A stretch of DNA of 64,000 nt from Massalongia carnosa (lineage: Eukaryota): NCBI GenBank assembly GCA_965645245.1, contig OZ287073.1:2480001-2544000 (forward strand). The letters run 5' to 3'. Every line of letters begins with the position of its first letter. The first letter of the stretch is position 1. The translations under genes and the position numbers were made by a program. The notes under the pieces were generated by a model. The model was not told the origin of the DNA. It searched no databases and was given only the letters and a program-made list of their open reading frames with translations. Of this stretch, positions 1 through 64,000 are shown piece after piece.

Positions 1-3000
1 CCGGGGTTGCTGCAATAGCGGCTGAGGACTCCCACAGAATAAGAGATGTCTGGTCGAGTATGGACTGCTGGCCACATCAGTGACCCGATTGCTGATACCA
101 GGAAATGATGGCTTTGTCGGCCACCTGTTCTGACGGTAAAAGGGAGCTTGCTACTCCCGGGTCCATTGGAATGGAGGATGGTTTACAGTCGGTCATTCCA
201 AAACGTTCCAGGACCTTCAAATAGGTCGTTTGTCGAATAGTTATGGATTTTCCAACGTCCACGTCCACTTCCATTCCGAGGTAGTGGGAAACGTCGCCCA
301 GGTCAGTCATTTTAAATCGGTCAGAAAGCTGCTTTTGTATAAACTCGAGACGGGGTATGTCAGCCCCAAAGAGTAGCAGGTCGTCCACATATATTGCTAT
401 GTATTGCTTTTTGTCATTTGAAACAAACACTCCATGATCAAGTTCTAGTCGATGAAATCCTAGCTTCTTTAGGAAATCAACAAGCGTCTAGTACCACACC
501 TAGGGGGATTTTTTCAGTCCATAAAGTGCTTTGATAAGCTCACAAACCAGGTGCGGGTTGGTAATGAATAGATGAGGTTGTTCAACATAATCAACTCGTC
601 GAGGTAGCTATAAAGAAAGGCAGTCACAACATCCATGCGACGTATAATAAACCCTCGTTTGACCCCAACACCCATCATTGCTTTGTATGACATCGGTTTG
701 ATTTGACAACTGCAGCAAAGGTGTCGACGTAGTCCAAGCCTTCTTCTTGCTTATAGCCATGGACCACCCACCTTGCCTTATATTTCAGTATATTTCCGTG
801 TCGGTCTTTCTTCAATTTAAACACCCACCTGCCAGTGATTACCCGACGGTCCTTTGGTGCTTCGGTCAGTTCCCACGTACCATTTTCGGTGTGAGATGCA
901 ATTTCAGTCTGCATTGCTATCAGCCATTTGAGCCAATCAGGTCTGGCCATAGCTTCTTTGAGCGAAAGGGGTTCGTCTGGCCCTTCCGTGTCAATGTTGT
1001 TGGCTAGCATTGTGAATGCTTTCATCATATGTATGTGGGATTTAGCACGATTGTATCAGTAAAATAGGACCTTCCCCCTTAATGATTTGAGTCAAAAGCG
1101 TTGCCTTTATTATCAACAATTTTGTTTTCTTCAGTCCGTTTCGGTAGTTTACCAAAACCATAGATAATTTCATTAGGATAATTTGTACGTTTGACGGGTG
1201 CTCGTTTGGATCTTCTCAATGGAACATGGTCAGATGAAATGGTGGAAGAATTATGATCTTCCTGAGCGTCATGGTCGGTGTCAAGGGTCACTTCGTTGTG
1301 ACTATCATAATTGTCTTCGGCATTTCCTCCCCCTTCTGGCCGTGTTTGTTGGGAAGCTCCCACAGGATTTTGGTCTAAATGTCCCGTGTTTTAAGGACTA
1401 TTTGGGGGTGTAGGAAGTTGAGATTTGTTGAATCGAGATAGGGTGTATGGATCGTCCTTCTCGTCGTCGTCATAGTCGTCTGGATTTCCAAATAGATCAT
1501 CGTCCGTCTGGGTTCACTCGTCGTCAACAAGCTCATTCGGGTTGAAAGCCTTTCGGGCAAAGAGGTTCTTTTCGTCAATAATTACGTCTCTTTTAACATG
1601 AACCTTTCCAGTGCAGGGGTCATATATCCTGTACTGATTTGTGCCTTCATAGCCAACATGAATGCCCTGCCAGGACCGTTCATCCAGCTTCTTTCTCTTC
1701 TCTTTGGGAATATGAACCGAAGCACGTGCACCCAACACCCTCAGATGACTGAGGTTGGGCTTCCTGTCTTTCAATTTCTCGTATGAAGTCACCCCGTCTG
1801 TGTTAGGACTTCTGTTCTTCAGATAACACACTGTTTTGATAATTTCAAGCCATAGGCCCTTCGGTAATTTCATAGCAGACAATATGGACCGTACTGAACT
1901 AATCAGAGTATAATTCAGACGTTCCGCCTTTCCATTTGCTCAGGTGTGTATGGGGCACTAGGTCTCCATTTGATGTGATTTTTCTTCAGATAATCCTGGA
2001 AGGCTTCACTTTTATATTCACCTCCCCCATCGGTATGAAGTGCTCCCATCTGCATGCCAGTCTCCTGAGATGTCCATTCGATATATTCCTTTGTCTTCTC
2101 AAATGCCTGACTCTTCAGTTGCATCGGATAAACATGATATGTCCCAGTGGCGTCATCTTTAAAGGATATGTAATATTGCAATCCATTTCAGGAGGCCGGG
2201 TATGGACCTCCTAAATCACTATGAACCTCTTCCAGGAATTTTGTAGCACGAGGCATAGAAGTCCGTGACGGCTTTCTTTGCTGTCGTCCTTTCATACATG
2301 GCCCACAAATTTCCTCTGGAACTGGTCCTTTCACGTCAATTCCTTCAGCCATTTGTGGAAGTCTAAGAACATTCTGGTAGCCGAGGTGGCCCATCCTTCG
2401 ATGCCAGATTTCAATAGTCGGTTTGATTGCATTCACAATTGGTGTAGTGTTTGCAAAGTTCGTATGCATTGTCACCTCCGGGGTCTTTATCCGAAGAACA
2501 TACTGTCGGTCGATAACATCAGCCAGTCCATGAATTCTGCCTTCATGGAGAATCTGTGTAGCCACACCTATATTTCTCAGAAACACCTCAACTCCTTTGA
2601 TTGCAAGAGGAGTAGGGCTCAAAAAATTGTGACCGAGGTCTGGTGCCCAGCTGACATTCTTCACTGTAAGGACATTGATGTTTTTGTCCTGTTGTACCAT
2701 ATTCAGGACCACGTCTCCATACCCGAAGGCTGGAAGGACTTGTCCAGAGCCTGTCTGCAACTCATGATAGTACTCGGTGTAGGTCGAAAAGAAGTCTCGA
2801 TTGGAAAAGAAATGGTCGGTGGCCCCAGAGTCTATGATTACTCTGTTTATGACCGGATCTACAGTTGCTACTGTCTTACATATCAGATGAACTGCGCCCA
2901 TTCCCTTTCTTTCTTCAACTTCATTGGTCGGGGTCGGTGTGATTTTTGTATTAAAGCAAAATAGCCTTGAGGTAGTTACCTCGGGGGTGGTCGCCTCGCT

Positions 3001-3316
3001 TTCCTGATTGGTCTTGTTCTTTTTACAGAACTTCTTGCTATGGCCGATTTTGCCACACCCATTACACGTCATCTTATCCATCCAGCACTCACCTTTTTCA
3101 TGAGTCTTCTGACACTTGGTGCACTTGGATGTTTTTTTGTCGGTCGAGGTGGAGGAGTTGGAATTCTTCCCCGCTTTCTTCTTGTTGCCGGAGTCCCCTC
3201 CAGACTTCTTCTCTCTTTTGGAATAGTTCACTGTGGGCCTGTCCTGATATGCCAGTCGTAATTCTTCATCTTCTAGTGCCTTTGCTAGGACTTCGAGGAT
3301 CGGAAGATGTTCTTTC

Positions 3317-3638
3317 TAATGAATGATAAATTCACGTGTAGGTATAATAGCATGATTGTCATTGAAGGTAATTATCTATGTGGGCTATTTGTCTGCTTTA
3401 TACAGCAGTCACAAAACAGTCACATCTAGGAGCCTAAACGGTCAGACCTTGTCCCCCCATATCTGCTTGTTTAGGCACTCTGACGGTCAGACCTTGGCTC
3501 CCATATCTGCTTGTTTAGGCACCCTGACGGTCAGACATTGGCTCCCATATCTGCTTGTTTAGGCACTTTGCCAGGCACCTCCCGAGGCTCATGATGGATG
3601 CCCATATTGATGGTGGCCTCATCATCTAACATCTAACA
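3317..3638. mobile_element. Solo LTR inserted in the copia gag
   Basis: 5-bp TSD CTTTC at 3312-3316 and 3639-3643. Removing the insert restores the frame HDSREKEHLPILE. Homologous to 57863-58134. Contains ~41-bp internal tandem repeats. Confidence 0.85.
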
Positions 3639-4430
3639 CTTTCTCCCGTGAATCATGGCTAAGGATGGCCAGGTAGGACTTGAACCGGGTGTCTAGAGAA
3701 TTGAGGGCGTATATGGTAATTGCTTCGTCCATGGTAACATTCAGGTCGGTAATTTCTGCACTAATGTCGCGAATTTTCGAGATAAATTCTGCAACGTTCT
3801 TATAATCCTTTTGATGAATGGAGTGCAATTTCCCAAGCGTGTTCCACTTGGAGGCCCAACTTTGTAGTGTATAGCGGGTTCGAAGATGGTCCCACAGCTC
3901 TTTCGGTGTCCATATTGCTAAGTTTCTTTGGGACAGGAATTCCTTTTGCACGGTCTCGGTGCACATCCGCCCTATTTTCGCCACCGTTCGGCGGGAGTCG
4001 TCAGAAAAGTCTTTGATTTTGAGGGATCGCTGGTAGATTCTTTCCACTCTTTCCTCATCATCATCATCTTTGGCTGTCAGTGCCGGAGGTGGTATAGCTG
4101 TTCCTAGGACATGGTCCCAGAGTTTGCCTCCTCCAAAGCAAAGGACATGTCACGCGTCCATTAGTTATAGTTGGTCGAGCCGGTCAGCTTTTTAAAGCTA
4201 TAATCGTGTTTCGAGTCTGATACCATCGCTTCGGCACAGAAAACGATTGGTCGATCGGGTCTGGTCGATCGGGTCTGGTCGGTCGGGGTAGTAGCTGACT
4301 GGCTGGTCAACTACCACTGTGGTCGCAGGGAAAGCTGATTGGCTGGTCAACAGTCCTGCTTAGAATACTCGTGGTCTAATTAATCATGCTATTGTCATGC
4401 AGTACGCGCATCCGGGTTCTCATAACTTAT

Positions 4431-4700
4431 TGGGGTCGAGACTTGATCACCTTGGTGCATGACACGAATATTTAGAAGGGATAACTAGTTCATTTGTTTA
4501 CTATCTGCAGAGATTTCACCAAAACTCCAAAATGCACGCTAGGCCCAAACGGGCAGTCACCAACTGCCTGACACATTCTGGTTTGGCCTCCTAGCCCAAA
4601 CACCAACACCAGCCACGGTGCGGTAGTCGACTTCATGACCTCATTTGCCATTGATAATGGTATCCAAACCGGTGGTGTCTCGCTCTACCTTGCGACCCCA
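4431..4700 (-). repeat. 5' LTR of the copia element (270 bp)
   Basis: Bounded by a perfect 8-bp inverted repeat TGGGGTCG...CGACCCCA (TG...CA). Followed on the minus strand by AAGTTATGAG, resembling the GGTTATGAG PBS-region motif of fungal copia elements, then gag. Confidence 0.75.
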
Positions 4701-5857
4701 AAGCCGATTATCTAAATGGTAGCTTGTCAACCTTTCTGACCCATCACATGGATTCAGGAAGGATGGAAAGACTGTATTCTGTATGCGGGAAATGCCCACA
4801 TCTAGCTACCTATATAGAAGGGAAAAGGGGTCATGGCGGCAACGATATCAACCCCGGCAAATTGAGGGATAAAGGTGGGAAAGAAATGGCGTAGTCTTAG
4901 CGGCATCTGCCGCGACAGGGGGTCGAGGATCGGCGATGAGAATCGACCGCATTCAGGTTTGACATAGCTTTATCAGTGTAAACTGGGGATTTCGACGAGA
5001 TGGAGGCCCACAAGCAGGAGATTGTCGACAAAAACCTGCTGAAGCTTGGGTTCCTTGGTGCAAAGTTGTGACCAAAGAGACACCCGTGCTCATGGCCTAG
5101 TGATGGATGAGAATCTCAAGAGACAATACATAGAACGGACGGTTATGATGACAAGAATAATGCCAAAGTAAGAGGCAGTACTCTGTAGTCACGATTCGAA
5201 CCTCTCGAAGTAACTTTCGGCTCTTCAGCGATTGCGGAGAGTGCTATGTATGTAAGCATAAAGCACAGTAGATTTTAAAAGCAGAATGCATTCTTTTGCT
5301 ATTGAGCTGTCGCGCACAGAACGTGAAATCTTTGATACAGAATTGGGGAATGCTTATTGCTCATAGAAGAGTGGTGCTGTGGACATAATTATTCGACAAG
5401 TCGACTTCTACGTCAAGCAGCGTTAGAATCACGTCATGCATACTCGGAGAAGTTGATTCATTAGTACTATTCTGTGGACTTGATGAAGTGCTGATGACAT
5501 GAATGTCTTCGTACCCGTTTAACTCGATTAGCATCTTGTGGTAGAATTCTCATTGTGATGGTCTTTCATTCACAACAACATGTAGCCTTATGTGTTCTAC
5601 CGACGAGGACGGGCATGCCTCGAAAATCATTGGCGATGACGTGTCCGGACTACGCCGCCTAGATGCATCTAGTGAAACGTGCTGAACCAATCAGTGCTAA
5701 GAAAGCAGCAGGCTGCGCCCACCTATCTTGGAGAGTTTTAACTCTCTCTTGACCATCAGTACACCTCAGTATTGTTTTGGTGATTCTACTGTTGCCAGCA
5801 CAAAGCCTTATTGTTGCAGTTGTAAATCTACGACTATCATTCCTAGTGCAGGATTCG

Positions 5858-8800
5858 ATGGAAAGCTCTTCGCGTGAAAGTAGGTCCTTGTTTAGTCACA
5901 AGGCTAGTAAGGCAAAACAGGACTCTACCGGAGTTTCAGTGCAAGGATCTTCCACAACACAATCAACGAAACCTGATTCTGCCTCTATTCTGACGTCAAG
6001 CGTCAAGGTGAGCTCTAAATCTGCTCCGGATTCAACTGAAGAGGCGAGATCGATCGAAGCATCTTCCTCAACGGGTGCGCAAGCTCAGAATGTACAGAGT
6101 GGTCTCTGGTACATTGCGCTGCAGAAACTATCGTCAGAGGAGAAAGCAGCTATTCAGCAAATATCCGTGAATTTAAAACTAGAGATCGTGGAACAGTTAC
6201 ACGATGTCGTTCAGCAGAAGCGAGATGAATGCCTCAAGAAACGATGGAAATTCAATTTTCACGGCCGAGAGATCATCCTTCGCGATTTAGCGGAGAAAAT
6301 TATTTTTGGGCTCAACAAATTCAAGGAAATTGGAGACGTCGCGGTAAATTTTGATCCTGTTCATGCTGCGTTGCCATGGGCGGGAGTCAGATTTTTGCTT
6401 CAGGTGAGATTGGATCTTCCTTTGACATGATTTTGAAAAGATTTAACTCTGAAAAAGATGGCGGTGGGAGAAAGCGAGTTGATGGCAGCTTTACTTGTTG
6501 GCGGAGAGAAGGTGACGCAACTTATCAATCGGTGCACAATATATGAACTCCTTTACCTTTCTTCTGAGGTATCCGGACCGTCCACACTTGCTATGGAGAA
6601 CTTGACAACGGCGTTGACAGCCTTGTATCTCGTTGTGTTAAGATTCCTTGCCCGTGCGAAGAACTTATATGATAAAGGATCTGTATCTCGAACTCTGGGG
6701 AGTGTATTGGGTTCGAAAGTTCTCAAATTTGTTGACAGTTGTAAGGACTTAGAAACCCAAGTAGATACGGAGGCAAGAATTTTGGATCGCATACAAGATC
6801 GGGAGGCAAGAAATTTGGATCGCATACAAAATCGGGAGGCAAGAAATTTGGATCGCATACAAGATCGGGAGGCAAGAAATTTGGATCGCATACAAGATCG
6901 GGAGGCAAATATGAAGCTAAAGAGCTTATTTGAAGACTTGAGAAGCCCAATCTTGCGCGTCGATGCTCGAGTGAGTGCTTTGAGCGATGAATATGAAGTG
7001 GACAAGCGAAATAAAATACTTTTTTGGGTATCCGACATTCCATACGAGGAAATCCACTATGTTGCTCGCAAAGGATGGACAAAAGGAACAGGAAAGTGGC
7101 TACTGAATCATGAACGACATGTAGAATGGCGTGCGTCTAGCGCATCTACAATATTGTGGCTGCACGGAATGCGTAAGTGTGTATAAATTTATCTAGCATT
7201 TCGTACTGACTGTGTTCATTAGCTGGCGCTGGCAAAACTAAACTTGTGTCAACAGTCGTCGACGACTTGATTAAAACATTTGCTGAGCAACCCAATGACG
7301 AGGCGCTGGCTTACTTTTATTGCGATCGCAATCAGCCTAATCGTCAAGACCCAGCATTAATCATGAGCAGCTTTGTGCGACAACTATCCGGAGTCGAAAA
7401 GACCAATAAGATCCAGCGTCCGATCGTTCAAAGGTATGATTTGAAGCAGAGAAATGCCTTTGCCTCAGGAGGGCTCAAGATTGAGGAAAGTTTTGATCTT
7501 CTACGTCAGCTAGTTGAAATTTATCCTCAAATCACGCTAGTTGTGGACGCTTTGGATGAGTGCAACAAGGAAACGAGGGCCCCTTTCATGGAAATGTTAG
7601 ACATCTTGGTGAGCGGCAAGTCTTCTAACTTGGTAAAAATTTTCATCTCGAGCAGGCCAGACCTAGATATCAAACACCGATTTAGTGGTGGACCAAACAT
7701 GGAAATCAGGGCAACGGATAATGAGAAGGACATAGCAAAGTTTGTTGATGACAAGATCAAAGATAAAAAGGAATGGTATTGCAAGATAAGTTCCGAACTT
7801 AGAGAGCTCATCTCCGAGACGTTGGTGAGCAAAAGCGACGGAATGTAAGTTTCTATAACCGTCGGTCACTAGCATTGATTTTCTAAGAGTAGAATAGGTT
7901 TCAGTGGGCGTCTCTGCAGATTATTCAACTACATAAACTCCTGCCCCGTAGATGCGATATTGAAGAGCGACTAGGCAAACTTCCTAAGGACCTTGATGCG
8001 GCATATGACGAAATATATCGCAGAATTAAGGCTCAGGATGGAAGTGCGCCCGAAATTGCCGACCGTGCATTTCAATGGATTATGTATTCCGTTGTCCCCT
8101 TATCGCCAGAAGCATTAATCGCTGGGGTTTGTCAAGATCACAACACGGACGTTGTCGACCCTGTGGATGTCGATATCGATTTTGTTCTCGACGCTTGTCA
8201 AAACTTAATCGTCGTTGATTCTCAGCTTCATATCTGCCGATTTTCCCACTTATCAGTTCAAGAATATCTGGAAAGACACTGGGGATACTATGATGCGAAT
8301 GCTCTAATAGCGAAAGTATGTTTGTCTTTGTTGAATGATCCAGTTCAACAAAAACGGAATACCGAATTGCAAGACGAAAACAAAGAACTCGACGACATTA
8401 TTCGCTACGCAAGATTCTGTTGGGCAGATCACGTACAAAACCACGAAAAAGAAAGGATTGATTCTCGTTTAACGATAATTTTAAAGCAATTCCTTGGATC
8501 TTTCAACGAAAGCAGCCCAGCGTACAAGAGTTGGCATGAAATAATAGACAAGGATATAAATAAGAGATATCGTGATGTGCAGGTGTTTAGTACCAGTCTG
8601 GTATATGAAGTATTTTATAGTATTAGTCCATCTTCTTTAACTTTACTGGCAATATCAGCGTTTGGATTCAATAAAATCATATTGGATTGGTGGGAAACAG
8701 CTGTTTTCGATGTCGAGACACATAATAACAATAATGAATCAATACTGCATATTGCCAGTAAATACGGTCATCTTTCCATTATCATGGTTTTATTGAATAA

Positions 8801-11101
8801 CGAAGCGGACGTGAACGCGCAAGACGGAGAGGATGGCAACGCGCTGCAGGCGGCATCGTCCAGAGGTCACGAGAAAATCGTGCAGTTGCTGTTGAACAAC
8901 GAAGCGGACGTGAACGCGCAAGGCGGACACTTTGGCAACGCGCTGCAGGCGGCATCGTCCAGAGGTCACGAGAAAATCGTGCAGTTGCTGTTGAACAACG
9001 AAGCGGACGTGAACGCGCAAGGCGGACACTTTGGCAACGCGCTGCAGGCGGCATCGTTCGGAGGTCACGAGAAAATCGTGCAGTTGCTGTTGAACAACGA
9101 AGCGGACGTGAACGCGCAAGGCGGACACTTTGGCAACGCGCTGCAGGCGGCATCGTCCGGAGGTCACGAGAAAATCGTGCAGTTGCTGTTGAACAACGAA
9201 GCGGACGTGAACGCGCAAGGCGGATACTATGGCAACGCGCTGCAGGCGGCATCGTGCGAAGGTCACGAGAAAATCGTGCAACTGCTGTTGAACAACGAAG
9301 CGGACGTGAACGCGCAAGGCGGATACTATGGCAACGCGCTGCAGGCGGCATCGGTCGGAGGTCACGAGGAAATCGTGCAACTGCTGTTGAACAACGAAGC
9401 GAACGTGAACGCGCAAGGCGGACACTTTGGCAACGCGCTGCAGGCGGCATCGTCCGGAGGTCACGAGAAAATCGTGCAGTTGCTGTTGAACAACGAAGCG
9501 GACGTGAACGCGCAAGGCGGACACTTTGGCAACGCGCTGCAGGCGGCATCGTCCCGAAGTCACGAGAAAATCGTGCAGTTGCTGTTGAACAACGAAGCGG
9601 ACGTGAACGCGCAAGGCGGAGAGTATGGCAACGCGCTGCAGGCGGCATCGTCCCGAGGTCACGAGAAAATCGTGCAGTTGCTGTTGAACAACGAAGCGGA
9701 CGTGAACGCGCAAGGCGGATACTTTGGCAACGCGCTGCAGGCGGCATCGTCCGGAGGTCACGAGAAAATCGTGCAGTTGCTGTTGAACAGCGAAGCGGAC
9801 GTGAACGGGCAAGGCGGACACTTTGGCAACGCGCTGCAGGCGGCATCGTGCAAAGGTCACGAGAAAATCGTGCAACTGCTGTTGAACAGCGAAGCGAACG
9901 TGAACGCGCAAGGCGAACACTTTGGCAACGCGCTGCAGGCGGCATCGTCCCGAGGTCACGAGAAAATCGTGCAGTTGCTGTTGAACAACGAAGCGGACGT
10001 GAACGTGCAAGGCGGACACTTTGGCAACGCGCTGCAGGCGGCATCGTCCCGAAGTCACGAGAAAATCGTGCAGTTGCTGTTGAACAACGAAGCGGACGTG
10101 AACGCGCAAGGCGGAGAGTATGGCAACGCGCTGCAGGCGGCATCGTCCCGAGGTCACGAGAAAATCGTGCAGTTGCTGTTGAACAACGAATCGGACGTGA
10201 ACGCGCAAGGCGGACACTTTGGCAACGCGCTGCAGGCGGCATCGTCCCGAAGTCACGAGAAAATCGTGCAGTTGCTGTTGAAGAACGAAGCGGACGTGAA
10301 CGCGCAAGGCGGATACTATGGCAACGCGCTGCAGGCGGCATCGGTCGGAGGTGACGAGAAAATCGTGCAGTTGCTGTTGAACAACGAAGCGGATGTGAAC
10401 GCGCAAGGCGGATACTTTGGCAACGCGCTGCAGGCGGCATTGGTCGGAGATGACGAAAAAATCGTGCAGTTGCTGTTGAACAACGAAGTAGACGTGAACG
10501 CGCAAGGCGGATACTTTGGCAACGCGCTGCAGGCGGCATCGTCCGAAGGTCACGAGAAAATCGTGCAGTTGCTGTTGAACAACGAAGCGGACGTGAACGC
10601 GCAAGGCGGATACTATGGCAACGCGCTGCAGGCGGCATCGTGCGGAGGTCACGAGAAAATCGTGCAGTTGCTGTTGACAACGAAGCGGAAGTAAATGACA
10701 GCGCGCTGCAGAATGCATGCATATATGGTCAAGAGAAGGTGATGCAGTTATTGTTGAAAAATGGAGCGCAAGTTAACGACAAGTTGCTGGTAATGACATT
10801 GTCGGAAGGTCACATAAGGATAATACAGAGCAGATTGGGGGAAAAATGGAAAATTGACGATATCGTATTACTGACTACATCATCGAGATATCACGAGAAG
10901 GCAGTGCAATTTTTATTGAATAACGGGGTGAACGTCAATGACAGCTCGCTGCAGGCATCAAGGGAAGGTTACGAGAAGACGATGCAGTGGTTGTTGGATG
11001 AAGGAGAGAACATGAACGTGAAAGACAGCTCGCTGCAGGCATTGAGGAAATCTCACGAGAGGGTTTTGCAGTTGCTGGAGGCAGCCATGAAACCTTGCTG
11101 A
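5858..11101 (+). CDS. Fungal NLR-like protein: NACHT_N/Goodbye-like N-terminus, NACHT NTPase, ankyrin repeats (1-bp frameshift near the C-terminus)
   Basis: Exons 5858-6403, 6458-7172, 7223-7844, 7898 onward, with GT-AG introns. Splicing rebuilds Walker A HGMPGAGKT and GMFQWASLQ. Walker [10 protein letters not shown]-terminal [17 protein letters not shown]. 19 ANK repeats. A missing A at ~10677 stops the frame at 10694, while degenerate ANK repeats continue in another frame to 11101. Confidence 0.92.
6770..6908 (+). repeat. In-frame 33-bp tandem repeat x4 ([11 protein letters not shown]) in the NLR linker
   Basis: GAGGCAAGAAATTTGGATCGCATACAAGATCGG repeated four times with single-base differences. 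Confidence 0.95.
8799..10679 (+). repeat. Array of 19 x 99-bp highly conserved ankyrin repeats
   Basis: Unit [33 protein letters not shown] is nearly identical between units except at a few codons. Confidence 0.97.
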
Positions 11102-12891
11102 TATCAAGTCCTTCATCAATCATCAATACAAAAGAGATGTTTCATTTACAGTTGCTTTCAAATAGTCTTCTATTTTCTTCTTGAAAGAAATATGCGGAAT
11201 GCAAGACACAATTTAAGATGAAGGAGATTGTAATTGAGAAATCCTAGCGTAGTAGATTAGCATTGCTTTCCTATCGTTCGATCTGCTTAATTTCTGGCCA
11301 TTTTTTCCTAAAGGTTGTCGTATCTTTTTCGCGTTGAAAATTTTCATAAGGACTTGAAGTAAAAGAAAGAGGTAACGTAACCCACCAATACTTTAAACAC
11401 CAGAATATCTAAATACCCTCATCGTCATCATCAATGACAGCGACAATAATGATGAATTAAATAAATCTGAATAGTCTCGTCGCTCGAAAACAGTCTGATC
11501 GTCACCCGAGAGTAATTACATCCCCCACCCCCCTTCCATTACCATCCGGAAATCCTCGTCGTCGAACTTCAACTCTCAAGATTTATGTCTCCATAAATCA
11601 GGACTTCCCTCCCTCACCACCGGCCTGATAAAATAAGGCGCGTTCAAACTCGACCCGTAAAGACTCGGAGATGCTTCCAAAGAACGAGCTTGCGGGGTAG
11701 GCGAATCCCATACAAAATTCAATTGTGTTTGGGTGGAATCCCAGGTAAACTCCATCTGACTTTGAGAGGTAAATGGAGCATTTGTAGGCAAATTACCTCG
11801 TCTTCTTTTCGATGGCCCTTGATTTGACATCTTCAACCTCTTTTCCCTCCTCCTTCTGCATGGCCTTTGAGACTCGTTCACGCTTACGTTCAGCCTTCAG
11901 TTCATCCTCTTTCTCTTTCTTCTCAGCCTGAGCAGCCAATCGTTTGATCCTCTCGTCTTTCTTTCTTTCAGCCTCCTTCTTCTTTTCAGCAGCGTTCACC
12001 TTTCCAGTCTCAACGGCCTCCTTTCTCAGAGGAGTGGCCTCTGCTTTCTCCTCCTCTTCTATGCGATATGCATCGGCCTGAGCCTCGGTGAGAACACGTC
12101 CGAAAGCGCTACCATAAGTAGCCCTTTCCCCTGCCTCTTTTCTCATTTTCTTTCTCTCCTCCCTGGCCAGATTCGCTTTGAATAATGACTGAATAGAGTC
12201 TTGAAGAAGTGTTCGATCTGCGAAGGCGATAGCAGTTGCTCATTTGAGACGCCGAAGCCGGTCTTGATGTGATTTGGATATGAAAATTTCCAATGAATTC
12301 AACATAGCAGAGTAATCGCGTTTTTTAGAAGGAGTTCTATCGAAAGAATTGTTCGAAAATGAACTGTTGATGGAGTTGGAGGTGAAGGTGGAGGTAGAGG
12401 TCAAGGGAAATACGATTGAACTCAAAGGGGCCGAAGGAACCGATTGAAGAAATTGAGGTAATTTCTCAATTGCTCGCTGCGGGTCAAAAGGATAAATATC
12501 TGAACTTGATAACAAAACATTAAGAAAAGAATATTACTTTTACTCACCAGTTGCAGCCCAAGCTGACATGATTACATCGGAAGTCATGACCGTTTCCCTT
12601 GCCCTCTTTAGAAACCTCAGATAATCCAATTTATTCACATACACCTCTCCGAATTTATTTCGCTCCTCCAGCTGTTTTTTGTATGCTTTGTCCAGAGGTC
12701 CGAAACATCCTACGTCCAAAGGCTGTAGAAAATGAGTAGTATGAGGTGGAAGACAGCGGAACTATATCCACTGACCAGCAGTACTCGATAAAATCAACAG
12801 AGACATGAGATGCATGCCCGTCAGAAGAAGTCGTCGGCCTCCCAAATGAACTGTCTGAGGATTGAAACACTCTCTCACCCAGGTCAGTCCA

Positions 12892-13188
12892 TGTTAACCT
12901 ATTAGACCACACTAATTGGTAGGTGGCCTGCCAATATCACCACTAATAGAAGTGTCACTCGGTTAGCAAGTGTTGCACTTAGTGAATGGCTGGCTACCAA
13001 GTACGCACAAAAGGTGATGGGATAAGATAAAATAGATATTTAGCTAGAGATGATTTCTATCATCAACAACCCTCCTAAATAAACCAGATCAATTTATCAA
13101 ATCCAAAACGAGTCTCTTTAAGAACGTAAACCTAGCTAACAAATAAGCTGGAAAGCTTACGCATATCTAAGCGATAACCAGCTTGATA
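12892..13188. mobile_element. Solo LTR inserted in the Fot1-like transposase
   Basis: 5-bp TSD GTCCA at 12887-12891 and 13189-13193. Termini TG...TA (CA probably mutated). Removal restores GWTDNSHGLTW in frame. Confidence 0.8.
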
Positions 13189-13647
13189 GTCCATGACTGT
13201 TGTCAGTCCAGCCATTCTTGCTAACGGCAAAGGTTGCCTCGGGAAATTCCCCCTTCCAGGCTTTTACTATTCGTATACCTTCGAAGATAATCATGAGCTT
13301 GAACACGCATAATCGAGTAGAAACGAACGCAGGTGCTCCATTTCCTCCAGAATGAACGGAAAAGGCGTTTTTGTCGCATCGTCGCACGATGACCTATACA
13401 AAATAATAAAAATTTTAGCGTAAATATCAAACCTTAAACGCTGAGGCTTAAAACTTTAAATCAAGATTAAATTTTCAACCAATCGATGATCTGAAATGTA
13501 GCCCCGCTCAAGCTTCATTAACCGTAAAACATCTAGTCTCAGATATTTTCTAACCGAAAGTGACTTAGCTGTAAATATGATCACTTACCGAATATTTCCC
13601 GCAACTCCCATCAGATCTCCCTTTTCATCCATGTTATAAACATCACC

Positions 13648-13929
13648 TGTCGCAATGGGTTGAATATCCAATTCCTACCAGCACAATGAACACCTATCAG
13701 TACGATGAACATAGCACCTACGGCTGCCCTAGATAGACAGATCATCTACGGAAACCGTAGATGCCGCATTAGGCTTAGTCCCAAGATAAGATAAGATCAC
13801 CTCGCTTAGAAGGGTGACCAGTAATAGGAAAAGATTGCTGCATAGCAACTCTTCATCCTTAACATCACGGTCATACATACCTTTATTATTACATAGCCAT
13901 ATAGCCATAGTCATATACCTATTTCAACA
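13648..13929. mobile_element. LTR-like insertion in the Fot1-like transposase
   Basis: 282-bp AT-rich insert, TGTCGCAAT...ATTTCAACA (imperfect inverted termini), separating KYGIV from GDVYNMDEKG. No clean TSD. Confidence 0.55.
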
Positions 13930-16812
13930 CAATGCCATACTTGTCCATTGTTCTTCGAACAAGCGAGAACCAATCCTCGAACACTTTGCGATTACTGTTC
14001 CAGTGTCGTTCCTGATCCAAGTGACGAGGAAATCGAGAACGATAGTCCGGATATCGATCAAGAAAGCGCTTCGTCCAATTAATTCCCAAAGATGCAGGAG
14101 ATTCAACGCGAAGTCTCAACAACTTCATGGCCTTTTCACGAACCATATCAAAGCGAGCGGGAAACCCGAAGCAGTGCTCGAATCAATGTAATTAAGAATG
14201 GATTGCTCCTCGCTGTCATCCAAAAGGCGACGAGTCAGACCATACTCCGCGGCATTTCGACTTCCTTTCATTCGACGGGCCACAGTTCCCCTGTTGACCC
14301 CATAAATAAGAGCGACTTCGTTCGCTGTTTTTCTTTTGCTCTTTGCAGCTATGACAGCTAAACCTACACGATCTCCTCTGGAAAGCGGCGCAATCACCCG
14401 CCTGGCCAAAGGCGATGACATGGGCGAGGAAGACAGGGAAGAACATACCGAGTTCATGCGAGGTGGTGAGGGCGATGATGCATAAAAAGCCTCCAACTAT
14501 TCTTTCACTTCTCCGCGAATTTCTTTGCGCACATGGTCCATGGTCATGTCCGGTACGCGTGCGAGACCTGTCCAATAGCCCTCCCGTTCTGACCTGACAA
14601 TATGCCAGTTGACGCAGTAGATCAAGCTCCTTGTCGGGGTCATTATCCTTCAAAGCGGCCTCGAGCTCCGTGTTCAATTGTCGATGCACTCGCTCTCTCC
14701 ACTCCTTTCCAGATATGCCATCTACAAAAGGTTCTTCGACAAACTCTTCGAACTGTCGTCGGATGCGACGGCCTGAACACCGGATTGATTGAACATTGCG
14801 GGAGGGGGGGGGAAGAATAAAAAACGGATGATGACTGGTATCGGGAGTCTCGGAGACTTCGACAAGATCAGAGCATGGAACCTGTACGTTCTCCTGATTG
14901 GAAGAGATGGAAGGGCCCGCGCCGGATGGGGATTTTCAATTGAACTGGCCATGTCGAAAGGTCTTTGAAGAGGCAGGAAAAAGATGGAAGATTGTCCTGG
15001 AATTCGACAATTATACGACTATTTTACCTACAAAAGACAACGAAGATTGGGAGAAATATCCGATGAAAAAAGAGCTTTTATGTTCATTTGGGCCTCTGAT
15101 GATTTCTACTGGGCCTCTGATAATTCCAACTACTTTGATTTTGATCTTGTTTGTAGCTAATCGAACTACCTCATTCAAAATCACACTCTTCATCTCACTA
15201 TAATTAATACTGTCGATCATGAAGCTATTACGAAGAGATTTTTCGCCTGGGGAGACTCGGAAGGCATGGGGAAGTTGAATCAAAAAGGGTGGTTGGTTTG
15301 GGCGCTGGGCGACAAATTGAAACAATTCCTTCGGTTCGGGGTTAGATTAATGGCTGAATAAGAGGCGCCTTTAGTTAGATTCAAGAAGTTATTCATATCG
15401 ACGACGTTGCAGCTGGCGACAGCAAGGTAAATGAAGCAATTCTGGTGTTTAAAGTAGTGGTGTGTGACGAACTAGTGGTGGGTTACGTTAGTTTTTAATG
15501 TTTTATCTAACGTAGTTCAGAGATCACGAGTTCGAAAAATCAATGTTGGAGTTAAAGCAATGAGAGTAATATTAACCGGGAGATATTCGGAAGAGAAGCA
15601 TAGGCAGAATCATATGATGTAGCGTAGAGTAATGCAAACTTCACCATTATTAATATGTTGTCTTCAGTAAGAGAGAGAGATGTTATATTTGCATCTCAGG
15701 CAATGCTTCAGAGGAAAAGACGATAGTAGAACAGGTCAGCAACCCGACAACAGCACAGAAAGGATAAATGAATCAAGCGGAGTGAAAGAAGAACTGCGAT
15801 AAGGGGACTTTTCATTTGAGAAGGTAAGTAGTCCCTGAAACATAACCAATCAACGAGTTTCAACCTCGGCCTAGATGCAACAAGTCTGACTAACGAAGTC
15901 TCGAGACACATGTACACGGTACAGATATATCACACCCAGTCCCCGCTGGTTTCCTCCTTGCTGGCAAGCATCTACCTCGGGTGCAACGATTTTTCTGCTC
16001 TTTAACACAAACATGAATTAGTCACGCAATCGCTCAGTCCAATGTTAGCTGGTTGGCATGTTTTGACAAGAATTAGCATTTAACACATGAGAGCAGAACA
16101 ACGATGACAAAGGCTTGCGCAATCGGATGAACTCTTTCGTCATGATATGAGAAGTGTACTTCATGGGTCAATAAATTGATGCAGAATAATAATCGCTATC
16201 AACAATCGCTGGATCATCATACTTAGCAACAATCTGGAGTTGATGAAAGAGTGAGTCCTGAATCCTCAGGCTCGTAATTTCACTTAAAGCGCTGATGCTC
16301 GACGAATGCTCAGGATTTCTCGGCCCGAAGCACTTCCTTCACCCCTAAGTAGCTATCTGCGATAACAAGACATGATATTTTTATATGCGCATGCTCATGC
16401 TTTGATGAGAGTTGCGAAAATCGAATTAAGTCGAAGTGAGTACAGTCGAGCCATCGGAACGGTGTATCATTCATGAGTCTATGCGCCCAGTGTTGCTGAA
16501 AGATCTACTACTTACGATAATTTTGTCTCTTGGAAATTGCATTTAAAAAGGATTATGCTCAGAAGAAATGAAGGGAGGAGAAAAAATACTATCAGTTTCT
16601 ATGATAGGCAAGGTTGCTCGAGCTGTGGAGAAGGGAGATCATAACATCAGGACTTGTTGATTTCGAGAGGTGGTTATGGACCAGGCAATGACTGTCTGAA
16701 GCCGTCGCTGGAGGAGCGGGCCAGAAGTGGAGAAAGAAGCGTAGGGCCGACAAGATGGGTAAGGTGTTTATATCGTGATGGGATAGGTACTCAATGACAT
16801 GAAAGCTCGTCT

Positions 16813-17045
16813 ATGACATGTTTTTTCATCTTCTCGGCTTTCTCTACGGGGATCAACTCTCTTTACATCTCGAGCCGGATTTTACATGCTCTCGCAAATC
16901 TTCAGAATGTTTGGCCGCAAACGGGCTGGGCGCGCGCTCTCAAGACACAATTGGAGAGGACAACCAGTAAAGGGGTGCCTGTCACTGCCATCTTTTCAGC
17001 TAGCTTTTCGGACTGCTTGAGTTTCTCGCAGTTGAATCTTATCCG
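16813..17045 (+). pseudogene. Amino-acid permease (APC family) gene fragment
   Basis: FSAFSTGINSLYISSRILHALA...LERTTSKGVPVTAI resembles the conserved fungal amino-acid permease segment. No full-length ORF. Confidence 0.6.
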
Positions 17046-17179
17046 TCAACGGTTCGCATCACTCCTTGTGCTCTCATCCTTCCACTCATCCCGTTCCGCT
17101 TCTTCAAATGACACCGAGAAGCCGGGTCGTGGAGTGAAATCTGTTATTGACGCGTTTCTTTCTATTATGGTAGGTCGTT

Positions 17180-18374
17180 AGTGTCCGGATAGGCGAATTT
17201 AAACGAATTTCATAGCAGTATGAATTATCTATTGTTGCTGTTACAAAATCAACGTTTCAGTAAAATGATGCGATTGTTTGTTTACATATAACTAATATTT
17301 AGTATAACCTCTATTTGCATTCAGGACTGCTTGCACTCGACGAGGCATTGACCGCATTAAACTTTCCAAAAACGCCTCCGTTATGTAGTCCCATCCTCCA
17401 AGACAGCATCAACAATGGCCTCTTGAATTTTTGGGGCACTTGCTGACAGAATGCGTAATTCGGGGTATCTTCTAAAGACTATGTTCTCCACTTTCTTCCA
17501 TACCATCTCGATGGGGTTCAAATCGGGGGAGTAGGCCGGCCAATCCAGACCGTTTACCCCTTTTCTTTGAACCAGTCCATTGTCTCTCATATTTTATGTG
17601 TTTTAGCTCCATCTTGCATGAAAACAATGCCCGAATCGTCATCGAGCATGGTAGGAAGATGTTCTTTACAAGCATCGAGTATAATCAACCCTGTGATACC
17701 TTTCTTTCCCGTACTATCTGGATCGGGCTCCAACGAGGTCAAACCACCCCGTCGATTGCCTGCAAAGTAGCCCTAGAACATCTTTGTGACTCTCGATCCA
17801 TTGTTGACTGGTTCGAAGCATTCGTGATCCCATTTCTCATTTGGAAGTCGAAAAACTCACACGTTCTCACTCCCATCCTGTTTGCAAACTGACATCTCAT
17901 CAGACCAACACACTTAAGCCCACTCATCCTCCGAAACATCCTCATATTGACGTGCCCAGCCCAGCCGATCACCAATATGAGCTTCCGTTAACATCGTACG
18001 ATTAGCTGCGCGCCATTTACGAACGTTTTGATCTCGAAGACGTCGTTTCACGGTGGTTCGAGAAACATCGGGCATAATGTTAGCTTGCAACTCCCCCAGA
18101 GGCTGTCGACGACCCTTTGACCCCGATTTAATCGCTGCTCGTATCAAATGACAATCTTCTCGTGCTTTGGAACGACCCCATTGCGGAAACTTTTCGTGTA
18201 TAGTACTAACGGAGGCGCCGGCGAGACCCATACCGTACATTTCAGCTCTGATTATGACGGGCACTTCTTTGCGCGTAGTTTTGGGCTGTTTAGAGCTACG
18301 TGGTAGTGGCATTATGGATTGAAAGGTGGTTTTTTACTTTTCAACTAAAAAAAATTCTCATCTATCCGGAAACT
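17180..18374 (-). mobile_element. Degraded Tc1/mariner (Tc1-like DDE) transposon
   Basis: Minus-strand fragments: HTH (VSRTTVKRRLR), WSDEMS, DWPAYSPDLNPIEMVW. Imperfect TIRs AGTGTCCGGATAG / CTATCCGGAAACT. Confidence 0.85.
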
Positions 18375-18379
18375 TCTGA

Positions 18380-19795
18380 CCCCGCATAATAGTATTCAAC
18401 ACCTCGAGAGCATGACTAAAAGTCTGCTGGAAGCAAAAGGGGACTCAAAACCCCTAGGACATCATTGGTATAAAAACTTCATGAATAGACATCTCCAATT
18501 CAAAACTAAATTCAAAAGAAACTTGGAACAATAGAGAAAAGACGCATGTCATCCCAAAATTCTGAAGGAATGATTTGAACTGTACATGACCACCCGAGCA
18601 AAGTATGGAGTCGCAGATGAAGATATTTACAATATGGATGAAAAGGGTTTTGCCATGGGCATTGCGGATAGTTCTAAAGTGATAGTCAAGAGGAAAACAA
18701 CCCCATTCAATGTGCATCCAGGGAATAGGGACTGGGTTTCTTTAGTCGAATGCATATCCTCTCGCGGAACAGTTCTCCCTGCCTATAACATTTTCCAGGG
18801 TAGTCAGGTTCAAAAAGATTGGTTAGAGGCCATTGCTGATCCTTTGACCACTCTGCAAGTCAGCCCTAATGGTTGGACAGATGCAGAGATAGGTTTTCAT
18901 TGGCTAGAACATGTCTTCCATCCGCAGACAAAACGCACACAGGGGATTTATAAAATGTTGATTGTGGATGGTCATGAAAGTCATATATCCATGAACTTTA
19001 TTAAGTTCTGCGACCAGGAGAGAATCATAGCCCTTTGTTTGCCACCTCATTCTACTTATCTATTGTAGCCATTAGATGTGGGTGTCTTTGGCCCGCTATC
19101 TAAGGCTTATAAGACGCTTGTTTCTGCGCGGTCTCGTTACGGGGCCGTAAATGTCTCGAAATTGGAGTTCCCACACCTTATTTAGGAGGCTAGAGAGCAA
19201 GCTATGAAGTTCATCAATATCATGAATGCATGGCGGGGGGGAGGTCTTATTCCATACAATCCTGAGCATGTTTTAGGCACATTGCCTAGATCTATCATTC
19301 CTTCACCTCGCGACATCGTCACCACTACCCCCACAACGAACAAACGCATTCAGGTAGCTAGCGATGCTTTGTAAACCCGTGTAACTCCATCTCTCCGCGC
19401 GCATGTTGAATTACTTCAAACAACCGCATTGAATGACGTGGCTGATAGAGTTATCCAACGGCATACCAATCAGGAACTAGTTGAAATACAGGCTCAGCGA
19501 CGCCAAAAGGCGTCTAGAAAGGGGTGTGATAAAGCGAGGGTGCTAACTGTGGGTGAACAAAAAGCAAAAAGAGGAAACATTAGCCGGAGAAAAGGAGCGA
19601 TATCATGCTTTTAATGGTAAAGTGAAGTTCGCAAAGGCCATCTGGAAAGAAATGCGTATGGATAGTGATAATTTTTAGTTAATTTTGGGGATGGTAGAAG
19701 CATCGTGGTGATGTTGTTTTGCTTTTGGTGGAGGGGGATAGTTGGCCAGGATATTTTCGATGGGGGTGGCTGGCCCGAACGGGTGGCTTATCCGA
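18380..19795 (+). mobile_element. 5'-truncated Fot1/pogo-like transposase pseudogene
   Basis: YNMDEKGF, SPNGWTD, VDGHESH, LPPHSTYLL*PLDVGVFGPL. Several in-frame stops. N-terminal HTH missing next to the Tc1 TIR. Confidence 0.88.
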
Positions 19796-20105
19796 GGCCG
19801 ATTTTTTTTTTGGGGCCGCGGGATTGAGATTTAGCGTAAAAAATGCTGGCTTGGCGGTCCTTCCAAAAGTGGCCTTATCGCCTGTGACTTTGGGGTATAA
19901 ACCCACTTATAGGCGTTACCCTGCAAAATCGTCACGCTGTATATGGACAATATCGCCCGTGACCAAGCTCCATACCACGATTTTCTCTCCTCGACCCATT
20001 CAGTCGAACTGCAAAAAGCCTGCCTGTCCCCGTTTTGCGCCGCGAGCGACTTGCTGATCAACGAGCGTTCTACATACCACGGATACCCTCTTTGGCGGCC
20101 GCACG

Positions 20106-22933
20106 ATGGACCCTGGCCCCTCCGCTGCAGGCCCCGCTGTCGCAGATCCGGAGACGGCGGCGCCTCTTTCTTGGCCTCCTCCTGAGGCTTACGTTGATGT
20201 CGACGCCGTCAAGCGTGAGTCTCAGGCCTATGCCACCCACGGCAACAACGAGGCCGCCATGGCCGCCACCATGAGGCGCGTCCGCGGGATGCGGGAGGAG
20301 GATCGGAGGGCAAACACCCTTAAGACGTACCGCAAGTGCTGGCATCTGTGGGAGGTGACTACGATAGGTATGCCCTGCAAATTTGGGCTTACGCTAACAT
20401 CCTACAGAAGTGGTGCCGACGTCGCAATTTTCCTGACGGCGTCCTTGTGTGGGAGCGGAAGATGCTCCTCTTCCTCGAAGAGGTCGTCCTCCACCTGCGC
20501 TTCGTCCCACGTCCCAAGCTCACAGGCGCAGCAGCGCAGGCCAGGCGGCGGGATCAGAATCGCCAACGGCAGGCTAAGCGCCGCGCGTTGAAGAGGGGGA
20601 AGGGGAAGGCGATGAAGGCGGTGGAAGCCTCGCCAGCGGTAGAGGGAGAGGAGGTGGAGGAGGTGGAAAAATTCGAGGAACTCTCCGACGGCGAGGAGCT
20701 AGTTGAGACGGTGAGTCGCCCCCTGAACTCGAATTCAGGAATAGAAGCATCTTTTTGTAGCTTACTGACTCGTCTTGCAGCAAGCCGACGATCCTTTATC
20801 CCGGCCCCTGGCGCCCGATAGCGTGGAATCGGGCTACGTCTCTGCCCTCTGCGTCCTCTTCGATGATCAGCATCTCGAAGAGAATTTGGTGGTGCCCCAT
20901 CCCAGAGGGAAGGTCATCAAAGCCCTGATGGCGCGCTTACGCATCGATTGAAGCGCTTTCAAGCGAGCCTCGTTCAAGGATCGCGCGATCCACGGCCTCA
21001 CCGACGGCTACACGACTGAGCAGGCCGCTCAATTGTCGGCAATGCTGCTCGCCGGGGGCAAGGTTTTTGGGGAGGAGGGCGTGGCGGGCGGCGAGTGGCA
21101 TCTTCTGCGGACTCGCCTCGACTTCCTTCTAATGCATTCGATGATGCTGCGGGGGAAGTCAACGCGAAGGGCTGAGCTACCTGACCTCTGCGCCTACGAC
21201 CTTCCTAACGAGGGGTCCGAATGCCTTGCGTTTATCCTTCGAATTGGCCAGGGGAAGAGCGTTCATCTGGCGGACGGGGGCAACTCGCGCCGTCAGCATT
21301 ATCATGGTGATTTGCGGAGCAGAGATGTCGTCCTCTGTCCTCTCGGCGCCCTCGCCCATTGGCTCGTCTTGCGCTGGGACCTCCTTCTGGAGAAGCGGCC
21401 GGACTTCCGAGATCGATCTTCGTGATATTTCACGAAGGTCATCTCCGGGAGCCTGGCGCGATCTAAGGAGAAGATCTCCGACAAAACACAGGCCCGATGG
21501 ATTAAGCCGGCTTTGGATGCTGTCGGCGTCGACAGCTCCAAGACGGTCCACACCATGCGGCAGTCCTCGTCACGGCTGGCCGACATGTGAGAGGTCCCCG
21601 CGGACTAGGCAAGTACTCTATGATTCATGGCCCCTTATACTTACTAGCATTACCCTTATACCAACTACTACAGATCATGAGAGCAGGCGGATGGGAACGT
21701 GGCGTCTGGGCCACTAACTACCTCACCCGCCTGCCGCGTGTCTACATGCGTCGCGCCGCCGGCTTTAGCAACTCCCCAGGGAGTTACTTTTTGAGAAGAG
21801 GAGGACACTCACCGGATCTGGCCCTGCAGCGGCAAGTGTGGTCTTGGGTGGATGACGCTCTAGCGGCGTACAAAGGCGATCTTTTTCCTGATGCGGATGA
21901 GGCAAGGAAGGAGGTTCTAGAGATGTTGCTGCGGCTGCGTTGTGTCTTCCTGCAAGACGCGGTGCTTCTACAGCCTCAGTTTCCTAAGCTTTCGCTCTGG
22001 AGACACCAAGTCTTCAGAGATCCCCTTTGGCCTGCGTTCGCGGCGAAGATACGGGAGTTGGAGGCCGTAAAAAATGAACCTTTGTACGTGGCCATCCATG
22101 GCGTGCTGTCTCTTGTTGCTGACTCCGTTGATGGCGTCAGTAACAAGGTCAGCGGTGTTGCGATCAAGCAAGATCGCACGCTCAACGCTGTGGAGAGGTT
22201 GCTCTCCGGGCAGAGCCAGCTAACGACCATCTTGAGTGCGACGACCATCTTGAGTGCGCTGCCGGCGGCAAATGCCCAGGAGATAGCTCGAGTCCTGGGT
22301 TCGCAGCTCTCACAGTTGCAGGCCACGGTCTCAACGCTACCTCGATCCTTTCTGACGGTTCCTGTGGAGGCTGTTCGGAGGGACTGGCTGCTGGACGAGG
22401 CTTCTTGGCGAGGGCAGGCGACTGCTCTTGCGACGGCGGCGCATTCCGTTAGTGAAGAGCCTGCTGCGTCGGCGTCCTCGTACGTCGACGCAGTCGCTTC
22501 TCTCCTTCCTACACCTTCTGTCGTCCTCACTTCCGTCCCCGGAGAGGCGTCTACAGTCTCTGCGCCCTGTGGCTCCCTCCCCCAAGAGGGGTCGCCTCAG
22601 CGTCCTCCTGACTGCCCGGCGGAGCCCATTCTCGGCGGCGTGACCTCGACGGAGGCGGTGTTGGAGGAATTCGCGGTGGATACGTTGGTGGAGGGGGTCC
22701 GGCGTACGTCTCTCGACGAGTTGGACCACCTCTTCTGGGCTAAGTGGAGGTACACTCCTGCCCTGAGGCAGCGGTTCTACGTCAAAAGACGGATCCGTCG
22801 GTATCTTCAGGGGAAGGCGAATGAGCAGGGGAGGGATTCGTGGGATATTGCGCGGGAAGTTAACAGTTTGGGGTTCTCTGGACATCAGATCTCTAAGCGT
22901 ATTGACGCTGGAGAGGATCTGCTTCGTAGATAG
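20106..22933 (+). mobile_element. Crypton-like tyrosine recombinase element (NDC10_II + GCR1_C type), pseudogenised
   Basis: Spliced fragments: NTLKTYRK/KWC, FLLMHSMMLRGKSTR, CPLGALAHWL..RW..PDF, HTMRQSS, IMRAGGW...NYLTRLP, and C-terminal ELDHLFWAKWR (GCR1_C-like). In-frame stops at 20949, 21423 and 21588. GC-rich relative to its flanks. Element ends not resolved. Confidence 0.8.
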
Positions 22934-25599
22934 TAGATAGGTCAATGATACCTTTCTTTCTCTCTACGAGTACTAGTCATGGAGGCCTGTAACATCGTTT
23001 CTATTAAGAAGCGATCGCTCGTAATGTGCCCGTAGTACCTTCTTCTCGTTCCTGTGACTGGGTGGGACATCTTGTGACGAGGCGTGCAACCGCATCACGT
23101 ATCGCGCCATCAGCGCTACGTTAATTCTACTCGGGGTAAGATGCTTCTTCTATTCAGAAGATGCTATTTTCAGCAAACCCAGTTTTAAAATTCTAGCAAA
23201 ACCCCTTTGTGATTCGATTGCGAAGCGCAAATGTCGACTTTCGCAACAACCAGGGCCAAGCAGGGCGTCGGTTTTGCACGGCGATCCTACACCTCACAGC
23301 ACATCAAATCAGACAATTCAGGCACGGATCTACTCGTTGAAGGATGCCCCATTTGACGGTTTAAATTGCTTCAAAAGAAAAAATTTTCTCGCTGCGCAAG
23401 CGCTGCGCGAGACTTCAACTTCAGGTTACTAAGGCTTATAGCAGTCATGGCAGCCCGCAGGGCTGAGCTAGAACTAATGGGGCTAAGCGAGTATTCTGAA
23501 CACTTTAAGCCTTCATCAATAACTCGTAGCTAGTCAAAGGATCATAAAAACAAATATAAGGATTAAAATCAAGAAGATACACGTCATGTTCCGTAAGGAG
23601 TGAGTCCTTTGTTTCAAAGTCGCTTCGTTGAAGGTTGCAGGATGATTCCACCGCGAGATCATAGCCTACAGAGAAAGCAGAGTTGAAATACATTGCAATA
23701 GACAATATCCTCCATCGGCTATCTCACTCTTCGACAACTCAATCTCAGAGCAAGCAGAATTCATCCGTCAATCAGATAGATCAATTTCTGACATCAAAGG
23801 ACATTCTTCGCTGCTGTTAGCAGGTTTAGGGTTTACAAAGTCTTCCGGATTGATGAACTTTTTTCAAACTGAGGACTTTATAGATTCTATCAGCCGGAAT
23901 AATCTCACTCTTTCACATGTTCAATCACATGCACTCGACATGTCCCCTTTCACATGTCCTCTGTATGTCCCCTTTCACATGTGTACTTAGTTATCATTTG
24001 AGCTATATATTCTGCTCTATCGAGCTCAGTAGTTCAATAAACTCAGTCTCTACTTCAACCCATCCTATGATCTCTCAGATCTCCATAGATTCTCAAGCGG
24101 ATATGTGCGTCACTGCTGCTCTATCACCGGAGGCCAGTTTCACCCGAAATTCAGCTCCAATCTGCCCAAGACCGTATGGTTCCCCGGTGTCAGCCAGTTT
24201 AGTGGTCAAGCAGTAAGCGATATGTAGCTCGGATACGGTAATCTATTAACCGAATCCCAACATTCTAGTAACTGAGAGAATGGGTGCAAAATCCTTTCAA
24301 TGCAAGCAATCATCACCTCAATTCCAAGTGTCAATTTCAAGTGTCTATCTAAAACGTAAATCATTCTCCAATCACCAAGAGCTTAGATCAATAAATCAAG
24401 CTCAATACCCGGTTTTCATGTACGTCCTCAACGCAGACATCTGTGGCGTACATGATACTTTGATTCGCTGTGAAGGCAGCTTATGGGCTTATGATCCCTA
24501 TGGGCTCGGTTTTCTTTACGTCAGCCAATGGATTTGGTCATGAAACATCTACTGACTAGTATAAAGTATGCAGCTACTATTGCTGGAGGGGTTCTGGACA
24601 AGAATGTGCGATGACTATGTATTCTGCTCTGTTGAGATTAGGGGCGCAGGATGATGACTTTGTCTGGAGAACGAGATCGGAAAGCATATAGAAAGAGGCT
24701 TTCTTCGCCGTATATGCAAAGTCTATTTAAACCTCTCTCTCCTTCAGAAGCACTTCCATCTCTCGCCAGGTTGTTAGATTCTTTAATCTCGTTTCTGCTG
24801 CCTTTCATCTTAACATGTGTGATTATACCGAGGTCATATATCAATGTAAACACCCTTGTTATTTAGTTACAGCCTGGTGTGTTATTTATTAGCAAACATA
24901 GAAGAGATGGCCTCTCTGAGTCATTGCGAAGTGAGTTAATGTGTGCCTATATTTTCGAGATCAAAACATTACTGACCTTTTTTTGGGCAGAGAAAACAAG
25001 CCTGAAATGAAATGCAGTGGTTCATCTCTCATCTTAATGACTGTGAGGAATACTTATAAGATAATAAATATAATGAAAGACTGTCTGCCATCTAAAAGCC
25101 ACATATCAAAATTCTCTTCCCAAACGCATATCGAGTATAAGTTAGCTAGTTCGCACGTCTAGAACGCACTTGCTAACGCGAAAGTAGACCTCAAGGCGCT
25201 CAGTCCTCCACTTTCAAATCATAAATTGCAGCTTCTCTCTTCACATTATTTGTTTCAGCTTCTATATTGCTGGATTTTTCCCGCCGCCCTACCCGTCCCC
25301 GGTCGCTCTTGCGCATCACCTTACCACGTCGAGCGTTTCATGCCTCAAGCATCATCACTCAGCTGGCCCTCATGGTCCTTGTCCGACAACTGGTATTTAT
25401 TTCATCGTTCCCCCCGACCTCCAGAATCGGCTGTTCTGCTCAGCTTCCCCTCCGTTCCCATCGTCTCTGACGACCTTTCTCTTCGTGTCCCTCTACCCTT
25501 CATCTTCGCCTTTCCAACCCTCTTATTCTCCCACTTCCATTTTCGCCGTCCCTCCTTCACGTCGATCACCTATCGTCCACGCTCGTCGACTCTAATTTT

Positions 25600-27784
25600 T
25601 CCCTGAACGAGTTTACAAGGATAGCAGCGAGGATCTATAGAGCTAGATTAAGAACCTTTGGTATCGGTAAGGAGATGCTACTACTACTATCGTGGACTGG
25701 CGAAATCTGATCGAGGCTGACAGATATTGCGAATTCACTGGGAAGAACCCCGTCATGACTCTCAATGAGATCTCTATCAACATCCTCTACGTCTTCTTCG
25801 ACTGGCTACTCTCCATTCGAAAAGATCGGCTGAGTACGGCTAGTATCCTGCAAACACTAAAGAAAGAGACTGGCTGTCTAGAGATCGACCCGCTTATCAA
25901 AAGCCAGATGCACGGGGTATGAGAGCCCCATTCTACGCCTCTATTGATTAACCAGTACTAGGCGAGACAACGGCTCGCTCTGAAGCATGGGTTAAGGACT
26001 GAGAAGAAGAAGAAGAAGAAGAAGAAGCTCATCATGCGGGCCGAGGACGAGTTCGAGCTCCTGAAGACATTGTTTCTCTCCGTCGGGATCGTCTTTGATC
26101 ACGAGCGGCACCGTGTACAACTAGCCTTGATCATGCAGCTAGCCGGAATCACAGAAAACCGTCCTGCTGCCCTCTTGGGTGTGTGCTACAAAGATGTTAA
26201 GATCACCTTGCTTGCGGATCTCGGAGGAGGGGAGCTTCCTCGACGGTTGATTGAAATCGCATTCAAGAATACGAAGGGCTATCTAGGCGATAAAGAAACG
26301 TCCATGTTGCCCTTTTGTGCTTTCTTCGTCGAGACGGACAGTTTCGCTGAACGACTGACAAGTATCATAGAAATGAGTTCAGGATTCCTGACGAGCCTGA
26401 CGAACCATGCCTGTTGCTTTGTCCTCGTCTGAACCTACTCACTTTGATCTTTATCGATCAGGCCTTCGCCGCTCCCGAATTAATTTCTGCCGAACAGTTA
26501 TTCCGTCTCCGGATCCCCCGGGGATAGAAACAGCTGCCGTTTCCCCTTAAGGAAACGATGCTACACGTTCTCCTCTTCCGCCGATCCGAATTCACCGTGA
26601 ACGGAGTTCGAATTTCGGATGACAAAGCTCTGCCTGACAGTACTGACAGTACTCTTCGCTCACGGATGATAACCCTTGGAAGCGTCACCGGCATGAAGCT
26701 TCCCACCGGTTCATACATCTTTCGACGCGGCAATAGCGAAGCTCTCGACAACAGCAAGTGTGTAACACGACCTCTGTCAATCTTCTTTTGAGCTTTTCGC
26801 TGACCCTTGCACAGGCTTTATCAGTGAATCGCAACGGAATCTGATTTTGCAACATCACAACTCCACCGTGTTCTTTAAAAATCTATCTCTCGAGGTATAT
26901 CACAAGTGATGCCGGGGCCGCCTATCATGGTTTGAAGCCGCAAAATGCGTTGATACGGCTCGCCAGTGGAATGAGTCGTACGATTGATCGACGACGGCCT
27001 CGGAAGCTCAATGACGCCCAAAAAGCCCAGGTCGATCGTCAGCCAGAGGTGAGACTCCTTCGCCGGAGGCAAAAGAAAATGTTCCAGTTCATCAAAGACA
27101 ATCATGGACCCATCGCGAGCATGAAGGGGACATCAGTGTACGATAAGTACCAAAAGGCATATCAAGCTCATCGCAACATAAAACGGCGGCCGAGGAGGCT
27201 CTTTTACAAGAGTCAAAGCGAGGTATAAGAGGGAGCAGCCGGTGATCGACATTCAACGAAAGCTGAAAGGACTGCCGTCGGAAGAACTGGAGACGGCGAA
27301 GGCAGAGGATTACGTCTTCGAGGAGCGTGTCCGGGTCATCGATACCCTCCTCACCTTCGTGAAGTCATCCTCAGAGGAAGAGTGCAAACGGCGGGTGGAA
27401 GCGATCAATGCTTTGACAGCCCTTTGTCGCTTGCAGGAAAGCAAGCGTCCACGTCGTTCAAAACTTTCCGCGTCGGTCATCAAGGAACGGCATCTGACAC
27501 CACCATCTGTCCTCGATCCGGCCTCTCTTTCAGACTCCGTCCCGATTGAATGCGAACCCACTCAATGTATCTTTTGCCTCGGCTGTGTAGCGCTACCCAC
27601 CGAGACACGTCTGAAGTCTTTCCACAGCCACTACGATCTGAAAAAGCACTTCCATTGTAAACACCTTCGTCATCATCAGGACGGTCATCCGATCGCATGC
27701 TCTAATCCAAGGTGTCAAGATATTTTGACAAGCACAATGCACTTGCAGAACCATGCGGAGTTGGTTCACAAGACGCCCACTTGA
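25600..27784 (+). pseudogene. DUF3435 tyrosine recombinase (Starship captain-like), disrupted
   Basis: ERHRVQLALIMQLAGITENRPAALL, FKNTKGYLG, LCP...IDQAF, SYIFRRG, QRNLILQH...YLSRYI..D, SRTIDRRRPRKL and a C-terminal Zn finger (QCIFCLG...HF..KH...C...C...LQNHAELVH). Stop at ~26525 and frameshifts at ~26882 and ~27190. 5' end approximate. Confidence 0.85.
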
Positions 27785-28092
27785 CTGTCATTCGGCCTTT
27801 GCGTGCAGATTGGTTATATAAATTCCTTTTGAGGTCACCACCTTACGAGCGGCCATAATAGGTTGCCTCCCCATAGAAAAGCTTCGGTTCGGCATCGAGC
27901 TTGCCTAATTCCATACCCTTCTGCTGTTTTCGATGCGTCGAATGGTAAGTCTCATGACCATCTCGGGTTCTTATGGGTTCTTCGCTCCTTGTAGCCTATG
28001 ACTGCTGCGTCATCATCAGCATCAACTCTCGTATCGCTCTAGCTCCGAATTTCGGCTCCTCTACTCCCTCGCAACATCCCATCTTCAAAATC

Positions 28093-28290
28093 ATGGCTAC
28101 CGTACCATTTGCAACAGCGACCGAATGGAATAGCCTAGGAGTATACGTAGAATGTCCCTTCTGTGTAAAGACTCATCATCACGGACCAGATCATCGGCCA
28201 TGGACAGGTCAGACTTGGGTCGCTCACTTCGGGGGCAATCGTGAGTATGCTGACCTTACCTATCAATCACTGTATTCTTACAAAGGATAG
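28093..28290 (+). pseudogene. Short gene fragment with CxxC-HxH motif
   Basis: MATVPFATATEWNSLGVYVECPFCVKTHHHG: good start context and a Zn-binding-like motif, but truncated after 65 codons. Confidence 0.3.
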
Positions 28291-28786
28291 CTGCCTCCAT
28301 CTAATATTCATCTAACATGGCTGCCTAAATCATACATGTACCGCGTTATAGATGGAGAGCATCTCGGCGCAACACACATGAAGTCAGAGATAGTGGTTTT
28401 ATCCTTGGGGCCACTATCTAGACCGTTATGTACAATAGTAGCAATATTAAAAAACGATATTAAACTCCTGTGAAACATGATATCTTCAGCCAGAAAAAAT
28501 GCCCAAGGCTTTTTAGTCCCTATCCCTTTTCAATCACTACTCCCTTTTAAATCTCTACTCTCTTTCAATTCCTATTTGATCCGATTTGGCACAGCGAGAC
28601 AAGATGCCAAGAAATTGAAACTTCCCCCGTACAACTTGAGCCCTTGTACCCCTTACCTTCAAGTTCCCTCTCAGCTGAACGATAGAATTTCAATTCCACC
28701 ATTGCCTGCAAGATTCAACTAGCTTTCAGAGGGTATTGGTTTGATTTCATTTTGACGTTTGAATATGTCATCAGGCCTTGTCCTGC

Positions 28787-31700
28787 CTAGAATGTCATAC
28801 CTGGCACAGGTAAGCCGCTTGAGCCCCGCAGATACATCTCTTCGGCCTCGTTCATCCTGCCTTGATCTGCATACAGACTTCCTAGATTGTTGACTGTGTC
28901 GAGCGTTGATGTGTGATCAGGACCCCAGGCCTTTTCGTATCCTGTCAATGCCCGCAGATACATCTCTTCGGCCTCGTTCATCTTGCCTTGATCTGCATAC
29001 AGAGTTCCTAGATTGTTGACTGTGGCGAGCGTTGATGTGTGATCAGGACCCCTGGCCTTTTCGTATCCTGTCAATGCCCGCAGATACATCTCTTCGGCCT
29101 CGTTCATCTTGCCTTGATTATTATACAAATTTCCTAGATTGTTGACTGTGTTGAGCGTTGATGTGTGATCAGGACCCCAGGCCTTTTCCTTTCCTGTCAA
29201 TGCCCGCAGATACATCTCTTCGGCCTCGTTCATCTTGCCTTGACTTTTATACAGACTTCCTAGATTGTTGACTGTGTCGAGCGTTGATGTGTGATCAGGA
29301 CCCCAGGCCTTTTCATTTCCTGTCAATGCCCGCAGATACATCTCTTCGGCCTCGTTCATCTTGCCTTGATCTGCATACAAAAGCCCTAGATTGTTGACTG
29401 TGTTGAGCGTTGATGTGTGATCAGGACCCCAGGCCTTTTCGTATCCTGTCAATGCCCGCAGATACATCTCTTCGGCCTCGTTCATCTTGCCTTGATCTTT
29501 ATACAAAAGCCCTAGATTGTTGACTGTGTTGAGCGTTGAAGTGTGATCAGGACCCCAGGCCTTCTCGTATCCTATCAATGCCCGCAGATACATTTCTTCG
29601 GCCTCGTTCATCTTGCCTTGATCTGCATACAAAGCCCCTAGATTGTTGACTGTGTCGAGCGTTGATGTGTGATCAGGACCCCAGGCCATTTCCATTCCTG
29701 TCAATGCCCGCAGATACATCTCTTCGGCCTCGTTCATCTTGCCTTGGATTTTATACAAATTTCCTAGATTGTTGACTGTGTCGAGCGTTGATGTGTGATC
29801 AGGACCCCAGGCCTTTTCGTATCCTGTCAATGCCCGCAGATACATCTCTTCGGCCTCGTTCATCTTGCCTTGATCTGCATACAGAGTTCCTAGATTGTTG
29901 ACTGTGGCGAGCGTTGATGTGTGATCAGGACCCCTGGCCTTTTCGTATCCTGTCAATGCCCGCAGATACATCTCTTCGGCCTCGTTCATCTTGCCTTGAT
30001 TATTATACAAATTTCCTAGATTGTTGACTGTGTTGAGCGTTGATGTGTGATCAGGACCCCAGGCCTTTTCCTTTCCTGTCAATGCCCGCAGATACATCTC
30101 TTCGGCCTCGTTCATCTTTCCTTGACTTTTATACAGACTTCCTAGATTGTTGACTGTGTCGAGCGTTGATGTGTGATCAGGACCCCAGGCCTTTTCATTT
30201 CCTGTCAATGCCCGCAGATACATCTCTTCGGCCTCGTTCATCTTGCCTTGATCTGCATACAAAAGCCCTAGATTGTTGACTGTGTTGAGCGTTGATGTGT
30301 GATCAGGACCCCAGGCCTTCTCGTATCCTATCAATGCCCGCAGATACATTTCTTCGGCCTCGTTCATCTTGCCTTGATCTGCATACAAAGCCCCTAGATT
30401 GTTGACTGTGTCGAGCGTTGATGTGTGATCAGGACCCCAGGCCTTTTCCTTTCCTGTCAATGCCCGCAGATACATCTCTTCGGCCTCGTTCATCTTGCCT
30501 TGATTATTATACAAATTTCCTAGATTGTTGACTGTGTCGAGCGTTGATGTGTGATCAGGACCCCAGGCCTTTTCCTTTCCTGTCAATGCCCGCAGATACA
30601 TCTCTTCGGCCTCGTTCATCTTGCCTTGATCTGCATACAAAAGCCCTAGATTGTTGACTGTGGCGAGCGTTGATGTGTGATCAGGACCCCAGGCCTTTTC
30701 GTATCCTGTCAATGCCCGCAGATACATCTCTTCGGCCTCGTTCATCTTGCCTTGATCTGCATACAAAAGCCCTAGATTGTTGACTGTGTCGAGCGTTGAT
30801 GTGTGATCAGGACCCCAGGCCTTTTCCTTTCCTGTCAATGCCCGCAGATACATCTCTTCGGCCTCGTTCATCTTGCCTTGACTTTTATACAGACTTCCTA
30901 GATTGTTGACTGTGTTGAGCGTTGATGTGTGATCAGGACCCCAGGCCTTTTCGTATCCTGTCAATGCCCGCAGATACATCTCTTCGGCCTCGTTCATCTT
31001 GCCTTGATCTTTATACAAAAGCCCTAGATTGTTGACTGTGTCGAGCGTTGATGTGTGATCAGGACCCCAGGCCTTTTCGTATCCTGTCAATGCCCGCAGA
31101 TACATCTCTTCGGCCTCGTTCATCTTGCCTTGATTATTATACAAATTTCCTAGATTGTTGACTGTGTTGAGCGTTGATGTGTGATCAGGACCCCAGGCCT
31201 TTTCCTTTCCTGTCAATGCCCGCAGATACATCTCTTCGGCCTCGTTCATCTTGCCTTGACTTTTATACAGACTTCCTAGATTGTTGACTGTGTTGAGCGT
31301 TGATGTGTGATCAGGACCCCAGGCCTTTTCGTATCCTGTCAATGCCCGCAGATACATCTCTTCGGCCTCGTTCATCTTGCCTTGACTTTTATACAGACTT
31401 CCTAGATTGTTGACTGTGTCGAGCGTTGATGTGTGATCAGGACCCCAGGCCTTTTCGTATCCTGTCAATGCCCGCAGATACATCTCTTCGGCCTCGTTCA
31501 TCTTGCCTTGATCTTTATACAAAAGCCCTAGATTGTTGACTGTGTTGAGCGTTGATGTGTGATCAGGACCCCAGGCCTTTTCGTATCCTGTCAATGCCCG
31601 CAGATACATCTCTTCGGCCTCGTTCATCTTGCCTTGATCTTTATACAAAAGCCCTAGATTGTTGACTGTGTCGAGCGTTGATGTGTGATCAGGACCCCAG

Positions 31701-34376
31701 GCCTTTTCGTATCCTGTCAATGCCCGCAGATACATCTCTTCGGCCTCGTTCATCTTGCCTTGATCTGCATACAGACTTCCTAGATTGTTGACTGTGGCGA
31801 GCGTTGATGTGTGATCAGGACCCCAGGCCTTTTCGTATCCTGTCACTGCCCGCAGATACATCTCTTCGGCCTCGCTCAGCTTGCCTTGTTCTTTTGAAAA
31901 ATAGCCAATAGCATGATACGAAGGATATAGTACCTGTTCCCATCTCATGTTCCTTTCGAGGTTTTGAGGTTTTTTTCCAATCCAGAAGTGAACATAACTA
32001 CAATGACCAGCCAGTCGTTTTCGATGCAGCCAGTTTGCTGAACTGTCAGTGGAATGACATGCGGAACCGATTACAGAAACTGCTAAAGAAGCTATCTCGT
32101 CGTTAGAGGTTAGATTCATGTGAAAACACCAGTCATGTATAATTGGATGAATCGCATAAGATAAGATCTCATATCGTGTTTCTATCAAGGAGTAATCCAG
32201 CAGTATTTGAATCTTCTGTGTAAAATCAAATTCCGTCTTCATGCTACATAAAAACCAGATAGGTAATGTCTCTTTTGGGATAATGCTCTCGTCTTCATCA
32301 AGTATAGGTGCGAATAAAGAATACCATAAATCTGAATGATCGAGATATGCAAACAGATTAAGCAATTTTGCAGCGCTCGCGTCATTGCGTTGCACATATT
32401 CATAGGAAATGGTGTACGTAGATAAAATGCTACGAGGATAATCTTTTAATCGGGTCGTTTTGTTGTTGTGAAGCTTCTCCCAAGTCTCTTCATAGTATCG
32501 AATATAGTCGTTCACACTTGTAGTTGTTCCGTGGATATAGGAGCCTGCATGAGCAAGTGCAAGTGGGAGACCACCCACTTTCTCGACGATTCTATCAAGG
32601 CCTATATAATGCTTAGTAAATTGGATTAAGACTGTTGCTCGAATGTCATTACCTTCAACTGATCGTCCTATCCTGCATCGTAATACTTCTACTCCTTGTA
32701 GATCGCTCATCCTTCCAAGTTGCCGGTCCTGCCCGTGTTGTCGAAGCTGTCGTAATCGGCTTGTGATTAAAATAGAGCCATGATCGGCTTCCGGGAAAAA
32801 ATCTTCCACATCATATGATTGAGGATCATTTACCTCAAGGGAACTATCACGATCGACATTATCGAAAATGAGAAGCCATTGATTGTTTTCATGTTGACTG
32901 AACCAAATAAGAATATTGCTAATGATTTCATCTAGCTCTTCAGGGGATGTTTTAGAGAATTTTCTACATGAATCCGGAATCTGATCTGGGGGTAATTGCC
33001 GAGCAATCTGTGCAAGACTTTGACTTACACTTTCCTTACTATCGCCGTTTAGCCAAAAAATAGAACTGAAAATCTTCTGCGATCTTTGAGCGAACTCGAT
33101 TGCTAGCTGAGTCTTGCCGGAGCCGCCTAGTCCGTGTAAAACGAACACCTTCCGGCGAGTCTCACGAGTTGGCTTGGGAAAAAGGGTATTCTTAAGGTCA
33201 TTCATTTCCTGATCACGAGCTATGAATTTGGGTACACGGGGTAAGCCTTTCAAACTGAACGGCACTTTATATGAACCACTGTCTATTCAAGGATTTAGTA
33301 ACTCAAGAATTATCAAGCAAACATTGACGCACATTCTCGTGTTGAAAGATTATTTCCACAAAGCTTCATTTGTTTCATCACGCTTTCCAAAGCCACATAG
33401 CGGGTTGTGGCGGCCACGATCTTGTTCTTCTGTGCTGCATCTTCGAGTCCAATACTCTCAAGCCCATGAGAAACATTGAAACGAAAGTAGCGATTCCCAT
33501 CGTCGAGATCGGAATGCGCTCGATGAAAAGACTCCGCTGTTTTTTCTGTCTCTGTTGCAATGTCTTTCAACGTTTTTGCAATCTCGAAGAGGCTTGAGCC
33601 ATAAGAATCCAAGGATGGAACACCGGTACCGATAGATATCAGGCATTTGATGTTTCCCTCAAGCGCTTCATCTGACCACACACTTTTGGCCTCGTTCCAA
33701 AGATGTGCGACAGGATTGTTAGCCCCCACAGCCCCATCGACAAACTCTTCTTCAAACTGGCCAATTTTTACTGGATCAAAGAAGGATGATGCGGCAGATG
33801 TGGCTCGAGCTGCCTCCCAAATTCGTGTCTTATGGTACATATCTGATGATCCTCGAGAAGGATACGATGTGAAAAGGACTGTGTCGGCAGTCTCTTTGCT
33901 CAGAGCGCATACAAATCTAGCTTTCATTAGTATCACTAGAATTATACGTGTAAATGCAACTTCCGAAGCACTAACACCTTGCATTGCTGATTCTCTGATC
34001 CTTTGAGGAGAGCATTTTCCCCTGCCTTCTCCTTCCGCTTTACGATTTCTCGAATCGACCGTTCCAGCTCTTCCGTGTCGAATCTCCCCTGCACGTGTCC
34101 GTTTATTGTGACACGATGCCGCTTTTTTTTAAACACTTGATCGAACAATGCGACATAGGCATCAATACATTCATCGATATTCATCTCAAGACGACCTAGC
34201 ATGATAGCAATCAATCCACCGGTACTTGTCCCTCCGATCATGTTGAAATACTCGCATGGCTTCGGCGGCGCATCCGGATTGATGATCTCCATCAGTCGCT
34301 TGAGGATTGCGAGTGACGATAGCCCTCGCACTCCACCGCCATCAAGAGATAATAGGCATAAATCTTTATCTGGCAT
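28787..34376 (-). CDS. Patatin-like phospholipase - NB-ARC - TPR NLR (PLP-1-like architecture), apparently intact
   Basis: Exons 34376-33976, 33916-33333, 33282-32653, 32601-28787 (the third intron is 51 nt, in frame). Patatin motifs DGGGVRG, GTSTG and DGA are intact. NB-ARC GLGGSGKT, LLIFDNVD, ILITSR, GGLPLAL. 24 full TPR repeats plus a partial one. Confidence 0.95.
28830..31875 (-). repeat. Array of 24+ x 126-bp highly conserved TPR repeats
   Basis: Unit EAEEMYLRALTGxEKAWGPDHTSTLxTVNNLGxLYxxQGKMN, with near-identical DNA between units. Confidence 0.97.
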
Positions 34377-35160
34377 GATAGAAGGTCCTAGCTTTCTGCG
34401 ACTTATACAACTAGCCTGGTAGGAATGTGCAGAGGCTGGCTTTGGAAATGAGTGGTATAGAAAGCATCAGTCAAGCTGTTATTGTTGCGCGGCTGAATGA
34501 TATCCATATAAGGCTGAAAACGTCAAGCCCAGGCTTAACGAGATGCTTAAACAGTTACTACGTACTGTCATCCAGGGTGCGTACAAGCTAGTAATGCAAC
34601 TGCCAACAGCACATTAAACTCTTTTCGGTTTAAATCGTATGACGTGTTGCTACTAATAGTTACCCTAATCGTGCTAAACCACTTTCGGAATGGAAGAGCA
34701 TCCCTTATCGACGATGATGGAAAGAAGTATGAGGTGCGTCCACGACTTCAGCGAGATACATCTTTTCGTCTTCTTTCGCACGCGCTGTTGTCTCGCGGTA
34801 TCGATGTTCGACCAGGCTGTTGATGTAAGCGGATTCAGTCTTGTCGGCGTAGATTCGGATCGCGACATAAGTTCCCTGGAATACTTCATAGATGGGATTT
34901 GACGCCTTAGCTGCTTCAAGAGCACTGTTGACTTTTCTGATCAAGACATCCGTAGGCTGGTTGGCGAAGAAAAGAACCGACTTGGAAAAAGCGAGTGAAA
35001 AGGAAAGGCAATCAGTAATTAAAGAGGCGTGGAGTACAATTAGATTAATCTAGATTTTTGCTTAATTTTGGTGTGTATTTTAAGAATTTCATTCTACGAG
35101 TTTGATCCCACGAGTTATGTCTCCTTACGAACTTTATTCCCCCAGGGCTTTTGTCCCCTC

Positions 35161-35278
35161 AGGGACTTTATTTCCCCAGGGCTTTTATTCTCCCAGGGCT
35201 TTCATTATCTCGGGAAACGAAAAGAGTAGGGAAACGAAAGCCCTGGGAGAATAAAAGCTCTGGGGAAATAAAGTCCCT
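35161..35278. repeat. Near-perfect 43-bp inverted repeat (hairpin/MITE-like)
   Basis: AGGGACTTTATTTCCCCAGGGCTTTTATTCTCCCAGGGCTTTC (35161-35203) and its reverse complement with one mismatch (35236-35278), 32-bp spacer. Confidence 0.85.
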
Positions 35279-35334
35279 AGCCAAGAAACACGCCCAAGGC
35301 TTTGAAATGACTGGGGCTTTTTAGTCCATATTCC

Positions 35335-35555
35335 TTTTCAATCACTACTCCCTTTCAGTCCCTACACTCGTCTAATTCCTACCCACTTCCAGTCCCTACT
35401 CCCTTTCAGTCGCTACTCTCTTCCAGTTCCTATGATTTTTGAATTCCTACTCCCTTCCAGTCTCTACTCTCTTTCAGTCTTCACTCTCTTTCAACGTCCA
35501 TAATATTTCAGTCCCTACTCTCTTTCACTCCCTACCCTTTTTAAAGCCCTACTAA
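35335..35555 (+). repeat. Degenerate ~18-19-bp minisatellite (TTCAGTCCCTACTCCCT)
   Basis: About ten imperfect copies. A similar short block occurs at 28500-28573. Confidence 0.75.
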
Positions 35556-36067
35556 TCCTCACCCCCTTTAGCAATAATATTTAACTTTAACTTTTATGAA
35601 AAGCTTCATTCGCGAGACGCTTGTCTCCGTTATATTGAGTGTAAAATTTTTCGTAAAACACGGATGAGTCTATGAAATGTTTCATTTACGACGCTCAGGA
35701 TTTTAAAGATTGGGGGGGGGTTTCGGAAAAGGATCTCATGAAGGAGGGTTGGAAAAGAACTTTTGGTCACCGGAGGATTAAATGATGAAGTCTATTAATA
35801 ACAAGTGCTGATGCTAAATGAAGAAGAAAGATGAATCAAATCCTTGAATACTCCGCTGGATTCTAGCTAAACCGTATCTGGTCAAAAAGATAAGAATTCT
35901 CTGTTGACAGCACACACTGAAATGCAAAGACACTAACTAACCCCGTAAGAGCCTTGCACTACTAGAAGAGAGCTTTACCATAGCATTGCCTCTAGTGATA
36001 ATCTTTCATGCTTCCTATAGCTTTGCCTTGCTTTAAATGATAGTAGTGCAAGTTCTCGCACGAAGCT

Positions 36068-36463
36068 GTGATGAGCAAGAATAGCGTTAATACAAAATCA
36101 TCACAGTCTACCGCTAGATCACGACCGCAGACCGAACTCGAAACTGGTTTCCGAGAGTGGATATTCCTTATATCAAGACAGAATACGCAGTTTCAAGTCG
36201 CGCAGAGTGAGAAGTTCTTCAAGGTGGCCTGGGAATTCATCAGCAAGGAGCATACAGAAACTGGGCAACAGATTATCTTGAAGCTAGCGACGGAGGAAGA
36301 GCTAACTATGGTCAAGGCTCTTACAGATGAAAAGGTCGATGGCGTTGAGCTAGAAATGAGGCTGCGTATCTTTAAGAATAGAACACTTCTCTTTTTTCGA
36401 ATCATTTCTCCCCCGGACATCCTGTCATTCCTGATTTTGGAGACACCGCTCGATCGCGATTAG
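36068..36463 (+). pseudogene. Gene fragment resembling the N-terminus of fungal NFX1-type/AAA helicase proteins
   Basis: QQIILKLATEEELTMVKAL...FFRIISPPDILSFLILE pattern. No downstream continuation. Confidence 0.3.
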
Positions 36464-39400
36464 CCTCAACGTGAAAATGAGGTTTGGATATTCCATTAGC
36501 GGAATAAAATAGAAAGGATTCATGATACATGCATTGGAAGGAGGGGTAGGACTTGATTGTTGGCGTGTACAAGTCATGCATCCTCGACTAATCCCTATCG
36601 TCGACAACAAGTGATGATCACAAATTTTGCTCTGCCAATAAGCTGCCGTGGGGCGCGTAACTGGTCCCTAATTGAGCATCACACATCATGCCAACACTTT
36701 CTCGCCTCGGCCACACTATCTTCTGTTGACAACCATCTGTCTTATTTCAAGCCAGTGGCTCCATAAACCTATCTCTTATCCTCTTCTTCCAATCCACATG
36801 ACTCGCGGTCAAGCAAAGCCAGACGTCAGGAAAAGTGGGCATACCGTGGTTCATGTTCAGTGTGCTTGAGTTGACCATCATTAGGAAAGCGGCTTCAAGA
36901 TATCAAGACGCACGCTTACAAGCAATATAACGTCTTTACGAGCAATCCGTGTTCAAGGACAAGCACATTCAGTAAACACATCCACTTCCTCTCTTTTAGC
37001 GAACTATGCCTTCTGTGAAGAGGCATGTCCTGTGGTCATCCCCCAATACTGTGCCACGAAGGCTAACTCGAATCAAAGTTCCACAAGATTCATCGACCTT
37101 GCAGCAATTCAGGCATTTAGGGTTAGCGATAGGGATGAGGATCTTTGCACTACCTTGGGCCTAGGAGGTGGCCGAAAGGTTGTTGTCTTCCGTCAGAGAC
37201 TCCGTGTTAAACTGCTATTGGAGCAGCCGCATAATCACCATCCAACATCATCCCATCTGCGAGCGCCGACCATTTTTGACGTCGATAAAGTTGCCGTGAG
37301 TGAGTGGCTCAAGGTTTCCGAACACCAAGTTCTTTGCGGAAGGGATGTGGGCATTACCCAGAGCTGACCCAAAATTCCCTAGGGACACATGAGCCTCAAA
37401 TGCTTGAGCTTTCGGATTTTCTGCCTTCTTGATCCTTTGAGCGTTGGGGTATCGTATGATGCACTACTGTGGATGAATAGATCACTAGAGACGTGTCATC
37501 TCCATTCAGAGGAGAATGGTCAATGGCGAGATCAAGTTCTGCGGAGTAGTGAGAGACCTTTCGTAGATGCTACGCTATACTGTTACACAAATCGATGCAA
37601 CCTCTTACTGCGAAGTAAGAGCGGAGAAAATATCTTGATTTTGATTATTTATCTCATATGTCAATTTCTCGTTTCTTTGACAGTCTACACAATAGCACAC
37701 GTAATTCTCGATCTCGGAGATCTCTATACTTATAATATCATTCGGCCTATTGCTCATGTGTTATGCTCATTATGCTTAGATACAAATCATAATAGCGACC
37801 TGTCCTGTGGTCCATGTTTGACCTTGTTCCAGATGTCACTGAATATTTCAGCTAATTGCGCAGAAATAAATGGGCATATCGGCATATGGTCTACATTGGA
37901 CTGCGGTTAATTTGTGTCACATCGACGCCCGGAATTATTGCTTTCCTGTTTATTTCTGTTGACGTCTTGCTTCCCCCTTCGTTGCTAGCATCTAAATATA
38001 TTGGGAAACCATTTACAAGGCTTTCTTTCTTGCGCCATCATATTTTCACCACAGTCTCAACACTCAAGATCTCTCGCGATAATAAAGCGAATCCTGGCGA
38101 TTTACAGCAGAAAGTTTGTTGATTTCAATAATACGTTTTTCTAATATCAACCAGAAAGGTCTACAATATAATCTTCTAAATCAATCCTCATCATCATCAA
38201 TCATGGATTCTTTTTATTAAATTAATTATTCATCTCCAACTAATATCAATGACATGCTATGATTATGGGAAGAACTGGGACAGTATTTGATTATACAAGA
38301 AGAGTAAGCTCCGTCTTTGGTCAATAATTCAAGCAAGTCTTTGCTTTTTTTTTGACAACCCTTCCTGACTGAAGTAACACTAACATGATAGGGCGATCAA
38401 AAACGAAATCGTTATTATTGAGAATAGAATGGCCCTGCGAATCATGGGCAATCCCATATTTGCGCAGGAGGCACGCTTTGCAAAGCGCTTGAATCTTGTA
38501 GCGAATGAGATTGTGCTTTTCGTGATCAAGGCTCGATGTAGTGGCAATTTATATCATCAAAAAATGGTTCGTTATGCTTACCCATGATAGGGCAGGAAAT
38601 AATGGGGAGGCTAATTCCGTAAATGCCAATTTTGCCTAGTGTCCATCAACAAAAAGCCGGCATGTTGAAACAGTTCTCCCTTGTATGGGAAGTGGCAGTA
38701 GGACAATGGGCCCATGCAGACACACAATGGGCCAATTTGATCGCTCCGGAACAAGGCGCGCGTTTTCGAGCCAGATTATTCGAATGGCGTGAAGCGACCT
38801 TTCCACCGCATCGACGCGCGGTACTGGATCAGCTATGGACGCCTCGACAATGGGAAGAGACTTGGGCGCGTCAGAATCCATGGGATGATCAGATACAGAT
38901 GTGGGAGGAGGATATAGATCATGAGGCGAACGGATCGGACGAATAGGAAAGGGGAGGGGATGGGGAGGTTAGAGAGAAAGGAGGCGAGCAGTATGTGAGG
39001 GAGGGGTGAAGGGTTTGGTGAGGTTATAGAGGCTAACGGGGATGGATCGATCTAATGCTTGAGGATTAGTTATGAAGCTTTTGAGGATTCTGTGCCACTC
39101 TGCAGTGCCATTTTTTATCGGCTTGCATTGATCTCATCCGCTCACAGCACTACGTCTAAGATGTCTTTCCCGTTCAGGAGTCTCGTGACCCATAATCGGA
39201 GTCTATAAAAGCAGCAGAAAAGCATTAGAAAAAGTGGGAGCGAGAATGATAATGAGTAGCGTCAGCGTGCCCACTCCTGGTGGCAGGTCGGGGGAGGTGT
39301 CGATCACTGGGTAAGTGCCAAGCTTCGATTATTATCTAGGAATGATGAAGAGACTGAAACCTTTAGGTTAAAAAGAAAAGACGGTATAAATCTAGAGGAT

Positions 39401-39709
39401 GTGATACATAATAACAACCTAGAAATTCCATCAAGAAGCGCATGTTTCTATTCAATGTTTTCCCACGACATAGCTTCTTGTCGGCTTTTTGCTTCAGCGT
39501 TCTGTCGAAGGATCCAGCTAACCAGTGCTTGCTTGAGTAGTTCCTGATTATGCCGCTTCTTAGCACGATCTGATTGTGCTTGTCGCCTCGCTCGCTCGAC
39601 TTTGGATGTCATCATTTCATTTGAGCTACGGACCTAAGCACAGCTTAATATGTTTAACTCGGATAAAATTTCAACCGAAAATCGATTTGAGAAAACCATT
39701 GATAATGCT

Positions 39710-39945
39710 TGCAGTCGGCCTCCTTTCACCGTCCTTGATTCGTGTATGCCAATCCAGGTTGACTATACTGATTTGAGTGTCTAGATGCTCCTCTCCCAGT
39801 ATCCCCGAGCCTGTCTTCATCACTTGTACCTCTAGCTCCTCAGCCTCCTTTCACCGTCCTTGATTTCAGTAGGTCAATGCCAGTTTGGCCATGTTGCTCA
39901 GCGTGGAAGGATGCTCCGGCCTCAATATCCTCTTTCTTGTCTCTG
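39710..39945 (-). pseudogene. Remnant of two TPR repeats from a third NLR-type gene
   Basis: Minus strand reads ETRKRILRPEHPSTLSNMAKLALTY*NQGR*KEAEELEVQVMKT...LGEEHLDT. A motif is repeated ~125 bp apart (39718/39843). Confidence 0.75.
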
Positions 39946-40903
39946 CCGCTTTAGCAACAGTCTCTGCAGTGGAAGAAATCCTCATTAGAATCTTTCTAGG
40001 AGAGTTAAGATGATCAGGTAGTAGTAGAGTGAGTATTTGAGAAAGAGAGGAGGATCAACGGTGTTATGGTGTTAAAAAGTGTCACAAGATGTCGAGGAAT
40101 TATCTAAGTCGTCGCGACGAGAGGCCCAAAACCGCTACTCTTTCTCAAGGCTCGCTATTGGATTCTTAGGTGTCTCTCGAGCTCATTCTCCCAGGAGGCC
40201 TAGTACAGACTTATGTATCTAGGGATAAATCTGATTGTCGATGAGGTTGAGATTTCTGTTTTACGACAGCTTTAGATATATTGGGGATAAATGCACTGGC
40301 CCAAGAATGCGGATAAAATGGCAGAGGAGCATGGTAGTAGACATTGATTTCTACGAGAAAAGGCGAATTTATTACAAAAAGATAGAAAAAACCAACTAAC
40401 GCTCCATCTATTGTAGATGACTTTCCTATCGCACCTCATTATAGACATCTTCTTGCTTATTTGCGTGCCTATTTGCAGCATCCTTATTCTGCAGTGAATC
40501 TACTCGATTTTGTTTGGCGTACCTTCAGAAAACCGAGAGGGAATGGCAGCGTCGTCATAGTATTTGTAATGAGATATTTTAAAAAAGGTACAAAATTTCG
40601 CATAAAAGGTTGCTCTCTAGTAACATATTGAAATATCTGAGAAATTGTTCACTGGACAATTTTGATCCTCCTGTCAAAGAAAATGAACTCGCTTTCATCA
40701 AACACTGTCGATTCGTCAGTTACGCTTTCCCCAAATGGCATTATAACCACTGGTTAGCTCTGGAGATGGGATATAGAGATCGACACGACTGCACTCACCT
40801 TTCGAGTTCCATTCACGCCAGATCAGAAATCTTCGCCTCATGGCTTGCGCTTTTGTCAGAGATCACGGCTACGGCAACTCGCTTTGAAACTGAAATCACA
40901 GGG

Positions 40904-42190
40904 CTATGAGGTCCTTGTCAACAAGATATATGGGTATCTGCATGAGGATGCGCAGAACAAGGAAGCTATTGAGCCATAATCCGCTTGTAGCGTACTCATA
41001 TGAGGCTTTGCATGTGTCGTGGAATAGTCAAGGAGCATTCTCGCCTCAAAGTCCACATAATTTGATAGAGCACAATCCGTAGCAATCTCGGAAGAAGGCG
41101 GTGGAAGGGAAGAGGGTTCAGAATATTCCTCCTGGTTCGCAGTGTTTATGTAATGAGGCAGCACATTCGTTTCAATACCTGCCTCCCATGTACAGAAGAG
41201 GGAGTTTATCGAAGCTCCAGGATGAGTTATACTCGAAAAAGCCATTGAGCTATAAAGTGGCTGTTGACCAGAGAACGAATGATTCAGTTGCGACTGATCA
41301 TCGCGTATGATTGGCTCCAAAGTAACTGTTTGTTCAAACAATCGGGATGACTTCCCATCGTTCAAATTGCCCCTACCTGGGGTACCGCGTTGTAATCGAT
41401 AGCTGCATCCCATCTGCAGAATAAAGAATCGGTCATGTCACGCCTCGTCTGACCCCCACCGTAAGAAACACAGAAGAGTCGTCAGGTTGTTGAAGGGAGT
41501 GCTTCCCAACTAGTGTCATACTACTGCTCGAGTCTAATAAATCACTTAAACCCCACGATCCGAAGACGTGTCTGAGGTTATTCAATGGCACAGTATCGTG
41601 CGGCTCGCTGGGCTGAAGCCACATATCGGGCATAAAGCTTTCGTGACATCTCATATACGCTGTAGACTCTTCTTCATATGATGGGGTTGGACAGGTTGTA
41701 GGCTCTAATGGCGGGATAATATCATCCTGGGGCTCGCAAAGAGCTTGTTTTGAGTGGATTGAGACTATGTTGGCCTTTCTCCTATGAGCTCTGCGGACAT
41801 GCTGGTCCAAAAGACGCCTTTGGTTAACAGTCTTTGGACATAGTAGGCAACGGAAGACTTTCTCGGAATCTTTAAAAACCCCCATGAGCATGGCTAATAA
41901 TGATTAGATATCTTTCGATGTACGTACGCGAATCTTCATGCCTTTTCCACGTTGACTTTCGAAGGAATCGTTTCCCACAGACTCTACAATAAGATGCTCC
42001 TAACGCTGCCGAAGAGAAGTTGATGGTCAGATAAGCTCTATGGATATCGCACTTAGCACCAAGCTCTATGGATACCGCACTTAGCACCAAATTCGCGAAG
42101 ATGTTCTCTCAGAGAGTCTTTGCATCGACTACCAGAATAAGATCGAGAACATGAAGATACTGGACAATTCTCTCGATCGGATTTCGACAT
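40904..42190 (-). pseudogene. C2H2 zinc-finger protein gene, frameshifted
   Basis: ATG 42190; CPVSSCSRSY...LREH, YCRVCGKRFLRKSTWKRHE, FRCLLCPKTVNQRRLLDQHVRRAH. A 28-bp tandem duplication (42033-42088) breaks the frame. 3' end uncertain. Confidence 0.65.
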
Positions 42191-42793
42191 GCTGAAGGGA
42201 GTATGTAAAGCTGTGGATGTAACAAACACGGAGGAATGCTCTTGGTTGGAGCGTTGCGGTGTTTAGTCAGCGGCCCAACTCAGCCATGATTCTCTTGCCT
42301 CAGTACCTCAGACGTGCGTGGCTCAATGAGCCGGCTAAGCCCCTCCGGGTTAGCCTATTTTCGCTAAGCCCCTTCGGGTTAGCGTCGCTGCTGACTAACA
42401 TCAGTGCGATAGCACGTCTGAGCGCAAAACTCAACATTACGGCCAGATCCGCGTAATAAAAATTTTAGCAGTGCAACCATTCCTTTTATGGATTTAATAC
42501 AATGATTAGGGTCGTATTAGTTTACCAGAGACTGTATTTTATACCAAAAACGCACCTCTCAAGATGGATGACTCGATAATCATGTGTTATAACTACTGTC
42601 AGGCTAAGAAAAGCGATGTGAAAGTCGATTAAGTGATAAATTGTTCGCTTTCGCTCAATTTTGAGGTTGATGAACTGATTATTTTCATGTGGCGCGATTA
42701 CATTGAGTTACAAAGATCATGATGATATGAATAACGACGGCCAATCAATGGTATTGTATGATTTATCTAGATTGAAGCTATCTGACGAAAGCC

Positions 42794-45472
42794 ATGGCTC
42801 TTGTCGGGGGCCCCTCCTCGCCACTTACCGACCTACGGACAAGTCCCTTGACTCCCGCCAGTGCGCTCAAGCGGCCCCACCCATCGCCGTCAGGCAGTAA
42901 TGATAGCTCACCCTCTTCCTCCTCCCCTCCTGCCTTACCTGAAAAAAATGGAGGCGCGAAACGCCACCGCCGGCGCATATCAGATTACGACAAGCTGGTT
43001 GAGGTGCTTAAATTTCTGAGCTCTCTAAATTGGTCGGTAAAAGATTTTTTATCAACACTTTGTAAGAATCGAGCCCGTCATAGTATGCGAAAGGCGCAAG
43101 GCCAGCTCTTCGATTTTGTCTATGTCGATATTGTGCGGCAAGAAGACTTTTCAAGCCTCATTGGGCCTGGTAGAATATCCACTATCCTTCGCGAGAGAGG
43201 ATGGGTTTGGGCCGCGGATGTGCTTCGTGAAGAAATCAAAGCTTTGGCAGATCACGCAGCCTTTGGCCCTTTCCAGCCGCCCTCTGCGACAGTCGAGTTT
43301 GGGACCTTGGAGGCTATTAAACTTGCTGCATCTGCCGCCGAGCAGTTGGCGCCACGATGGCTTGAGCTAATTGATAGTCTTTGTCGCGAGGCTCGCCCGC
43401 AGGAACCTCTCGATGTGACGTTGGATTCTCCCAGCGGCCGGCACACCGTTATATTGGCAATGCTTTGTCACAAATTGCGACCAAATAAGGCGACCAATAT
43501 TCAGTCCGTCTTAGGCCTTTATATTTATCAAGGTGGGGCGAGGCGGCGAGTTCTAGATACACTCTGTCATTTTGACCTGACGATGTCATATACTACCCTG
43601 CAGCGGCGCATGTTGTCCTTGATTAAGGAGGCCGAACGAAAGGTTCAGATGCTAGGACAAGGCTCAAACATGATCTTGACATACGATAACTTTGACTTCG
43701 CAGAAGGTAAACGAGGAGAGCGCACGGGGGATAATAGAGACGTCAGATCAATCACTACCGCTCTAATTTTCCAGGGGCAAGGATTCGATGCCGGCGCTTT
43801 GAGGCAGGATATGTGGCGCCCCGCCACGCATCTTTTATCAGCTGAAAGAATTGCGCGAAAGCTGGAGACTGGTGATCTCGAGATGCAGGTGAGTTCAATA
43901 CAGGACGAGGTGTATATACCGCGCTCAATCGCTAATGCACCGCGTACCTAGATTCGTCTTCATCATCTAGAGTCAGCGATTCGAGCGCTTTATGGCCCAG
44001 AGATCGGCGACGTTCAACTTCCTTGGTCGACTGCAATGCCCGTGCTGAATAAGATGAAAAAATACAAGACCAATTACATTCCTATCAAACCAGTCATGAA
44101 GGATGAGAGCACAACATCTAATAATATTCAAATATTGGAGGATATATTTGTGCGACAGTTCAAGTTCAAGGAGGATGACTCGACGTTTGCGAGCGTCATT
44201 CGGCTTATCTATGGTGACCTCAAGACATGGTCGAGAATGCAATCTGTCAAGGAATTACGTCGTGGGATATCGGAGCAATCTTTCGATCGGTTCGACTGGA
44301 TTTTACCGGGATTAGGGTTATGGCATCTTCGCTTTAACATGCTGCAGCTTATTCATAAAATACATTGGGGAGAGGCCCAGCCGGTTGATCCTTCGACTCT
44401 TCAATATGCCGCCGATCGGTGGGGCCGCGCTCGTGTCGTGCAGCCGAACGATTTCCAGGCCTTAGAGGATCTGATCATTCAGAGCTATCAAGCTAGAATC
44501 GTTGGGACGTGGATTAGGTTTTTACGAAAGGATGGATATGCTCCGCAGCGAATCGAAGCAACTATTTCGTGGCTCACAGCGCAGACTTGCGGGCAGGATG
44601 GCACCTGGATGAATATGTTGGGCAGGATATCTCGCAAACTTCACGCGGAATTACCCTCAACGTCAATAGATATGCTTCCTCCAACGCTTGATCAACAATT
44701 TCAGAATCATCAGAACTTCTGTGATCACGTTGAATCGTATCTAACACTTCGATACGCAATCAAATATGCGGATATTGGACTACTTCGTCACGCATTGCGC
44801 CACGCAACGGTGATCTTTCAGGCAAGCGTAGCTGGCACCCCGAAATATGCGCAAGCTCTTCTATACACCCTTCATGCGATTGATTCTTCCGCAGCGACCA
44901 TAAGGCTACAGGAAAGTATTTTAATGAATAGTCTTGTCAATTTACGCGGTGACGAAGAGTCGAGTTTTGAGACTGATCGGCTTTTAGAGATACTAAACAA
45001 TAACCTCAAGACGTTCCAGCACGAGCGATCTTATTTTTCAAAGTATAGTGACACCTTGCTCGAGAACTGGGCACTCAACGGTCCATATCTTATGAAGCTC
45101 AAAGAAATCGTTGAGTTTTACTTTGGAAGAGTCAACTCTTCAAGGCATCCAGCAAAATCGGCCGCAGAGGATGTGTGGGGCATGGCTACGGCACTAGCGC
45201 ATAAATCACTCTGTAAAAGAAGCTATGATCGATTTTCAACTAATCCAACAGCTAATCTTTATGTTGAGGGATTGAAGAAACTTGGAGAAAATGTATTAAA
45301 ATACAATCAGCAGTATCTTTCCGAAGAAATTTCAAAAGAAATTTCAACAGACGACCTTGAGGGTAAGTATGAAGCCGAGCCCGATTTTGTCAATGAAACA
45401 AAGCAGGTCCCCGACAGCCCTGTCATTTCAATGGCCCGTCTCGAGATATCCGGCGGTATGTTTTTTGATTAA
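42794..45472 (+). CDS. DUF6589-type putative (Academ) transposase, 871 aa
   Basis: Exons 42794-43888 and 43952-45472 join in frame (GTGAGT...GCTAAT...TAG). Motifs TYDNFDF, YGDLKT, PGLGLWHLRFN, ETDRLLEILNN. Confidence 0.8.
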
Positions 45473-45531
45473 ATCATCGATACCACGAGATAGCCTAGTC
45501 ATGTAAATCCGCGCCGCGCGGCTTTACAGAG

Positions 45532-47707
45532 TCAGAGGTAGCGGACGGGGCACTTTCTTTCTTGTCTAGATCGTGTCGGAGGAAGGGCCATGGGTACATT
45601 CAGCGACAACGCTTCCATAGGATCTCGAGGCGCTTTTTTGGTCTTTGATGCCTTCATCGATGATTTAAGAGCATCAACATTGTCAACAACGAGCGCCGCA
45701 TCGGAGATATTGTGATTAGGCGCAGGATTCTCGCCCGATGGCTCCGTGCTCTCGCTTTCCTTCGAGACTTTCTTCTTGACCGCATTTCGCTTTTTAAAAA
45801 CCTTTCTCGACATATATCCTTGTTTGATCATCCAGTTTTTCCTCCGTTCCTCAAATTCAATACTGGCGGAGTTGCATGTTAGGCTGGGTAATCGTTTTCT
45901 CTTTATGTCGTTGTGTCGTTTCCATTCCTCGAACATGTCTCCCTCGTCTAATCTCATTGCTTGACCCCGCTTTAAAATTTCTAAAAGCTCGGGGCCGTAG
46001 GGCCTAATACCAGTCCATGTGTTACCAATCCATCGCCGCATGGTGGGCTCGTCCACAATCTGATCCGCCCAAGTAGTCAAAGAATTCAGTACCTCATCGG
46101 GCATTATCAATGATGGGAAGTATCGCATATGTGAATTTGGGAACTTTTCCTGCGCCTTGGCCTCCCTCCATTCTCGAAGTTTAAGGGTGAACCAAGGCCG
46201 CCTAGACGAGTCACGCTCGGCCGTTCTATTTAACATCTCATTGGCGGCTGTTGATGTCTGAAAACTTGGATCGCAAATTGAACAGCAAGGTTGCGGCTTA
46301 ACATAGGCCGACGTTGGATACACTTTATCATTGAAGAAATTCAAGCCAATACCTCGAACGCAACCATCTGAAGGCACATTGATTATCTCCCAAAGACCCG
46401 GTGGCATATCTCGTCGCCGATCAGCATCCTTTTGATTGATGCGGCGTTTACTGGCCTTGGATTCAATCTCGATTCCCGCGTCATATCCGTCCTGTTCGTC
46501 CATTTTTGATCCGCTTCTTGGACCCATGCACCAAGAAGGATGCAAAAGAGTAAAATGCGCCTGTCCTCGACCGCAACGCAAAGCACGACCTAAACGTTGG
46601 TATAGCTTCGCCATTGACGAGGGTAGCAGCCATTGCGTAACTCTCATAACGTCTGGATTATCAATACCAAGCCCGTATGCATCCGTTGCGATCAGGATTC
46701 GAGGAAATTTACATTGCTTCGAGGGCATTTCGAAGCGAGCCGCAATCCTTTCTTTGTCTTGGGTGGCCATGTCGGAAAAGAAAGGCGCGACCCAACTAGC
46801 AGCCTCAATTGGATAGGACAATTGATTCATCCATACTTTCATTAGCGCACACGCCTTTTTGATAGATGAAATTGAATCCATGAAGATAATCGTTTTCGGA
46901 ATATCAAAAGGACTCTCAGCCCGTGTTGGTAAAAGATGTTGAAGATCGATCATGCTGTTCATAGGCCGCTGTAGACTGCTTGTCTGTATGTATATCTCTG
47001 GACGATCAAGCGCTGTTTGAATAACAGTACTTTCGTTATCAAAGCCACAGCGATCTTTAACGCTCTCTAGGGTTCTTGGATCCAGCGTTGCAGACGCACC
47101 CAGAAAAGGAATACCATCTGGTAATCGTGTACGAAGCACACCGAGATTGAAGTATTCGGGCCGGAAATCTCGCCATTCGGATACAAGATGCATCTCATCA
47201 AGAGCTAAAAGACATAAATTCAAGAAGAAACTTGGATGCCTCAGAACCTCCTGATTAAACAGCTTTGACGTCGCTATCTCTGGGCTAGTAAAAACTATTC
47301 ATATTAACGAGTAAGTTTTTATATTTATCTCAATCATAATTTGAATACACACCATGCGTATAATTGTTTTCACGAATTAACTTTAAATTAGAAGAATTAT
47401 TACTATCACCGTCCAACACGAAAGGCATGCAGCCCTCGATAACGCTCAATTTCTTGCACTGTTGAGCTTCTAAGGTCTTGAGAGGCATGATAATTAAAGC
47501 GATCTTAAGACAAGAGAACATTAATGGCATAGCTTGAAAGATAATACTCTTTCCAAATCCAGTCTTGGCGATAAATATCAGATCCTTTTGATCTTGTGCT
47601 AAAGTCATGATAGCGTCAACTTGCTCATTCTTTGGATAAAAGCCGAATTTACTTAAAATCACGGTCGTCACCTGCTCGCGAGTTATCGACGCTATAGGAT
47701 CGTCCAT
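45532..47707 (-). CDS. RecQ-like superfamily 2 helicase, 705 aa
   Basis: Exons 47707-47353 and 47294-45532. Motifs AKTGFGKS, FTSPE, LDEMH, GASAT, ATDAYGLGIDNPD, QRLGRALR, then a Cys cluster (CVR...CCSIC) and a helical HRDC-like region. Confidence 0.92.
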
Positions 47708-48643
47708 TTCGATGTGTTCGCGAGCGATATTCGACGATTCGCGAGTTGGATTCTTAGCCCGCAAAACGCACATCAAGCAAGTTCATCACATTCAACGATT
47801 TTAGGCTTTCGAAAACAACGCTCGGAGGATCAGATTAATGATCAGAAGCGCCGACAATGAAAAACTGGAGCTAGTGACCCGTTGAGTCTGCTGTGGTGGT
47901 GTCGAAATTTCGAGTCAAAGTCGAGTCCTCGTCGCGAGATCGATATTGCGACTCAATTTTGCATCGATATGTAATTAAAATATTGATTAATCGATAGAAT
48001 GTATATCAAAGCATTATTTCTATTATTACATAATTTATGAAATGTCGTTGCGCGTTGTTGATTCCGCCGTCAACTTGATTCTTGATGATTTTTGAGGTTA
48101 AGCCAAAAATTTGTATGAGCGCGCACCAAAATAAGCCGGATCTGACAAAAATACAGAGTTTTGCGCTCAGACGTGCCGCCCGTAGCATGCGTAGTCAGCT
48201 AAAGGGCCGCTAACCCGAAGGGAATTAGCGACGCTAACCCGAAGGGGCTTAGCGAAAATAGGCTAACCCGGAGGGGCTTAGCCGGCTCATAGAGCCACGC
48301 ACGTCTGAGGTACTGAGGCAATGATTCTCTAGTATCCAATTACGAGACCGTGCCATCTCAGAACTGAGATTTTGGAACCGGTTTCAAGTTTTTACGATCG
48401 ATACAATTCGTAAAAGGTTGTAAATTTAAAACCACGTATGCAATACAAAATTATCTATTTAATTTCAGGATTGAAATCGAAAAATTGAAAACTTTTCTTA
48501 AATTTTCTAAAACTTACGACTTGCGAAATTAGCGGAAAATGTCACACTTGATGACCCGGACGATAAATTTTTGATAACACAATAAACTTGCTGTCTATTT
48601 TGCAATTGAATACATTTTCTAAGTGACATGATACCCTATATCA

Positions 48644-51476
48644 TCATAAACTTACAGCAGGATTCGGAGGAACATGAGTTATCATGTCATGTTGCGATCG
48701 CAGAATTACTTCCGGATATACAATGTTATCCGTTTTCCAGTCATTTCGTTCCGGAAACAACATACACAATCGAGACACATCCATAACTCGAGATAATGCC
48801 ACATATAACTGACCATGAGTAAAAGGAGGAGCTCGCAAATCGACTCCTATCGTGTCCAATGATTGACCTTGCGACTTGTTGACAGTCATAGCAAAGCAGA
48901 ATCGTATCGGAAATTGTTTGCGACTTATGATCCAGGGCAACTCGCCTTCCGTGGTATTAAGAAGAATCCGGGGAATTAATCGCGTTTCACCGTTGAATTC
49001 TTATCCCAAAATCTTTCCCTCTAGACAGGTCCGCGAAATGTGAGTAAGACGTAATCGGGTGCCGTTACAGAGACCAAGTTTGGGATACAAATTCCGCAAA
49101 AAAATGATTCGGGCTCCAAGTTTCAGTTGCAATTGTGAAGGTTGTATAGACGATTTTTGCAAGGGTTGTAAAAACTCGGGAGGAAGAAAGTCTCCTCGTT
49201 CCTGCGCCGTATCGTTCTCTATTTGAGCAACGGAGTTCAAGGTGTGCGAACCGCCCTGCAATTTATTCAGTACTGCACCGTTTAACTCTGCGACGATATT
49301 GTTCCGCAAAGTCAAAATTGCTCGACTTGCGAAAGAATCCGCATCCAGATGAACTTGCCGCATGCGATCGGAAGGAAAAACGGTGTCCACGAAACTGTCT
49401 AAGTTGTTCAGTTGATTGACTTGTTCCGGTAGCTGAACACGACCGGAAAAAGCAGGATCATAAGACATTTTCCCGATCCAGTCCGCAAACGTCTCATTGG
49501 CGACTTCGTTACGAATTCGCATGATTTGACGCAAAAACAGTTTTTGAAATCGCGGCCACAGAAGGTGTTTTGAATGTTCGCCGCAACGATGGCTTCCCGA
49601 TTTCCACGGGGAACAACGGGCAAGATTTGAGCGAAATCTCCGCCTAACACCATCGGAATAACTCCGAAAGGTCGTCATTACCTAAAAGGACCGTAAAAGT
49701 GCGATGTACGGCCATGAAGCATTGTTTGTGTTGCATCGGCACCTCATCCCCAATGATTAAGGCTGTGCGTTGCAAAAGACAGTGTAAATGCGTGTTGCGG
49801 GTGATATTACACATGCTGTCCTCATTTAAAATCAAAGGAATTTTCAACCGGGAATGTGAAGTCTGTCCGCTAGGAAGAAGTAAAGCCGCAATGCCGGGAG
49901 ACGCAACGCAAAGAATGATTTTATTCTCCGCCCGAATATCATTGCAAAGAGTCTAATATAAAAAAGTCTTACCTGTTCCTGCAGGTCCGTGAACAAAAAA
50001 ATGCGCCATTCTAGGATAATCTCTAACTCCCGCAACAATGGTATCAAAACAGTATTTCTGATCCGCATTCAATTGAGTATATCGTTCATTTCGTAACGTC
50101 GTTTCTTCGTTGAAATCGTAAGTCATTTCTGTAACGGTTCGACCATGCGTGGTGCGGACGGCAGGACCTACAGCGAACAAAGCAGGAGTCCCAGTTATAG
50201 TAGAATAGAGCTTGGTCTGCGGACTAAGTATTGTGCCTTTTGGTCGGGAGGACAGATGGCGCAATGGTAGAAATCTATTTACTTCTCGCTTCGTCACAAT
50301 TTCATTTGCGATCAACGGATTTCCAGTACTCCGACCCCAATCGTATGTAAACAGCGGCATATTCTAATCCTCTAATCGTTTTCCTAAATCCGAAAGACCT
50401 CCGTTTAACAAATAAAGGCCGTAATCTAAATGCGGACTCATTAAATCGTCAGGAACATCAGTCATTGATCGTAATCGATGCGGTAAATCGTCATATATAT
50501 CATTTGCGTATCGATTCCATAAGGCCGTAGGATCCGTAACACGACGATCATCGGTTGTGGCCGCATTCTCCCGCAAAGCCTCGCTGGCGGATTTGTAAAG
50601 GCTGATAAAGGGATTCATATTGTGCAACATCTCTGTTAAACGTCGTACAATATCGGGATCCAATTCTGTATGTTGTCGAGTACGAATCGCGGTTGCTTCG
50701 TCGGGATCGTAAAAAACAGTTGAGCAAAGCGAGGAGAATCGTCAACGGGATCCAAAGGACCCTGCAGGTGATACAGTTCTCCGTGATTTTGAAAACATAC
50801 CGGTCCACGACCGTTGCGAGGAAGTCGGCGATCGGGTTTGTAGTTTACGGAGGTGAACGTCAACGTGGAATTATATTTTCGGAGGTTTTTGCGAAATGTG
50901 CGGGTTCTAATATCGTCACCAATTAACAGTTGCCGTAAATAATCAGGAGGAGGCTGAAACGGTGGCAACACGACACCACCTCGCTTGCAACAGGATTTGT
51001 ATACTCGATCTCGTCTTCTGTCACTCTGAACAGCTTCCGTTTCCCAATGCCACGCACCGCAAGTTTCTGCAATGATCTGTCATGTGTTGAATTCGTTGTA
51101 TCGCGGATTCTAAAGTGTACTGACTTTTAAATGCGGCAGGAAAGTTACGATTTGCAGCCGCATGGTCACGGGCTTCAACAGTACGGTCGCGACGACGTGT
51201 TCGACGATTTCTTCGTGACTCACGATGATTAACAGGTGGAGAAACAGGTCTGGAACTCGCAATGGATGGAGAAATATGTCCGAAACTCGACCTTACGAAA
51301 CCGCGAGCTCGGTTGTGATTGTACTGACCCGCTTCTGCTTCGTTGAGCAGCATTTCTTCCCAAATGTTCGGATTTTCCAACTGCAAATCATTTCGATTTG
51401 GCGGGCTTGGCGAGTGGAAAGCCGACGATACGGGAGAAACGGAATTCGTTATTGAACTGTTAGGCGAACTCTGCAA
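48644..51476 (-). mobile_element. Degraded Helitron (RepHel) with PIF1 helicase and an internal deletion
   Basis: N-terminal CCKRG..LP...FRKNLRKYNS..FTS...HGELYH...PRFAQL. PIF1 motifs HGPAGTGKT, DEVPM, GGDFAQILPVV, LCNGTR, FAMTVNKSQGQSL, FTHGQLYVALSRV. Frameshifts. HUH Rep core not seen. Termini not identified. Confidence 0.9.
50130..50298. mobile_element. 169-bp solo LTR inside the Helitron ORF
   Basis: TGTAACG...CGTCACA termini; TSD ATTTC at 50125-50129 and 50299-50303. Confidence 0.85.
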
Positions 51477-52508
51477 AGATAGAAGAGTGACAGGAGATAC
51501 AATCGAACTTCTTGGAGGAGCAGGCGGACGCAGGAAAAGACTAACAGAACGTTTTCGGTGGTCGTAAGATTAGACGAACGCGTTTTGCGGGAGGATTTTC
51601 CGGAGAATTCTCTTTATTATGCGGTCTACGGAGAGAACACCATTGTCGTAACGGAATGGGAAGTCGAGAAACGATTTCTCGAGGAGAAGAGCTAGACTGC
51701 AAAGATATAGCGGTAGTCGTTGCTGTTGTTGCGAAGAGATCAGATAATTGTTAATGCTAAACCCAATTAAGACTACGTTAAACCGAATCGAGGGTTTTCG
51801 CAGGTTCATTGAACGGACGGATTTAGCGCAGTTTTCGGGAACATCAAAACATGAAAAACGCGAACAACGACCACCTCTCGCGGCCCACAACGAACGTAAA
51901 AGAACGTAGTTTTCGCGATACGGACTGATATCAACAGGATCAGTTGATCTCCGAAGTTTGACGAAGTGAAACGGTCCGGTACGGTCGAGGCAAGAGGGGA
52001 ATTTTTGGTCCTGTCCGCAGAGAGGTCCTCCCCGCATTATTTGATAATTCAGTACTGTTCCGCAAGCCGCGTTCCCTTTTCGGGTTCAATCCAACCGAAT
52101 AAGGTAGTGTTGCCCAAAGTAGCAGGGTAACTCTTTCAGTACTATATAGATCATCACGCAATTTGGAACAAGCCACTGGTTATCCAGCCACGCGTAATAT
52201 TAAGTTCTATCTCTAGTACGAAATAAATCTTGAGACCAAACCAAGCACAGTATGGCCCCATTCCTACTTTCCAATTGTTAGACTAGTATACAAACCATCA
52301 TGTAACGCGTCAATTGCACTGTCAATTCTGCCTCGATAGCTGAATCTGAATTGACCATTATGTTGTTGATTGTTGACGTATTGAAGTTGAGGTGTAAAAT
52401 GTTGAAAATGCACTGAGGGGTGCTCTCTGCATTCCGAAAGTGGTCTAGCACGATTACGGAGTACTCCAACATAAAAACCATCTTCTATCCCTCTCGAATT
52501 CAATCGAC

Positions 52509-54667
52509 ATGGCCGCTGACCAACGAAAACCTGACGCCCAGAAATCAGGGCGGCAAACTTTGAATCGTGAGATGTTCCATTATAGTTCGTCCATTTCGCT
52601 CTTACTCACCTCTGAACAGAAAAGTGCCCTCAAGATATCACAAAGCATCAACCTCAAAAGAAGCGAGCGAACTTCCAAGACCAAACCATTCAGCAGCATT
52701 CATTTTCCTCTCTGTCAACAAGCAATACTCACAGCTCGGTACGTCCTCTATTCGTTGTAATGTTACCGTGGAAAATTAATCGTAAAAAAAAGTGTTCACA
52801 GGACTTACCGACTTGCGAGAAGCCTTCAGGCCTAGACCAAAGACTCGATCAAAAGCGAAAGCGATCACAAGGAGTTGAAGATCTAGTCCCTCAAACTAAG
52901 GGTCAGCCCTTTGATCTAGAGAGAAAGACTTTCACAAGGGAGAACGAAGAACATCATCAGCTACCATCACCATTAACAAGCAACCCACACCAGCAATCAT
53001 CTGAGAAGAAAAGGAGGAGAGCTGTTTCCCCAGAATCGCGCTCGGAGGAAGTCAATAATCGCTCTCCGAAAAGGCGCAAGGCCTTACGGCAAACACCACA
53101 ACAATCAGGTACGAGTACATACAGTCCCATTTTTGAGAGGCCTGAAGAAGGGCACGAAGCCTCAGAAAGCGAAGAGGAAGAGAAAGACGACCCTATCAGC
53201 TATTGGACCGCGAACCATACCTGGCCCGACAACTTTGCAGAGTCTCATGCAATGTCTTCGAACAACCCCAACAAACGACCGCGAACGTCGGATCATTCTC
53301 AAAGCAGCAAGGATGAAAAATCCCGGAGCTATTCTCAGAGCCGTAAGGATGGAAATGTCCCGGAGCAATATACTAAATCGTACGAATCGTACATTTTCAC
53401 ACAAGGTCTGGACATGAATTATATCAAAAGCAGAGAACTTTTTTCTCCAGACAGCAAGGCGGCTTGCCAAGATCTTCGAAATATGGAATGCGTGGCCATC
53501 TCTCCTACTGTTTATTCCGAGGACAAAACACTCCAGGTGATCGAACTTTGCCAGAATGCAAATGAAGCAATGGTAAGCCGAGATGTTACGACGCTGATTT
53601 TGCCGCCAATCAAAGCACTACATCTAACGGACGAAGCAAATATTTTCAAAGATTTTACCGATCAAGTTAGAGCGCAGTGGCATGGGAGTTGGGTTCTGGC
53701 AGGACCTCGGCCTGAACCTGACCTGGCCATTGGCTTCCTCCATTCCGCCTTTACGGTATCAGAAAATGAAAAATTAACCAACTACACATCCTTTGAAAAC
53801 TTGACGCGACCAACCAATGAAATGTGTTTCCCGTTCCTGATGTGCGAGGTCAAGTGTGGCAACATGGGACTTGACTATGCTGACCGGCAGAACATGCACA
53901 GCTGCAGTGTGGCGGTAAAGGCGCTTCTGAAGCTCGAGCAAAAGGCGGATCAGTACCGAGAGGACAAGCAATTCGAGAGCTTGCTTGGCAAGATCGTTGT
54001 CTATTCTATCTCACACGATCAAAAAGATGCCCGCCTCTACGGGCATTATGCCTTGGTTGAAGAAGAAAAATGGACGTATTATCGCCATCATATTCGGAAA
54101 TTCGACATTGCACACGAGGAGAGGGACCTGCTGGCCCTCCACAATTTTGCTCGCAATATCCTAATGATACACGCTTCAAAACTGTTGAAACGGCTTCAGA
54201 AAGCAATCGCAGCTCTCCCAGTCTCCTCTACGCTATCATTCTCTGCAGGTACGATGAACTTGGAGGACGACTCGCGAGGCTTCCAACAACCCTCGCAGGG
54301 TCGAGATGCCGAAGGTTTCGCGATTCCCGTTTTTCCTGCCAGCGCCCAAAAACTGTTCGAAGAGCAAAAGGAGCAGATGGACAAGCTCCTTCAGCAGATG
54401 GAACGGCAAAGGGAGGAGAACAAGGAGAAGGAGGAAAGGCAAAGGGAGGAGAACAAGGAGAATGAGGAAAGGCAAAGGGAGGAGAACAAGGAGAAGGAGG
54501 AAAGGCAAAGGGAGGAGAACAAGGAGAAGGAGGAAAGGCAAAGGGAGGAGATGGAGCAGCAGAGGAAAGAGAACAAGGAGCAGATGGATGAGCTAAAGAA
54601 GGAAAAGGATGAGCTAAGGGAGCAAATCAAGGGACTCATGAACATACTCAAACAGACGAAGATCTAG
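52509..54667 (+). CDS. DUF7924-like protein (PD-(D/E)xK-like motif) with C-terminal coiled coil
   Basis: Predicted exons 52509-52566, 52620-52738, 52802-54667 join in frame. Motifs PRPEPDLAIGF, FPFLMCEVKC, ADRQNMHS, YSISHD..ARLYGHY. C-terminal 33-bp repeats (ERQREENKEKE x4). Confidence 0.75.
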
Positions 54668-55077
54668 ATTTAGAATACTGGATGCTCATCCGGCTTGGCA
54701 GATAGGTATGTGGATTGTTTCGTGAACCATATTTTTAGAATCTAGGAATGATCCTAGAATCCTGACATGGTAGGTAGTCTCCGACGAGAGGGTTGAGAGA
54801 TGCAGTTACAGGGAAGAAGATGGGATAGGAACAGGTATTATCAGATCTCTTAGAACTTTGATTCCTGTCAAGCTTAGTATTGCTCTGAAGTAGCTAGAGA
54901 CTATCTAGTGTATGCTATGAGTATTAACATGAGTTGATTCTGGACGTCTCATAACGGCGATCTTCAGCTACCTTATATACTTGAGGTTCAATGAACCATT
55001 CCCATGTGAACCCTTGACCGATATATTCAATAAGCGTATCACGTGACGTATGCGACGTCAAGACTTACGGCTATTAA

Positions 55078-55545
55078 CTCAAACGTCCCCAAATCACCTA
55101 TGTGCCAATGCCTCGTGCGCCGTGAGCCTCTTCGCTGGATCAACGTTCATCAAACCACCAATAAGATCTCTGAAGTCCGTGTCTACGCCTTTCCACAAAG
55201 AGAACAGCTTATGCGGGTTAGCCGTGTTAAAGCTGTCTTGAATAACTTTAAGAACTTCGCATCAAGGACTGTCGCCAAGATGCTTCAAGAGACCATTCAG
55301 TCCGTCCTCGTCCGCAAAATAAGAGATCTGGCGCTCGAGGACGACTGCTAATGGCTCCTCGCCGTCAGCCAGCTCCTCTTCGTCGACGGCGAAAATGACT
55401 CTCTTAAACACTGCGTAAATGCACTGCATGACGACACTAGTGAACAGCCACTCTAAAATACGAGGGATGGTAGATGACTTACAACAACACCGAAAGAGAA
55501 TATATCGGAGTACTTAACGCGACCTTGAGCATGTGCTTCCGGGCT
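55078..55545 (-). pseudogene. Ser/Thr protein kinase, C-terminal half
   Basis: SPEAHAQGRV..SDIFSFGVV, intron, then LERQISYFAD...DFRDLIGGLMNVDPAKRLTAHEALAHR*F. Confidence 0.8.
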
Positions 55546-55922
55546 GATCTAGTCAAGACTCATAGCGTATATAACGACGATAGTATGAACAACTTTGGTG
55601 TACAGTGAAAGGCTTCATCGTGCCTGATGCTACCTATGCTGTTGCCTGGGCTACTTTGCATCTCATGCCCTAGTCTATGCTATCGGAGGGCTGGAGATAG
55701 GGCGATTGAGAGATTGCTCTGACTACCATACGTACACTTCGTTCAATTTAGACCTTTTATCGCTTTGATGTCTCTATCACGCTAGTTCTCGCCTCTAGCA
55801 AAACAGAACGTACTTAGGTGTGGCTCAGTTTTCAACGTTCGGTTTGCTAACGCCTTCTTCCGCTATAAGCCCTTTCATCCGACTTCGTCGTCCTAACAGT
55901 ACAATGAGATCAGTAACAGACC

Positions 55923-56571
55923 ATGCCTAACAGAAGAACGCGTCTACGACCACGGAGCCGGTTGGCCAGTCCGGCCATCGTTATATCATCCAGCGAGTCC
56001 TCCAAGAGAAAAGAAATCCGCCGCGCCGCGTCTGTCTTGCTATGTTCGTGCTCCTAAAACTCGACGACTGACGCTATCTAACTTGCTAGCCTCTGTCGAC
56101 CTAGCGCTAAAAACCAGAAATTTATCTTGAAAGACGTCTCCCAGTCTGATTTCAACATTTTCAGGATATGTACTACTGCCTGCGCAACTGGCACTTATCT
56201 CCGCTTATCTTAAGACACGATCCCGGAGCGGTCGATATTTGTTTACAAATACTTCATAGATGATCTTCTAGGCCTCGCCCGAGAGGACTTATCGATCGCG
56301 CTTATAAAACAAATCCTCAAAGACACATTATGCGGACTTGCGGCGCTGCACGACCAGAACATTGTTCATTCTGATAAACTAGGCTCCTTCTGTTTATGGG
56401 GCTGATACTCTGCAGATAGCCAAGCGAATAATATCTTGGTCGAGCGGAAGAAGGATCATCACGGAATGGTTATTGAACAGGTTCAGCTCGCCGATATTGA
56501 AGACGCTGCATATATACCTCCTGGAAGCGATGTCACCGGTAAACAGATGGGCAACTGAGTGTGGCGGAGCC
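55923..56571 (+). pseudogene. Ser/Thr protein kinase, N-terminal half
   Basis: GQSGHRYIIQRVLQ, KFILKDV, ILKDTLCGLAALHDQNIVHS, NNILVE, VQLADIEDA, GN*VWRS. Stops and frameshifts. Confidence 0.8.
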
Positions 56572-56689
56572 TTGCATACAGCCACCGAGCTTTCTATTGC
56601 TCAGTATTCAGCCCATCCTGTTTGTTGGATTTCTGGACTTACTCGAGCGCATGGGGAATGGAAGGCAAATACGCGATGTAGGACACCAG

Positions 56690-56900
56690 CGGTGAGGGGG
56701 GGGAGGATCGGTGATGGCGGTAGACATTTCCACCGACGAGCTGACCTTCGCCCACCGCATCGTGCAGGCGGCGGGCTTCGTGGGCCAGATCGAGCTGCTG
56801 CAAGGCAATTTCATGAACTTGACCGGCATCCCGCAGCACCACCATATTGGGGGTCCCCTAAGCAGTTCGACGCCATTGTGAGCTTCTGGGCCTTCTCCAT
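56690..56900 (+). pseudogene. Class I SAM-dependent methyltransferase fragment
   Basis: VDISTDELTFAHRIVQAAGFVGQIELLQGNFMNL followed, in a shifted frame, by QFDAIVS. Confidence 0.5.
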
Positions 56901-57862
56901 CACTTCATTCCCCCCTGGACGGTTAGGTTGCGCTGCTCCGCCAATGACGGTGCTACCTGCCCCCCAGGGCGCGTGGTTCTCGAAGGATCTTTGACTTGAC
57001 AAGTGGAGATGCCGAGCGATGTAGAACATATGTTCTGCAATCGGCATACATCGCTCGAGATAGGGAAAAGTTTTTCATTCCGCTCCTTCGATCATTGCAA
57101 TCGTTTCTTCTCTATACTGTGAGATATACAGCATGCGCAAGAACTTCTCGACATTAGACAAGGTTCCGCGAGCAATTAAGTCATTGTCAATGAATGTTCT
57201 AAAATTAGACCCTCGAAAGAAGCCGGGTTATTCTTAATCACATGATAGTCAAAAGTCAAGCCTAAATCTTTCTCTGTTCATTTCATTGTTTCAGCGATTT
57301 GCCATGTTGAGCATGAGCAAGCAGATTGATGCAGCTTTCATCCTTAATGTACTTCTTAACCAGATTCTTGACTAAATCTATCAAGTAATTTCTTTTTCTT
57401 AACTTCGGGAACACTAATGATTCCGAACAGATCTTATTTAAATCAGATGCCTGTGATGACTGAAGTAAATCATTTGAAGAAGCTGAAGTTTCTGACCCCC
57501 ATAATAAGAATTTTTGGGAAAAAGAGACCCTATACCGCAGCTAAGCGGGTATTGAGTGTATATATATCATAAGAAACATAAAGGGGTGGTCAATGTATGA
57601 TATATAATATAAGATGGGAAACAAGAAAATAAAGAAAGAAATAGAATAACATCCACGAAGCAGTAGAAGCCCGCCAACGACGAAGTAACAGATGACAGTA
57701 AATGGAGAGCGAATGGATAGCAAATTAAGTGGACAGCAGATTAAGTAGTAGTTGGACAACAAATAAAGTAAGAATTTAATTAATCAAATACATGAATTGA
57801 CAAATGCACTACTTCACCTGCTGTTCATATGCTGCTTCGTTTACTACTTCACCTGTGCCTAC

Positions 57863-58134
57863 TGATGAATATGATGAAATTCACGTGTAGGTATGTATAA
57901 TAGCATGATTTTCATTGAAGGTAATTATCTATGTGGGCTATCGACCTGCTTTTATAGCAGTCACAAAAAGCAGTCACATAACAGTGATGCTTTAGGCCTC
58001 CCACAGCTGCCTGTTAGGCACCTCCATAACTGTCTATTAGGCAGGTGCCTGGCAGGTACCCGTGGGACTCACGATGGATGCCTATACTAGTGGTAGTCTG
58101 ACCATCTAACCGATGGTAGCCTTATCATTTAACA
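57863..58134. mobile_element. Solo LTR (same family as 3317-3638)
   Basis: TG...CA termini; TSD CCTAC at 57858-57862 and 58135-58139. Shares AATTCACGTGTAGGTAT...TCATTGAAGGTAATTATCTATGTGGGCTAT...GCAGTCACAAAA with the 3.3-kb copy. Confidence 0.88.
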
Positions 58135-58184
58135 CCTACCTTAGGATAATCGTTTCAACGATAGACGTATTAATAGTGTTCCTA

Positions 58185-61100
58185 CGAGAAGACTCGGGAC
58201 AGTCCCCCCCCCACCGTCCCCCCAGCGAAAATCATTCCAAATTAGGACTAGCTACAAGCCACCTCCCCATACTAAATAATTAGGTGCATATACCTCGTTC
58301 ACCGTCTCTATTAATAATATTATAGGTATAGGCAGCCAACCCTCTGTATAAATTTATCACTATGATAGGTAGACCGCACTTCTTCTCTCCCTTATCTTTT
58401 TCTTTGCTATGGCCCTCACATCAACGTCCCTGGATGCACGTTTGCAAAGGGCTATAGCGAGTTTACCGTCGTCTCATCGTCTTCCTCCGAGTGAGAGTGA
58501 AATCTTTATCTCCTGGGAGGAGGGAAAAACCCGCCTTCAGAATTATGCCTTTACTCAAGGCTTTGCATTGGTCACAGAGACTAATGATAAGAAGAATCAT
58601 CTCGTTATACTAGATTGCACCCGTCATCACAAAAGAGAAAGAAACACTAGAAAGCTAGAGGAGAAGGACCGCGTACGAAAAAACACGAAGGTCTCGTTCA
58701 ACGAGTGCAAATATCGATTAAGATTGAAGCAAAATAAAGACGAATCGTGGAGATTAATCATCACCAATCCTGATCAAAATCACGAGATCGCTACAGACCC
58801 CTTCGGTTTCAAAGAGCATCGTAGACAAGACCTCGATCGAGCAATTGCCCTAGATCAAGCAAAAAGTCTCCGTGATGCATCAACTAGATACGGTCAAGCA
58901 TCTCGCGTTTTGGGAATGACTGGCCTGCGCCTTTCGAAGAAGGACTATTACAACCTGGCTCGATCCCAGGGCAAACATACACCTGAAGAAGAGTTGATCT
59001 ATGCACTTGGATTTCTAGAAGAAGAAGGGTTTCATGTACGGACTTTGGAGAAATATCTCGTTGAAAACAATACTCCCCGAAGACGTGTTGTTGAACATTT
59101 CTTTTTCTGTAACGCTGAACAGATCCGACTGACTAGACGATTCGTCAGTGGATTTTTTGATAGAAACGGATGCTACGTTCAATACAAATCAGTTGAACTT
59201 ACCTCTATCGGTATTGGTTGGCATCACCAACACAAATCAGACTTTCCCCGCGGCCTATTGTTATATAACTTCTGAATCGGCTGAGTGCTTTACGTTTCTA
59301 TTTGATTGTATGAAAGATCTCTTTTTTCATGATACATGTCCTGGTCCTAGGGTCATCCTCGGAGACTTCGCCGCTGGATTAACTGCAGCGATGCATAAAA
59401 AACGGGCTAAGGAAATAAACCCGGATGCAGCAATGACCGTTGCATGGCAAGTCGCCCAATCAATACACGAAACCGACCCTGATTGTGTGTTGCAATTATG
59501 CTCGTGGCACGCAGCGGAGGCAATCAAGAAACGCCTGATCAGGGCGGGTTCATATCCTTTAGAAGTACGGAAAGAACTGCATGAATTGATATGGGAGTGG
59601 ATCAAAACTCCTACCGTTGAACAGCTGGATGAGAAGAGAAACGCGTTGATATTGAAGCTTCATGCTTCAGAAAAGGTATGAAGCCATCAAAAAACGTTAA
59701 TAAGGGCTAACTCACTCCTATTTCCAGGAGTATTTTACTAGCTATTATCAACGTCAGGAGTGTCAGTTTGTTTCCGCATACACCAGAAAGTTCCCTAATT
59801 TAGGTGCACATAGCACACAAAGGGTGGAAGGTTTGCATCCGTTGGTAAAGAATGTGACAAATAGGCATACACCTATTAAGGACTCGGTGCGGAAAATATG
59901 CGAAACAGTGCAAAGGGTTCAGGTTGACTACGAAATATCAACCAATCATCAACGAATCAACTACCCCCGGCTAATGGATAGAAGTGCGTTCAAAGACCTT
60001 ATAGGTTTAATAACTCATCATGCTATTGACCTCATATCTAGAGAGTTGGATGCAGCTAAAATTTTAGCCGAAGATTTGAAGCAACAGGTTTCTTTTGGAG
60101 TTGAAGGGACTGCATTAATCGAACCAACCGGTGAGGATTGTATGTATGATTGTGATTTGCCTCCACGATACGGTCTTCCGTGCAGATGCTGGTTGTATCG
60201 TTGCGTCATTGATGTTATCCCCATACCTATCTCCCTCATTCATCCCCGCTGGTTTTTCGATGGCCCGCCTTTTGTGGTCTCGTGGAGCATGGTTTTCGAC
60301 CCCACCATAAATTTCGCTGAGATGTTTCGGAGAGCAGCTCACAGGAAGACCACAGAAGAGCAGGATGAGGAGGCGGATGAGGGGGGGAATGCTCAACAAA
60401 GTCAAGAATCTGAGCCGGAGGAGGAAATCGAGAAGGCAGTTGACAATAATACTGGGGATAGATTTCGTCGCGGGGGTGTTGATTTGCTGCATGCGGCCGC
60501 ACATCAATCAATTGATTTTCATAAATCAATAGAAAATGTGCATAGAAGGGAGGGATACGCTCGTGAATTCGCCAAATTCACTGCTATTTTCAATAAAAAA
60601 TGGCAGGATAAGGAGCTGGCGAGGCCACTTATCCCTACAACTTTCCCCGACGAAATCCGACCGAAGGACAACCTCATGTATAAAAAGAGTGGGAGTCGCC
60701 GGCGGGCTTACACTGGCCGTGAGGCAGCTGAGGCAGATGAAGCTAAGCAGCGACGTGCTAAACGTAAGGACTCGATTGAAGAAGGGAGGAGAAGAAGGCA
60801 TGAGGATGAATTGCGGGCAGGCGGTGAAGACAAGGGTATGATTGATGATAAAAAACCCACGATATCAGCAAATCGATCGATGTAGCGCGGCTAATATTCG
60901 GTATAGATTCCGGAGATGCTATCATCGTATCTGACGACGATGCCCTGCAATATATAGCAACTCAGCCTACCCCCGATCCTCCACTCTCTCTGAATGAGAA
61001 TGATGATTTTATCCCTCCATCCCCGGCATCTTCTTCCGATTCATTTGAAGATATTGATGAAGTGCTGGCGAAACATAGCCAAAAGGCTCTTTCCCAAACG

Positions 61101-61588
61101 GTTCCCTCTCCAAAAGCTCCTTCCCTTTATAGCCTCAGTTAAAAAAACATCCGCGCTAGCCAGCTACCATCCACATCGTCTGCAACAACAACACGAGGGT
61201 CACGGGGTGTGGTAGCCAAAAAATCGAAGGCTCAGTTGGAGTTGGAGTCTCAGCAGAGGGCCGACCAAGCGGCCAAACAAGCAAGGGCTGAGGAGAGGAA
61301 AAACGCAGCTGCAAGAAAGGTTGCAAAGACTATGAAGCCTAGAAAGGATAATGTTTCGCAATTGAGTGATGCATTTTCAGAATTGAGATCATCGCAATGA
61401 GTGGTAGGAGTAGTAGTAGATGAGGATTTTTCAGAATGCGGGGCTAAGCTAAATCAGCTAGAGGAAGCTTGCGGAGAGACGGTGGACGTGCACATATTTA
61501 GTATGGGGAGGTGGCTTGTAGCTAGTCCTAATTTGCAATGATTTTCGCTGGGGGGACGGTGGGGGGGGGACTGTCCCGAGTCTTCTCG
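58185..61588 (+). mobile_element. Mutator/MULE DNA transposon, near intact
   Basis: ~93-bp TIRs (CGAGAAGACTCGGGACAGTCCCCCCCCCACC...); 9-bp TSD GTGTTCCTA at 58176-58184 and 61589-61597. Confidence 0.95.
58409..61400 (+). CDS. MULE transposase (FAR1-like N-terminus, DDE, SWIM-like), frameshifted
   Basis: YAFTQGFALV..C, TDATFNTN, ILGDF, LQLCSWH, TQRVEG, C..PPRYGLPCRC. Introns ~59676-59729 and ~60836-60907. An extra T in the run at ~59153-59158, and a probable second lesion at ~61140. Confidence 0.8.
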
Positions 61589-62340
61589 GTGTTCCTACAT
61601 ACCAGTGAGCGAAGTTTCCCTCGCCGCCAGCTCGCCTTCGCTGGCTGTTGCTTAGATATGCTGAAGGGGAATTGCTCTTTGTGCTCTGCTCTTTGGCCTG
61701 TGGGGCTGGTCTAGCACCTCCTTGAGTAGAGCGAGGATCGTGAGGCCGGAGTTAGTTCTACGGGGACGATTTTTACTCGTGTTTCGCGAGTTCGACGATG
61801 AAGGAATCGGCCATACCAGTATCACGGGCCACACCTGTTATGCCAGCATGGAGGCCATCTTGGTGGCCATGCCATACCCCCAAAAACAAACGACTAAAAA
61901 CGGCAGGCAACAATCAACTCGGATCTAGGATCTTCACTAGATAAATTGGGCCTGTGGGCTTAGCCTACTACACCCGTTTGCAAAATGGTGTGCCGAACTT
62001 TGAACCCCGAAACTGCGCGGTAAAAAAAAATATTAAGCGACAGAATTGGACCACACAGCAGAATTTGGTGCAGTAGCTAATGGCCCTCCTCCCTTTCACA
62101 CTATTGTAATTGAAGCTCTGCTGGCATAGTAAAAAGCTCACTTTTGAAACGATTGATCTTTCTATCTACCTATCTAAGGACCGTGTTTATATAGATAGAA
62201 AAACATGCCGAAAACCGTTCTCCCTATGACTCACCTTCCTGCTTCCTAGAAATCTAAGATTGGTGATTGACTCATATCCAATTTATGACTCGATGGGAAT
62301 GTTCATAGAAGTTTTTGCGGTGCTTCTCGAGGTCGTTATG

Positions 62341-64000
62341 TGTTGCCTAATGTTCTTACCAACGCACTAATCCCAATGCGGTACTATGTGACTCTGAACA
62401 CTTTACTAGGCATCAGCCGGGTGACTTTGCACATTACAACACTCCCACTGCAAAGTTGCCAGGTGAGTAATAATATCCTAAACGCCGGTTTCCAATCTGA
62501 TTTTGTGTGGCCTATGTGGTCAATTTAGGTGGCCTTATGATGAAGCGTCCTCCATCTTCCTATGCCTCTCTTAGGCCTAATTTCTCGCGCAACTTTCGAA
62601 AGATAGGTGCCGCCAGTGGTTAAGTGAAGATATCTGCCACCATATCGTGAGTGGATACGTGCTGTATAGTGGCATAGTTGTCTTCAACGACCTCCCGAAG
62701 ATAATGAAGCTGAATATCCATATGTTTGGACCGACTATGGTGCTCAGGGTTTTTTATCAAATCGAGCGTACCCTGGTTGTCGCCATTTAGGATAATTGGT
62801 AGGTTCATATCTTTGGAGAGTTCAACTCTCCGAACCATCTAGTTGCCCACACTATATCTTTTGAAGCCTGGCACATGGAAGAATACTCTGCTTCCATGGT
62901 GGATGTGACGACTGACCGTTGCCTCTTACTGGCCCATATAACTGCCCCGTTTCCTAGCATCAGAACGTGGCCATATGATGATTTTCTATCATGGTTATCA
63001 CCATACGCTGCATCAGCATAACTAGTGGGTCCGGTGTCATTGGGTTCGTAGGTAAGTGCCAAATTCGTGGTCCCATTCAGATATTTCATGAGATGGTCTA
63101 CCGCGTTTCGGTGCCTAATTGCTGGATCGTGCGTATATTGACTAAGCTTTCCAACTGCTTGGGCAATGTCTGGTCGCGTGTTGATCATCAAAAACATCAA
63201 ACTCCCTATCCGTTCTTGATATTCTAATTGGTTTGTCCTAGGTTCGTTGACGATGGCAGGACTGCATGCATCATAGTTGATCATAGGGGTAAGGACTGAA
63301 TTTGCTTTATCCATCTTATATTTCTGCAGGAAGCTGCGAATGTAAGATGATTGGTCAATCATTATTTTGTCTTTCTCGCGACGTATGCGAATCCCTAAGA
63401 TGAACTTTGCTGGCCCTAAGTCTTTCATATTATATTCCTTTATTAGTAGACTTTTGAGCTCCTTTATGGCTGTCATGCTTTTGGAAAATATCAGAAAATC
63501 ATCAACATAAAGGCTAATGATAACGTGGGTAGTGTGATTAACGAACACACAATTGTCTCCTGAGAGCGCTTTGAAACCAATGGATGTTAGATAATTGGTT
63601 ATCTTTTTATTCCATCCTCGGCCAGATTGTTTGAGACCATAGAGTCCTTTCAGAACGCGCAACACATGGTTCGTCAGATGTGGGGGAAGCACCAAGCCTT
63701 GGGGAGGCTCCATATAGATTTCGTCATCTAGGGAGCTTTGCAAGTATGCGTTTGGTGCGTCCATTTGCTCAATATGGAAGTTATATTTACATGCGAAATA
63801 TAGGAGCATTCGTAAGGATTCATACCTTAGGGTGGGTGAAAACGTGTCCCCATAGTCTGTCCCGGGGATTTGTTTGAAGCCCCTTGCTACTAATCGTGCT
63901 TTATAGCGGTCAACATGGTTAGTAGGGGTGTATTTCACTTTGAAGACCCATCTAGCGGTGATGATGTTCTTATCTGCTGGTCTTTCAACATATTTCCATG
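62341..64000 (-). mobile_element. Second Ty1/copia element (RT-RNase H and putative 3' LTR; runs off the right edge)
   Basis: YKARLVARGFKQ, LYGLKQSGR, LYVDD, NTRPDI, YADAAY, STMEAEY, GDNQG, RSKHMDI, ADIFT*PL. Purine tract AGTGGGAG, then a candidate 101-bp LTR TGTTG...CAACA at 62341-62441. Confidence 0.93.

Follow-up and report, generated by a model that had tools for sequence, protein, structure and literature searches.

The region is on balance probably the wreck of a Starship-type element whose captain, a DUF3435 tyrosine recombinase, belongs to a family of lichen-forming (Lecanoromycete) fungi. It lies within the 64,000-nt stretch of Massalongia carnosa DNA that we analyzed (hereafter, the window). 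An intact ancestor would have started with a terminus of ~90 nt set in AT-rich DNA, followed by the captain ATG and then by variable cargo downstream. In the window, the captain coding body alone would have survived the loss of the terminus, the first ~300 nt, the ATG and ~32 codons. The patatin-NB-ARC-TPR gene next to it is most likely former cargo that was retained by the host. The features of the region are collected in Table 1.

Table 1. Features mapped in the window (positions are those of the window)
Feature	Position	Strand	Evidence and remarks
Residual upstream homology	25,419–25,594	+	nhmmer, profile 305–459 matched, E 1.7e-6, high composition bias
Captain (DUF3435) pseudogene	25,599–27,784	+	Pfam, tblastn, alignments, nhmmer gap at profile 460–556, contigs of other runs
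NLR gene (28,790–34,376), exons	34,376–33,969; 33,915–33,334; 33,277–28,790	-	Pfam, exon model vs homologues
TPR array	28,699–32,022	-	Repeat search
TPR remnant	39,715–40,030	-	tblastn, blastn
Weak C2H2-like ORFs, possible pseudogene	41,436–42,108	-	Pfam E 0.001–0.007, below cut-offs
Young DNA transposon, 6,027 bp	42,295–48,321		95-nt inverted ends, 99% complementary; 8-bp target duplication TGATTCTC
DUF6589 ORF in young transposon	42,776–45,469	+	One in-frame stop
DEAD/Helicase_C gene in young transposon	45,535–47,782	-	
Helitron-type debris	48,647–52,085	-	Pfam PIF1, Pif1_2B, UvrD_C_2
DUF7924 gene	52,760–54,664	+	Pfam E 8e-62; 100% identity to P0332
Kinase scrap 1	55,094–55,237	-	Pfam Pkinase, E 1e-4 to 3e-2 for the pair, below cut-off
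Kinase scrap 2	56,280–56,375	+	As for scrap 1
SAM-methyltransferase scrap, very weak	56,654–56,824	+	Methyltransf_25 E 0.04, 15 bits vs cut-off 27

The captain pseudogene and its missing terminus

Five ORF pieces (frames 0, 2, 2, 1 and 2) match positions 2–418 of the Pfam DUF3435 profile in order, with piece E-values of 3e-12 to 5e-25, and residues 33–679 of the lichen homologue P0027 (679 aa) align to 25,599–27,781. The disrupted DUF3435 recombinase proposed in the sequence-only reading is thus borne out, including the family match on which that reading depended. Together with its relatives of 577–691 aa, this captain covers the whole profile, and the named relatives are in every case lichen fungi. 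A C2H2-like finger is located at the C-terminal end, and four likely introns are still present.

At least six disabling lesions have accumulated in the 2.2-kb captain. At its 5' end, ~97 nt containing the ATG and ~32 codons are replaced by 6 nt at 25,595–25,600; the gap in the match to the 5'-region nhmmer profile (700 nt, from 13 relatives) falls at this deletion. Three nonsense lesions (TAG at 25,638 and 25,644, and a stop at 26,525–26,527), at least two frameshifts (+1 near 26,874 and ~2 nt missing at 27,190–27,211) and a deletion of eight codons near 25,860 follow in the body. The paralogue P0058 reads through the break at 27,189/27,212. For the indels at 25,596, 26,874 and 27,211, the covering contigs of other runs carry the alternative form (all of the depth in X1 and X3, X6 where the site is covered, and part of the depth in X2). 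RIP was rejected as the source of the decay: each of the 15 regions has a negative composite index, and of 126 1-kb windows only three are RIP-like. As judged from its sequence, this copy is unable to encode a working recombinase.

Three or more further Mb-scale contigs carry C-terminal captain ORFs of 89–95% identity (at least four such ORFs, all called as fragments only), and none of the 58 matches is a full-length captain protein above 73% identity. Several similarly truncated copies appear to exist in what is apparently the same assembly as the window. Starships are expected to be low-copy, and the apparently multi-copy state of the captain remnant goes against this expectation. Other runs contain contigs in which the deletion of the start codon recurs along with non-canonical sequence upstream (X3 record 20, X6 record 25 and X1 record 5). 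Since the deletion is found in X3 record 20 and X6 record 25, the copies may have spread by duplication after the captain had died. The remnant could accordingly be one portion of a longer repeat that segmental duplication, or some other mobile element, has copied around the genome, so that the copies would be duplicates of one wreck and not separate landings. The 8,471 contigs that X2 placed at 90–100% identity on 17.5 kb point the same way; however, the depth of contigs does not give a copy number (none was derived from it), and the copies in other runs may be orthologues in close relatives rather than paralogues. We regard such copying as improbable.

The residual homology upstream of the captain is 5' UTR-like. 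To its left, the ~300 nt with which the element canonically begins, the conserved terminus included, are missing, and the best match to a 100-nt profile of the captain-family 5' terminus anywhere in the 64-kb window is no better than E 1.6. With these ~300 nt and the ATG gone, the captain is not the first gene inside a defined terminus. Because the terminus is missing, this copy would also not be movable by a recombinase. Starship boundaries carry direct repeats and sometimes inverted ones. At the other end, no motif and no direct or inverted repeat above chance marks a 3' end in the window, and contigs of other runs (up to 3.2 kb, too short to span the element) show no joint that skips the captain.

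One candidate left edge, at 23,430–23,440, was rejected. Loose contig ends occur at 23,434/23,440 in X2 (seven), X3 (three) and X6 (one). The window reads TAAGGCTTATA at this site and the terminus of the related locus L022 reads TAAGGATTATA; their local alignment is no better than shuffled controls, and in X6 the loose letters remain similar to the sequence upstream in the window. An inverted match of 55,860–55,873 to 23,431–23,444 (12/14) is at chance level (~1.4 exact 10-mers expected), and local alignment of 23,426–23,525 against 28–64 kb on both strands gave scores of 23–26, the null maximum being 34. The site itself is the right end of a GC-rich Crypton-like block.

A 32-kb element spanning 25.6–57.8 kb, as proposed initially, is therefore unsupported. 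Of the immobilized Starship with a decayed captain and a retained NLR, the dead captain of a cargo-moving family and the intact NLR stand, whereas the extent does not. As neither the terminus nor a 3' end was found, the 'derelict Starship' reading is plausible only for the captain and, by analogy, for the adjoining NLR gene. Nucleotide homology of the relatives to the window (63–74% identity) is confined to 25,598–27,794, stopping ~10 nt past the captain stop codon. This would also fit a lone ~2.4-kb captain fragment that ended up by chance in an accessory compartment rich in NLRs and TEs, where the patatin-NLR, DUF7924 and the various scraps are residents or independent arrivals that were never captain cargo. 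We consider this alternative unlikely; the evidence bearing on it comes from relatives of the captain and from the neighboring genes.

Relatives of the captain and their cargo

We examined 78 metagenome loci with related captains, 49 of them with at least 5 kb of downstream sequence. A 5' terminus of ~90 nt is common to 33 loci (terminus profile, E 2e-7 to 2e-30), and in intact relatives the captain ATG lies 433–481 nt inside it. Upstream flanks are AT-rich (at least 60% AT in 20 of 21, median 82%). Loci L001, L002 and L003 are 98–99% alike from one common nucleotide onward (for at least 10 kb between L001 and L002, and at least 4.3 kb for L003), while their upstream flanks are unrelated. Similarly, L022 and L028/L029 have a 12,140-bp block in common, with different flanks on both sides. 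The 3' end of this block was rejected as a boundary for the window, from which it is absent; it is present only in L022, L028 and L029, and its exact position is uncertain because the loci end 600 nt later. Across sub-lineages, only a captain module of 2.75–3.1 kb is common. The cargo varies and is often immune-type (NLRs, kinases, a deaminase, HET and DUF7924). By these sequence comparisons, the captain relatives are a genuine family, in lichen fungi, that moves cargo.

The placement of NLRs in this family argues against a chance association. Relatives of the window NB-ARC domain occur in eight of the 78 loci, downstream of the captain in all eight and upstream in none, and several of these genes are convergent with the captain and 2–3 kb from its stop, as in the window. 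Among 13 loci scanned with Pfam, NLR-type domains were found downstream in six and ankyrin repeats upstream in one. Likewise, DUF7924 is present as downstream cargo in four of the 78 loci; in L022 and L028 it falls inside the block that they have in common. On the other hand, a patatin domain is found near the captain in none of the 78 loci, as a chance neighborhood would predict. Overall, the arrival of the NLR gene together with the captain is suggested by analogy with these relatives, and anything further to the right may have come with it as well.

It is also possible, although we hold this combination only tentatively, that the captain and its relatives form a Starship family of lichen fungi whose anatomy is unusually rigid. 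In such a family, the ~90-nt terminus would be conserved even where two captains have only 37% identity, the ATG would lie at a fixed distance inside it, the elements would insert into AT-rich DNA and might be as short as ~12 kb, and a PD-(D/E)XK nuclease gene (DUF7924) would recur as a passenger or a helper. The terminus may be the recombination site; its secondary structure showed no useful covariation (covariation term -0.14 kcal/mol). If this anatomy is real, sequence alone would suffice to call Starship 5' ends in fragmented metagenomes of lichens, the terminus would indicate the recognition site of the captain, and the genome of the window would hold a set of decapitated family copies.

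The NLR gene and the rest of the region

The gene next to the captain (~1,826 aa) lies 1 kb downstream, convergent with it, and is intact, as had been proposed: it has three exons that align from residue 1 of homologues, GT..AG introns with branch sites, and the motifs DGGGVRG, GTSTG, DGA and Walker A GLGGSGKT. It is open over 5.6 kb beside the wrecked captain. Its patatin exons are 76–84% identical to Vezdaea aestivalis and other homologues in the exon model; identity to non-lichen homologues is only 30–40%. The TPR array contains 25 register-shifted copies spaced at 126 nt (42 aa), 23 of which are 92–100% identical to the reference copy and two, at the edges, 64–68%. With patatin, NB-ARC and TPR combined in a single protein, plus the lipase GXSXG, the Asp motif and the P-loop, it has the features of a PLP-1-type fungal NLR. 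According to the parts of PMC10197012 that were consulted, PLP-1 of Neurospora crassa is a patatin-NB-ARC-TPR NLR sensing SEC-9, and it shares with the window protein the three-domain order, the phospholipase Ser/Asp motifs, Walker A and the very high internal conservation of repeats. The window NLR differs in its 25 near-identical TPR units. Its architecture suggests a PLP-1-type cell-death receptor in which the TPR array would sense a ligand, NB-ARC would oligomerize and the patatin phospholipase would kill the cell.

A second NLR (NACHT-ankyrin) is present in the window at 5.7–11.1 kb, upstream of the captain and outside any element read from it. NLRs are therefore dense here, and the adjacency of the captain and the patatin-NLR could be due to chance.

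Of the Starship auxiliary genes, PLP and NLR occur here fused into a single intact gene; neither DUF3723 nor ferric reductase (FRE) was found among 266 scanned ORFs. Right of ~34.4 kb, later insertions and debris make up a mosaic with at most a putative link to the captain. The TPR remnant proposed earlier was recovered without an open gene and is 70–77% nucleotide-identical to the TPR array of the L015 NLR, which lies downstream of a related captain. Of the supposed C2H2 pseudogene only weak matches remain, and in silico excision of the DUF6589 element neither made any minus-strand ORF cross the junction nor restored the C2H2 ORF. The anticipated nested TEs are real: the 6,027-bp element has its own target duplication, and PIF1 helicase pieces occupy 48,647–50,363 in several frames, with ORFs without family match continuing to the end of the debris. 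A protein atlas query with DUF6589 returned no informative neighbor. The DUF6589 element and a MULE just past 57.8 kb are later independent insertions; these two and a 205-bp MITE, each with its own target duplication, are clearly separate insertions, as a TE-rich compartment would have it. The kinase and methyltransferase remnants were seen as scraps, checked with Pfam on short ORFs and six short read-throughs, every match being below the cut-off. The absence of core genes held up in the Pfam scans, which revealed no housekeeping families in 132 ORFs of at least 90 aa across the window or in 134 gap ORFs of 48–89 aa.

The DUF7924-like gene was confirmed as intact. Its product, identical to a called 635-aa protein, has a 33-nt-repeat coil at the C-terminal end. 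DUF7924 is a widespread fungal family of variable copy number and unknown function. Many near-identical copies appear to be present in what is apparently the same assembly as the window, on at least eight large contigs, with paralogues 92–96% identical on other Mb-scale contigs. As a multi-copy family of its own, DUF7924 need not be cargo, in agreement with an independent arrival. Candidate catalytic D...ExK codons are at 53,720, 53,846 and 53,852; across an alignment of 32 sequences, E122 never varies, and conservation of D80 and K124 reaches at least 90%. The structure model (pLDDT 80.9) matches the nuclease domains of BpuSI (VIA-align Z 9.6, rmsd 4.0, 153 aligned) and DrdV (Z 9.4, rmsd 3.1, 137 aligned), and most of the top 18 VIA-align rows are PD-(D/E)XK-type nucleases. 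Foldseek of PDB with the same model returned nothing at E 0.001 or better. Based on the model and the conserved residues, DUF7924 looks like a PD-(D/E)XK nuclease, a predicted fold consistent with membership of that superfamily.

Known Starships and implications

The region is probably the wreck of a known kind of transposon and not a new system. To our knowledge, Starships of lichen-forming fungi were first reported in 2026, in one genus only. The consulted parts of PMC11162782 describe PLP and NLR as Starship auxiliary genes and term non-functional copies derelict or degraded. Those of PMC13486527 describe a Starship from Xanthoria parietina, named Tangerine, that contains PLP, NLR and methyltransferase genes, along with its putative degraded copy in X. 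calcicola. In common with Tangerine, the window has a lichen-forming Lecanoromycete host, a DUF3435 captain with PLP and NLR neighbors, a methyltransferase as a cargo gene and numerous nested TEs; in both cases, a cargo gene persists in a copy that has otherwise decayed. However, the boundaries of Tangerine are clean, its empty site is known, a DUF3723 gene is present and its repeats are affected by RIP (PMC13486527, consulted parts); in the window, no boundaries, DUF3723 or RIP signal were found, patatin and NLR are fused in one gene, and the methyltransferase is a 15-bit scrap. Captains of the Tangerine family, restricted to Lecanoromycetes, are marked by a core-binding domain that is short or lacking. 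A dead captain with useful cargo retained is also typical of derelict Starships such as Horizon with ToxA. As far as the consulted parts of PMC13486527 and PMC11162782 go, these are recognized via intact copies at known boundaries, whereas cargo in the window is assigned by analogy with relatives 74–76% identical. The AT-rich setting of the captain relatives resembles that of most Phoenix- and Prometheus-family Starships (PMC11162782, consulted parts), and those parts contain no description of a family-wide conserved 5' terminus of ~90 nt.

The window adds a probable example of a decayed Starship from another lichen fungus, and its DUF7924 gene offers a model-based nuclease prediction for a family whose function has been unknown so far. 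The conserved 5' terminus may prove more useful than the wreck itself, as it could tag element ends where whole-genome comparison is impossible. Finally, a cell-death-type NLR that outlives the transposon that probably brought it would represent a possible route by which fungal immune repertoires grow.

Decay of the captain

The sequence-only reading had proposed a derelict Starship-like element at 25,600-57,800, opened by a disrupted DUF3435 tyrosine recombinase (the captain) and carrying immune-type cargo. The disruption of the recombinase is borne out. Positions 2-418 of the DUF3435 Pfam profile are covered in order, in five pieces separated by four frame changes, and 25,599-27,781 can be aligned with P0027, a 679-aa lichen homologue, from residue 33 through to the end of that protein. 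The captain's stop codon coincides with the C-terminus of P0027 and is preceded by a C2H2-like finger. Four gaps of 45-68 nt in the alignment look like retained introns. The coding sequence is damaged at several points: two TAG codons (25,638 and 25,644), where relatives carry Q and W, a stop in place of Q at 26,525, a +1 frameshift near 26,874, a loss of about 2 nt at 27,190-27,211 and an 8-codon deletion near 25,860. The start is missing as well. In relatives the MAPR... start lies about 96 nt before the onset of homology to the window, and a profile built from 700 nt of the family's 5′ region matches with its positions 305-459 at 25,419-25,594 and 557-709 at 25,601-25,750. Since just 6 nt separate the two matches, the ATG and about 32 codons have been deleted. 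RIP was ruled out as the cause of decay.

Between 24 and 59% of the words sampled from 19.0-28.9 kb are present in runs of three coded organism labels and in a lichen metagenome. Contigs of these runs were compared with the window over 11.2-28.65 kb, with full cover in X1-X3 and partial cover in X6. An alternative form at 25,596, 26,874 and 27,211 accounts for all depth in X1 and X3, for all depth in X6 where covered and for part of it in X2, so these three indels are young or private. Two contigs (X3 record 20 and X6 record 25) cross 25,595-25,600 without the roughly 97 extra letters, which indicates that the start-codon deletion is common to other runs. No joints skipping the captain were found in run contigs, which, at 3.2 kb or less, are too short to reveal an empty site.

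C-terminal captain ORFs 89-95% identical to that of the window occur on three or more further Mb-scale contigs, where every one of them is called only as a fragment of 180-235 aa. The catalytic piece retrieved 58 proteins, none of which is both full length and above 73% identity. If the fragments belong to the window's assembly, the captain lineage would persist there only as wrecks.

Probable former cargo beside the captain and cargo in its relatives

The patatin-NB-ARC-TPR gene following the captain (the NLR) is intact, as had been read from the sequence. Its three-exon model begins at residue 1 of patatin-NB-ARC-TPR proteins and contains two introns of 53-56 nt with GT..AG borders and branch sites. 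The motifs DGGGVRG, GTSTG, DGA and GLGGSGKT are all present, and the patatin exons are 76-84% identical to a Vezdaea aestivalis protein. The TPR array consists of 25 register-shifted copies at 126-nt spacing (92-100% alike in 23 of the 25); strongly conserved repeats of this kind have been described in fungal NLRs (PMC10197012). The contrast between the NLR, open over 5.6 kb, and the neighbouring 2.2-kb captain, which carries six or more disabling lesions, suggests that the NLR has been retained by selection or is younger.

Scanning metagenome contigs with the captain's C-terminal 193 aa yielded 78 loci with relatives of the captain (identity up to 76%), 49 of which extend at least 5 kb downstream of it. 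The NB-ARC of the window has relatives in 8 of the 78, in every case downstream of the captain; a patatin gene was found in none of the 78. We surveyed cargo by running Pfam on 94 ORFs from 13 loci. Downstream of the captains are NB-ARC/TPR or NACHT/ankyrin NLRs, HET, NACHT_N, OTT_1508 deaminase, kinases, SIR2, dynamin and DUF7924; the upstream sides contain mainly retroelements and piggyBac- or Tc5-like transposases. The NLR is probably former cargo of the captain's element. Comparable cases have been published (PMC13486527; PMC11162782).

Farther right, the nested TEs of the sequence-only reading correspond to a 6,027-bp transposon and Helitron-type debris. The former is bounded by inverted ends of 95 nt (99% complementary) and flanked by a perfect target duplication of 8 bp, TGATTCTC, whose length is reminiscent of hAT or Zisupton-type elements; it encodes a DUF6589 ORF with one in-frame stop (43,949) and, on the opposite strand, a DEAD/Helicase_C gene. 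The DUF7924-like gene was also recognized correctly. Paralogues of it (80-98% identity), some at 92-96% and many at 80-90%, are spread over eight or more Mb-scale contigs, so the gene forms a multi-copy family by itself, with 75-89% identity between distant lichen genera. A model of the domain (pLDDT 80.9) resembles restriction-endonuclease-fold nucleases, with BpuSI (Z 9.6) and DrdV (Z 9.4) followed by HsdR, NucC, SgrAI and EcoRI, and residues D80, E122 and K124 (D...ExK) are conserved. DUF7924 is accordingly a predicted PD-(D/E)XK nuclease-fold domain. The kinase, methyltransferase and C2H2 remnants can be seen as scraps, but all fall below Pfam cut-offs.

Surroundings of the captain and the NLR

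According to Pfam scans of 132 stop-to-stop ORFs of at least 90 aa (whole window) and 134 ORFs of 48-89 aa (gaps), the window is fungal DNA rich in TEs and NLRs. There is no housekeeping gene among these ORFs, in agreement with the reported lack of core genes. Named relatives of the window's genes all belong to lichen-forming fungi, among them Lepraria, Teloschistes, Vezdaea, Diploschistes and Circinaria. Reading rightward, Copia debris is succeeded by a NACHT-ankyrin NLR, a 4.1-kb insertion, Tc1/pogo scraps and an NDC10_II/GCR1_C block, and then by the range from the captain to the scraps, a Mutator-like element and Copia once more.

Features of the window (window positions)
Feature	Position	Strand	Description
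Second NLR	5753-11098		NACHT_N/DUF7708/NPHP3_N/NACHT, then ankyrin repeats
4.1-kb insertion	11369-15490		Inverted ends (TAACGTAACCCACCA...)
NDC10_II + GCR1_C block	19383-23433		GC-rich (56%), Crypton-like
Captain	25,599-27,784	+	DUF3435 pseudogene
NLR, three exons	34,376-33,969; 33,915-33,334; 33,277-28,790	-	Alignment to homologues
DNA transposon, 6,027 bp	42,295-48,321		Apparently young, nearly intact
Helitron-type debris	48.6-52.1 kb		PIF1 pieces at 48,647-50,363 (Pfam)
DUF7924 gene	52,760-54,664		Identical to called 635-aa protein
Mutator-like element	58185-61588		Intact-looking; FAR1/AFT + MULE domains

The second NLR is distributed across several frames (introns or breaks), and its ankyrin array comprises 19 register-shifted copies at 99-nt spacing (92-100% alike in 17 of the 19). 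The 4.1-kb TE insertion is polymorphic: contigs that lack it and join 11,368 to 15,491 occur in X1, X2 and X3. The Crypton-like block directly adjoins the sequence upstream of the captain. X6 contigs stop at 23,397 and resume at 23,440, with loose ends clustering at 23,434. Two short segments, 23880-24084 (205 bp) and 24186-24410 (225 bp), are skipped in contigs of other runs; the 205-bp one is Mutator-type MITE-like, with a 9-bp duplication (ATAGATTCT). Direct repeat copies starting GCCCAAGGCTTT lie on either side of the NLR, at 28501-28575 and 35293-35381 (85% over 68 nt), and are followed by a CT-rich minisatellite; a 118-nt palindrome is located to the right of the NLR (35,161-35,278). The Mutator-like element has 94-nt inverted ends at 99% and a 9-bp duplication, GTGTTCCTA.

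The captain family and its 5′ terminus

Nucleotide homology between the window and the 78 loci is confined to 25,598-27,794, except for repeat arrays and two short matches. Among themselves, three loci from three assemblies (L001, L002 and L003) are 98-99% alike from one common nucleotide onward (for at least 10 kb in L001/L002 and at least 4.3 kb in L003), and their upstream flanks are unrelated. Similarly, L022 and L028/L029 have 12,140 bp in common, a block that in L022/L028 includes DUF7924, and their flanks differ on both sides. Only a captain module of 2.75-3.1 kb is common across sub-lineages. This anatomy matches the definition that PMC11162782 gives for cargo-moving tyrosine-recombinase elements.

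The common start of the loci is a conserved terminus of about 90 nt (alignment A1) with the consensus TTATAAA..TTA[AG]CGGGGGGACGGC..TGCC..TTTC..GGCAGGTTCGGACGCTGCTTTTGAC.. (examples are L001:7833-7930 and L022:7826-7930). Its profile matches 33 of the 78 loci, including captains just 35-37% identical to that of the window, and in relatives the ATG follows at a distance of 433-481 nt. The sequences abutting the terminus are AT-rich, mutually unrelated flanks; the 100 nt outside it have a median of 82% AT, with at least 60% AT in 20 of 21 flanks.

Against both strands of the 64-kb window, the terminus profile produced nothing better than E 1.6, and no 3′ motif or terminal repeat rose above chance. 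The Starship reading is supported in part: the captain is a dead member of a real Starship-type family, and the NLR is probably its former cargo, but the window contains no delimitable 32-kb element. For the family as a whole, the terminus is a possible recognition site and may serve as a sequence tag for finding element ends.
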